Shown: in pieces, positions 1-64,000 of the stretch
Layout of the letters: each line of letters opens with the position of its first letter
Position numbering within the stretch: the stretch's first letter is position 1
Assembly: GCA_905178155.1 (NCBI GenBank)
Contig: CAJINV010000017.1
Span: forward strand, 240,722 to 304,721
Direction of reading: 5' to 3'
Origin: Amoebophrya sp. A120
Lineage: Eukaryota > Protista > Dinoflagellata
Length of the DNA: 64,000 nucleotides
The notes under the pieces: generated by a model
The model's database searches: none
The model's input: the letters and a program-made list of their open reading frames with translations, nothing else
Told to the model about the DNA's origin: nothing
Program-made: the position numbers and the translations under genes

Positions 1-342
1 GTAGCTGCAAGCCTTTTCCCTTCCCCCTACAGCATGCTTCTTTGTGGCTTTTTCATTCTATATCAAAAAGTCTTTTTGGTAGTGTCGGCGTGGGTTTGGA
101 AACAGTGTGGCTGCGTGATTCCTGAGACCTTAGAGGGGTAAGGCAAAAACCCTCTTGCACAGTCGAGCATAGGTGTAAACTTCAACACCGCAGCAACTCA
201 AGGAAGGGAACAGAAGCTGGGTGAAGAAATTCACACCCGAACCATAGGTCTCCTATTTTGGGTCCATTTGAAAAGCAATAACTAGCTACGTAAAGAGGCC
301 TTCTTTAACGTTAGGAATCACGCCCTAGCGACATCATCATCT

Positions 343-970
343 TTGCCCTTCTTTGTATTTAATCCCAAGCTCAAACTCAAGACCGAGGAGTTCAAGAAGT
401 ATGGACCCAAGCTCAAACTTCCGAACACCTCGGTCAGGCCACTGGGGTACTGGATGTCCGCGTCCGCCGCACAGGCGGACATCGGTGATTGTCCGCAGCT
501 GGAGCAGCTGTTCCGCACCATTTGCCGGGCCGATGGCGTTCCCAACTGTTACGCTCCCAGCTGCTGCGTGAATTTGTGCAGCAAGAATAGCAAAACTGAA
601 AGGGGGAAGCCTGTGCCTTTTGCGTGACAGATTCGGCACAGAGAGACTCTCATCCTGTTTGTCCCTTCGGGCATTTGTCATGCGAAGCAATTTGGTCGCG
701 TCGATTCTGATTGGAATTCTGCATGACAAATCGCGTAACGGTTGAGAACGTAACATTTGAGAACGCCATATGCTGCGCTTGGGGGTGAACGAGGAGACGG
801 GCCGCTTCAGGGCGGAGGAGGTTCCGCGGAACGAACACCCACTGCAGGGGCTGTTCACCGGGGGGACCTCCTTTGCCGAGTTTAGCGGCGCCGTGAATGC
901 GAACGTGGACGAGGCCGCGGACGCCCCCGTGGAAGGCGCAGCGGAGGACCTCGACGTCGCGGATTTGTAA
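343..970 (+). CDS. Small unknown protein upstream of RepHel; 5' end uncertain, one introner intron
   Basis: ORFs 343..627 and 770..970 join in frame (…FRTICRA-RLGVNEETGRF…) when element 532-770 plus 5 nt (244 nt) is removed. Ends EDLDVADL*. Confidence 0.55.
532..770. mobile_element. Introner-like TIR element, family E (degenerate)
   Basis: Left GATGGCGTTCCCAACTGTTACGCTCCCAGC vs right reverse complement TATGGCGTTCTCAAATGTTACGTTCTCAACC. Flanks GGGCC/TGCTG diverged. Related to 40660-40911. Frame restored. Confidence 0.75.
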
Positions 971-1802
971 GGCTGGCAAAACGAAAACCACAGGGAAGGA
1001 AATAAATAAAACGAAGAAAATAATATAAAGGGGCCGGGATAGGTTGGGCGAACCATCTTCCCGGCGCAGGTGTAGATAAAACATATGCCCCACGGGGCCA
1101 CCCAAGTGAAGGAGCCACCGCGCCCCGAGGTATAGAAGGGCCGGCGCGGCGCTACGTTCACTAATGAGCGCGGGCCGCCCGGCGTGTGCAGAACATCTCG
1201 CAGAGAGATAAAAAAAGGCCGAGGCCGGATCCCGAGAAAACCAGGCACCGACCTCCTCTAGCGGGAACCGCGCCGGGCGCGGAGTCCCTCTAATGGAGGC
1301 GGCGGCGATTTTGTTTTCGGCGCGCCCGCGAGCACGCGGAGCCGCGCGCCCATATCGGTACCGAATAAAAAAGCTGACCTTTCCAAGCCATAGCCAGCCC
1401 GACCAAGGGGGGGCCAAAACCGCGGGCGCGGGCGCTGCAGCCCGAACGCCCCCCGCCTTCGTGTTCGCTCCTCGCCGGACCTGCCTCGGTCGTTTTTTTA
1501 TTTTCCAAAGGCGCGCCGCGCCTTGGCCCGTGGCGCCAAGCACAACCCCCGGGGAAGGGGGAGGCGCCCATCGAGAGAGCAACGAGCGAACAGCGAGCGA
1601 CCCACGCACCGAGAGCCGCCCGAGCGACTTTCTTCAACGACCCAACTGGCTCCCTTACGCCACTTCCCAAAGACCGCAGAACCACCTGCAGGGCCCGAAA
1701 GATAAACAAACAAAACAAAGGGCAGAACCCCCGGGAAAAGATTTCACACCCAAGCAAGAAAAGAAAGCCCAAGGCACTGAAAACCCGCACGGGGGCGCGC
1801 AG

Positions 1803-4800
1803 ATGGGTGACCCGGGCGAGGCCGCCCCAGTTCCCGCATGGTTTCGGGACCTCGCGCGCCGGCCGGGGGGCTGCTCCCGGTGTGGCCTCCGTCCGCGCTG
1901 GCAGCATACTCCGTTCTGCAGCGTGTGCCAGAACGCGCTTACGCAATGCGTAGCGTGCAAGCGCTGGCGGCCCCGGGGCTACTTTCACGGCCCACAAAGC
2001 GTCCGCCTGGCGGACACATGCCGCCCGTGCGTCGTGGCCGATGGCCTATACGATGGCCCGGCGCGGATTTGGCCTCTGCCTCTGTGGGACCCGCCCCTAT
2101 CCGTCGAGGTCTGCGAAGAATGTCCAAAATGCGAAACAAAAATATACCCGGAGGAGGTGCCCAGAGGCCGGGGGCGCCGCTGCCCTTTCTGCAGTGGCGC
2201 CTGCGGGCTTCCAATCGAGACCCTCCGGAACCTCTACAGCAGCGACATGGAGGCACTGCTCCGGTACGCCACGCCGGAGACGGTGTTCCAGTGCAACGAG
2301 GGGGCAGCCATGGTCAACACCCTCTTCCTCGAAGGCTCTGGCCGCCACATCGGCCAAGTTGGCAACTCTGGCACGTCCAACCAAATCCTGCAGGGCAGCT
2401 ACCTCTACGGCCCCCAATTTCTGGGGACCTCCCGCGGCTTCCGCCTCGTCTTCGACGACGCCAAGGAGCGGCTCCGCGGCGAAGACCAGGACGACAACAG
2501 CCCCGGCAATAACCCCGCCACCCGGAGCAGGTATCTTCGCGAAGTTCTTGCGATTCTCCTCGAGCGAAGCCCAATCTACCGCCAAATGGGGGAAGCGGTG
2601 GCCGCGTTCTTGGAAATTTACGACCACGCCGGTCTGGACAATTTCCCCACCGTCCGCGTCCGGTGCGTGGAACAGAGGGGCGCCCGGGGCATCACCGGCA
2701 TCATCCTTCCCGAAGTCTCCCCGGAAGCCTTCGAAGACGAGGACGCCCGCCACTTGATTCCCCACTATGGGGACCTCGCGCTGCCGGTGGCGCAACCGCT
2801 CCGGGGCTCGGGCCGGCCCGGTGACGCCCGGCGCGTATACCAGACGAGCGGGCGCATCGAGCAGAACTACATCAACCTCCTCCCCCTTCTCTTTCCCGTT
2901 TTGTTCCCCGGCAGGCTTGACATCCCGGAGGCTTGCTCCCTTCGCTGCTTCGCGGCGCAACTGCTTGCCCGGGTCCCCTACCCGCCTAGCTACGTCAAAC
3001 TTCTGCAGCACTTTGTCATCCACACCTGGATGAACAAAGAAACCGCCGAAGTCCTCGCGCACGAGCGCCGCTACTTCGCCCGGTGGAATAAGCGGCCGCG
3101 CTTCCTGCCCGCATCCATCGCGGGGTCGGCCGCCTCCATTGACCTGATGCGCCGGAAAGGCTTCGCACTCGTGCGGGAGTACGGCCCCCCGGACCTGTTC
3201 CTCACTATCACAATGAACACCGACTGGCCGGAGTTTCGGCGGCGCGGGCTCGACGCCTACGACTTCGACCTGGGAAACGGCCCGCATTTTTCAAGCCCGA
3301 GTCAAGAAATTCCTTGAAGAGGTCAAAGGCGGCAAAATCTGGGGCCGGGTCCGGTGCTACATCCGGTCCGTGGAGTTTCAGTGGCGCGGCCTCCCCCACG
3401 TCCATATCCTTATATGGCTGGAGGATCCAATCCTAGACCTCGCCGAGTGCGCCCGGCTTGGGAGCAAAAGCTGGGAAGAATACCCGGAGGCCTTCCAGGA
3501 TGTCGCGGCCAAGGTTTTCTTCCATGTGTGCTCCGCCGACCATTGCAAAAAAAAGAGCGCAACAATGTGCGCCAAGGGCTTCCCCAAGATCCCCTGCCGG
3601 ACCTACATTGAAGACGGCTACATCCATCTGCAGACAGAGGAAGGGCAAGAGTGGCACGTCGACCACGACATCCGCGCCTTCGCTCGGCTGCAATGCCACA
3701 CCAACATCGTCTTCCTCTGCGGGGCCATCAAAGTGAGCTACGTCGTCAAGTACGACATCAAGAGCCGCGACGCCGCAACCAACGTCACATACTCCTGGGG
3801 GCTGCAGAGGGAGCGCGAAGTCCGGCAGGACTGCCGGGCCCTTTCGAGCTCAGAGGCCTCCTACCGCCTGTTTGGGTTCCCAATATACGAGACCTGGGGC
3901 GCCGACCACGATCTGCTGCCGATGCACCTTCCGGCCCTGGAAAAGGACACGAGGCCGGAGCGAGGCGGGCAGGCAGGCGGCCCCGCCCCCGATTCTGGCG
4001 AGGACGGCGAAGAGGCAGAAAGCGACGCGGGGGGCGAGGATGTCGACAGGGCGGACGGAGCAGGCGGCGAGGCGGCCGGCCGGCCAGCTCCGGTAGCGCC
4101 CTTCCCCCTCCTCCTCAATGCCTATCTCGACCGCCCGCGCGGCGTAGAAAAATACCACACGAACTTCCTCGAGTTTGCGCAAGAGTACTACTGCGACGAG
4201 AGGCTTCGGGCGGACCTGGCCCGGTCTCAGATTGCCGCCCGGGCACGAGGGCAGCCGGATAGCCAAACATACCGCGGCGCCCGCCAGATCATAGAACGGG
4301 AGGGCCTTGAAGGAGCGGACGAAACGGAATGGGGCACCCTCCGCCCGCGGGGGCGCCGCGCCGTCCTTGTGTTCACTGGCGACAGTTTCGCCACTTGGCT
4401 GCTAACGCGCGCAGTACTGTGGCGCGACGGGTTCGAGGAAGCCCTCCGAGAAGGCAGCGCGACAGTGATGCAATACATGGAGGAAACCAACCAGGACGCG
4501 GAGCTTTTTGAGAAATTCTTGCAGGACGTGCAGGCCTACACGCGCGCAGACCTCCTCAAAGACCTGGCCACCTATTGGCAGTGCTTCCCCGGGTCCGACA
4601 CCCGCGCGGGCGCGATCCGCTACGCAGCGCTGGAAACCGGCCGCCCGCTCCCCGAAATCTTCAAACGCCTCGAGGGCCTTGGCGTGCCCGCTCTGGACCT
4701 CCGCCCCCTGCAGCAGACGATCGACCCTGTCGGGGCCCGCGCCAGGCCCGCCGGCCCGGATCTCGGCGACCCCATAGCCGCCGGCGCCTACTTTGTGCAG

Positions 4801-6306
4801 CAGGAGCGCGCTTTCTGGCTCCAGGGCCGGCAGCGCATGCGGGCCGACCTTGCCGAGCGCCGGGCCCGTTTCACTGCGTCACAGGCCTCTGCGTTCGAGC
4901 GCATTACGGCGGTGGCCGACGACGATGACCCCGCCCGCGGCCTCGCGAGGTTCGTCATCAATGCGATGGGCGGAACGGGCAAGGGCTACTTGATCGAGGC
5001 CCTGCTCCTCTACTACCGGCTGCGGGGGGAGGTTTGCGTGGTCCTCGGGTCCAGCGGCCAGGCCGCCAGCCTGCTACCGGGCGGAACAACAATCCACCAG
5101 GGCGTCGGCCTGCGGGTGTCGGGCGACCTCGCGGAGGCCGCCGAGTATGTCCGCGAACTCGCGCTGCTTAAGGCCGCCCGCTTGGTTGTCACGGACGAGG
5201 CCTTTATGGCTCATCGGAACTGGCTGGCCCAAAGGGACGCGCGGCTGAACGAGCTGCAGGCAAAGCCGGCTCTCCTCGATGCGGGGGACCTTGAACAGAT
5301 CGGGCCGGTTGACGATGGCACGGCCGAAACCATTTCGGCACAGATGGAGGGCCTCCACCCGATGGAGTACTACGACGAGCTCGGCGCGGCAGTCGAGTGG
5401 CTTGCCCTCGAAGTTCCGGCCGGCCAGAAAAACCCCCGCTTTCGGACGCAGGCGTGGTCGGACTTTTGCACCGACATCCGTAGCGGGGCCCGCCCGGAGA
5501 TTTTTCTTAATCCGGAGAACTCGGACACCGAGGAGCCGGGCGCGCCACTTCCCCCCCAGCCGCCGTTCCAGGTGGTAACGACCCCGGACTGGTCCTACCA
5601 GGAAATCGCGGAGCAACTTGCCCGCGGGGAGGCCGATCTCATTTGCGGCACCCACTACGAAAAGGACCGCGCCACCAGGGTCCTGCTCGAAGCCTTCCGC
5701 CGGCTCTTCCCCGATAAGCCGCTGCGCTCCTACGAGCCCCGTTGCCATTGCAAAACGGACGTCCAGCGGAGCGCCTTCGGCACTGCCGACATTCTGGCGC
5801 AAATCAATACCCTGACCGTCGCCGTTGGCATGCGGGTCGCGCTGACGCGCAACCTCAACATTAACGGCACCCGCATCGCCAAAGAGTCCCGCGGCCGCGT
5901 GCTACACCTCGGCGCCAAGTTCGTGACGGTCGAGTTTGAAAACATCAACGGCGCCAAGAAAGTTGTGTGCGTCCCCCTAATGTATGCCATCCAATCCACC
6001 CCCGTTGACGGGGACTGGGTCATCCAAAGCATCCCCTTGCGGCTCGCCGCCGTCTCGACGGTGAACAGCTTTCAGGGCGTTACCGTCGCCCACCCCCGGC
6101 GCCTGATCGTTTCCGGGTATAACCTGCTCCAGGAGCACGGCCACGTCTACGTGGTCTTTTCCCGTGTGCAGGACGGGAGCCAGCTTTGTGTGTACTGCGG
6201 CACCGCCCAGCGAGCCCTGCCGGTGGTGCGCAAGTTTACTTCCCGCGGGCCGGAAGTGCCGGCCGGGGACGATTTGCCCGAAGACATCAATGTGAACGAC
6301 CTCTAG
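1803..6306 (+). mobile_element. Helitron-type RepHel (HUH Rep + PIF1-like SF1B helicase), ~1500 aa, +1 frameshift near 3262-3275; element ends not defined
   Basis: Rep motifs YGPPDLFLTITMNTDWPEF, VEFQWRGLPHVHILIW (HUH) and YVVKYDIK. Helicase motifs GGTGKGY, VTDEAFM, GDLEQIGPV, TVNSFQGVT, HGHVYVVFSRV. N-terminal CxxC pairs. Visibly more GC-rich than flanks. ATG 1803 is the likely start (frame open from 1293). Confidence 0.92.
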
Positions 6307-7861
6307 AACCGCGGACCTCCCCACCCACAATGAAAGCGCCCAAGAGCCTTCTGAGAAAACAACTTGCCCCAAGCAAAGCGAAGGCTAAATGTGTAAAGCG
6401 TGTGTGCAGAAATCGGCCAAAAAAACAAACGCAGGAACCACGCGTTGCTAATCCTGGGGGGCACGATTTTGCTTTGTCCCCCTTCTGTTGGTGCTCGTTG
6501 CATTTTGATGTTGTGTTATCGGTGTTCGATTGCTAGTATCATCCTCGTTACATTATTATGTATTTATACCAAGATTTTCAGTCAGGTTTCGTTTTCATCA
6601 TGAGAAAAATGTAGTTGAAGACTCTCTCTCCGACAGCAACAGGACTAGACATGTACAAATATGAGATCGAGATCTTTATTGTGCCGTGTTTTCCTTGCAA
6701 CGTTGCAAATTACATCTCCGAAACTTCATGCATTGCTCCGAAGCATTTGCTTTCCAAAGAATTTTAGTTTCTGCTCATTTTCTTGTTGATTCTATGTGAA
6801 GTTTTTCCGTCTACAACTACAACATCTACGAAGTAAGTAAGCACGAACGTCCTAGTATCCGCCGTCTCTTTTTTATTCTGCAAACTCTACTACACACACA
6901 CACTACGACTTCTACCCACTTCGAAGAAACATCAGCTTGACCCGACTGCGTTCTTGTTGAAATGTCTGCTCAGGTTGTGTATACCCTTCATGTTCATTTT
7001 ACCCGTTACAGAGATTGAAAATTATCGCAAGGGTCCTCTCGACGTCACCTTCAGCTACTTGAGCGAGATGAGGTTTGTTGGACCGCACAGTATTGTATAC
7101 ATTGATTTTGGCAACTACACTCCACGTGATTTCGATTTCGATTTCTTACAAATAAAGCGGTGACCGAGGTCGTAAATTGTTCTTCCATGTCGTTGTTTGG
7201 CTACCTCAGCCACGGTCTTTGTTTCACAAAAAAGGAAAATTCGTCATCGTGGCTGGTAGCTGATTCGCACTCTTTGTCAGGAACTACAAGGTTCTGCGAG
7301 GACGAAAACATCTCGGCTCCAGACTACTTAGTATCTGCCGGAGGAAAAAGGGAGGAGCGATTTCCAGCAACAAGCAGGACCGCGGATACAACCGTTCACA
7401 ACTAGTAAAAGTACGTAAAACTACACTCGCTGCCATAGATTCTTTTGAAATCGTAATCGTTAGGACCAACGCACCTGAGCCTGAGTCTAGTAATGGGCAA
7501 ACTTATAGCGTCGTCCGGGTCGTCGTCGTGGTGCTAGTGATGTTTTTGATTTCACTCAGCCTGCGATAGAAGCGCAAAACTTTCGTTTATCCTGTCGTGA
7601 TGGGGAACAGGCGCGCTGTGATATCGTTTACGTGTCGCCGAACAACTCGTGGGTTTTCGTGATGATTTGCACCCATTGAGCACATGCGCGAGGCACTTCT
7701 ACTTCTTTATGCTGCTTGATGTCTATTCTCACGGTGTGGTTGTACTCTTTCATCGTGTTCTGTTTCCGACTCTAATCTCCTGCTGCAGTTTCGTGTTTAT
7801 TCTTGTTTCGTAACGACAGAATTCAACTTTTATTCGTTGTTTCGAAATTTACTACCCAAAA

Positions 7862-10800
7862 ATGGTCGCTGACGCCTCTTCCAACAGTCCCGCGAGCAGC
7901 CCCGTGCTCGCCGGCGTTAAACTACGGGAGGACGGAACAAGCGGAGTTGCATTTGATCATACCACGGCGGAAGAAAACCCCGTGGAGCTTTTCGGAAAGC
8001 CGCAGTTGCACATGCCGACGATTTCGGTCACCGGCACCGCCACGGCGGGACCAATCATGAAGCTCCCGACTTTTTTCCCGACTAGTGCTAGTAACGCCGC
8101 GGGAGCGGTGGACCTCAAAATAGGGCAGCAAACACACACAGCTAGGGGAGAGGTCCTCGGCTCCTTCGAGCCACACGCCCGACAGTCGAACTACACTTCG
8201 ACGTCTAGCAGGATCCGCAGCACCAGCGCGACAGCGACTAACGTGATGAATACCTGTGCAAGTAAACCAAACGGAGGATTCGTGCTGCGCAGCAGCCGTC
8301 TGGCGGCCGCAACCACCGCGTCCAGCCGAAACAAGGCAAAGAAGATGCAGATGAGTGTCGCACTGGAACAACAGCAAAAAGCTTCTAACTCATCAGAGGA
8401 ACATCGAGACGAAGAGGATGAGCTGCTGTTTCAACACCAACAACAAGAACCTCCCCAGCTTACTACCGGGCAGCATCACCAGCGGCCACCCGTGAGTTCT
8501 TTGAGTGGACAGCATCAGCAGCACTACAACGGTCTTTTGAATGCCAGGACGGACTCCAACGCTACCTCTGGCGCAAGTTCGGTACTGACGTCGGTGTCTT
8601 CGGCCGCTCCAAGACAACAGCACTCCTCGTCTGGACATCCGCAACCCGCACAGGTGGCTGGTGGTCCACCTCGTGGGTCATCGTCCTCACACAATTACAA
8701 TGGCTATAACAAGCGTTCCGCAATGGGCCATGCGCCGAATCTCTTTCCGTCGTCGTCTTCCAGTGTAGCATCCTCGTCGACTTCCGGTGCTGGAAGTAAA
8801 AATCCATACAACCACTTCTTGCACCATAACTCCGCTTCGGGGTTGGGCGCAGCCGGGAGGCTTGCCGGTAATAATCCCATGCAGCTGGGAATGACCACGA
8901 AAGTGGTAAAGCAGACGAGGAACGCAAGCGTTTTGAAAGCGGACAAACGGGCATCAGAGATCATTCAACGGCTGTTGAAGCGAAGTATTGGTTTGTGCGT
9001 CTTGATAACTTCTGTCGCAAGACCTCCCTGGAAGTTGCACATACAGCGCACCATGCATTCACAGCTGTAGTGGGGGTCATGGTCCTTTTTTTTTTGAGAG
9101 GACAGGAATTTGAAAAATCAGAAACCATACATAGAGTATTCTAGGTGGACCGCATAATGAGAAAGTAAGTATAAGTGCCTGTGCCTGCCCTGCCTTTTAC
9201 CATTATTTGATTTAGTACGGTTTCTGAAAAACAGATACCGCCGCATCAACCGACGACCCCGGCGAGGACCGAGAGCAATTCTACCAGGGGAGCCACACCG
9301 CCGCCGCGCAACGACAGTTCTCGTCTTCCTCCTCCTCCAGCACCGGGACGCCGAGGAACGTGAACCCGACAGACCAGCGGTTGTCGCCCGTCGAGCGCTT
9401 GCACTCGATGCACAGTGACATGGTCTCCCTCATTCACGCGATCGAAACGCTGCAGCAGGAGAACACGCGCCTCCGCTGGAAACAGCTGTCCCAGGTGGAC
9501 GTACTCTTCCGCAGTTGGTGCGATTCCGACAACCGCGGGCTTTTGTCGCAGTGTCTGAGTGTGTGGAAAAAGCTGTTGGAATACAAAAAACACAGGTGCT
9601 TTTGTGCGTCCCCACTGTTGCTTCTGTCCAAAGCATGAGGATGAGCTCCCTCGTGCTCGACCGGGTGGGCAGTAAATCTGGATCTTGCATATTCAGGGCG
9701 AGCTTTTTTCCAGGTGAAAAAAGCTCCAATGTTTCCGCTCCGTCGAGATCGAATCAAGAGTAAGTTGAGACCGAGTGGACACGGACGGAGTTGAGACCGA
9801 GACACGGACGGAGTTGAGACCGAAAAAGCGCAAATTGCACTTTTGCGCTTTTTTTCAGCTGGAAAAAAGCTCACTTTCGTTTTTTTTCGGCTGAAAAAAA
9901 GCACATTTGGGCTGCGCTCCTCTTTGCAGCTGAAAAAAAGCACTTTCGCGGTTTTTTCCAGCTGAAAAACTGCACCTTGTAACTTTTCAGGTGAAAAAAG
10001 GTACAAGGGCGCAACTTTTCAACTGAAAAAAAGCGCAAGGGCGCAATTTATCAGCTGAAAAAAAGCGCAAGGGCGCAATTTTTCAGCTGAAAAAAAGCGC
10101 CACGTGAGTTCTCACCTCTTCGTTTTTTCAGTGACAAAAAAGTGAAAATCTCAACTCGATCTCAACTCGGTCTCAACTCTGTCTCAGCTCGGTCTCGACT
10201 CGATCTCAACTCGATTTCAACTCGATCGCAATTTGGTCTCAACTCGGTCTCAACTCGATCCCAACTCGATGCCAGCTCGATCTCAACTAGATCCCAACTC
10301 GGTTCCGGCTTGCTCTCCGCTCGATCTTGGTTCAGTCTCGATGTGTTGCTCATCATCTTCGCATGTATCGAGTCTCTTCGAGGCTGGAAATTAAGCCATC
10401 AATTCGCGCTCGAACAAACCGTCTTGGCGGTTTTTTTCAGCTGAAAAAGTGCGCCTTTTCCCTTTGCGCGTTTTTCAGCTGCAAAAAGCACAACTGGAGT
10501 GCTCGTTCTAGCAGGACCAGGAGCAACTCTGAGCATTTTACACGAACGCCCGCGGCACATTTAGCCACAACGTCGGCACGGTTTGAACTCGATCTCAACT
10601 GGGTGTCTGGGCAATTTCCCAAAAGAGTCTTTGTCGATGTGGTTCAGTGCCAAGCAGTGTCTGAGCGTGTGGAAAAAGCTGTTGGAATACAAAAAACACA
10701 GGTGTAGTACCTCTTTTGCAAACTCTTTATCATCGTCGTCATCTAGTTCGTCGTCGACCTCCTTCGCGTCATCCCAAGGTATGCACTTGTTTCGTCAAGT

Positions 10801-13681
10801 TGAGCAAAGGGGAACAGATTTTCGTGTGGTCAACCCTCACGCAAATTTACGTCAAGCTCTCTTGCGAACGCGAATGATGCCCCGACCTGAGCGCTCATCA
10901 ATGATCTTGAGTCACTGATTAGATCACGATCGTGTTTCGGAATGAAAAGCTGAATGCATATGAGGTGGATAATGCAAATAATGGCTAGTGGTATAATTAC
11001 AAAATGTGGCGCAAGGGCAGGGTATAATTACAAAGCTCCGCAAAGTTTTCTTCGAGCGCCACCTTGGTAAGGTACTTACAGCTAGTACTGCTACTAGGAT
11101 GCCATCCTAGTAGCAGTACGTAGTAGCTGTAAAAAGTACCTTACCAAGGCTCACTCAAAAATCTGGTCGTGGTGCTTAACAAGACCAGGGTTTCCTGGAA
11201 CAACCGGCGAAGATCAGAAATTTCCTTGGCCACGAAAGCATCTTTAGGGAAGAAGTGCCCTTGCGGTTCACTTTACAAGAACGGTGCTGCTTCTACGCAA
11301 GTAGCGGAGGAGGTCGCGAAAAATTTGTATAGATTCCTATTCTTGGAACTGCTCACTGAAGAAAGAAAATGGAAGAGGAAGGTTTTTACTGTTGACAGTT
11401 AGCGTTAGGAAACTTCCGCTTGATTGTGGACCGATGCAAATCGATCACATTCAGTTCGGATCGCTAAATAATTTTTGCGGTCGTGGCAGAAGAGAGTAGC
11501 TACACTATAAATAATCCGAGATCTCTGCTAATTCGACTCCGAACACGATCAACAATATACCACTGGGCAGTTCGAAGACAAGCACACAAGCGAGGCCTTC
11601 TTCGCAGGGAGGCTCACAACACCAGGGAGCGAGCTTGGTCCCGCGTGTCCTCGTGGAAAAGCTGCAACTGCTATTCGGGCGAGCTGCTGAATGGGTGCGC
11701 GACATGGCGCGCCCCAGTGCCTGGTCAGGGCCTGACTACGGCGCGGGGGATCGCAGACACAGCGCGGGGCCCTGCCGAGTAAGTTAGCCCCCCGCGGCGC
11801 CAATAGGGCAGGCGGGGCAAAACAAGGGGCGGGCGAAGGCGGGCGCCGCCAGGCCGGCAAGCCCCGAGCAGGGAGGTAGACGCCCGAAAAGCCCGCGGAG
11901 CGCGGCAAGGAGGGCCAACAGCGTGTGGAAAAAGCTGTGTGGAAAAAGCTGTTGGAATACAAAAAACACAGCAAGAACATCGAGCTGGCGGTGGTGGAGA
12001 CGCAGAAGGAGGAGCAGAAGAAATTTGACCAGTACCTGCTGGAACACAAAACGGTCTTCGACAGCGAGAAAGAAAAGCTGAAAAAACACCACTACGACGA
12101 AAAGCTGAACTTGAAAAACAAGCACGCGGAATCGCTGCGCGACCACGCATCGGAAATCGCGCAGGACTTTCAGGAAAAGCACGTGATGCTCTCCGAAGAG
12201 TTTCAACGGGGCATGCACGAGAATATGCAATGATGAAATGAATCAGATTTATAGTTTCGCGCCGTCGCCGTCGGATTCATTTTTTTTTTTTGTCATTCTG
12301 AATAAAATCGTGGAATTTGAAAAAGCTTTGAGAGAAGATGATCTCGTGCTTGGCGTTTTTTGCATCCCGACACCGACGCGTTCTCAAAACTAGATTCATT
12401 TCACCTGCATATGGCTGCGTGGTGAATTTGAGGAGAAGCTGGCAGCGCAATTTGAGGACTTCGAACAAAAGAAAAAGGACGAGGTACTAACAAGCGTACA
12501 GATGCAGTTTGGAACTTGGCCTTCTTGGAATTGAAATGGTCTTGCTGCTGTAAAAACAGAAAGGCTTTGATTTAGTCCTTTTGTGTCTGAGAAACATGCA
12601 CTCAATCAAGCAAGAAAAAGGAAATCGATCCATTCACATTCTAGGATTAAACAAGCACTGAATGACCATTCTCACGATCCTCAGCTCCATTTTCTCAACA
12701 TCACACATCAAACAGTCCTCCCGTCACGATCGCGAGCTGGTTGCGAAAAACCACGAGATTTCGCAGCTGAAACTCAAACACGAGGACGAGCGGAAGCATT
12801 TGCAGAAAAACCAGAAGAAGCTAGAAGCGGAGATTGCGAGTTTGCAACGGCAACTGTCGGAGAAGGACGGTTTCCTGCAGGAGTCCGAAAAGATCCTCAC
12901 TTTGGTGAAGGACGCGGTGGGAGGAGCAGGTCGGGATATGATTACCGCACATAGAAATACTTCGAGCGGTGCTCCTGTGGTCGCGAATTTTTATTCTGAA
13001 CGTGAAGGAGCTAGCGCAACTCATGCGAGCAGTACAACCACACCGTTGGCACCTGCTTCTTCATCTTCCACACCTCTGACGACCAACCACGACCGATCCG
13101 CCGGAGCCACGGGTGCGGGGCAAAACAGCAGTCATGCTTCGGCCGCGTTGACGTACTGCCAGAACGCATTGCACGAGATGCTGTTTACCATCGACCCCAG
13201 GTATCTCGGCCGGAGCGCACCAGCAGAAAATGAAAATGCTACCAATGAACTGGGTAACGGTAACGGAGCTCCAGTGAATCGCGACGCTTCATCAACTTTA
13301 TCTGACCAGCAGCAGCAAAAGAGAAATTTAACGCCGCAGGGAGCTGCAGTTCTGCCGGCGCCTAAGGGAGGAGGTGCTAGCAGTTTACTCCACGAGGAGT
13401 CCTCTCACTACCGCTTGGACAGGCAGGAAGATGTCGAAAACGAAGATTTTCGTACCATGTCGCCGCGCTGGATGCCGAAGAAGGGCCAGGTTGTGGTTGG
13501 ACGCCACGTGTTGAATCGAGTGAAAAACAACGTAGTTGATGTTCCCAACAAAAAAACTCGTGCTTGTTCCGGAACAAGTAGTAACAGCAGTAGTGCGAAA
13601 GAATATTCGCAAAGCGACGTTGCTCTCGCGGATGACACCACGCCGGTAGAAGAAGCTGCTGCGGAGGAGCACCAGCACTAG
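7862..13681 (+). CDS. Low-complexity / coiled-coil protein, ~922 aa, 5 predicted exons (7862-8984, 9235-9595, 11972-12222, 12416-12483, 12716-13681)
   Basis: Three GT-AG introns (8985-9234, 9596-11971, 12484-12715) and one introner join the ORFs in frame (2769 nt). Heptad-like E/K/Q-rich segments. Confidence 0.7.
9700..10600. repeat. Composite foldback/satellite-like repeat inside an intron
   Basis: GAGTTGAGACCGA units (~9758-9822) face a TCTCAACTCG 10-mer array (~10149-10330). Between them lie ~9 near-palindromic TTTTCAGCTGAAAAAA units at ~31-34 bp spacing. Confidence 0.85.
11062..11149. repeat. Near-perfect 88-bp palindrome
   Basis: CCTTGGTAAGGTACTT-ACAGCTA-GTACTGCTACTAGGATG-C-CATCCTAGTAGCAGTAC…TAGCTGT…AAGTACCTTACCAAGG. 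Confidence 0.95.
12224..12411. mobile_element. Introner-like TIR element (degenerate TSD)
   Basis: TATGCAATGATGAAATGAATC … GATTCATTTCACCTGCATA. Flanks GAGAA/TGGCT. 193-nt removal restores frame. Confidence 0.8.
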
Positions 13682-14816
13682 GCGGAGCCGAGAAGTTGTG
13701 CTTCCGGTTTCGGTCCCGCTGCAGCACCGTCGTGGTACTAGAAGCACAAGAAGAACGAACAACTACACTGTCGTGTGTAGCAGGCTGCAAAGTTGTGCTG
13801 GCACTGAATCAAGTACTACAACTCTAAGCATACTACCTCGTAGTGTTCGTTCTGTCGAAAGTAATTCACTCTTCTTCAAAACAAAAAACTCATCTAATTT
13901 AGGTTTCAGTTTCAAAATTATTTTTATCATGCCTACAACCTAGTTGCTGCTTGTGAATAGTCTTAGTCTCCATAACATTACGCACACTATCACTCTTCTT
14001 GTGTTTCATCTCTACCAATTTCCGTCTTCCAGACCAGTCATTGAATGTTGTCTTGCCCTGGAGTTGCCGGACACTGTACAAAAAACAAAGAACGCAGTAG
14101 TAGAAGCCGTTTTCGCTATTGATATTTCACAGCGAGCGACCGACACAGACTTGCTTCACATAGCTCGTCTTGTGCGCAGCGAAGACAGGAGCCACCGCAG
14201 ACTTGCTTCATCCTGTTCGCCCCTCGTCTTGTGCGTCCTGAAGCTGTAGCTGAGAGCTTTCACGTCGGAGGAGAAAACGAAAAGCGTGCAGCTTGACTAG
14301 CGTTGCTCAGAGCACGCACGTGAGTGACTGATCGAGTGAGCTTATACTAAGCGGTCTGATGTTTGTGTTTGAGAGGCGCGGATAAGTAGGGTCGGTCTGT
14401 CTACCGACTCATTAACCGGAGGAGCGAGTGCGAGAAGCAGATGTCAGTGTCACGCTACTGGTATTGGGGTCGTGCTGCAAAGAAATACAAATGGGTGGAG
14501 GCTAAGTTGAGAGGAGGCTGAAGTGGCTCTACCGCCAATCGGCAAGGCTGAAATGAGCACAAATGAGCGATGTAGATCGCGAGTCACTTCTACTTGCGTT
14601 GCCTGCATATAACAAATTGTTTCTGTTTGGTCGTGGGGATCGACAGCAAAGCTGAGAAACATAAATATGCCACGCACCACCATCGCAGTTAGTTTCAACA
14701 CTCTGCTGCGGTCGTCCTGTATCCAAAAAATATCTGTCTACTATGCAAACAAGAACACAGATTTACATCAAATTGATACTTACGCTTACCGCAAAACACG
14801 ATAGCACATCGTGAAC

Positions 14817-17800
14817 ATGAAGTGGTTCCTCCGCACTTGTTGCATAAAGCCGGTCCACCGAGCCGTGACGCAACCCTTAAAGCATCCCAGGCACCTGATT
14901 TTCCTGTTTTCTCTCTATTTCGCACTGTTGAATGCCGAGCTGTACCTGGGCCAAAGCTACTTCTCCAGCTTGTCCATTGTGCCGCCGCAAAACTTCACCT
15001 GGTTCTGGACCGAGGACGTCGGGGAGTCGCTGAATTTGCAGATCATCATCGCCACCACGATCTTCTACACTCTCTTCTACATCTTTGCCATTGCGGGGAT
15101 CCTCTGGTGCAGTTACTGCATGGCACTGTATCTGCTACTCAGAGTCTTGGTGAAGTGCGGGGGCGGTTCTGGGTCTGGTCGGCGCGGGCAAGAACGACTG
15201 AGGCACAAATATCTTAGAGGGAACAAGACTACCAGCAGCTGCGACCCTTCTGACGAAAATTTTTCATCATCTGGTCGCGAAAATACTTCCAGCTTGTACA
15301 GCAACAGTAGCGGTTTATTTCCCCTTCAACAAGAGCAACAGTTGAGGCAAAGGGAGTTACAACAACTTCCTACTTCTGGTAGTTCTAGTACGGCGACTGC
15401 TGCAGCTTCCAACGGCATGATTAATTACACAGATGGAAAGAACGAAAATTGCAGCCCATTGGAATTACAGCAAACTACGACCTCGTCATTGTCCACAATT
15501 ACCCGGTTGCAACAGCATCTCAACAAGCAGATTGCGGCTTTGCTCCACCGAGCCAACGCACAGACCCTGACCAAGTTTTTCTTCCCTCTGTTCGCACTCC
15601 TCGCCGTTTGCGCCATTTCGGTGGTTGCGCGGAGCAGTTGGGAGCTCTCAAACTGGTTGGCGGAGGGAGATATTGAGATGAAGGTGCTGCAGTATCCCGT
15701 GCAAATACCCGTGAGCAACCACAATTCGCCGGGAACTACAACTTCCTCCGCCTACAGTAGCATAGCTGCGAATGCCTACAGCGGCGCGACGAGGAGCGCT
15801 GGTTCGAACGAAAATCAATCGAATTATGTCGACACCAGCAGAAGTAGTGCTTCAAACACGAACACTTACCGCACTGAGCAGCGCACCACGATCGAGCTTT
15901 ACCAGCAAGCCGGAGTTTTGGGAGAAGATGGCGAGGAAAACTCTTCTGCCGGCGGCGAACGACGAGTAACAATTTCGCACGCACTGGTTTCTCCCCACGG
16001 CATCAGAAAAGCCTACGGAAGTCGTTACATGCCCTCGAGCTTCTTTCTCCCGTTTGCGGTGTACGAAGGCGGAGGTGATGGAGAGCAGAACTTTTTCTTG
16101 CGCTTGGGAATGGTTTTATGGAAGGCAATCGTAGAATTTCTGCTTCCGTCTCTGATCCACCTCGTTTTCCCGTTGGTCCTTTTCCTGAAAGCGCGCCTGC
16201 AGTGGTCGCAGATGCAGGTTTTGAACTTTTGCGACGGAACAAATAAGGGCAGCTGTTTGTCTGCGTTTTCTGCTGTAGAGGATGGCTCTTACAGCGGCCG
16301 GGGAGACGAGGGTGAGGAGAAGCTGCTGAACAATCAGTCCGCGACCCGGGTGACAGCACGCCCTGGTGGAGAGGCGGCCTACGACTACACCGGTGATGAA
16401 GATACTATCGAGTCTGGGGGAGGTGGGGGAGGCCATAATCCTGCTCTATCGGTCCGGGAGATGAGGGTCATGCAGTCGGATTTAGAACTCAACCAGGTCG
16501 TGGCGATCGACGATCGTTTTTTATGTCGGGACAACAGACAACAGGAGTACCACAGAGGACTGGAGCAAGCATCATACTTTCGAGGCGAAGATCCGTCGAG
16601 AGCAAATGGCCGATCGCTTGATATTAACGAAGACGCGGGTCCTCGTCCGACGTGGCGCAGGTACCTTCAACGTCTGCGAGCCTACGCGGCACTTGCGCGA
16701 AGATCTGTTTCGGTTTTGCTGGCGCCTTTTTTCCGACTCACGGAAATTGTTGTTTCGAGACACGGGAACAGAATCCGGCTGGGATTGCTCCACGCGACCA
16801 CCATTTTGAATGACTTTGATCTGCAGGAGCTGATGCGCGAAAACACAGCCACGTTCTGTGCCATGCTGAATTCAAATGATTTTCAGCTGCTAGAGGGGAG
16901 GAACTTCTCCAAGGATAGCTGCGCAGGGGCAGGTCCAAGTGGGGATGAGAGGGGCAATACCAATGAACGGGCGCTCGTGAATGCTGACAGCGCGCCGAAT
17001 TCTGCCGGAGTAGGTGGACTTGTTCCACCGCATTCGGCTCCTAATGCAACTCCTGGCAGAAGTGCCAGTGGTTTGACCCTGATTACCGACACGGACCGCA
17101 GTCACGGACAGTCGCAACCATCAACATCTTCGTCCGCCACTGGAGCAATGTACAATCAGACCGCGATGGCGCGCCGGAGCATCAGCTCGCCAACGTCTCC
17201 CGGTCGACCACGGATGGAAAACCTGCATTCGCCGGGCTTGCTCGGCACCAGTCCGGATGTTGAGCAGTCCTTGCAGCTTCTCGCACCCGAAAGCGCGTCG
17301 ACTTCGCCGTCCGCGTATGCACTGCAAAAGTATATATCGTAATCGTACTACTATTCCAAATCGCATTCCAAATTTTCTTTTTCTGGCGAACGAAAATCCT
17401 GCAACTTGTCACGTTAGATCATTCAGGTCGAAAAATGGACCTGTCACGCACGACTGCGACTAGTACGGATGCGATACTTTTGTAGAGGATACCGTGGCGA
17501 GGGCGAACGGCACTCGGACACTCTCTAACGTGGTGTCAGGAGGCGCCAGCGCAACTGCCACTAGTGCAACAGGAGGATTGGAGGTTTTGAACAATCAGGC
17601 TGATGTTGCTATTGACATACTCCTTTCAACCGACGATGCACGAAGATCCAACTCCGCCGGGGCGCACACTACCCCATCCGGTGCCGCAGGAGTTTCAGAC
17701 AGCAGCGCGATGATCACCCTCTTGTCCACCCCAGTCGGCAAGTTCACGGTGTGCAAGCGAAAGCTGAAAAAGATCCTCCGTGCGCTGCTGCTGGGTTACC

Positions 17801-20442
17801 TTTTTGTCGGTATCCTGCTTTTCATCGTTGGCCGCGTCGCGCTCTACCCCTTGGCGTTCGACCGAATTCACTTCGTTCCCCGGCAAACTTATGAATTGCA
17901 AAAGTATCGTACTCCTACTCGTATAAATGCATTACAAATTTCCTCAGCGTGAGAGATAAAATTTCTAATGCTGATTTACCCTTCTAAGAGAAGGATTTGC
18001 AATGCATGATTGCAATACGAGTACGATACTTTTGCACAGGATAAAACTGCTTTCTTGTTGATGAACTCGCCAGATTACAAGTGGCGCACAATCTATCGCA
18101 AGGAAAAAGAAAAACTGTTTCACAGTGAACTTGTGATGCAGAGAATGGAGCACAGAACGATTTGTCTTGCTACACCTGCAAGATGTTGGATTTTTTAGCG
18201 TGTTTTCCCTTGGGAAGCGCACATGGCAAATTTTCTGTGTCATGTGTAACAAACTTGTGATGCAGATCTTGCAAGATCATCACAGTGAAGCACTTTTTTC
18301 GTGGGATACAATCGCCAGGCGGTATCTGGGCTTGCCGATCGTAGAGCCTGAACAGGAGCAGGTCGGAAGTGCAACAGGAGCATCTTCGAGTGGTGGAATA
18401 GTAGAAGAACAAAGTGCACTAAGAAGTAGTCACGACACGATGTTGGCCAGTGAAAACAGCAATGGAATGAACAATGATCTCGCAGCCTACTCCTGCGACA
18501 GAGTTGTCCTCCGCACTGGAGGCAGCACAGGACGTCCCGCTGATCTTCCCACCGTTGAACAGGCGCTGTCTCCTGGAGCTTCCGTTTCGTGCAAATTTTC
18601 CAAGGCTACCAGTCGAAAATCGGCCCGGGCCCCTCCCGCGGCTTACTTTTTCTTCCACGGCAACGGCGCAGGAATTTCGCACTCATTCAACGACGCATTT
18701 CAGGTGGCAAATCGCATTCTGCTGAACGAGGAACCAATGCAACGAGGTGTGCACGACCGATCCTCAGCCACCAGAACAAGCGCGACCCCCTCCTCGTCTG
18801 TGACCACCTTTCTCCACACGTATCCGGGCTACCGGGCCAACATCGGCGACACCGAGCATATGAGATTGCGCAAATTCAGCTCTATTTCCCGCCCTCATTG
18901 GTCATACAAAGTTCCAAATTTACTGGTTGACGTTTTCCGCCACTGCATGCGATGAAGTTCGGGGACGACCACGCCAAACAGCACTACACTCTGCGTGTGC
19001 ATTTGTCAAGCAGAAGCTGCAGTGGTCTACTTACTTACTTCTCACTGTTGCGGTTGCTTCCGTTACTGTACACGCCATGCAAAGACGGGGGAGATCGAGC
19101 TGTGCACTCGGATAGGCCACGTTATGAGCCCAGTGCATGTGCAGGAGAGGGCCGCGGCGCTGCTAGCGGAGGGAATCATGCAGACAGTGGATGGCGCCGC
19201 TGGTACAAACGAACGAAGAGAAACACACGACCCGTTATCATTGCCAAAAATCATCGTCCATGGGGTTTCCCTTGGCTGCATGGTATTGACCGGCGCCTTG
19301 AATTTGTTGAGTGACGTAATTGTCTCCAAAATTACCCACGTCGTCCTGGAAGCGTGTTTCGATTCAAGCTATAACATCTTCTTGCGCAAAACGCATTTCT
19401 TCACCTATCCGTTTGCGCCTTTCTTTTTCCCCGCACGGCATGGGCCCGAGATATGCATTGCACACAAATCGCACTGGTATCTTTATCTATACATCGCATC
19501 ACAAATCAAAAATGCAGTTTGTCATTCTGGATCAGGTGGAAAGTAAACTCATACTGCATGAAGTGGCTGCAATTTATAGATACCAACATACGAGTGCGAT
19601 ACTTTTGCACAGGATAAGAGAGCACCATCGACAATCTTGCGAGGTTTGTGGGGCAAAACGCGGAGAAGTTTCAACAACTTCCTCAGGAGCAGATATGAGA
19701 GTGCACAATTCCACCTCGTTGTTCAAAACACGACCAACTCGATTCTGTATCTCTGCCTCTTTGCCGTTGGTATGCACAAGGACAGGCTCTCAAACAGACC
19801 TGTCATCCTGTGTGACGTAAAATTTGGCATGCAGAAGACCCTGCACTCTTGATGCCGGCGCCGCTTGTATTGCTGCGGATCATGCCCTTCAAGAAATGAG
19901 AGAGAGGGGGAGCTTTGTGCGCTGTCATACGAGATGAAGGAGAACATGGTGAGCAATCTGGATGCTGTTGAGCTTCAGGGCGGTGGTCGAACAAGTTCCC
20001 AAGAAAGCACACAACGTCGAAAAATGCGCATAAAAATCATTGAGAAGGAACTTGACGAAGTGGTGTATGCGGACATGTCCAGTGACATTGCGGCGGCTGT
20101 GACATCGGTTTTGACGGAAAAGCAAATCTCGTATAATGAACCCATTTTGTTGGTCCAAAGGCACGGGAGCCACAACCAACTAATTGTCAACCTGGACGAT
20201 GTACCAACTACAAAAGTATCGTACTCGTACACGTACAAAATTGCATTTTCCAGGATGATATATAGCCTGGCAACTGTCCTTACCTTTTGCTTTTTCGGCA
20301 TGACTATTCATAAAACGAAATTCATTTTATTTGTTGTTTGTTTTGGAAATTTGTCATGGAATTTGCACTCCTACGATACTTTTGAAATGCATACGGTGAC
20401 AACGAAGACTTTCTGACCTTCAAACAATTTCTGCTGAAATGA
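14817..20442 (+). CDS. Membrane-associated alpha/beta-fold serine hydrolase (ABHD12/13/17-like C-terminal domain), ~1400 aa, 8 exons separated by 7 introners
   Basis: Several hydrophobic segments in the N-terminal half. Motifs FFHGNG, HTYPGY, HGVSLG (GxSxG), VLEACF, IDNL, HGSHN. All seven element+5 nt removals keep one frame to TGA 20440-20442. Confidence 0.8.
17316..17491. mobile_element. Introner, family A
   Basis: TATGCACTGCAAAAGTAT … ATACTTTTGTAGAGGATA. TSD CCGCG/CCGTG. 181 nt restores frame. Confidence 0.9.
17890..18043. mobile_element. Introner, family A
   Basis: TATGAATTGCAAAAGTATCGTACTC … GAGTACGATACTTTTGCACAGGATA. Perfect TSD AAACT. 159 nt. Confidence 0.93.
18094..18308. mobile_element. 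Introner, family D-related
   Basis: TATCGCAAGGAAAAAG … CTTTTTTCGTGGGATA. Perfect TSD CAATC. 220 nt restores frame (WRTIARRYL). Confidence 0.9.
18859..19114. mobile_element. Introner, family F (degenerate)
   Basis: TATGAGATTGCGCAAATTCAGCTC vs right reverse complement TATCCGAGTGCACAGCTCGATCTC (15/24). Flanks GAGCA/GGCCA. 261 nt in frame. Confidence 0.7.
19452..19616. mobile_element. Introner, family A
   Basis: TATGCATTGCACACAAATCGCACT … AGTGCGATACTTTTGCACAGGATA. TSD CGAGA/AGAGA. 170 nt. Confidence 0.88.
19694..19929. mobile_element. Introner, family F
   Basis: TATGAGAGTGCACAA … TTGTGCGCTGTCATA. TSD GCAGA/CGAGA. 241 nt restores frame. Confidence 0.85.
20202..20393. mobile_element. Introner, family A
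   Basis: TACCAACTACAAAAGTATCGTACTCG … TACGATACTTTTGAAATGCATA. TSD CGATG/CGGTG. 197 nt. Confidence 0.85.
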
Positions 20443-21016
20443 AAGTGTAAGTGATACTGATAACCCCGCATTTCATATATCAACAACCGTAGAAATGCCA
20501 CAATTTCATCTTACCGCTATGGTGCGTAGTTACTCGGCACAAAAAAAACAATGTGTTGATGTTGTTCGTGTCCGAGTCCAGCGACCAAGATGAAGATCAA
20601 GATACAACGCCACGACAGGACTTTGACTACTTTCTCCTGAGCCGAAGTTTTTTGATGATTTTTTTTCTGTGGAATGCAAACAACAAAAATACAAGAAGGA
20701 CCACCACATTGAGACGTTGTGCAGTAGTAGTTGCCGTAATCTGGGCCTGTTCTGAAAGGAAAACGCAAACGATCCATATTGAGTCCAGTTTTGAAACTGC
20801 CTCTTTCATCTAGCGTAGTCAAAAAATCCAAAAAGGCTATCAAGGATGGGATCACGACCAAGATTAGACATACAACCAACATTGCGAGTAGTCCGACTGT
20901 TGATGTCGATCGGATCCTTCTGTCATTCAGTTTCAGGCTAAGTAGTCTTATTTTTTGGAATCTTTATCTTTCATCGGCGCTCCTGATTGTACATCAGTTT
21001 CAAGTTGTTGTAGAAT

Positions 21017-22511
21017 ATGACTAGAAACCTTATCACGATGTGTAATTTGTTGGCGTTCAAAATCTTGACGGCCGTATCTCTGGCAAACACAATTAAAGTC
21101 ACTGCCAGTGTAGTCGAGCCTGAGAAGCACAAGCAGCAACAACGTTCTACCGCGGGAAGTTGTACTTCCTTTGCCGATGACCAACCCCGGATTGATGCTT
21201 CCGGTAATACCAATGCAGCACCAGATGAAGATTTTGATTTGTTGCTTGCCTGCGAACCAGGCAACACGGCGGACGTGACCGCGCTTTCTACTACACAGCA
21301 AGAAGCACACGCTAACGGCGGCTATTTTTCTAACTTTTCTAAGTACCTGCGTGCACACGAAGAATTAGAATCCTGCGAACTAGGAGTTAAACCCTGCTCT
21401 ACTACTGAGATCCCTCGCCCTCCAGCGTTTGAGTTTGACCTGGCCAGCAGCTTGCAAGACGAAGGCAATCCTTTCCAGCATTACCTTCTCCAGGGATTTC
21501 TCCGCACACGGCGGGAGTTCGCGAAACTTACGCGGGTCTCGAAAAAAACCAGGGCAGCCTTGCAGCTAGCGGAAAGCAGCCTGCGGAAAAACGGACAGAA
21601 AGTCTACGAGCCTTTCCGTTCTGTGCCGGAACTCGAGGAAGTGATGCAACTGTGGTGGACTGATGAATACAGGAATGAGAGACGTGGTCTAGACAATGAT
21701 GATGATGATGATGATGAAGATAATCTCAACACCAAGGAGCAATATTACGAGGATCTTCGGTACGCCGCCGAGGCAAAATACGGGCCGGTGGAGCAGTGGG
21801 ACGTTGGCCAGCTTGACCGGCTTCCGGAGTTTTGTTTTTTGGAGAAGGAAGCTTGCGCTAAATTGTTTTTTGGAGAAGGGGGTGAAAGCCGAAGCGTCGC
21901 GGTGGATTGACGTGTATCTCTCGTCTTTTCGGGTCTCGCATTGGCAGACCAGAGGCATCAAAGAAATGAGCTATGCTTTCCAAGGCTGCGGTAAGGGTTT
22001 TAACCAGCCGCTTCACTGGGACACAAGTACGGTGCGGCACATGTACGGGGTGTTTCAGGGCTGTGACGACTTCAACGACCCTTCAATTCGCTCGTGGAAC
22101 GTGAGCCTCGTAGAGCATATGTCCGGAATGTTTCAGGATGCCAAGAGCTTCAATCAGGACCTCGGGAGTTGGAAGTTGAGCCCGAATCTGCGCGCGGTCA
22201 GCGGTATGTTTTGGGGCGCTGCCGCATTTGACCAAAACCTCGAGACGTGGGGTGCGGTGATACTGGCAAACTTTAGCAATCTCCATCGAAGTCGTAAAAA
22301 ATTTGAACCTGCGGACACCACGGAGTGTAGTAACACAGAGCGGATGCCTAGAGGAACGGTTGTTTCTCACCGCATGGCTCTAGTCGACGGCTGTGGCAGA
22401 GGCAACTCCTGGCCAATGAATAAAGACTGTTGGACACGGGCGTTTGAGCTGCCGTGGGATCGTGTCCAAGAACGTTTAGAGCAAGTATCTCGCGGATGGG
22501 TCCGCTACTAG
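21017..22511 (+). CDS. Secreted DUF285 (bacterial-type ~25-residue surface repeat) protein, interrupted by a 31-nt frame-breaking duplication at 21832-21879
   Basis: Signal-peptide-like N-terminus. Repeats FNQPLHWDTSTVRHMYGVF and FNDPSIRSWNVSLVEHMSGMF. ORFs 21017..21910 and 21696..22511 join on removing 31 nt. Confidence 0.8.
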
Positions 22512-24078
22512 GTCCGGCTTGATGCTGGGCTGCTTTAACAGCGAACATCGTAACGCAGCGTGAGAGCACTATAATTTGTCGCGACGTTTGCGGGTGACGA
22601 ACTCTCTCGCCTTGCTCCCTACATGTTTTGAATAAGTATTTATATTTTGAACCGAGCTGCCACTTCTAGTATCACGATACTAAAAACTAAGTTCATTGTG
22701 CTTCTTCTTTTGTTCGGTATGTGTTTGCAGTAAATTGTCTTGTTTTGTAAAGTACGACCATTTTCTATTTTGATGCGATGCCTCGCGTTTTGACGATTCA
22801 CCGGACGTTCCTGCACGGGCAAATAAACAGCTAGCAGATTGATACTTTCCGACGGTTTTTTGTTGGATCCGACTCAGTGCTTGTTGCACTTCTTCGAATT
22901 TTTGGAACTGACTTCTACGCTATTGTACAAAACTTCTAAGTACGCTGGTCCAATGTATGATATTCTGTTCTCTCCAATGTATGATATTCTGTGTGGTCTC
23001 CTCTGCACCCTCCGCTCACCCTGATGCCCTTTTGATGCGCGCTACGTGCCTTTTGATCAGGAAAACAAGCAGCACTGTGCAAAAGAAAAAGGTATAGTGG
23101 TCGCCTCTACCGGTGCCGGTTTTTGTTTTTCTTATGGTTCATGCTGAGGAACCATGTCCGTCGCGCAACGAGAATAAAGCTCTGTTTTCATGGACTCGAA
23201 AAATTTCCTGCTGCTAAAGTTAAAGAAGTATGCGAGTATAATCTGTTGAGTTATCTGATACACACACCAACAGAAACGTGGGCAATTAGTTAGCTGTTTC
23301 GTTTTGTCACTTGAAGGCTATGCGTTTTCATCGAGTATCGGTGTTTTTGTTTATCCCTATACGTCTGTCACTGTCTTCTGCGGCAACTCGTTGCAAGAGA
23401 AGCTAGCATCGTTGCAGTCGTGTGTACACCTACTCGCAGTCGAAAACTCGAAGAGAAAAAATCTGCTCGGTGAAGTGGAACGCGACGAACAAGGTCGGCG
23501 CTAGCACTTTGTGCTTCATCACCTGTAGCATTTTTTGATTTGTACTTGATATGATTCGAAAAATGCAAAATGTCGGCAAAACAAGAACTGCTCATGAGGC
23601 TACAAAAACATGAGGCAACCAATCCATCGGTTAACTTTTTTACCCCATGCTTAAGTACCTTTTCGGTCTCAATGATCGCCACCGAGGGTAATGCACCACG
23701 AGGACCTTTCGTTTTTGAGTATCATGATTGACGATAGGAGATGCCACTGCCTTTCCCTACGCATAAAAAGGCTACAGCTCCCCACACACAGTCCCTTTAA
23801 CTTTTGCAATAGATCAATATACTTTTCCGTCCAATACAAGAATAAAAATTTCGGGAGGAGGCCGTGGACCACGGCGGGCCTGTGTGTACTATCTATTCGC
23901 AGTTTATATCCATTTCGGTTGGTGTGTATCTATTCGCAGTAAGTTTGGCGTTTACCTTTACCTGGCCCGCACGTATCTAGAACAGCTTTTTTTTTGGTTT
24001 TCCTTGTTCTGTGCTTGGCCTCTTTTGGTACTCTTTAGACGACCCCTCTTGAAGATATTTACCTTTTTCTGTTGAAAG

Positions 24079-25932
24079 ATGCAGGTCGATATTCTGAGAA
24101 AAGACGGCCAAGTGGTGTTTGTCGAGGGTGGTAGCGATTTTGCGGACTTTCTCGTTGGTATTCTGAAAGCCCCCGTTGGCTCGTTGGTCGCGGCCGTGAG
24201 GAGAAGCGTCGAAAATAACGGGGAAAACAGTTACGATACCGCCACGACGACCAACGGTAACAGCTCCGCTTTCGCAAATTTGCAGACTTCACTTGAGAGC
24301 AACGTGCGAGCGCCGCTATTCGCCGGCGGAAAGAAGGGTGACGTTCTTGCGACGAATGCGCTTGATTTGACGAATCTCGCTGATCCCGCAGCCTCTGTTC
24401 CCGCTGCCGGAAAAGCTACAGAAACGCTATCTCCGCTTGGAATCGTGTGCGGCGGGAGCTATCTGACCTTGGAGGAGCCCTCGAGTAGTTCCCCGGGGGA
24501 GTTTATCCTTAGTAAAAACGTCCCCATGTTGACGACCCCATAGTCAAGATAGGGTGTTTGCTACACAAATCAGCAAGCTTTGACCGTGGCGCATGACAGT
24601 CTAGTGTCTCGGACTCTCACTGTTGTTCCACCCTAGTTTTATTCCAGCCACATCGCAAATCGATGTCGATCAACTGCTTTTCCAGTTAAGTAATAAAAGC
24701 TCCCCGTGTACTGGCTGCGCATGAATATTAGCATCCTGTTAGTTCGTCCTGGGCATGCATATGCAAAATTGCATGTCATAAAAGACAAGTCTGGGGTCGT
24801 TACTGAGACGGTTTATTTACCCCGGATAGTACTTTCGTGCACGGTGAACGACACATCGGGCGGTGGCAGCTGGCAGACTATTGTTTTCACGGAGACGGAG
24901 GAATTTGAGTTAACCATGTCGTACGACTACTGGCAGAAGCACTACGTGATGTTGGGCCTCTACCCGGCGGTGCCTTCGCTGAAAAATTTCTTCACGGGGG
25001 AGAACCCGCTGATCCTGCCCGGGGTGCAGCGCGGTTTTTTCGTGAACTCCTGTGGCGGGAAGGATCTGTGCATTCAGTGCGGCGGGCCGGACAACGCGCG
25101 TTCGGTCCCGTGGAATTCCGCGAAATTTGGCACAGAAACCCGCATCATGCCAGGCTCGAATCCGAATGGCAGCAACGTGGTTCGGATGCGATTCGGGTGG
25201 AAGGCAAGCGAAAAGATGAAAAACAAAAGCATTGTCACGACGACGTCGGACGGTATTTCTACCGAGGACAAACTCAACAAGGCGCCAGAGAAAAAGCCTT
25301 CAAAGCATTTGGAATTCGATTTTGGGGATTCGGGCACCTGGGAGAAGATTCAACTCTATCATGCAGAATTTCCGACCGGAAAGGTCTTCCCGGCGGTATT
25401 GTTTAACGAGGAATGCGATCATAAAGCGAAAATCACGATCAAGCCCTACAAAACGAGCGTTGTTGTCCCTAGTAGGAGCAAAAAAAGTTCTAGTTCTGGG
25501 GAGAGGAGAAGCAAGACCAATAGCAGTCGTGATACTTCGGCAAATGACACAAATTGTACTTCTTCAAGCCCTTTTTTCCAACCTTTGTCCAAGTTCTTGG
25601 TCGCGAACGACTTGACGATCTGCGAATGCGGCTCGATGCGCACCCTGGAACTCTTCCAGAAGTTCGGCGTCAAAAGTGTGGAGGAGTTGCAGTGCGAGAC
25701 AGTTGCGATCACGGAGAAGGTTCTCACACGGCTACTCGAACGAGCACTGTCCGGAAACGAGGACGTGTTGCAGTACGCGTTTGCAGCGGTGGCGCCAGGA
25801 AAAGACGCTGCGGTTGATGTTCTTTCGGGAGGTCCAGAAGTTGTGCAAGTAGAGGACTCTTTTGAATTCCTGGCAGGAGCAGCAGCAGACGAGGTTGCTC
25901 CTCCAGTAGATGGCGAGGACGAGGCGGCGTGA
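24079..25932 (+). CDS. DUF674-like protein with a central SPRY/B30.2-like segment, ~507 aa, one introner
   Basis: N-terminal VVFVEGGSDFADFLVGILKAPVGSLV and C-terminal FLVANDLTI…VAITEKVLTRLLERAL resemble the two ends of DUF674. Middle VMLGLYP…GKVFPAVLF is SPRY-like. Recognised from memory, not searched. Confidence 0.7.
24504..24828. mobile_element. Introner, family C (degenerate)
   Basis: TATCCTTAGTAAAAACGTCCCCA … GACGGTTTATTTACCCCGGATA. Flanks GAGTT/GTACT. 330 nt in frame. Confidence 0.82.
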
Positions 25933-26823
25933 TTCTGATTTGATATATAAGTGCCGTTCTTTGACTTTGCCAACGCGAACGTCGCAGGCAGCTCCTGCGG
26001 TAGAAATATCGTTTTATTTGTTCTTTCATTCCAAGAAACCTATCATGATCTTTGCAAATGAAGATATAACAGAAAGAGGGCGCAACCTTGTCAAGGACGA
26101 CCGAATAATTTCAAAAGTAAGTCTATGAAACTTTCATCAGTTCATCGCCGCCGCAAAGGTAGGGCACGAAGATGAAAAAGAATTGCTGGTAGGACGTGGA
26201 TGCGATTCCAATCATGCTGTTCTTCGAGGGGTTCCTCATTCAAAACAACGCTTGATCCTAGGACTAGGAGAGGAACACATCGCTCCATCAAACATCAACC
26301 GATCGCATTAAATTAAGTCTCTAGAAGTTTTGTATGAGTGGGCATTCACTATCACTCTACGACGGACTTGGATTTGATCCTAAAGGCCCGCCCCCCTTGC
26401 CTAGATCTACGTACATAAACATTGAGGCGAAATTCGAATAACTAGACGCCCAGAACCGACATTCATCAATTTTTAGAACCAAATGGAAGCTCTTCCAGGT
26501 TTATTCTCTCTGTTTCGGACCTGGCGCAGCGGCAACAAGATTCAGCTCCCGAGCTGCTTTGCACTTGTAAACGCAATTTCTATAATACGTTTACTGATGG
26601 TTTTAGTTTTACCTGACCCTCATATTGAAGAGGTATAGCCTTCCTTCCTCGTTCTGACTCTTCACACGCATGATTGGGATGTCATCTTATTCGCACACGA
26701 GATCGAGAGCGCAATTACTAGGAGGGAACTCGTACACGCTTTAAACTGCAACTTTTTTCGCGGTACTTCGGTAGTCGCGCCTCCAATCGAAAAGCTCGAA
26801 TACAAATACCAATACGAAAAACC

Positions 26824-29800
26824 ATGAGAACATCGTCCGGAAATGGTTTCGGCACTTTTGCCGCCACGAAACCAGCCTGGGTTCACGCCCGCGCGCTTGT
26901 GTGCATATCAATCCTTGGATTTTTTGCTCGCTATGGCGATGCAAAATCCGGGACGCCCCTTCTAGAGGGAGAAATTGACGAAAACGTCCAGGTGCCCGGA
27001 TCGGAATTCCGAAAACAACCCGTCATCGCAGACGATGTTCTTGGTCAGGCCAAATCCAAAAGTGACACTGGAACGGGCACCACGGCCTTTTCCGGATCCG
27101 ATTCTGGTGTGGAGCATACGAGTGGCATCACTGCGGGCGTGTCCCCTGCCTCGTCCAGCAGCAACCGGAACGAGTCGCCGTGCAAAAGCACTGAAGGCAG
27201 CACAGGATCAGAAGTTGAGACAACCACTACAGCAACGTGTGCTCGAGGAATTACAAAAGCAGAAATGGCCAGCAGCGAAGGGGAAGGCGACGGTGCTTCC
27301 GCTGAGCCAGGAGTTGAACAAGGAGGACTGTTGAAGCAGGCTGCGTTTACATCCGCGTCCGCCAGGGACGAGCTACAATTGTCTGAACAAGCGCTTGCCA
27401 ACTCCACTGCCACTGCCGCCGCGACGGCAGATGTAGCGCAGAAATTGCTTCCGAAGCACACGTTTCTCTCTGAGTTGCCTGTCGAAAACGTGGAGGAGCG
27501 GCTGTTCGACGGTTTTTTGCGCACCCGTCGAGATTACACAAAGCTCAGCGGTTTATCCAAAACGGTAGGCAAGGAGGTGGCAGCTGCAGAACAAAGTCTG
27601 AAGAAGCGCGACAACATGTTTTTTGAAGTCTTTCGATCCGCAGAGGAGCTGGAGACTGCCCTGAGCCACTGGCGGACTGACGAATACCACGCGATTGTTT
27701 CGGCCCGGCGTCCTCCTCGTCCTGTCACTCTCGCCTGGCGGCGTCGTAACTACTTCTTTTCGACGTCTTCCTCGGCGAGGCCGACTCCGCCTCCCTCGAT
27801 AACTCCGTCGCGATCTCCCTCCCGGTCCTCCTTTCGTTCCACGAGTTCAAGGAACAGCAACCAAAATTTGCCGCCGGCACCCAATGAAGACGTCGAGACC
27901 GCAAACGAGCCCGGGCTTGATGACGGTCTTACTGAGGCTGAGCGCTTAACGCGGAACCGGCAAAGGCAGAGAGACGAGGACGAAGCGAAGTACGGGCCGA
28001 TTGAGCACTGGGACGTGGGTGCGATCCCGGTTCTCCCTGCCAATCTTTTCTGCAGTGTCCATGACTATGATCATTTCTATTACCGTGGCGGTGGCGGCGA
28101 ACAGTGGACGCAGCAGTACCTGCCGTCACTTCGCATCAGCCACTGGCGCACGACGGGCGTCAAGTCTCTAGCAGGCCTTTTTGAATGGTGCGTCGACTTT
28201 AACCAGCCGCTGTACTGGGACACTAGCACTGTGGAAGACATAAGCTACATGTTTTCAGGTTGTTTTAACTTCAACGACCCGTCCGTGGGATCGTGGAACA
28301 CCGCACGCGTGGTCAATATGGATGGCGTATTCCGACAGGCGAGAGCGTTCAACCAACCGCTCCAGTGGGACGTTCGGCGCGTCAAGACCATGGAAGGCAT
28401 GTTTGCAGAGACCCTTGCGTTCGACGACCCATCGATCAGTGCGTGGCAAACGGATAGCCTGACAAACACAAGCAGCATGTTCCTTATGCATTGCAAAATT
28501 GTAGTCTGTGTCTGGACGACCGCAGAACTTTGTGATGCAGCTTCTTCCTACTCCTTGACCTTGATTGTTGTCTGGAGTGCAGGATGTAGTGCCGCAGGTC
28601 GTGTTTGGGATTTGCAATACCTGTTCTGCAGCAGAAACAAATTGATCAAGAAAAGGCAGTTTGGCAAGACAGATTTTTGTGCGCTCCAGCACAGGGCGCT
28701 TTGCAACTTCGGCTGACCCAGAGGCAGAAACATTTGCAATGGATGTTCCTGAGTGCGGCAAATTTCACCCAGCCGCTTCCGTGGAATATGCGGCTTGTTA
28801 CAACCATGAAGTCAATGTTTAGAAACGCCGTCGCATACAACGATCCGTCAGTCAGCGAATGGGTCACAGACAGCCTGACCGATACGCGTCACCTGTTTGA
28901 GAATGCAGTGAGTTTCAATCAGCCACTCAGGTGGAACGTTCGAGGTGTCACGCGTATGACAGCCATGTTTCAACACGCCGCCGCCTTCAATCAGCCATCG
29001 GTAAGCGAATGGCAGACCGATAGCCTTCTCGAAACGAGTCACATGTTTGAGGGCGCGGAGGACTTCAACCAGCCACTCCCTTGGCAGATGGGTAAGGTGA
29101 CGAACATGTCATCGATGTTTGCCGGCGCGACGATTTTTAATCAGGCTCTTCCTTGGGACGTCCGCAGCGTCGCGAATATGAAAAGCATGTTTCGTGGCTG
29201 CGAGACGTTTAACCACGCCTCCCTCAGCGATTGGCAGACAACGAGCCTGAAAAGTACGAGAGACATGTTCCTCGATGCCGTAGCATTCGACCAGCCACTG
29301 CGGTGGGACGTTAGCAAAGTCGAAGACATGATACGCGATAGAAAGTTTTGAGCTACTTCAACTTTCCATGCACGGAACGTCCAGACGAGGCGAATAGGTA
29401 TATTAGTAGAAGCTCCAGGCGCACCTATGCTAGGGACTAAAAGGAAAAGCCATCTTTTGATGAGAAGGAGCAAAAGAATTGGCATGCGTGGCGTATCCAC
29501 TTTCGCTTTCGCACCACGATGCGGAAAGCAACGCACAACAAGATTGCTTGAGACGAGGCACTGTGCGTTCATGGTATTTGGCGCAGGCACAGCTCAAAAC
29601 TTTGCAAGCATACTTCGCCGCAATGTTTTCGGGATGCACTGCTTTCAACCAGCCACTGGTTTGGGACACTAGTGAGGTCCAAAACATGACAGAAATGTTT
29701 CGCAACTGCGAAAACTTCGACCAGCCAAGTATCAGGGATTGGAATGTCACCAAGGTCTACGACATGCGTAGTATGTTCGCGGGTGCTTCCAGCTTTAGCC

Positions 29801-32800
29801 AGACACTGCATTGGGATTCTATTATGCTTGAGCGCTCCCTCTCGCGCATTCGACGAGACCTGCTCTCTGATCGAAGATGGGAAGCGGAGTCACTGGAACG
29901 ACAAACCCGAACCAGAGCGCCGCAGACATGGATGCCGTGGCAATCCAGCGCTCCGTCCTTCATTTCGGTGGTTGCCGCGCAGTCTTCGAGCTCATCTTCA
30001 GCCTCACCCCCACCCTCCAGGGATTCGGCTTCTAGCGCGGGCAGTGTGGCTTCGCAGGCGAGTGCGGCTTTTCTTCCACAGGCGAGTGCGGCTTTTCTTG
30101 GGTGGGACTCTGGGGGGGAGAGTGACGGAGCGTCGTCGGCTTCATCTCAGCGCAGGCCGGTCCGGACTACACCGCGCGGACAAGCTCATGAGGCTCCTGT
30201 GGACTTCGCTCTCGAACATGAAGTCCTGTCCCTTTTCGTTCATCGTACTCGGCTCTTGACCGATACCCGTGGGCTCTTCGTGTCTCCGCAAAATAAGCCT
30301 TGGATCTTTCATTCAGCCAAGGATCTTGACCGTGCACTCAATAGCTTCCAGAACGACGCCGACCTCGCTACGGAGGAGAAGGAGGTGTGGGCGGCCCGGC
30401 GAAGGCGGGCTGAGATCAGCTATGGTCCTGTAGGTGAGTGGGACCTTGGACACTTGAAGTCACTTCCACAAGATCTGTTTCGCTGCGAAAGGACTGGCGC
30501 GAAGCATCCAGGGGAGAGAAAGCCGTGGGCAAAGCAATGGCACAATTCCTTTTCGGTTTCTAACTGGAAGATCAAAGGCAAGCTGACAAGCCTCGCTGGC
30601 CTATTCCAAGGCTGCTACGATTTTAACCAGCCGCTGCACTGGGACGTCAGCGGGATCGAGAACATGAGAGAGCTGTTCCGCGACTGCTGGGATTTTAACA
30701 GTCCGTCCATCAGCGATTGGAAAACCGGTAATGTCATTGACATGGCATTCATGTTTTCTGAAGCAGGGCAGTTCAACCAACCGGTCCGATGGGACGTCAG
30801 CAAGCTGAAGCACATGCAGCTCATGTTTCGAAATGCCAAGCGGTTCAATGATTCGTCGATCAGTGAGTGGGTAGTGTCCGACGTTGTCTCCATGTACGGC
30901 ATGTTCGAGGGGGCGTCCGCTTTCAATCAGCCTCTGCTGAATTGGGACGTGAGTAAAGTGGTGTCCTTGGCTGCCGTATTTGCTAACTGCTCCGCGTTCA
31001 ACCAGCCGTCGATTGGGAAATGGGTGACCAGCAATGTGATCGATATGAGGTGGACCTTCTATAACGCGACAAGTTTCAATCAGCCACTTTACTGGGACAC
31101 CCAGAAAGTGACCACGATGGACTCCATGTTCAAGCTGGCGTCGAGTTTCAATCAGCCCAGTGTTCGGTATTGGAACACCGCAAACGTTCAGAACATGGAG
31201 CTGGTGTTTTGCAACGCCTTCAAGTTCAATCAGCCACTGTATTGGAACGTAGAGAAAGTCGTTACCATGTATGGCATGTTTGCTGGTTGCGTAGCGTTTA
31301 ACAGTGACATCAGCAGTTGGAAGACATCGAGCCTGGAAAACACAAACTATATGTTTGAACGTGCTGAAGCTTTCAATCAGGCGCTGCCGTGGGATTTTTC
31401 GAAGGTTACTACAATGGATTATGGCGTTAGAAAGATATTAAGCTTACTCACCTAGAAATCTTCTGTTTCGCACCTGAAGGCCTGCCCGAATGTTTATATT
31501 TCTAAGAAACTCAACACACGAGCCAAGGTTTTTCTTGATTTCATTACGCCATGCCCATGCCTGCTAGTCTGGGCGATGGCGTTTCCTGAGGTTCTTGCTG
31601 AATTTCAAAATTCGATACCGGATTTTGAATAGTAGCATAGATCTTTGCTACGAACACGAAGATAGTTGTAGCAGGGTGTGGTTATTTATGCGTGCTCGTT
31701 GCAGCAGGCTTTCAGTGCAGAAAAGAACATGAACAGGAGAGTAGGTCTACAAGTTTTGCTCTTCATAAAAGCTACATGTTCGACGGTAGCTATGCGTTCA
31801 ACGACCCTTCGGTGCGAGAGTGGCAGACGGGAAATGTCAAGAGCATGCAGGGGACGTTCGCGAGCGCGTACAGCTTCAATCAGCCGCTGCCATGGGACGT
31901 CAGCAAGGTCGAGCGCATGGGCATCATGTTTGCGCGGGCCTTCAGCTTCAACGCGGCCCTGGAGAACTGGGACGTGGGGAAGGTTACAGACTTCACCCTG
32001 ATGTTTCGACGGGCCCACAGGTTTAATGACCCCTCGATCAAGTCTTGGAGGTTTTCTCAGTCACCCGAGCAGCGGCACGCCATTTACGCCGGAGAAATGT
32101 TCGGGCAGGCACTTAGCTTCGACCAAGACCTGTCGAGCTGGGACGCACAGAAGGACCGATTCATCTTTGCCCAAGACCGGTATCGCTCTTCAGTGAGAAA
32201 ACTCTACGCACAGGAAATCTCGGCGGATCCCTTCGAGGGGACGCGGCTGCGCGCACGACTGCGGGAAGCGGAGAACTACGGACCAAAAGTTGAAGCGCTG
32301 GGACTGGAGGCGGTCTGCGGCACCGCCTGGCCGAGCAGCGCGGATTGCTGGGCCTGGGCTTTCGCTCCAACTGTGCCATTGGGGCAAACTCAAAGTCTTC
32401 CTGGCGCCCCTTCGTTCTTGCGGGATCGATTTCGCACCAGGGAAGAACTGGTTGTCACACTAGAATTGTGGAAAAAGAACCCTGTGGCGGCACTAGGAGA
32501 TCGGTTTCGCCAGCAGTGTCAAGTGAGCGGTACTAGTTGCGAAGGCCAACGACCTGCGTCCGCGCCCGGAGATGAAGACGAGCTGCAGCAACACGAGGCA
32601 CGGCAAAAAGCGATCGAAAGGTACGGCCCGGTGGACAGTTGGGACGTCCGGTTTTTACCTGCCCTCCCCGCCGACCTGTTCCAGTGCAAGGCACATGTGG
32701 ACCAGACAAACGACCCGGAGCCGTGGAGCTCGCTTTGGCATCCGTCCTTGAAGATCTCGAATTGGCAGACGCAGGGCGTGCTGATCATGGACGGCGTGTT

Positions 32801-34775
32801 CATCGGTTGCTCCGACTTCAACCAGGAGCTGAACTGGGACGTTGGTTATGTGGAGTCCATGCGGGGCATGTTTGCGGGGTGTTCGAGGTTTAATAACCCT
32901 TCCGTGAGCAACTGGAACACAAGAAACGTGTTCGACATGCGCTCCATGTTTGCACTGGCAGCAGACTTCAATCAGCCACTGAATTGGGATGTCAGCCGCG
33001 TGACGACCATGAGTGCCATGTTTCACGAAGCGACTTCCTTCAACGACCCGTCGATCAGCCGCTGGGTGACGACGCAGGTCAGGAACATGACGTCAATGTT
33101 CGAGGGCGCAACCAGCTTCAACCAGGCGCCACCGTACGACGTGAGAAACGTCACTTCGATAAAGCGCATGCTATGAAGAGAGTGCACAACCGTTCCGCTT
33201 CCCCCTTCTTTGTAATGCAAAATACCATATCCATATGCTTATCCACCCTCGTCTGCTCCTGGTCTTGCTTTGTTTTGCTTGGCACTGCTTGCATGACAGG
33301 TTCCGGAACAAGTCGAGACAACACTGCTCTAGTGCCCCCCGACACTTGCACTGCAGCTAGACTAGTACTTTCAGACGATGGTAAATTTGCCTACGATTCT
33401 AATCTACAATCTCTGAGCGAATTTGCCATGGCCATGCAAGGCCTACATCTCTGCCAGCGCTTCTGTTGCTGTCAATTCCATTTAACAAAAATCCCGTTTC
33501 AAAAGAGGGGGAGAGGGACTTTTGCAGTCTGATACATATTTCGCGATTGCGGGAACTTCAATCCTCTGCCGGGCTTCTGGCTATGGGACACGCGAAGCGT
33601 CACCGACATGGATGGCGTGTTCGAGAATGCCGTCTCGTTTAACCAGACCCTGTATTGGAGAACAGAGAATGTGTAGCCGAAGAAAGACAAAAGGTCATCA
33701 GGGGGCACAGAGTCTGCAATTTTTTCTGCATCTGAAAAGAAAAAGTTATACGGTATCTTCATAAAGATTTGATAAATGCATTTGCATTCAGATTCAGGTC
33801 GTGGACAAAAGGGTTTTACGTTTCTTATTATCTCGTACAAAACTGGAGCGGCATTCTATAGCTCCAGTAAGTGGAGCCATCTCTACTTTTTTTGTGATTT
33901 CATCAGAGTGCATTTTTCGATCCGTGCAGAAACCGAGATTGCAAAACTGCTGGTGATGTGACTCTGATGAGACTTTCTCTGTGCATACTGTCACCACCAT
34001 GAAGGACATGTTTTCCAACGCTGTGGCTTTCAACAAGCCACTTTTTACCCTTGATGCAGAGCAGAGCCAGCTGCTTCTCTTGTTGCAGAGCGACTACCAC
34101 AAGCCGCTGTCGGAGTTCTCCGCAGACGAGGTGCAAGCACTTCTCAGCTCGGCGCGCCTCCGAGCTGCCTTCGACACCAGCATGGTGACGGACATGAGCG
34201 GCATGTTCCGCAACTGCCGGCTCTTCGACCAAGACTCGGTAAGCATGTGGAACACAGGGTCGGTGCGAAACATGCAGCAGATGTTCATGGGCGCTGCGGA
34301 ATTCGCGCAAAACCTGTCTTTCACGAATGTGTCCAATGTGGAAAGCATGAAGGAAATGTTTCTGGGAGCCGAGCGCTTCAACTCCCCTGCGCTGCGTACG
34401 TGGAACGTCAGCAGAAAACTGAAAAATGTCGATGACATGTTCTACAACGCTTTTTTGTTTGACCAAAATTTGGTTTCCTGGAGCGCTGTGGTGGCGGAGA
34501 TTCCAGGCTTGACCTCAGCAATAACAGAAAGCAATATTACAAACTCGTACCGTCCTGCCGGTTCTGGCCGTTCGACCCAACCCTTTGGCAACACACGCGT
34601 GTGGGCGCGCTTTACTAAACTCGAACGCGAGGAGCAGCCGCGAAGCCGGACCCTTAATCTGGTGCTACTAACGATTCCGCCGGGCGGCGATAGAACCGGA
34701 CGACATTCCTGCACTAGCAGTCCTTGGCCGGTGGATGAGCAGTGTTGGCAGAGAGCGTTTGCACTGGTGAGCTAG
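26824..34775 (+). CDS. Large secreted DUF285-repeat protein, ~2119 aa, 6 exons (26824-28483, 28750-29330, 29617-31418, 31772-33170, 33539-33672, 33992-34775)
   Basis: Dozens of alternating FNQPLxWD / FNDPSxxxW repeats. Five introner removals give a 6360-nt open frame and repair the repeat consensus at each junction. Exon 5 is absent from the ORF track but reads FRDCGNFNP…WDTRSVTDMDGVFENAVSFNQTLYW. Confidence 0.88.
28485..28745. mobile_element. Introner
   Basis: TATGCATTGCAAA … TTTGCAATGGATG. Perfect TSD TTCCT. 266 nt. Confidence 0.88.
29332..29612. mobile_element. Introner (degenerate TSD)
   Basis: TACGCGATAGAAAGTTTTGAGCT … AGCTCAAAACTTTGCAAGCATA. Flanks CATGA/CTTCG. 286 nt. Confidence 0.85.
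31420..31767. mobile_element. Introner (old; TSD fully diverged)
   Basis: TATG…TTACTCACCT vs right reverse complement TATG…CTACTCTCCT. Flanks TGGAT/AAAGC. 353 nt gives VTTMDYMFDG. Confidence 0.75.
33172..33534. mobile_element. Introner, family F-related
   Basis: TATGAAGAGAGTGCACAA…TCCCCCT vs right reverse complement TATCAGACTGCAAAAG…TCCCCCT. Flanks CATGC/CATAT. 368 nt. Confidence 0.85.
33674..33987. mobile_element. Introner (degenerate)
   Basis: TAGCCGAAGAAAGAC…TCATCAG vs right reverse complement TATGCACAGAGAAAGTCTCATCAG. Flanks ATGTG/CTGTC. 319 nt gives ENVTTMKDMF. Confidence 0.8.
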
Positions 34776-36219
34776 GGTGAGGCAAGGACTTTTCCATTTG
34801 CTTTACTGCTCAATAAATAATGAACACCTGCTGAAAGATAGACAAATGCTGGATGACGCACCATCACTAGGAAGGCGAAATGTCTAGCGCGCACCTGTTA
34901 AGTTTTTTTTTGGGTCTTTGCCCGTGACCGTACGCATTCGCGAGTATGATGCAGAACCTAAGCCAAGTAGGATCTGGATCATTATCACCATGTACAATTT
35001 CATCAGCTTTTCTCAATTTCCTTAAACTGTCAATAGACAGTTCATCAATTTTCTCCGTTTAATTTCAAGCTTGAGCCGCATACGTACCAATCCTAAATGG
35101 ATTAGCAATTATGTCTAAGAATCAGCAAAAACCTCAATCTGTGACGCGTCAGCACTTTTGTGACATTTAGAAGTTTTAGCCGTAGCCTGAGCCTGGTACT
35201 GTAGAATTTATCGCCTTTTCTCATTTGCGTTAGTTTTGTAGCAGTGTTTCAGTTTCTTTGTTTCTCTGTATGATTATGAATCAGGAGTTGGTAGTACCGC
35301 CGTCAATGAGTCATGCTCATGTGCGGCAATGATTGACAACGACATTTTTTGACGGTTCAAGAACGTCGTAGGCTCAGGAGCTTTGTTATGACCGATTTGC
35401 TTGTGGGCATACTTTTTGATGGTGCTGGGCGCATGCCCAGAAACAGAATACGATTCGAGGGCCCAAGTCAGTGTAGGAACATGAAGATCTCAAGTGAGTC
35501 CAGGGTGAAGAGATCAAGATCTGTACGATTAAGAGAAGTGGCCAGCAACCTTGAAAGAGGTGGCCCTGCGCTTGCGCTTCCGTTACTTTTGATTCGATTG
35601 CCTGCTGCTTGCATATCCATCATGATATTGAAGACGGAGGGTTTCAGAGACGAGATTGATTGATGATGAGGCAAATTGAAGTTGAGTTTTGGCAGCACGC
35701 TTGCCCTATGCAGCACCTCGTGCCATCAAGGATGGATGTCCTGGACGCGTGCTTGTTTTGTTCTCTCTCTTGCAAAAACGCAACACGGTCCCGCCATGCA
35801 AAAACGCAACTACTACAAGGTTTCTTTACCACTATCAGGTATTTTTTGTTTGAGTTTCGTCAATGTCATCTGAGTGCGCCATGAGATATGAGGGTTCAAA
35901 GGAGCACAAAGCGAAGCAAATGCAAAGGAACCGTTGTTCACCTCCTGCTCTTGGTGCAGACTTCTCTATAGTATTTCCTTCTGATCGTCTTATTTGCCTT
36001 ATACCTTCTCTGGTTGTTCTTAAGCTTACATTCTTGTAGAGTGTCATAAAGTTAAAAGATTTCGCCTTGTGTGGCGCTCGATACAATGCCAGCAGGCTTG
36101 CTGTGGAACTGTTTTTTGTCCGCTCCGCCAATGCTCTACAACTACAGCTGAGTTGTGCCACTTTCGTCCAAGCATTTTCTCACTGCGTGAAGAAGTTTTT
36201 ACCTAAAATTTTGTAGAAA

Positions 36220-39200
36220 ATGTCGTCCTCCGCCGTAAACCGTTCCACGCTGTCGACCTCGATTCTGCACAACGAAAGTTTATCGGACGTGCTCGGCACA
36301 CTACGCAGCGAGCTGGACAAGTTGAAGGAGCGGTGTCGCGTAGAGAAAAAACGAATCAACACGACGTTCGGAGGTGGTAGTGCTGCCGCTGAAAATGTTG
36401 TCGGTAGTTCGTCCTCTACACGCGGTTCATTTCTCACAGAGGAACGACGGCGAGAAAGAAACGAAGAGCATCATCAAGATGGTGGCCGTCCTAGAGAATC
36501 AAGCGATGAGTATTTTGGCGGGCTACTTGCCGGGCCCAGTGATTCCGGTCACCGAGGAGGAGCTGTGGCTTCGTCGCGGGGAACAAGGGAACAAGTCGAT
36601 CTGTTTGATCGGAATTACGAGGAAATGAAAGTCGCTGCGGCAGCGAGACGAGCAGGACCTACTAGTGGTGCACATCAGAGTTCTTACCGAGAAGATCTAG
36701 ATCGTGAGCAGTACGTTGGTGCGCAAGACGCACGGGCAGGAGAACAACCATGGGCACAACCGTTTTCCGCACATAATCCAGAGGAAAACGATTATCCGCA
36801 GTACAGGTCCTCTTCCTCCTCCGCGTTTCTATTTGAAAATGACCGCCCTGTCCCGGTTCTCCGCAAACCAGTCGCCGTCACGCCCACCGCGTACGCCAAA
36901 ATGAATAGTTACGATAGCGTGCGAAAAGAAGCTTTGGCTTTTCAGGCCGCGCGGAAGAACTTGAATACGAAATTTGACGACTACCAGACGGAGCGGGAAA
37001 GAAGAAACGAAATCGTCGCCCGTTCGCCGTTTCCAAAGCTGATGACAAGTTTGATGGAAGACGATGTTGACGTTGGGCCAGCGCCGTTGGAGGAAGAAAA
37101 ATACGATAGCAATGGGCGAAACAAGACTAGCGGTACTAAAGGTTTCTACTCACTTCTGTTTGAATATGCATGGTGTTGTGAGATTACGCATAGTTTTTTT
37201 AAATTGATTCATAAAAAAATCTCCGAACAAACATCGTGGATCACGACGGTATGACGACCAAAGGCCTGACTTTCGCAGCAGTCACGCACAGATGTATTTT
37301 TGTAATCAACATATTAGGGTTGCGCGACGGATTTCTCGATGACAATGACCTGGATTTGGTGCAAGAACTGCAAACGGCCATACCCGAAAGCGATAACTTC
37401 GACCTGCAAACGAGAATGTTAAAAAGCAGTGGAACGCAGATCGGCGGTAATATACAGCGGGACACGACAACAACTTTTTTTAATTGGTTTTTATCGTTTC
37501 TACCTATGTTTTTTCTTTAGCGCCAGTGTGGTGCACCTGGGTGATGTAGAAGTTGTATTCACCTGTTGCACCGGTTGTATTGAATACGTTGCATGATCCT
37601 CTTCAGCACCTGGTGCACCACAAGAACATGAAGCATAGCGATTGCTGCAACGCTCAGAATGCAATACAGATTCGCTCCTCGGAATGGATCGGTGGCCATC
37701 CTCGAGTAGAACTGCGAATGGACCAGTCGCGCCGTTGTTCAGCCGGGAGCAACGTCCTGTATCTTCTCGCCATGGTAGTAACCCGCGTAGCGGAAGTAGA
37801 GGAGACCATGGGCCGCTGTCGAACCAGCTGCCTATCCGCGAAGGCAGATTTCCATCAAGCGATGCGACGTCGATACGAGTGGGAAATAAATCCACGAAAG
37901 TTCCTCCCGTGTGGATCACAGATCGCCCGCCCGTACGCGCTGCGAGCGGTGGTGCGGGAGTGCGCGGCAGTACGGAATGTCACACGTAGTTGGTTTGTGT
38001 TTCATCAGTCGTATTGATCTAATAGTGTGCTTGAGCATTCTTGAAGTTTTGTTGTTGCAACTGTAACTTTCATAGCTGCGTGGTGCATAACCTAATGCCC
38101 GATGCTATTACCGCGTGTGCAGGAAATAACAAGCTTGTAGATGATGGTAGCACCGTGCAAGAGATTATGCACAATGGTGTGGGCAGCCGCCGCCGCAACT
38201 GAACAAAATAATGTATTGCATGCCGCTGTGGATAATGTTATTCGGCGTGGCTGTATCCAGTTTCATTTATCAACGAAATATGTTTATTTTGTTTTTATTG
38301 GGTCTGGCGTAACGATAACCAAACGACGATAAGCAGAAGCGCATACCAACAATTTTTGTTTATTCCATACGAAACAAAAACCGGTCTTCCAGCACCGGTG
38401 TCAGTGGGCGGTACCGGACAAGCGGAGCTTTGAACCAGCAAAAATGGTCCGTCAACGGACGAGTAGCTCCGCAAGGAACATCAAATCACAGGACAACTAC
38501 ACATCACGCTGGTGTCGGTGCGCCGCAAGCAAGACCTGGCGCCGCGACGGCAGCTTCGACAATGCGACCGCGTTCGCTGTCTTTCGCCAGCAGCGCGCCA
38601 GGAGGGGGATGTGGACAACATCTACTGCAAGCAGGCGGCGCAAAAAGATCCGCTGCGATGCCAATCGTGCCTGCGCGCCCACCAGCGAGTGCTTCCAGTA
38701 CTGCTAGCGCCGGAGGCGGCGCACAAATAAATGGTGGCGCAGCAGCTGCAAATGGTGCAAGTAGAGCCGCTGCGGCATCACATGCAAAAACGCAGCAGCG
38801 CGGAGCACGACAGGAATTGCACCCAACATCAGCTGCTGGTACTACAAATACGGGAAGAAATAAAGTTCCAAACAAATCACTTGAAAATTATCCACCATCC
38901 GCCTTGACTTTTCACCAAAAGCGAAGTACCAGTCTCGGCACCGACACGATGAATTCTGCGTCCGAGCGGGAGCAGATTTTCAAGCAGGAACTGCAGCAGG
39001 AAATGCAAGACGACGAGGACAGTCTGTTGGCCGCGAAAATGCTAAACACGCAGGAATCGAAAGCGGAATTCGTGGAAAAGCTCGTGCACGACGAGATCGG
39101 GCATCTGTGGTCGGCTATCGCGGAACTGAAAGCGGAGAATGGAGTGTTGAAAAAAGCAATTTCCAACACCCCGGTTGCGAGTAGGAGAATATGCATTGCA

Positions 39201-39671
39201 AATATGTCTGGGTCTGGAAGAATTCGAATTTGTGATGCGAAGTCTACATCATGACAAAATCTGTCATGCATGGCTAGCAAAAGGCCCCAGCTCTTGTTAC
39301 CGAAAGGGGATTTGTCATGCGGATTGGGCATTGGGGTACCATACCTGCTCAAAATCTGTGGTGCTATCGCTCGCATGCGAGACGATCTAGGTCAGGCAAA
39401 AACTGCATTACAGATCTCGCATTCTTCCAGACCCAGACATTTTTGCACTTGATAGAGAAGTAACGCCAACAACTTTCTCAGAAGTAGTACCGCCGGTCAC
39501 CTCCAGAGTGCCGGTGCTGTTCACGGGACAACTGGGAAGATGAAATTCACACCAGCAGCAAGAGGGGGTAGTTCTGGCACTACGCATCCGGTGTGGACCA
39601 GCAACACAATTGGAGTCGGTGGCGGGCCGCGGAGAGCAACAACCCCCAGCAGCGTGTTGACGTGGAGGTGA
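36220..39671 (+). CDS. Low-complexity protein with short coiled coils; multi-exon, possibly two genes, 3' end uncertain
   Basis: In-frame GT-AG introns 37133-37317 and 37447-37669. Junction at ~37985-38390 unresolved. Introner at 39190. TGA 39669-39671 overlaps a possible GTGAGT donor. Confidence 0.5.
37134..37313. mobile_element. Possible decayed introner now bounded by GT-AG
   Basis: TAC…ATA ends, weak residual IR (ACTTCTGT vs reverse complement ACATCTGT), flanks AGCGG/TTAGG. 185 nt restores frame. Confidence 0.45.
39190..39454. mobile_element. Introner, family B
   Basis: TATGCATTGCAAATATGTCTGGGTCTGGAAGAA … TTCTTCCAGACCCAGACATTTTTGCACTTGATA. Perfect TSD GAGAA. 270 nt. Confidence 0.93.
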
Positions 39672-40659
39672 GTCGTTTTGCTGGAGGATATATGAGAAAA
39701 AATGTGGCTGTACAACAAGCAACAAATTTGTCTTGCTTCATGTGCTGGTATGAAACAAGTTCTTTGAGTGAAACAAAATGATTTTGGGGATTGTGGTGCT
39801 ATACTGCAGTTCAGTGCTTACATTACTTTTACGACTCGAACTCGCATGTGATTTTTTTTGAAATAGGTTTTGCATGGAGGCAGTGTTTTTCGTCTTCAAC
39901 TCCGAGTCAGTTCTTGTTCTTATCTTCTAGCGTGCGCCGTAAGGAACCAAAGACAAGATTTTTGTTGGTTCTGCCCTGTCTCTTTTCTTCTCACGATGTT
40001 CACGATGGGACTGACCAGCAGCACAGAGAAAGCCTTCACAAGCGACCCTGACAACAATTGCGAGAGAATATACGTAAGAGAAAACCTAGGGCACCATCAT
40101 CAAACCGAGGGTTGAGAGTAGATGAGGAAGGTACTTCCAAGTAGGCTTGAGGATTACGAAGGTCGTGCTAGGCGCACTCAACACGTGTTGAGCGCGCCTA
40201 ACATGAGCTTTGCATTTTAAAATCAGGTAGAAGTGTAACTTGGTGACTTTCTAGTTCCACTAGAGTAGGACGAAGCTGTTGCAAGATTTTGGTTTACTTG
40301 AGAGCCACCAGGCGCAGCCACGCACCACGAAGATCACGAAAATAAAGATCACTGGTCTACTGTAGTGCGCCGGCGCTGAGAGGAGGCGACTCTGTACTTG
40401 TATTTTACTTTGGAGCTTACATTTTGTTACCGCAACCGCACTATACAACTGTACTGAAAGTTTGATGGCCTTCTTCGATCGCGAGACCGGAGTTCTACTT
40501 CATCTTGTTGTAGATGGAAGGAGGTCCCCCGTTCGGTCTCTCTTCTCACCGTCTTCTCAACGAAGCTTGCTTGGAAGCTTCTGCTGACCTCCAAAGAACC
40601 AGGTTTTTTTTGCAACGACCTCCCGGAAGAACCGCTGCTGATGGGAGATTCTGTTTGCA

Positions 40660-40911
40660 TATGACTTGCTCAAATGTTACAATCTCAAACGTTACAATAG
40701 AATCTGAAATTTGTGTTGCATGATGAGCATGACAGACTCGCAGAGCGTTCCACCTTTTGCAATACAAATTTCGCCAGATTGTAGTGGGGTTTGGGGCTTC
40801 GGAACTTGTCATGCGCAATCCTATGAGAGTTGGCTAGAACATGCGCTCTTGCATCACAGATTTCCAAATTTTATTGTAACGTTTGAGATTGTAACAGCTG
40901 AGCGGGTTATA
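40660..40911. mobile_element. Introner-type element, family E, upstream of the giant gene
   Basis: ~39-nt TIR with core TGTTACAATCTCAAACGTTACAAT. Perfect TSD TTGCA. Confidence 0.92.
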
Positions 40912-40931
40912 TTGCAGCACGCAAGTTTTTA

Positions 40932-43900
40932 ATGCGGGACCCTCTGAGGAATCTAGTCTCGACGTCGCGCGGGGACCACTTCGGGTGCTCGAAGGGCAGG
41001 GAGGAAGAGTTCGGTCGGTTTTTTTACAGAAGGAAAAGAAGGCGAGGCCACGGTACGATCGTGCGGGTGAGAGAGAACACGGAGGCCTGCTCCTGCAACA
41101 GAAAATGCAGGGCGAGAGTACCAGTCGAAGAAGGAAAAGATGTAGAAGAACCACCGATTTTACTGGACCAGCAAATAGACCACGACTTCAGGCGCACATG
41201 CAAAGATGCAGCAGAAGTGCGGGGTCGCGAGAGAGAGAAGCAACATTACCACCTCCTGCACCGGGAACGCAGAAGAGCATCGGAAACAATTTCATCACAT
41301 GACGATGAAGAAGATAAAAACCCAGAGCGAACTGACGCAGAGCGATTTTCTTCGGGAAACAATCCGATGCAAGAGCTCCGGACGGACGCAGATTTGGAGC
41401 CGCAACATCATCATGCGCGCTTCGGATCATCGTTTTTGCAGCGAGCAGACAATTACTACAAGCGCAGGCGGAGACGAAGAAGGAGCAGACTTTGTTGGGG
41501 CAGAACAGAAAAAGATTTCGTCGGAATAATAGCCATGTTTGCGCAGTTTGTCGCCCAGGTTCTGTTGTCCATTTTTTTCAAAAGCGTGAACCTCCACAAC
41601 TTTCTCCCCTGGACGAAAATTGATCCGCCAACAGCAAGTAGCAAAATTGCGACTAGAGTTATGATGCTGTTCAGCCTCGCTGCCTCTCTTGTCCACGCCG
41701 TGCACTATTCCGCGCCGCACAGCAGCAACGAAGACCCTTTCGACCGGTACGAGGCCAGTGTCGTGAAGGACGGCACCACGGACCCGGCCCTCGACCCCTA
41801 CAGCTCGGATTCCTACCAGCTGCAAGCGGGCAACCGCGGGTTCGGGGTGCAGTTCGATGGGAGCGGCGTGTTCGAGTTGAAGGAACATTTTCCAAACGCT
41901 CTGATCAACGAGTGGTCTGCGGAGCTGAAGTTCAAGTACGCTCCGACCTGGCTGCAGGAGATATCCTGTGCAGAGTATCGTACTCGTAGTGCAATCATGC
42001 ATTGCAAATCTTTTCCTCAGGTACATTAGCATTACAAATTTCTGATGCTAAAATTTGTAATGCATTTAAATACGAGTACGATACTTTTGCAATTCATAGG
42101 AGAAGCAGAGCGACAACTTCCGGATGAAGCAGCAGATCCTGCTCCAGAAGGGCAACGCGTTCCAGATCGCGTTACGGAAGCACGAAACGCGCACGGATGT
42201 GGCGTTTCCGGTGGTGAGAATAAAGTTCAACCCTTATCGGGACGTGAACGACCCTATGAAATGCAAAAATGTCTACTGGGTCTGGAAGAATACAAACTTG
42301 CGACGCACATTTCATCAGAACACAGAAAATTCTGTCATGCATAGGCAGCAAAAGTTGCCCACTTTGTGTCACCAAAATCAGGGATTTGTAATGCGGATTC
42401 GGCATTGCGAACGCTTCTCGAGACCTGTGATGCTAGAGCTTCCATGCCAGACCTTCTGTGTGATGCAAAAACAGCATGACTCTTCCAGACCCAGATGACA
42501 TTTTTGCACTTGATAGACCCCGACGCGAACAGCGTAGCGGCGATCGACCAGCAGTCGGAGTACAACCAGGGGCGGTGGGAGTCGGAGTTTGAATCGCGGC
42601 GGTGCGAGCTCCGGTCCTTTCAGATGCAAGATTTGTTCATCTCCTTTTCCGAGCGGGAAATCTTCATCCAGACCAACAAGACCTCCAGCTGTCGGGAAAC
42701 GTTCCGGAATTTCGCCGACGGGAATAAGTATGCGATCGCGAGCGCGGGTATCACCCCGTTCGCGGATGGGTACAGTGTGCCGAATAACAAACTTGTCGTC
42801 GGGAGTAGCAGCTCCGCGGGCTGGCTGTTGGACGATTTCCGGTTCGGCCTAGACTACCTCGGCGGCAACACGGAGGGAGGAATCAAGGGGTTCAACGACT
42901 TCAACTCGGTCCTGCACTACACTTTCGACGAGGGCAGTGGGAACATTGCCGTCGACAGGTTGAATTACCGGAAACTTTTCTGGACGAACGTGAGAACACC
43001 GGGCGGAATGACGTACACCAGTACGACAAGGCCGACTTGGAAGCTGTTGGACTTGATAGAAGAAACGCCACTGATTCTGAAAAGAGATGGGTTCAGGAAC
43101 ATCATCAGACTAAACTCCACTCAGCAGACCGACTTTGTCACCACGACGCAGACGCAGAGCGGCATAGGGCAAAACGCGATCATAAATCCGTTTTTGGAAA
43201 CCAGATTCTACATCAACGAGCTCCCGGGGGACGATTTTGTCGACGCGTATGAGCTGCCGGGGTGCAGCACGGTGGGGTCGAAGTACGGATTGGAATCGCT
43301 GAAGAAGGTGTACCACAGAACGTTACTGTCAAACGGTATCAGGTGTCTGCTCATCGTCGTGAACGAGGAGAACATCAAAAACCGCGGCACGACCACAACG
43401 ACAACGCCGCAGCCACGGCAAATCTACTCCTTCCTCGACAACAACGTGTACAAAACGAACGTGACGAATTTGGGCGTTTTGACAGACAACAAAGTTTTCA
43501 CGAACCCAAGCGCGGAGTTGGTCATAGGCCCGAACGGGACGACGGTGTACAAGGATTTACAAGTAGTCGACGACCTGACTTTTCCGGTCTCCGTGGATTT
43601 GTCCACGGCGACGAAGTCGCCGCAGGAAAAGCAGGGCTTTGACTTGATCCAGTCGGTGACGCAGGAGATCACAGGTTTGGTCCTGAAGTACTCCGTTTTA
43701 GACGCGTCTTTGCAGAAACACAGCAATCCGGCGGTGTTGAAAATCACGATTCCGGCGCGGGAGTTGGCGTTTCAGTCCGCAAGGTACGCGTGGGACGACA
43801 AGGGTGTCGAGGGGTTCAAGAAGTGCGAGCCCTGGGACATCGGGAAGACGACGATCGCCGCGGCGGTGGGCTTCGACAGCGTGGACCGGTGTAAGGCGGA

Positions 43901-46900
43901 GTGCGACGCGTACTCGTTGAAAAACGCGAGAAAGAAGTACAGCGACTGGAACCCGAGCTCCGCTTCCTCCTACGGCCGGGACCCGGCGGCGAACTTGGCG
44001 CTGTCGACACCCGCGTGTTTCGGGATCACGTACTTCTCGAAAGATAATCCGTTTGCGGAGACCATCCAGCCGATCGAGACGGACACCTACAAAAACAGTT
44101 CGGTGAAGCTGGCGTTTGCTTCGATAGGAATCAGCGAGCCGTTTGTGTTAGATACCGCGTCGGGGGACGTTATGACGAATTTGAACGCGACGGAGTACGG
44201 GAGTACAGTGCCCTATGTGACCGTGCAATTCTACATCAGCACGGGGCAAACAGTGGAAGATTTGAGTGTCGCGAACTTGCAAGCCCAAGCGATCCGGTTT
44301 GAAATTGAAGTCATGTCGCCGACGGCGGACACGGTGGATGTGTACTTCAACACAAAACCAGAGGACGCAGCACCGCAAATTATTAACGGCACAACAATAG
44401 CCACCGCCGACGCGACGATAACAACTTCTGGTGCCTCGGAAACAGGTTTGATTTTCCAGTCCTTCTCCACCGGGGGTGCTTTTCCCCCGGGGTTTCACAA
44501 CGTAACCTTCTCGACCACGGCAACGAGTCCGAACATTAGGTTCGGGGACTTGAGAGTTTTTTCCGCCGACAAGAACCTGGCCTGGTTTGTCGACAGCAAG
44601 ACGAACGACGCCAGTAGTCGAGAAATTCTCAAATACGAACAAGACCCGTCCTTCAACTACACGACCAATTTTGCGGACAAGCAGTCTGAGCTCTTCAAGT
44701 CCGTCCGCTGTTTTCTCGCAACTACCCCCTGCACCAGCTACAGTTTCTCGCCCGAGGGCGGCCAGGTGTTCGAGAAGAAGCTAGTCAAAGATCGCGGCGT
44801 CACCCTAGACTGGAGGAAGAACTACCAGAGATTCGACTACGTGATGCGGAAAGTACCGATGTTGTGGGACAACATCACCCAGGCGGAAATGCTCTACTGC
44901 CCCGAGGGGCTGGGTAGTTGCGATCCGATGGAAGAGGAGTTTTCGCCTCTAGCCTACTTCGCCCGGAACTACGACTACCAGCAGATCAGCTACGGGCAGA
45001 TGGGGGCGATCACCGACGTGGATCCGACGCACATTCTGCAAGCCACGGCGGACCGGTCGGTGGTGTTGACGGTCGACGGGATGGGCGCGACACCGTTGGA
45101 GTGCGTGTACAACAACATCAAATCTGGGCACCTTGCGAACGTCGTCTCGGATTACAGCGTTTCGAATTTGGTCTCAGCTGATTCCTTCGGCCGGAGAAAC
45201 TACCACCGACAGCCGAGACGGGTGGAGTGTCTGGTTCCTGGCGACCTGATCATGGAGATCGAGACCGCGTTTCTGATGCTGTCTTTACAATCGCCGAACG
45301 CTACCTGGACCTCGAACCAGCTGAAGGTGCGGATCATGCGACAATCGTTGGATTTGCAGCACGCGGGGTCCGTTGCGGCGGCGATGATGGGCGGCGCGTG
45401 GGTCACGAGCTTGCTGCCGATTTTGCGAGGCTCGGAGACGAGAGGCGATGGCTCTGCGGAGGGGCTTTGGAAAAATTTCGGCGGGGAAAATGCGTACTGC
45501 CGGGTGGGGTCGAGTTCTGTGGAACAGAGGATACACTTCGTCGGCGGGAAAATGTACTGCGCAGTGCCTCATTTCTACACGGTCACCGCGACGAATCTGA
45601 AGGTGTCCGTCTCGTTAGACAGAAAGCTCTGGACGCCCTCGGACGGGATCGACTCTCTCGTGAATTCGTTCCTGACCATCGACGAGAAGCAGCAGGGCCA
45701 GCATGCGAGTTTGGAACTGCTGCAAATAACCCCGATCGCCGGTGTCGCGGGGCAGCGGGTGATTGTGCGCGGCAAATGGCCTTTAGCGCACTCCACGGGT
45801 GACGGAACGAAGGAGGCGCTTGCTCTGGTTGAGTCCGCGTCGAAATTCAACACGCTGAAGGACTTCCCGACTGTGGCCGGGTGTGCTTTTGGCGATATTA
45901 TCGTCCCTGCCTCGATCATGAATTCCACGGCAGTGGTGTGCCGCGTGCCGGAGATTTCTAAGAGTTTCAGAAGCGAAACGGCCGGCGGGTACCACAAGGT
46001 CATGGTGGGGATTGTTCTCACCCAGTCCGACACGAACGTGTTCTATGGCCGGAACACGATTCTGACCTTCAGCTACTTCCCAAGGTTGACCGTTCTCGGC
46101 GTTTCCCCGATGTACTCGACGATAAAAGTGGACCAGAGCTCCAACGTGACGCTTTCGTTGAGCAACAGCTTCGCGAGAGACTCCTTCCGGATCTACTGTA
46201 ACTTTGGGTCGGATTTTTTCATGCGGGTGGAAGCAGTCGCGTACGGGAGGAAAGTAACGTGCCGGATTCCAGCGCCGACCGACATGTCGATAACCCGGTC
46301 AGCGGAAACCAGGGACGGACTTTCACACACGGTGCTCCTGTCCTTGTCGTTGGTGTCGATTTACGATCTGGGGTCTTTGGGAGACCCAGATGATCCGTAT
46401 TCTTATTGAGGGCAAAAGTAATATCGCACTCGTAGTGGTACTAGGACTAGCGGAGTTGCAATATTGCAGCGCGCCAAATTTTATTTCGTAAAAAATCAAT
46501 TTTTTTCCCGTGAAGAAGAAGGTTCTGCATTCGAGTTTCATCATCAGATCCAGCTCCAGAACCAGTGCGATGTATCAAACTTTCTCATCGCATAAAGACG
46601 ACGCTCCCACGCTGACTGTCTTCCCGGAGCACAAATTTACCTACGTCCCCGAGCTGAAAGTGCGGAGCATTCAGTACTTCTTGAAGTCACTGGACATCGA
46701 AAGCACGGAGCACCAGCAGCTGCACCGGTTGCGAAAATCCAGATCCGTGGTTGTCTTGATGGACGCGGCGAGCAAACAAGTGACCGAGAACGGTCAGCAG
46801 TTCGACATCGTCTGCCGGTTCGGCCCCAGTCTGACCCGCGACGCCATCTGGACTGCGAACACGTGGGCCCAGAACCACGGGTATTACGCTGTGGCGTGCG

Positions 46901-49900
46901 AAGTCCCGAAGGGGAACTTCGATTCTCTGACTGTGCACATCAAAAACCAGCCGCCACCGTACACGAACCCGATCTTCAACTTCAAGTTTTCGCAGAACCA
47001 GCCGCCGAAGCTGACAAACATCGTGCCCAAAGCGGGGTCGGCCTTGGGCGGGACGAGGGTGTACCTGTTTGGGGAGTTACTGCACCAGAACTCCGCGAGG
47101 TTAGTGTGTCGGTTCGGGATGGCGGGGGCGAGCATGGTCGAGTGCTTGGACAACAACGCTTTGGTCTCCGGCAATCCGTTCCACTTCTCCGAGCAGAGGC
47201 AAATTTCGGGATCCGGGGAGACTGCGAAGACAGTGGACGAAATTGTCGACGCGTTGGAAAAGGAAGCGGAAGATCTGCTCTTCCCCGACGCGGTGAAAGC
47301 GAACCCGAACGAGTTCACGACGATCAACGATCTACCGATGATCAGGGGCGGCGGCGGCGCGAACGCGGGCGGCAGTTTGTCGACCCAGTCCTCCACGGCA
47401 GACTCCGGCTTTCCGCTTTGCTGGTGCTACGCGCCATCCGCCCCGGCGATCGAGATGGACGTAAGGGTGGAAGTGGGGTTTGTCGATGACATCTTCATCA
47501 CGGATAGCTTCCCATTTCGGTACACGTTACCTTTACCAAAAATCACCGAAGTCGACCCCCCGTTCGGCCGCCCCGGCACGGTTTTGAAACTCAAGTTCCA
47601 CGGTTCGCAAATGCAGCTCGGGTCTCTCGGCTACAACACGGAGGGATTGCTCGGCTTTTGCCGGTTCGGTGGGCATTTACTTTCGCCCGCGAAGTTGTAC
47701 GACGAGGAATTTTATGATTTGCAAAAGTATCGTACTAGTATAAATTGCAATGCAAATTGGCTTCGCGTTACAAATTCAATTTGTAACGCGGATTTACCTT
47801 AACAACTAGCTTTGTAATTATGCATAACTGCAATTAGTACGAGTACGATACTTCTGCACTGGATAAACTTCGCTGTACAGTGCCGGAGGGGGTCCGGCCA
47901 CCGTCGCTCAACGACGAGCCGATGGACATTTTCTTGTCTTTGGAATTCTCCGACGTGGAACTGGAGTTGCAGAAGCAGTTGACTCTAGAGCAACAATCCA
48001 GCGAAAAGGTGAAGGAGGATTACATCCGGAATTCCAGGGGCGAATTCGCGGTCACCGAGTATCAGATCGAACGAGACAACCGCGTCTTCTACCGGGTCGC
48101 AAGGAAAGCGTTTGAGGTGTCCAGCCCGCTCACCTGCAACGTAGATCTGGAAAACTACGACGACCACTTGCGGAAGGGGTATGTGCGCGTGATTGGGGAC
48201 GGCTTTCAACCGCTGTTCCACAAAACGTACATTTCGGAACTCGAGTGTGTTTTCTCCGAGGCTTTGTCAAAGGAAGTGCGGGAAGCTTGTTTGCCAATGA
48301 TGCAGGTTTCGACCTCCGTCGCGGAAAAGTACGACCACTGGCCGGACCTGCACCTAGCGCTGCAGTCGAAGAACGAGACTTGCAGGGCCGCTTTTCAGAA
48401 GAGGAGAATAGCGAGAACCGTGCCCGTGATTCAGAACAGAAGACTACTCCACTGCCCCTTACCGGAAAACCGGCAATTGCAGGGGGAGGTATTGCTGCAA
48501 CTGTCCGAAAAGCACCGGGCGAACAGTTTGATCCCTTGCTCCAGTTCGGGAAATGCCCTGATCCCGGACGGAAAATTACTTGGTGCGCCTGATTCGGAAA
48601 GGATAGAAGTCCCGGCGTTTCGACCGCTCAACATCCACATCAAGTACGAAGCAAAGATGACGACTATGCCGCAGTCGGTGCTGTTTAAAGGCACTAGCGG
48701 TGGCTACGTAAAACTCCAAATCGACGTGATTCCGGCGACGTTCGAGTACGTAGATTTCGCAAGTCCGAACAAAACGAGGAAAACTTCGTTTTCCCGACTA
48801 CTGAACAATAAGTGCATTTGGTGGCGGGAGTCCTACAACTACCCTTTTTTGGAGGAAGACCCGATCGAGTTCCAGGAACAGTCCAACATCGTGAAGTGCC
48901 GCGTGCCGAGCTTCCCCGTGCAGTTCGAGCAGGTTTTTCTCACCTTCGGCACATCGAGGAAGCACTGCACGGTTGACAGTGTTGAGAAGAAGTTCCGCCC
49001 CGACGGGACGGATGACATCCTCGTGGATTTGTTGCTCGAGGGCCAATCCGCGGATAGACACGGTGGCTCGCATTCGTTCCTCCCCGAAGACTGCACGGAC
49101 TCCGATTCGCACCAATTCAGAAAATTGGACGGAGGCTTGGTGAACGCGTTGACGAGGGAATTTGAGCTGATCCCCATTCCTGCCATCGAATCCGTCGGCC
49201 CGACGTCGACGGTGGTCGCCTCCCACGACGGGCAGGAGGGTGGCGACCCGGCGTGGAGCACGGAAGCGCAGGGACCGAACGTGATTTTTGAGCTGACGGA
49301 CCAGCTACCTTTAGAAACCGAAATGTTTTGCTCGGTGTTCGAGGAGGACCGGTTTCACCACATTGAGATCGTCTCGGCTTACCCGGCGGATTCCAGCGGG
49401 AAAAGTTTCACCTGTTCCGTCCCCGAGTCCATCCGCCGCTTCCCCGGGAAGTTCAGGAGGCAGATCTACTTCCGCCTGTCTTTAGTCCCCTGGCACGACT
49501 ACAGCTACTTTTTGATGTCGGCGGAAACGACCCGGCCGTTTGAGCTGTCTTTCGACGGACGGAAACGGCCAAAGGAGTACATGGAGGGGTCCGGCACAAA
49601 CGTGATCGGCGGCGCGATCATCTCCTTAATCCGTTCCCGGCCGGAGCACGACGGGGATCCGAACCCCGGGTTTGAGTTGAAGATCCAGAACGGGTTGGAT
49701 ACGAACCAACCGATTCCGGTGAAAGACGGGGAATTAGGCCCGAGCATTGCGTATCCGAAATTTATCGAGAAGGACAAGAAGACGTTCATTTCCGTTTCGC
49801 GGCTTTTTGTCGGGGAGGACAACCTACTCGCTGAATACCACAGGCGCGACCCGGGAAATTTCACGACCACCGCGACGATGAAGGAATACTCGCCCGCGGG

Positions 49901-52900
49901 GAGGGAACTGATGAACCGACAAGACTTGAACTACCTGATGGGCTCTCCCCACGGGATTTACTGCGAATTTTGGACCATGCGGGAGGTATGGATTGCAAAA
50001 ATGTCTGGGTCTGGAAGAATGCAACTTGTGATGCTATTTTTGGAATCTAAGAAAATCTGTATTGCATGAGCAGCAAGAGGCGTCCAGTTTTTGCTCCGCG
50101 GAGAGGGCATTTGTCATGCGGGATAGGCATCAAGATACCCGCAAAAAATCTGTCATGCTAGGTCACACATTACAGGCATCATAGCCCATGCGAAATATGC
50201 ATGACAAACCTGTGTGTGTTCCGGCTACTCCGGATCGCAATCGATGGAGGGCGGGACGTGCACCGGCGACAGGCGCTACCCAACCAACCAACCAAACCTG
50301 GAAATCTTCCAGACCCAGACATTTTTCCAGTTGATAGGAGGTGCCGCAGAACGACACGAGGGAGTTCAACACGACCTTTTGGTACGAAAGAGTCGACGCG
50401 TTGGTCGCGTCCGCGACGACGGTCCTCTGTGACGCGATCTCCTGGCCGGTGGCGCCGCAGAAAATCTACGTGAAGGTGATCCCCGGGTTTGCGACGAGTT
50501 TTGTCACAGTGGTTGGTACTGAAGACGACAAGAGAATAACCAGGCAGATCTACTCGCCCGATTCGACTGACACGAGCTACATCGACCTGTTTTCGCCCGC
50601 GGCGGCGGCGTTGGAGAGCAAAGTGGACGACGGGGTGATGAGGAAAACCACGCTTTCCGGGACGGAGCTGGAGGAACTGCAGAAGAAAACGCTTTTCCAG
50701 GAAACCAAACTCACCTTCGTCCACCCACCGGCGATCTTCGCCGGGACGCAAAAAAAGCAGGAAGTCTTCGGGTTTGGGATAAACTTTCCCCAGGAGGACT
50801 ACCGGGTCAGGTCGCAGTACAGCTTGATCAGGCAAGATGCGGGGGGGATCAGTGAGATCGAGTACACAGAAGTGTACACTTGCGTTTTCCATTCGCCCTA
50901 CACGATCGGCGCGAATAGTACGAGGAGGGAGAACATCGAGAACGAAGAGTACAGCAACAAGCAGATTCTGCCGGCAGATTTGGCAGAGTTGAACTCGAAA
51001 TTGAATGTATCTCTCGGTGACGCGTTCGTCGACCACGGCGTGAAGACGGGTGTGTTGCAGAAAAGAAAAACCTCGCCCGCTTATCGCATCAATTCTGGAC
51101 TTATGCACAGAAAAAAACCCATCCACATCCAATTTGTCATGCAAAACATACATAAAATTCTTTGTTTGTCATGCAAAAATGGATGTGGATGGTTTTTTTT
51201 CTGTGGATAGGACTCCTCTCCTGCGGCCCGGCGCCGGACGGGTACGAACTGGGTGCGTTCTTCGGCATGGCAGTGAAGTTCGGCGCGCGGACCATTTACA
51301 ACGACATGAGAGTCTACGACGATTTCAACGTGGGTCTCTCTATCTACTACGGCGAAACTTTGATCGGCGAGGCGACTTTGACCTATTTGAATGCGGCCAA
51401 GGAGACAATCAGGATTCCGAAAAAGGTGGAATTCGACATGAAGGGGCCTTCCGGCGCGAACGGGGTGACGAAGGCGGAGATCCGGGTGGAGAGGGTCGGG
51501 GAGTATTCCAACATCAACTCGATGATCTACGGCCAGAGTGCGGGGAAGTTCGCGGATCCGATTTTCTACACGCACTGCGGCATTGAGACCAAGTCGGAGG
51601 TGTTTGAAGATGGGATTGTCAGTTTCCTCGGCACGAAGCAGATCTTGTGTGAGCTCTACGGTGTGACGAAACATTTAGTAGGCACGTTCTTCGTCCGCGC
51701 GGGGAAAACGGATTTGATCCCGCCGACGGAGATGGAATTGGAGCCCGCTTCGGCGATCACGCGCAGTCTGAAGAAACATCTAAATGTGGTGGTCGTTCCC
51801 GGGGCGAGCCCGGTCCCCTTCCGGTGGGATGAGACGAACACTAATGACAAGTTGGGGCTAGCCAGTGAAAGACAGTTGAAGTACGACAGAGCGCTCTTAG
51901 ATGGGAACAAATGGTTCGACCCGTTGGCGGCTGCGAATCAAACTATCAGCTACCCGGACGGTGTTGTTTCCAACGAGTACAGAACCCGGCACTTCGCCTA
52001 CAGCTACGATTACCCGAGTGGGGAATTGAGTGAAGAACTGCCGTTGAAAAAGTGTCTTTTCCGGCTAAAAACGCACGCGATACGAGGGACTTTTATCGAT
52101 GCGCCGGTGTTCGAATACCCGGCAATCCCACTGCTAGCTGAGCAGAAGTACGCGTGTGCGAACGACGGGTGGAGCAACGTGGAGAATATGCCAAACAACT
52201 ACACTTTGCAGCTCCCCTACTACGGTTTGTACGAAGCAGACTTAGTAGATCAAAACGCAGATTCCGCTGCGGTGTTTGGGAGTAAGAACTTGATTTTCGT
52301 CACGAAGAAATGGCAGCTAGATTCGATCGAGCCAAACGTGATCAACGTGATGCAGCAGCCGTTCATTTCCGGAAAGTCCGGCGCCTTGGTGTACCCGGAG
52401 ATGCGGATCACGACCAACGGGCTGCAGCAGGCGTTGTCCTCTTCTCTGTCTACCTCCGCGACGATTTCTGACTTGCCAACCCTCGCGAACAGCTTGTCCT
52501 GCGCGTTTCGCCTGTTCAACCGGTTCGGAGGGTCGACCGGGTCAACGGGGTTCTACGGGAATTTGCTGGCACGGACCCCGATCCGGATCGTTTCGGACAC
52601 GGAACTCACCTGTCCTTTACCCTTACGGAAGTTGGAAGATGTGACCAGAGTTCCGGGGCAAATCGAAGACTACGTGACAGCTTCCATGAAACCGGACGAC
52701 GACAACAAAATCGGGTGGCAATTGGAAGTGGCGGAGTTCGACACGGCGGTGTTGCTGCAAGCGACTTTAACCCTGTTCAAACCCCCACAGCCGACCCATC
52801 TGTACCCAGCACGGACGCACTTGAACCAGCTGAACGGCGTGAAGATTTTTTTCACAAAACCCGACTCAATCAAATGGGTCGACACCGACATTGCCAAGAT

Positions 52901-55900
52901 GACCACGTACTGTCGTGTCCGAGACCCGGCGTCCGGGGTTTCAAGGACTTACTTCGTGAAAGAAATCCGTCATGACGAGTTTCTCTGCATGTTCGCGGAG
53001 GCATTTAAGGTGGGAGATTTGGAAGTATCGATCGAGTCGATCACGGGGTTAAGATCCGGGTCGGTTACTTTATCGGTCCTTCCGCCTTTGATCGCCGCGA
53101 CGAGCTTTGCGGTGACCGCGGGGAACAAGGGAACGAAGTCGAGCACCAATTTCGCGACCGGAAGAGTGGAGAGCCTGGCGATGCGGCACTTCCAACCATT
53201 GAAGAGAAGCCCGCCGGTGGACCGAGGCGCGAGATCGTACGCGAAAGCGGATCCGGTTGCGGTAACGATCGTGACGCCGGAATTTTCCTCTCGTTCAAAC
53301 GCGGACAGTGGGAAAATCCTGGTCCCGTCGGAGTACAAGCCGAACAACGCGGTTTTCCAACAGGTGGAAACCTTGCTCGAGACGGAAAAGTACCCGCGGA
53401 GGTGCTTTCTCGACGGGATCGAGGTCCCGATGTCGGAAGACGGAATTGCGACGTGCGAAATCCCGATCTTCGGCGACTCGTGGGGCTCGGATATCCCGCT
53501 GAAGAGGACGGCGAAGTACGAGTTTGAGAAGAGGAAGAAGGGGCGGAAAGAAGCGGAAAATATCGACTACAGTTACTTAACACTATCCCCCCACGCGGAC
53601 GTGAACGCGAAGAACGCGGACGCGGTCATCCCTCTGCCGAAAGCGGTGGCGCCGTATCGCATTTGAAAACGTCCCCACCCCAGAGCTGTAATGCAAATCT
53701 GCATGCTAAAAATGTTTCTCATGCGGAGCCCCATGAGAAGCATTGCGTAGGCGTGTTTTGGAATTTGTCATGCTCTAATCAGCATGATATACTAGATCTG
53801 TGATGCTACTTAAGTACCTCAAACAGCACTACACTACGAGTCCAAATTTGTCATGCAAGATAGCCAAATTTTGTGGACTTGTCCAGCCGATTTCCCATCT
53901 TGACTATGGGGTGGGGACGTTTTTACATAGGATACGCCCTTAGGATTGTCTATCCGGGATGAGTATCCTGTGCAAAAGTACCGTATTCGTATTAATTGCG
54001 TTTATGCATTACAAATCCAGCTCCTAAAGCAAATCCGCATTACAAATTAAATTTGTAATGCTAATACAATTTGTAATGCAATTTATACTAGTACGATACT
54101 TTTGCAGTTCATAATGAGGACAATCTCGGGAACAATGCGCGCTTCATCTCCCAGTGCGATCCGGATAGTGAACTCTCTCCCTTCTACCAGCAGGAATTCA
54201 ATTACTCCGCGACGACGCACGCTCCCTACGTCCCGCCGTGCACCAGCAACCGGATCCGGTCGGGGATGAACCAATTTATCAAGCTCCGCGCCGAGGGGCT
54301 CACGGGGAGTAGGCATTTGCAGGGAACGTTGTACTGCAAATCCGATGCGAACCCGATAACGGAGGGCTTTTCCTCGACGGGTCTGGGGTTGGCCACGACG
54401 TTTTCTCCGATCAGGGAGGCGAAAATCCGCGGCGCGAAGGATTTAGATTGTGGATTGCTCCAAACGCGGAAAATCAGAGGCGTGCAGGTCTTGACGGTGA
54501 CCTCCGGCAGCACAGTTGGCGGCTTCACCAGCAACGGAGCGGTGGCGGTCCGGGTCGCGCCGATGAGCTCGTTTGCTACATTCCCGCAGAAAAACTTCTT
54601 CGGCACAACCTTACGCTATCGGTTCCCTCCGCGGCAGCCTCAGTTTCAACTTCATGGAAGGGAAATCGGTGAAATTGTCAACCCTTACTGCAAGTTCACG
54701 ATCCCGCGAACTTTGAAGGAGCAGGCCGCGTTCGGGCAGAGCAACTACTACGAGACGGAGAGCCGATTTATCGTGGTCGAGGGGACGACGCTGACGACCT
54801 ACCCAAGGGGGTCCGCCCACGGGGTGAGGTGCCAACTACCGGAACTGTATGAGTACGACAGTCAGCTGCGGTCGAAAAACGTGTACCACTTGAACGTTTT
54901 TGACGAACGTGCGAACAAAATCTTTCAGCAGGACGAGGGTAGTGGTCTGCGTCTAGAAGATTTGAACAACCGAAATTTCCAGTTCAAATTGAACCCAATT
55001 TCCCAAGAAGCGTCAGGCTTAGTCTTCCCGGAACGCGCGAGGTCGGAGTTGTTTTTCGAGTTCACGAACAGCGAGTTGCCGAAGAATTTCGACTTGGACA
55101 GCTTACTACCCGCGGTCGGCGCCTCCGCCTGCATCTTTTGCAACGGGGAGCGGACGCAGGCGAAAATCCAGTTTTTGCACAACAAGCCGGTCATCGCCTG
55201 CCCGACACCGAGTCTGAATTTGGAGGCGTGGGTCCAGTGCCCGGTGAAGGTGTCTTTGGACGGGGTGAATATTCTCTTCGAGTCCAGGCCGCAGGCGGCG
55301 AGGTTGAAAGCCGCGAAGTTGACGGAGACGTTCTTCGACATGGCAAGCGACTCGGACGAACTGTCCTGGCGCATGGAATTTCCGGCATATAACACCTGGA
55401 TTGTGGGGAGGACACTGGCAGAATCCGGGGTCAATATCGTGAACGAGACCAACACCGAGGTGCAGTGCACCTTCCGGCCCGCGGAGTTGAAAACGGCTTC
55501 TACTGGTGGCGGAATCTACTCCCGGGAGGAAATTCTCACCCCGAAAAGCACGAAGCTCACGCCGGGAGCTTTCCCTATGCGAACCAGAGGGTACGTGGCG
55601 AGCAATTTCCGGACGGAGGACAACCGGCAGATCCTCGTGGTGAAGTGCCCGGTGCCGGCGATCAGCGGGTTCTTTACGACCTGGCAAAGCAGTTCGCTGT
55701 ACTGCAGCTTGGATTTGCAGTACTCGGGCTTCGTCAGGCTCCCCGCACCCGCGCCGCTCCTCCTCCGCTCCGTCCGCGAGCCGAAGTTCTTCGCGCTTTC
55801 CCCGAAGCAGGCGTTTGCGAACGTGGTGAACCAAAAGGTGAACATATCCTGAGTAAAAACGTACCCACACCAGAGTCAGGATGGGGATTTTGCAACACAA

Positions 55901-58900
55901 ACCTAGGAGCTTTCTGAGTCACGCATGACAAGTTGCGCTCCGCAGTCTAGTGCAGGTTAGCAAGTGCAGCCGCATCACAGATTCATCTCCTCATCCTGTT
56001 CACAGCATCACAAATTCCAAAACACGATTGGGAATGGCTCTCATGCGGATGCGCATTACAAGTCTTCCTGTCTTTGCAAATCTGCATTACAACTCTGGCG
56101 TGGGTACGTTTTTACTCAGGATAGAACATCCTCGGCGACAACTTCCCCGACGTGCCGGGCGGGCGGATTTTCATCGCTTTGGGCGTGAAAGCGAGCAACA
56201 TCACCCACCGGGCGCCCTCCACTTCCGCGGTTGCAAGTCAGAAAAAAGCGGCGGACGATGTGGAGGATCCGAACACGGTCTATCACAACGCTAATTGGCG
56301 AAACAACACCGCGCCCTGCGAGTGGCGAGCCAGCATGATCTTGGCGTGTAATCTCCCGGCAGTAGTGGACTCCAACGGCGGCGCCTACCCGGTGTATCTT
56401 TCCTTCTCCGGGGGCGGTAGGGAGTTGGCCGAGGGGAACGGATTGAAGTACACGGGGCTGACGCTGGATCTAGTCCCCGAGCCGTTGTTGAAGTCGTTAT
56501 TCTATGCGGGGTCGAACTTTGTCAACATGCGGCTCCATTCCGGCGAGGATTACATGAACAGCAATCGGTTTTTCTACCGCACGGTGCACGGCTTGTCGTG
56601 TTACCTCGGTAGTGAGAAACTCCTCACCCGGGTGATCACGAACCCGCCCGGGATCCAGTGCTTATTACCCGGGATGCCGGACGTCCAGGCGAACTCGGTG
56701 CAGCGGCTGAAGGCGAAGGAGGCACTGCGCGCGTTGAACATCGCGAGTCGGGATCAACAGGTGTACGAGATCCAAAAGCCGTACTTGCTGTCTTTACGTG
56801 CCTACCCAGGGATCCGGTCCACCGGGCAGCCGGACTTGATGGACTACCCGTCGGAAAACTACGAAGACACGAAGAACTTCAAGGCGTTCGTGGAGAGATC
56901 GTTGCAGGATTGGAACAACCGGATCCCCATCATTTCCGCCGACCCGAGCTTCGACCCCACGGTGAAACTATCGGACACGTTTCAACTCCGCATGCCGGAT
57001 TTGCGGTCGGGGCTGATCGTCCCCTACGTGTCCGAAGCACGGATCCACGCGTTGATTCCCCTATCAAATGCAAAGGTGTCTGGGTCTGGAAGGTTGGAGC
57101 TTGTGATGCTAACTTTGGACTCGGAAAGATTCTGTATTGCATGTTCAGCAAGAGGGGTCTAGTTTGTGCTACGCGGGGAGGGCATTTGTCATGCGGAATA
57201 GGCATCAGGAAGCCCTCTAAAAATCTGTGATGCTAGGTCATGCATTACACACATCCTGGGTCATGTGAAATATGCATGACAAACCCGGCAACATTCCAGA
57301 CCCAGACACATTTGCATTTGATATCCCCAGGCGTTTTACAACATCCGCGTCGAGTCCGGCTACACGCAGACGCCCTTCGCGAACGCTATGGGAGGTGTCA
57401 GGATCGAAATCGACAAAATCGAAAAATTTGTGATGCGTAAAATGTAGGGCACGGAGGGCCTGTATTGGGGAGCCGGAAAATGGGGCAGATTGTAAGCCTG
57501 TTTAGGAGTATGCAATGTGCTGCCAGAGTAGCATGACAGGAGCAGTCTTCTTCGCCCAAACAGCATGACAGACTGGATTTGGGTTCTCCCGAAATTTCTC
57601 ATGCGTCACTTGGAAACTGTCTCCAACTGGCATCGATTTTGTGCATCACAAATTTTTCGACTTTGTCAATTTCGATGCTCACGCTTCCATAAACGCGGAC
57701 GGCACGACCACGACGCTCTGGTCGGTCGACAGTCAGAAAACGTTGTTGCTCCAAGGGATCAGCCGACCTTCTTATGTCAAAGTCGTCGGCTCCGGTCTGG
57801 GCCCGCGGATGCGGTGCGAGTTTCAGGACCAGGACACGGGGAGGCGGGTGATCTCCGCCAGTGTGATCGCCACAGAGGTGCCGACTGCTCTGTACTGCGA
57901 AGTGCCGCAGATTGTCGTCGACGCCATCAGCGCGAACGACGCGGCGTCGAGCAGCACGTATCCCACGAAAAAAGTGTTACAGTTACACATTTGTAGCTAA
58001 TTCAGCAACACAAATTTCCCGTGTATGAGAGAGAAAACTTGTAATGCAGAAATCCTACGGGAAAACACCTATGAAACGAGGCTCCTATGCATATCCGGCA
58101 TGACAAAGGTTGCCTGTCTTGCTTGTTTCGCGAACACAATGTGTAACTGTAACACTTTTTTCTTGCGATAGCACGGGCGGGTCGTCCAGTAGCTCGGGGC
58201 AACGGGAATTGTTCTCGAAACTCTACGCGGTGAGATTAGTTTCGGAGGAGGGGGCGAACGGGCTGGTGATCTACGACAGGCAGGTGTTCCGCATGTCCCT
58301 GCAGGAGCAGCCGTCGTTGACCAGCTTTTACCCAAAGTCCGGCGCGGTTTTGGACCCCGCGATTTTGATCACGATCTACGGGTCGAACTTTCCGTACGGG
58401 GATATCGCGCTGGACCAGAAATTCACGCTCGCCGCGCGAGGTGCGCTGTGCAAAGTCGGGGACAATCCGAGAAGAGCGGAGAGCGGGAAAGGGCCGTATT
58501 TGACGGAGGCGAAAGTGGGTTTGTTCACCGCGGAGATTCTGTCGCCGGGGATCCTCCAGTGCAACATCACGGGGACGTTTACTGGTGGTCACAGTTTCGG
58601 CGTTTCCTTTGATGGGATGAATTTCATCCAATTTGACGAAGAGTTCCATTTCGTCCAACACGACCACAAAGTCTCGCCGGAGCGGGGAATCGCGGCGAAA
58701 CTCGAGTTTCTCGGGTTACAGATCCCGTTCAAGGGCTTGTACGACGGTGGCGACCCGCAGCCGTTCTGCGACGTGTATGATTCGTTGAATCTGTACTCCT
58801 ATTATGCAATACAAATTTCCCGTACATGTACAAGGTGCATCACAAATTTCACCAATTTGGAGCGTAACACTTGTCATGCTAAACTAGGATCGGAGCCAAG

Positions 58901-61900
58901 TTTTGTCATGCAGCGGCCGCATTTGTACGTGTACGGGAAATTTACAGTGGATACCTATTCTACGCCCGCAGAGTTCGGCCGGCCGCAGGCGGACAAGATT
59001 CTCGAGGGCGCGGAGGACTACACGAAGGCAACGTGTCAATTGGATAGGGAGAACGTCACCGCGGTGCAACTCCACTTGGCGACAGTCGGGCCGCTGACGG
59101 AAAAGGTGTACTTCTCAACACTGTTGGTGCCGCAAGTCACTTTCGTTAAGCCTGCGACAATTTCGGAGAAGGGTGGCGCGGCGCTTTTTGTGTCCGGGAA
59201 GTTTTCCCCGACAGAGATCAATTTATGGAGAGAGAAAAAGACCCGTTTGAGGCCCGTCCAACTTGTGGTCATGGAAAACATGCATTAGTAGAGCCCGTGT
59301 TTGTAGTCATGCAACAGTTCTTGGATGGGGATCATCATGCTGGGTCCTCTTTTGTTGTCAATACAACCGCGAAATTTACTACTACTGTTGGTTCTCACAC
59401 TCGCCGCAGTTGAACGGAGATCCGTATTACAGCTCGGTCTATTTCCAGAACGACACCACCGCGGTGTGCGAGGCGCCGCCCGGCCCGAGCATGCGGGTGA
59501 GGCTGAGGACAGAGACGGGGATATCCTGTGTAAAAACGTCCCCACACCATAGTTGTCATGCAACTCTGCATGCTTAAAATGTTTCTCATGCGGAGCCCCA
59601 TGAGAAGCATTTTCCAATGCGGTTTGGAAATCTATAATGCGCCAATCAGCATGAGATACTAGATCTGTAATGCTGCTTAGCTAGCTCAAACAGCACTACA
59701 CTACGCGTCCAAATTTGTCATGCGAAACAGCCAAAGCTTATGGATTTGTCTAGCGGATTTCCCATCGTGACTCTGGTGTGGGGACACTTTTGCTCAGGAT
59801 AGGGGACTCTGTCCAACACGGTGGACATGTACATCGCGGCCAGTTACACGCCTATTCCTATCCTGAGCAAAAACGTCCCCGCCTCAGACTCAAGTTGGTA
59901 AATCTGCAACACAAATCTCTAAGGTCTAGGAGTTGCGCATGACAAGTTTCCATCTGCAGTGTGGCGCTGGGTAGCAAGGGAAGCTGCATGAGAAACCCAC
60001 TTATTTCTCATCCTGTTCACAGCATTACAAATGTCAAAACACGATTGGAAATAATCCCTGTCATGGAGATGGGCATTACAAATCTTTATGTCATGGCGGA
60101 TTTGCATCACAACTATGGGGTGGGGACGTTTTTACACAGGATAATTCCGATGTACAGTTTGAAACTGAACTACGTCCCGGACCCCCAGGTCAACTACACT
60201 TTCCCGTACCTGGGGCACACGGGCGGCGACGAGCCCATCGCTTTAGTCGGGATGGACTTCTTACCGGAGGAGACTTACCGATTGCAGGTCGGGCAAAGGA
60301 CGGTCCCCTGCGACTACCGGTCGGACGTCTTGCTCACCTGCGTCACGCCCGCGGCGGAGGAATTCAAGCAGTCGAATGAGCGGACCATTTCCGAAAGGAT
60401 CAAGTTCACAAACGACACACCATTCGAGGCGAACAACTACACCATTCAGTACACGCCCTACAACTTAGACCGGATCGGGAACAAGGCACCTTTGGGCGTT
60501 TCCTTCAACGGCGGGTTTGCGTATTACAGTTTGATGAACAACTTTTTGGAGTATTTCGACCGCGTCATCGAGCAGGATGGCGCGACGGTGATGGAATATT
60601 CCGTCCCCGATATCGGAGAAACGTTCATCGGTTTACCCGGCGTTGGTAGGCGAGGGCCGAACGTGGCGAATCTGTCAAACAATTCCGCGTTGATCAATGA
60701 GGAGATTATTTGCGATTTTGGCAGGGATCGCGCTTTCCCCGTGTTCGTCAACGGGAGCTACACGATTTGCCCAACCAGGTACTACGCCGCGGCCGCGTCG
60801 AGGTATTTCCGCGTCTTGGATTTGGCGCACGAGGGATTTCAGCTGACGCCAACTTTTCTGCTCCAAACCGCGCCCGGTTTCGACGTGGTGGATGTCCACC
60901 CTCTGGCAATTCCCACCTACAACACCTCCTTCCGGGTCGCTTTTCGGCAGGGCGCGGGCTCCGCGACGGCTTGCCGATTAGGAGACTTCATCGCGGTTTT
61001 GCGGTCCGGGAATTCGATGGTGCAAACCGGGGATATCTACGTCCGGAAGGACACTTTTGATCCTACCGCGTCCGTCGACGTGTTGATTTGCGAGATTGAA
61101 ACCATGAACGAAGGGACTTTTGGTCTGCAGATCGAATGGGAGGGAACCGGGCAGTACATTGACACGGGCGTCATCATCGAGGTGTACAACCGCGCGATTG
61201 TGAACGAAATCATCCCGGATTACGCGTATCAGGGACTGAACCAAACCGATCTGCTGAGGCCGAAAATCGCAGCGGAAATCGTGAACGCGATACGGGAATC
61301 TTCTCTCGCCGCTCGGGAGGAATTGTTAGCGGATCACTATGTGTTGCAGCTTTACGGGTCCTTCCCCTACAAGTACAACTTCTTCGAGGTGTCCCAGTGC
61401 AGCATTGGCCGGCACTACGTGAAAGGGCTGATTTTGTCCCCGACCAAAGCTCTTTGCTACGTGCCGAGCAGCCTTCTGTTCGAATTGGGCCCGATGGAGG
61501 TGACCTTTTTCGCGAACGGGGTGCACGCGAACGAGAGGAATTTGCACATCAACGAGTTCACGGGGATCGGGCAGTATTTGGATGTTTTAACCGTCGTCCC
61601 GCCCCTGACCGTGACGAAATTGCCTGAGTACAAAACCGCGTGGCCGGGGTCGAGCTTGATTTTTGAGTTGCTCGGGGCCTTTGACAGCAATTTTATCGAC
61701 TTGGTTCTACTCCCAGAAAGGTACTGGAACAGCACGATGGAGTATCACGAGAAAAAAGTGTTACAGTTACACATTTGTTGGAGTTTCTGCATCACAAATT
61801 TTCTCTGTGTGGCAGAGAAAACTTGTAATGCGAAGATCATAAGGGAAAACAGGAAGGAAAAGAGGCTCGGAAGCATTTCCTGCATGAGAAAGGTTGTCTC

Positions 61901-64000
61901 TGTTGCCAGTCTTGCATGACAATGTGTAACTGTAACACTTTTTTCTTGCGATATGGAGGGCTTGATGACGCCGAATTTGGAAAAGGACGTGATTTATCCT
62001 GTGCAAAAGTATCGTATTCGTATAAATGCAAGTCTTGCATCACAAATTTCTTTCTCAAGGTAAATCAGCATTACAAATTTCATTTCTCATGCTGAGAAAA
62101 TTTGTAATGCATTTATACGAGTACGATACTTTTGCAGTTCATATGATTGACATCATTTTCGCGCCCTGCTCGCTCTCCGACGCGGCAACAGGGAGTTTGA
62201 TTGTCGTGCCCCACGACTTGACGACTTTAAGAGAGGCGTTTGATGGCACAAAGGTGAAAAAGCTGACTTGTTTAATTCCCCAGGGGCCAGTCAATTCAGG
62301 CGTCTACTTGCCTCGATTCGCGATTTCGAGACAGATCCTCGCGACAGTCGTTCCTGAGGAGTTTTACGAGACTTTCTTCACGATCAAGATGCCGTCAGAC
62401 GTGAAAAACGTCGTGCCGAGCTACGCGCTGATTGGCGAGGGCTACGACAATCAGTACAAGATTTTGGAGGAGGACTACGAGGGCGAGGAAGTATCCAGTG
62501 CAAAAGTATCGCACTCGTACTAAAAATTGCAGTCTGGCATGACAGATCCGCTTTGCTACTTGAACCTGCATGACAAATTTCATTTTTCTTTCTGGGAAAA
62601 TTTGTCATGCGATTTATACTAAATACGATACTTTTGCAATGCATAGGAAGATTACGAAAACGACTTCGGCTACGCGGACCAGCTCGTCACTGCCTCCGCC
62701 GTGCACGTCGATAACAACGCAAGAACTTTCTCGTCCTTATACGACGAATTATCCGCTAAGGAATCCCAAATCTCCAGCGGTCTCTGCGCGCTCATTCCCG
62801 AGTCAGAAGCCATGTCCACCTCGATCAACAACGAGCAATTCCGGTGGGGAATGGTGTATGATAACGCGGTGTGCACGGGCCCCCGGCCGATCGACTTAAC
62901 CAAAAACGTCTTCCGTTATTCCCCGTCGAAAGACCCATACCGCGATTGGGCGACGTCGAATCTGCGCGTCATCACGATCCGACTGTTCGGGGTGGACACG
63001 ATGACGCCGAAGAGGATCTTGGGTTACAACGCCGACTACACGGTGGAAATGAAGCAGAAAGACACGGATGTAATTTGGTACGACCAGGCGGGCGTCAGCA
63101 AATTGGTTTTCAACGGCAGTAATTTCACGGATGTTGCGACGTTGATCCCAAGTGGGGTGTTCGCCTGTCGCTTTGAAAACTCACTTTTGACAAACGCGAC
63201 CGCTTTGTCCGTTTCCCAAGCGGCTTGCGACATGCCGAAGACCGATTTCTTCCGCGCAAAGGGAAAAATCAAGGTGGATTTAGGGCTGAAGATCGACGAC
63301 GACGCGTTCTACCCAGCGAATGAAGAATCTTTCACGCTGGAAGTGTTGCAGTCGCCGAAAATAACCGCGACAAATCGGTTCATCGTCTACAACACCACGG
63401 CAGACCCGGTACAGCTTATCACAGACGATCAACCCACGATGGACCTGTATGGAAATGCGCACGTGAAGCAAAATCGGTTTTTAACATTGAACCCCTTGAA
63501 ATTGGGCTACAGCTTCATCCTGTACGGGCGGAACTACCCCGCGGCCGAAGATGTTTCTACTGTGCTATGTATCTTCAGGATCGCCGCTGCCGATCCCGTC
63601 AAGGAGTACATCCCGAGCGCGCAGCAACTGTACAAGACGACGGCGGTTTGCTATGCGCAGAAGGTTTGCTACTGTTTGACGCCGAGATTGCACGACAATG
63701 TGATGAAGACGACGACGAAATTGGAGCTGTTTGTGTCGCTCCGGTTTTTGTTTAATTACTACGAACTCACCAATTATCACGACACCAGCGAGTTCCCCGT
63801 GGAAGTGGAGGTATGGCAGACGAATGAGAAAAAAACCACATCTATCAAGTGCAAAAATGTCTGGGTCTGGAAGAATGCATGTTTGTCATGGTTGTCTAGC
63901 ATAACTCTTAAATCTGTCATGCGCGTTACCCAAGAGCTCCATTCTTCTGTGATGCAGAAACGCAGTCTGTCATGCAGAATAGGCAACACCTAGAATCTCA
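40932..64000 (+). CDS. Giant extracellular protein (>6000 aa, 3'-truncated by window): LamG/ConA-like domain, PAN/apple-like Cys motif, many IPT/TIG repeats; 20 introner introns
   Basis: Signal-like MMLFSLAASLVHA at 41661 (frame open from 40932). LamG-like FDGSG…LDDFRF…LHYTFDEGSGNIAVD. IPT-like PKLTNIVPKAGSALGGTRVYLFG, SLTSFYPKSG…ITIYGSNF, PQVNYTFPYLGHTGGDEPIALVGMDF. 19 successive element+5 nt removals keep one frame (~18.0 kb coding from 41661). Confidence 0.87.
41962..42098. mobile_element. Introner, family A
   Basis: TATCCTGTGCAGAGTATCGTACTCGTA … TACGAGTACGATACTTTTGCAATTCATA. Perfect TSD GGAGA. 142 nt. Confidence 0.94.
42255..42515. mobile_element. Introner, family B
   Basis: TATGAAATGCAAAAATGTC…CTGGGTCTGGAAGA and its inverse. 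Perfect TSD GACCC. 266 nt. Confidence 0.94.
46404..46594. mobile_element. Introner, family A (degenerate)
   Basis: TATTGAGGGCAAAAGTAATATCGCACT … AGTGCGAT…ACTTTCTCATCGCATA. Flanks ATTCT/AAGAC. 196 nt restores frame. Confidence 0.75.
47713..47865. mobile_element. Introner, family A
   Basis: TATGATTTGCAAAAGTATCGTACT … AGTACGATACTTCTGCACTGGATA. TSD AATTT/AACTT. 158 nt gives EEFRCTVP. Confidence 0.92.
49987..50336. mobile_element. Introner, family B
   Basis: TATGGATTGCAAAAATGTCTGGGTCTGGAAGA and its inverse. Perfect TSD GGAGG. 355 nt. Internal (CCAA)n tract. Confidence 0.94.
51102..51209. mobile_element. Introner (shortest, 108 bp)
   Basis: TATGCACAGAAAAAAACCCATCCACATCCA … TGGATGTGGATGGTTTTTTTTCTGTGGATA. 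Perfect TSD GGACT. 113 nt. Confidence 0.94.
53655..53934. mobile_element. Introner, family C
   Basis: TATCGCATTTGAAAACGTCCCCACCCCA … TGGGGTGGGGACGTTTTTACATAGGATA. TSD CGCCG/CGCCC. 285 nt. Confidence 0.92.
53964..54113. mobile_element. Introner, family A
   Basis: TATCCTGTGCAAAAGTACCGTA … TACGATACTTTTGCAGTTCATA. Perfect TSD ATGAG. 155 nt. Confidence 0.94.
55845..56123. mobile_element. Introner, family C
   Basis: 30/31-nt TIR TATCCTGAGTAAAAACGTACCCACACCAGAG. Perfect TSD GAACA. 284 nt gives VNILGDNFP. Confidence 0.95.
57062..57323. mobile_element. Introner, family B
   Basis: TATCAAATGCAAAGGTGTCTGGGTCTGGAA and its inverse. Perfect TSD TCCCC. 267 nt. Confidence 0.94.
57387..57691. mobile_element. 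Introner with ~50-nt TIR
   Basis: TATGGGAG…ATCGAAATCGACAAAATCGAAAAATTTGTGATGC and its inverse. Perfect TSD AACGC. 310 nt. Confidence 0.93.
57959..58170. mobile_element. Introner, family D
   Basis: TATCCCACGAAAAAAGTGTTACAGTTACACATT and its inverse. Perfect TSD GCACG. 217 nt. Confidence 0.94.
58803..58953. mobile_element. Introner, in frame and stop-free
   Basis: TATGCAATACAAATTTCCCGTACATGTACAA … TTGTACGTGTACGGGAAATTTACAGTGGATA. Perfect TSD CCTAT. 156 nt. Confidence 0.92.
59224..59363. mobile_element. Introner (degenerate)
   Basis: TAT…AAAAAGACCC…CCCGTCCAA vs TTGGATGGG…GGGTCCTCTTTT…ATA. Flanks CAATT/CAACC. 145 nt. Confidence 0.82.
59522..59801. mobile_element. Introner, family C
   Basis: TATCCTGTGTAAAAACGTCCCCACACCA and its inverse. 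Perfect TSD GGGGA. 285 nt. Interior closely resembles 53655-53934. Confidence 0.94.
59859..60143. mobile_element. Introner, family C (opposite orientation to 59522)
   Basis: TATCCTGAGCAAAAACGTCCCC … GGGGACGTTTTTACACAGGATA. Perfect TSD ATTCC. 290 nt. Interior resembles 55845-56123. Confidence 0.94.
61743..61953. mobile_element. Introner, family D
   Basis: TATCACGAGAAAAAAGTGTTACAGTTACACATT and its inverse. Perfect TSD TGGAG. 216 nt. Confidence 0.94.
61995..62143. mobile_element. Introner, family A
   Basis: TATCCTGTGCAAAAGTATCGTATTCGTATAAATGCA and its inverse. Perfect TSD TGATT. 154 nt. Confidence 0.94.
62492..62645. mobile_element. Introner, family A
   Basis: TATCCAGTGCAAAAGTATCG … CGATACTTTTGCAATGCATA. 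Perfect TSD GGAAG. 159 nt. Confidence 0.94.
63843..64000. mobile_element. Introner, family B, left part only
   Basis: Left TIR TATCAAGTGCAAAAATGTCTGGGTCTGGAAGAA after ACATC. Right end lies outside the window. Confidence 0.85.

Follow-up and report, generated by a model that had tools for sequence, protein, structure and literature searches.

In asking how Amoebophrya introners move and are spliced, we found that the elements in a 64-kb window of Amoebophrya sp. A120 DNA (the window being the whole stretch analysed) and in 660 kb of loci from a related genome share one internal motif, TTGTVATGC, which, judged from the sequence, is probably bound, as double-stranded DNA, by one shared transposase or by a partner that the elements encode. 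The motif is enriched, conserved, regularly spaced and independent of orientation, and copies lacking it are still skipped in likely-RNA contigs. Our element finder demanded TAT termini and returned 506 elements vs 8–10 in shuffled sequence. The window holds 35 TAT…ATA elements or remnants (together 8,036 bp); the limits of some old remnants were set by eye, and for 12 of the 35 the limits are given independently by joints in likely-RNA contigs. Intact copies are flanked by a 5-bp duplication (perfect in 411 elements shorter than 500 bp, and also seen directly in the window), which shows no base preference among the window and related-genome elements, and at the ends of elements shorter than 500 bp the frequency of A is 0.88–0.94 at positions 11–13 and 0.82 at position 14. 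This inverted repeat, TAT followed by seven variable bases and at least three As, is that given for A120 introners in the available portions of Farhat et al. 2021 (PMC7789003) and Gozashti et al. 2025 (PMC12130899), which also report short direct repeats at the junctions and non-canonical splice sites; the family lengths reported there (~106, 149, 208–214, 256–261, 278, 305 and 319–322 bp) match the lengths found here, and the window elements are very likely these published introners. They also have the traits of MITEs (non-autonomous TIR transposons), namely TIRs, target duplication, high copy number and no coding capacity, and summed contig depth, which is not a copy number, reached ~184,000 in element bins vs ~45 in unique bins. 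None of 16 ORFs from long copies matched a Pfam family, and neither a transposase nor an autonomous copy was found in the 660 kb and the window, which amount to a small fraction of a genome.

The strict motif occurs 53 times in the window (29 on the + and 24 on the - strand) vs 1.68 ± 1.36 expected from 100 dinucleotide shuffles (maximum 5), and all 53 strict matches, like all 73 matches to YTGTVATGC, are located inside the 35 elements or remnants. The 474 elements of the window and the related genome together contain 1,010 strict matches, whereas their within-element shuffles average 9.9. The impression in the preliminary description that the motif is rare in exons and in the Helitron was borne out: the Y form has a density of 11.7/kb in elements vs 0.057/kb in the related genome's long reading frames, and the Helitron of the window (Pfam Helitron_like_N and PIF1) contains no strict match. 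The positions first cited for the 9-mer are correct, namely 675+ and 721- (element 532..770, one end degenerate), 18131+ and 18255+ (18094..18308), 51134+ and 51166+ (51102..51209), 54006-, 54037-, 54053+ and 54071+ (53964..54113; centre spacings 31, 18 and 18) and 62037-, 62068- and 62102+ (61995..62143); the element 51102..51209 is indeed a minimal one of 108 bp with two copies of the motif, in the same direction, 32 bp apart and centred 38 bp from one end and 39 bp from the other. The 9-mer is real, but the true motif is wider, approximately AWYY-TGT-V-ATGC-R, with the variants TCT, TGC and TTGC tolerated and T nearly excluded at the V position (7 of 1,372); it is pseudo-palindromic (TTG-N5-CAA). 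It is present in 12 of 12 families from the 660 kb and the window, at ~1–4 strict sites per element, spread across short interiors. These families had been called otherwise unrelated, which is an overstatement. Their interiors are for the most part non-alignable, as after masking 5 of 66 family pairs align and four families make one cluster. However, most families carry the A-tract at 11–14, and intact copies have the TAT termini and the 5-bp duplication in common; the families therefore form one superfamily and are not unrelated.

In addition, the sites follow a spacing rule. The centres of the outermost sites peak at 37–38 and 45–49 bp from the element end, with rare cases at 57–60 bp, and only three outermost sites lie less than 37 bp from an end. 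A Rayleigh test at 10.3 bp gave a median p of 0.007 when each family contributed one end (n=12) and of 0.022 with eight relatedness clusters; this helical phasing depends on two peaks that are well filled and a third that is weak, the family-0 switch being 8–9 bp and not 10–11. That switch is at the right end, where the site lies at 38 bp in 52 copies and at 46–47 bp in 88; the left end of family 4 switches between 48–49 bp (10 copies) and 59–60 bp (15 copies). Long copies in which the interior has been swapped and the duplication is intact have kept their end-proximal sites (e.g., 38/38 in L068 and 47/45 in L019), and a held-out 13th family has inward sites 46–47 bp from both ends in four of six loci copies and in its window copy (57387..57691, with no A-tract at 11–14; sites 57428+, 57531-, 57563- and 57643-, the outer sites centred 47 bp from one end and 46 bp from the other, and one 32-bp pair). 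Same-direction pairs 31–33 bp apart, a range picked after the data were seen, occur in 11 of 12 family consensi vs 1.9 expected (0 of 5,000 simulations), and within 18 such pairs an inverted site was found at +13 to +15 (score 2.0 vs -5.6 shuffled, maximum -2.7); a divergent spacing of 17–18 bp was not significant (3 of 12 families, p=0.09). Family 0 is represented in the window by 39190..39454 (5-bp duplication; 39230+, 39261+, 39312+ and 39405-; outer sites centred 46 bp from one end and 47 bp from the other), 42255..42515 (42332+, 42386+ and 42425+), the lengthened 49987..50336 (50026+, 50111+, 50150+ and 50199-), 57062..57323 (57101+, 57186+, 57225+ and 57274-; outer sites centred 45 bp from one end and 47 bp from the other) and 63842..64000, which is cut by the window end (63914+, 63947+ and 63967+). 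Further site-bearing elements are 40660..40911 (40727-, 40806+ and 40851-), 41962..42098 (42029- and 42055+), 53655..53934 (53686+, 53765+, 53798+ and 53848+), 55845..56123 (55923-, 55972-, 56005-, 56053- and 56084-), 57959..58170 (58039+ and 58098-), 58803..58953 (58837-, 58871+ and 58903+, the last two 32 bp apart), 61743..61953 (61789-, 61823+ and 61914-) and 62492..62645 (62537-, 62568- and 62602+).

Within the six largest families the core has an identity of 0.84–0.95 vs 0.70–0.79 for other interior columns, the V position within the core having 0.62–0.81. Private substitutions were also fewer in the core (0.029 vs 0.062 in the interior; ratio 0.46, 95% CI 0.40–0.52, 418 copies). For 61 copies whose duplication is mismatched the ratio is 0.44, with no rise to 1, and among degenerate-end copies (110 collected, those of families 0–5 analysed) the excess substitution ratio is 0.63 (CI 0.19–1.38); the core may therefore be partially retained after insertion. 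The contrast between core and neighbouring columns counts against a reading of the motif and its spacings as functionless relics of one ancestral element, multiplied by internal duplication and recombination. Such relics would fit the termini common to all families, the few alignable pairs with their four-family cluster, and the slight likeness of the spacers between 32-bp pairs (0.355 vs 0.301 shuffled), an excess of which much is likely due to the middle inverted site. However, drift would not hold a seven-base core at such identity around a V position that varies and excludes T, and spacer length has been kept though the sequences are ~35% alike; we regard this highly improbable reading as largely refuted. 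It is scarcely credible that the role of the site is to tag elements for silencing by the host or for a base modification such as 5-hydroxymethyluracil, or to position chromatin proteins: 5hmU lies on repeats in other dinoflagellates according to the available part of a preprint (bioRxiv 10.1101/2023.11.30.569493), but the 5hmU motif reported there, GTTGTTGTTG, differs from the element motif, and a mark of this kind would presumably be selected against in amplifying lineages and not conserved.

The site could instead be bound by a host DNA-bending or chromatin protein co-opted as an accessory of transposition, the transposase reading the ends only, which we think unlikely. IHF and FIS are host accessory factors for bacterial elements, and helical phasing such as that found here is typical of bending factors. 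Arm positions 17–30 differ in sequence among families, yet are conserved within families like the core (0.037 vs 0.029), although the arm conservation of family 0 is inflated by the search pattern; and the available portions of PMC7789003 report that no transposase was found in A120. However, one would expect a host factor to bind sites of its own, and outside elements the motif is almost missing: 0 of 73 matches in the window lie there, and 113 of the 151 remaining non-coding matches in the loci are within 200 bp of another match or within 150 bp of an element fragment.

The preliminary description had inferred a common binding site for either the transposase or a dedicated splicing factor; core conservation and a spacing rule across non-alignable families support the common site, and the transposition branch fits best, whereas a required splicing role found no support in the removal of elements from RNA, in their orientation or in core insertions. 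In the X7–X9 contigs (one sample, their RNA nature guessed, the + strand of the window taken as coding) 13 joints are listed, of which 12 skip an element and not one is given as GT..AG. Six of the 12 skipped elements have no strict motif, five of them no variant either, and two have no motif-like site above the shuffled background. The old elements 17316..17491 (joint 17314->17496), 18867..19114 and 20202..20393 carry neither strict nor variant motif, the old 19694..19929 has no strict motif and one variant, and the two old elements at background level are 31420..31767, which has kept its TAT-N7-A-rich ends, and 33671..33988; the other skipped elements are 17890..18043 (17929-), 18094..18308, 28485..28744 (28530+), 33172..33534 (33210+ and 33291-) and the old 19452..19616 (19496-) and 24504..24828 (24591-, C form). 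Two further old, motif-less interruptions lie in the giant reading frame, the remnant 46404..46593, which is probably spliced, and 59224..59427, whose right end is uncertain. As motif-less copies are still skipped in likely-RNA contigs, the motif is likely to serve docking in transposition and not splicing, and a requirement for it in excision is not supported. The strand specificity expected of an intronic splicing signal was not found: 322 exonic copies lie in both orientations (no family p <0.14), 10 of 11 families scored occur in both (the exception has two copies), and 59522..59801 (59553+, 59665+ and 59715+) and 59859..60143 (59937-, 60022-, 60073- and 60104-) are of one family in one gene in opposite orientations. 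Of 272 exonic copies, 14 would permit an in-register GT-AG (12 in the antisense control). Private +3 insertions in the core numbered 33 vs 33.7 expected (20 vs 18.8 in exonic copies), and private insertions are found at 3.0/kb in the end-proximal region vs 1.8/kb in the core; because an indel is called more readily where sequence is conserved, the core's neutral expectation may be an underestimate.

A weaker version, in which the motif is a splicing enhancer acting on the RNA, or as stems between inverted copies, and is helpful but not required for non-canonical excision, we hold to be quite improbable. It would suit the under-substituted core of older copies, a slight sense excess of exonic sites (478 sense, 422 antisense; p=0.067, the sites not being independent), the potential of inverted copies to pair in RNA, and the available account of A120 in PMC7789003, in which U1 snRNA was undetected and a new recognition subunit was proposed. 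However, 9 of the 12 skipped elements lack a strict + strand site, 52 exonic copies have the motif solely antisense, the 108-bp family has same-direction sites only and occurs in orientations numbering five and two, exonic copies do not have a lower substitution ratio (0.49) than non-coding ones (0.39, n=35), core insertions are neutral, and no significant G-U over A-C bias was found in the arms.

Returning to transposition docking, a site common to the families and spaced by rule implies a single mobilising system. The transposase or its partner would assemble on both ends and so move non-coding elements, with protein subunits predicted to dock at site centres 37–38, 45–49 or rarely 57–60 bp from the terminus, and on a putative module of a forward site, an inverted site ~14 bp on and a forward site 31–33 bp from the first, whose spacing may hold the subunits in helical phase. 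Amplification would be limited to copies retaining the array, and hence interiors and the arm sequences at 16–30 bp would be free to diverge between families. Once inserted, an element could dispense with the array, and its removal from RNA would depend on the terminal TAT-N7-A-rich ends, as the old skipped copies suggest. Subterminal binding arrays are already well known as a principle. According to the part of PMC2613891 at hand, TNPA binds the subterminal repeats of CACTA (En/Spm) elements, a short repeated motif that is a cis-determinant there, with non-autonomous copies moved in trans; the elements here likewise carry a short motif in both orientations inside their ends, but have TAT termini, a 5-bp duplication and fixed spacing, unlike the CACTA termini, 3-bp duplication and unrelated motif of that group. 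The ends of piggyBac and piggyBat, as described in the available part of PMC11707139, are arrays of regularly spaced transposase sites with an imperfect palindrome bound by a dimer, which resembles the pseudo-palindromic motif; their termini and TTAA target preference differ, no such preference being found here. The 5-bp duplication is that of TDD-4/5 among Ginger and integrase-like DNA transposons (PMC2836005), whereas Ginger elements have TGTNR termini and mostly 4-bp duplications with target preference and those here end in TAT. By published annotation, the best candidate for the mover is the lineage of A120 family 38 (808 bp; Dataset row fam38 in the accessible part of PMC12130899), annotated as 'Ginger, 5-bp TSD, TA/TA termini' with Copia-integrase homology.

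The available portions of PMC7789003 give 1,954 A120 introner families with direct repeats of 3–5 nt and no family-specific inverted-repeat motifs, and argue against general transposase-mediated mobilisation, whereas here there is a 5-bp duplication and one internal array uniting families; neither there nor in those of PMC12130899 is an internal motif or spacing rule described. We can only tentatively suggest, as possible though somewhat doubtful, that these published families are largely one system, with a single integrase-like transposase (TA…TA, 5-bp unbiased duplication) forming a phased multimer on a forward-14-inverted-18-forward module, and an independent, U1-free terminal splicing code. 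With transposase array and splicing code separate, any DNA between correctly spaced ends would be a mobile, RNA-removed intron. The shared site also makes movement and splicing separate problems: splicing studies can set the interior aside and target the termini, and the motif can serve as bait for pull-down of the mobilising system and as a signature for autonomous copies. Insertions of +3 resembling excision footprints are abundant in the elements; two such insertions lie in 42255..42515, and 47713..47865, an element without a strict motif, has a 3-bp insertion near 47817 that falls within one site.

The preliminary description held that one 9-mer, TTGTVATGC, recurs in the introner families of this DNA, and the 9-mer was present at every coordinate that it cited. 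There are 53 strict matches in the window against 1.68 expected, and 73 when C is also permitted at the first position (the Y form, YTGTVATGC); all of them (53/53 and 73/73) lie inside 35 elements or remnants that together span 8,036 bp, including three Y-form hits first counted as coding, which fall in an element then unmasked (57387–57691). Nineteen of these elements were found mechanically by their TAT…ATA ends and 5-bp duplication and five by similarity, the bounds of the remainder being taken from contig joints or set by eye. In terminal pattern, junction repeats and lengths they agree with the published introners of Amoebophrya sp. A120, as described in the accessible parts of PMC7789003 and PMC12130899, and the comparison with the latter took in all 58 A120 rows of its supplementary file 8. 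The introners of another strain, A25, have TTA termini. The motif is a real feature: strict matches number 1,010 in elements and 9.9 in shuffled elements. Its reported scarcity elsewhere was borne out, as there is no strict match in the Helitron at the start of the window, and the 194 kb of long reading frames in the metagenome loci contain 11 Y-form matches.

These loci came from a scan of metagenome contigs with the terminal pattern of one family (family 0), which gave at least 129 loci (660 kb of unique sequence) from one related assembly and by design over-samples that family; a scan of viral contigs gave no match. Our element finder returned 506 elements, compared with 8–10 in shuffled DNA, and the 474 kept (<500 bp, with an A-rich end; 32 were dropped) fell into 12 families of 3–195 copies each and 22 singletons, with no base preference in the 5-bp duplication. 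Once the motifs and the termini had been masked, 5 of 66 family pairs could be aligned; the families therefore form one superfamily with mostly non-alignable interiors, so that the earlier wording "otherwise unrelated" suits the interiors but not the families. Common descent raises the reading that the motif records ancestry without function, which we consider very improbable; within families, identity is 0.84–0.95 in the core, 0.70–0.79 in other interior columns and 0.62–0.81 at the V position. The family-weighted motif is AWYY-TGT-V-ATGC-R, is pseudo-palindromic (TTG-N5-CAA), tolerates the variants TCT, TGC and TTGC, and nearly excludes T at V (7/1,372). A reading of the terminal repeat as one more motif copy suits families 0, 1 and 9 only and was discarded as a general rule. 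No mention of the motif was found in the accessible text of PMC7789003 and PMC12130899 or elsewhere in the searchable literature, which also yielded no introner paper that uses terms for a subterminal or internal motif.

The sites are placed at defined distances. The centre of the outermost site lies <37 bp from the element end in only three cases, with peaks at 37–38 and 45–49 bp and a weak third group at 57–60 bp; a Rayleigh test with a 10.3-bp period gave a median p of 0.007 when each family contributed one end and of 0.022 when 8 clusters were used (<0.05 in 68% of cluster draws). The distance switches between classes within a family, e.g., 38 or 46–47 bp in family 0 and 48–49 or 59–60 bp in family 4. 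Pair spacings, scored in windows selected after the histograms had been inspected, were 31–33 bp for same-direction pairs (11 of 12 consensi, 1.9 expected), 13–15 bp for convergent pairs (6 consensi, p=0.004) and 17–18 bp for divergent pairs (3 consensi, p=0.09). The 32-bp pairs enclose a degenerate inverted site ~14 bp in; their origin by tandem duplication was rejected, the spacer and the stretch past the second site matching at only 0.35. A 13th family that played no part in deriving the rule has inward sites 46–47 bp from both ends in four of six loci copies and also in its window copy. Sites near the ends are retained, too, in long copies whose interiors are foreign; two candidates with non-TAT terminal inverted repeats have no motif site. 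Lengths that are fixed at about three helical turns while the sequence between is free point to a putative protein array on double-stranded DNA.

We think it probable, judging from sequence, that the motif would form a cis-acting array for transposition, recognised by a single shared transposase or an element-encoded partner. Subterminal repeats of CACTA and multi-site ends of the piggyBac type appear to work similarly in the available portions of PMC2613891 and PMC11707139, though our elements are members of neither, and those of the window and loci differ from Ginger in its terminal test as set out in part of PMC2836005; the portions of PMC11282704 and bioRxiv 10.1101/2023.11.30.569493 available to us give general context. 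No transposase was found in the searched loci and window, and the reader could instead be a host bending factor co-opted for transposition, which we regard as unlikely. In the search for an autonomous element, each long pair proved to be either two adjacent elements or a copy carrying unique cargo, and among these there was no convincing HHCC zinc finger and no Pfam match, nor was a transposase ORF obvious by eye in a candidate with a 3-bp duplication (locus L075, 7899–9757). For a shared transposase, the best lead to the mover's lineage is A120 family 38, which the accessible part of PMC12130899 annotates as Ginger-like and lists with TA/TA termini and a 5-bp duplication. One 972-bp family-0 element with unique cargo and perfect 30-bp arms lies within the gene of the RNA polymerase II largest subunit (locus L028, 11016–11987). 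In the terminal 30 bp of families 0–3, the two arms of a copy agree in a non-consensus base at about double the expected frequency (observed/expected 133/78, 43/23, 32/17 and 85/39), an excess not seen in families 4 and 5; this suggests that arms are homogenised or that matched arms are selected for.

A quantitative splicing enhancer would be read in the transcript, and we hold this to be improbable. Among 425 copies scored (322 exonic with strand, 43 non-coding, 60 uncalled; strand calls consistent within loci in 290/301), families are inserted in both orientations and the motif is sense to the gene 478 times and antisense 422 times, 52 exonic copies having it in antisense only. Contigs from sequencing runs X7–X9 (one sample, guessed to be RNA, mostly at least 99% alike) form 13 joints in 15001–34900, of which 12 skip an element, several skip exactly the element and five bases, and two element-skipping joints are spanned by a single contig; these joints could in principle reflect empty-site alleles instead of splicing. 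Half of the 12 skipped elements lack the strict motif, five lack variants too and two lack any site above the shuffled background, and all have recognisable TAT-N7-A-like ends on at least one side. The 2026 RNA runs X4–X6 covered 46001–64000 through element look-alikes only, and selection for RNA-level pairing in the arms (G-U vs A-C) gave no signal. A silencing or chromatin mark seems to us highly improbable. Private three-base (+3) insertions number 33 in the core, where 33.7 are expected, and one in the outer 10 bp, where 18.6 are expected; this depletion is confounded by element detection. The retention test was less clear-cut: whatever the age class, the core/interior substitution ratio was ~0.46, and in degenerate-end copies the excess substitution ratio was 0.63 (with a wide CI of 0.19–1.38). 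Such a steady ratio would arise if the terminal branches take in rounds of transposition that were not sampled; the motif may still play a modest part once an element has inserted.

The +3 class dominates private insertions in elements of the loci and window (227/492), with only 3 three-base deletions in one indel count. As many as 165 (35 expected) are 3-bp duplications with one junction base complemented, a form shared by 19 of 48 six-base insertions (0.3 expected), and 148 of 158 distinct events are single-copy; window examples are at 42255–42515, near 47817 and at 62492–62645. They resemble the hairpin-type excision footprints of Ac, as if left behind by another transposon. Possible sources are two motif-free inverted-repeat candidates, L035 5979–6388 and L075 7899–9757, whose ends are not TAT and which have 3-bp duplications. 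Between position 10 and the first site there are 91 of the +3 insertions (54.6 expected), and inside 32-bp pairs a slightly depleted 22 (33 expected), both perhaps through detection bias. Should such insertions also occur in exons, they would lengthen the protein by whole codons without a frameshift and might play a part in the rapid protein evolution that has been reported for the genus.

Several other features of the window were observed. The GC-rich Helitron (1212–6306) has Helitron_like_N and PIF1 domains split over two overlapping frames near 3217–3317. In 9549–11971, where the motif is absent, three copies of a ~45-bp exon-like segment (near 9550, 10655 and 11920) flank two insertions that are possibly a different mobile element; the first insertion has tandem repeats of 11 bp as well as repeats of 32 bp in both orientations. 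Genes of ~75-bp coding repeats (W-D-V…M-F pattern), putatively BspA/DUF285-like, occupy 21900–34450 and are interrupted by old elements; a further apparent interruption at 29330–29640 has no strict motif and no listed X7–X9 joint. On the forward strand a giant reading frame with a TIG-domain match runs from 40642 to 63841 and on to the window end, and comprises ~5,900–6,000 codons once the elements, in some 20 interruptions, are removed.
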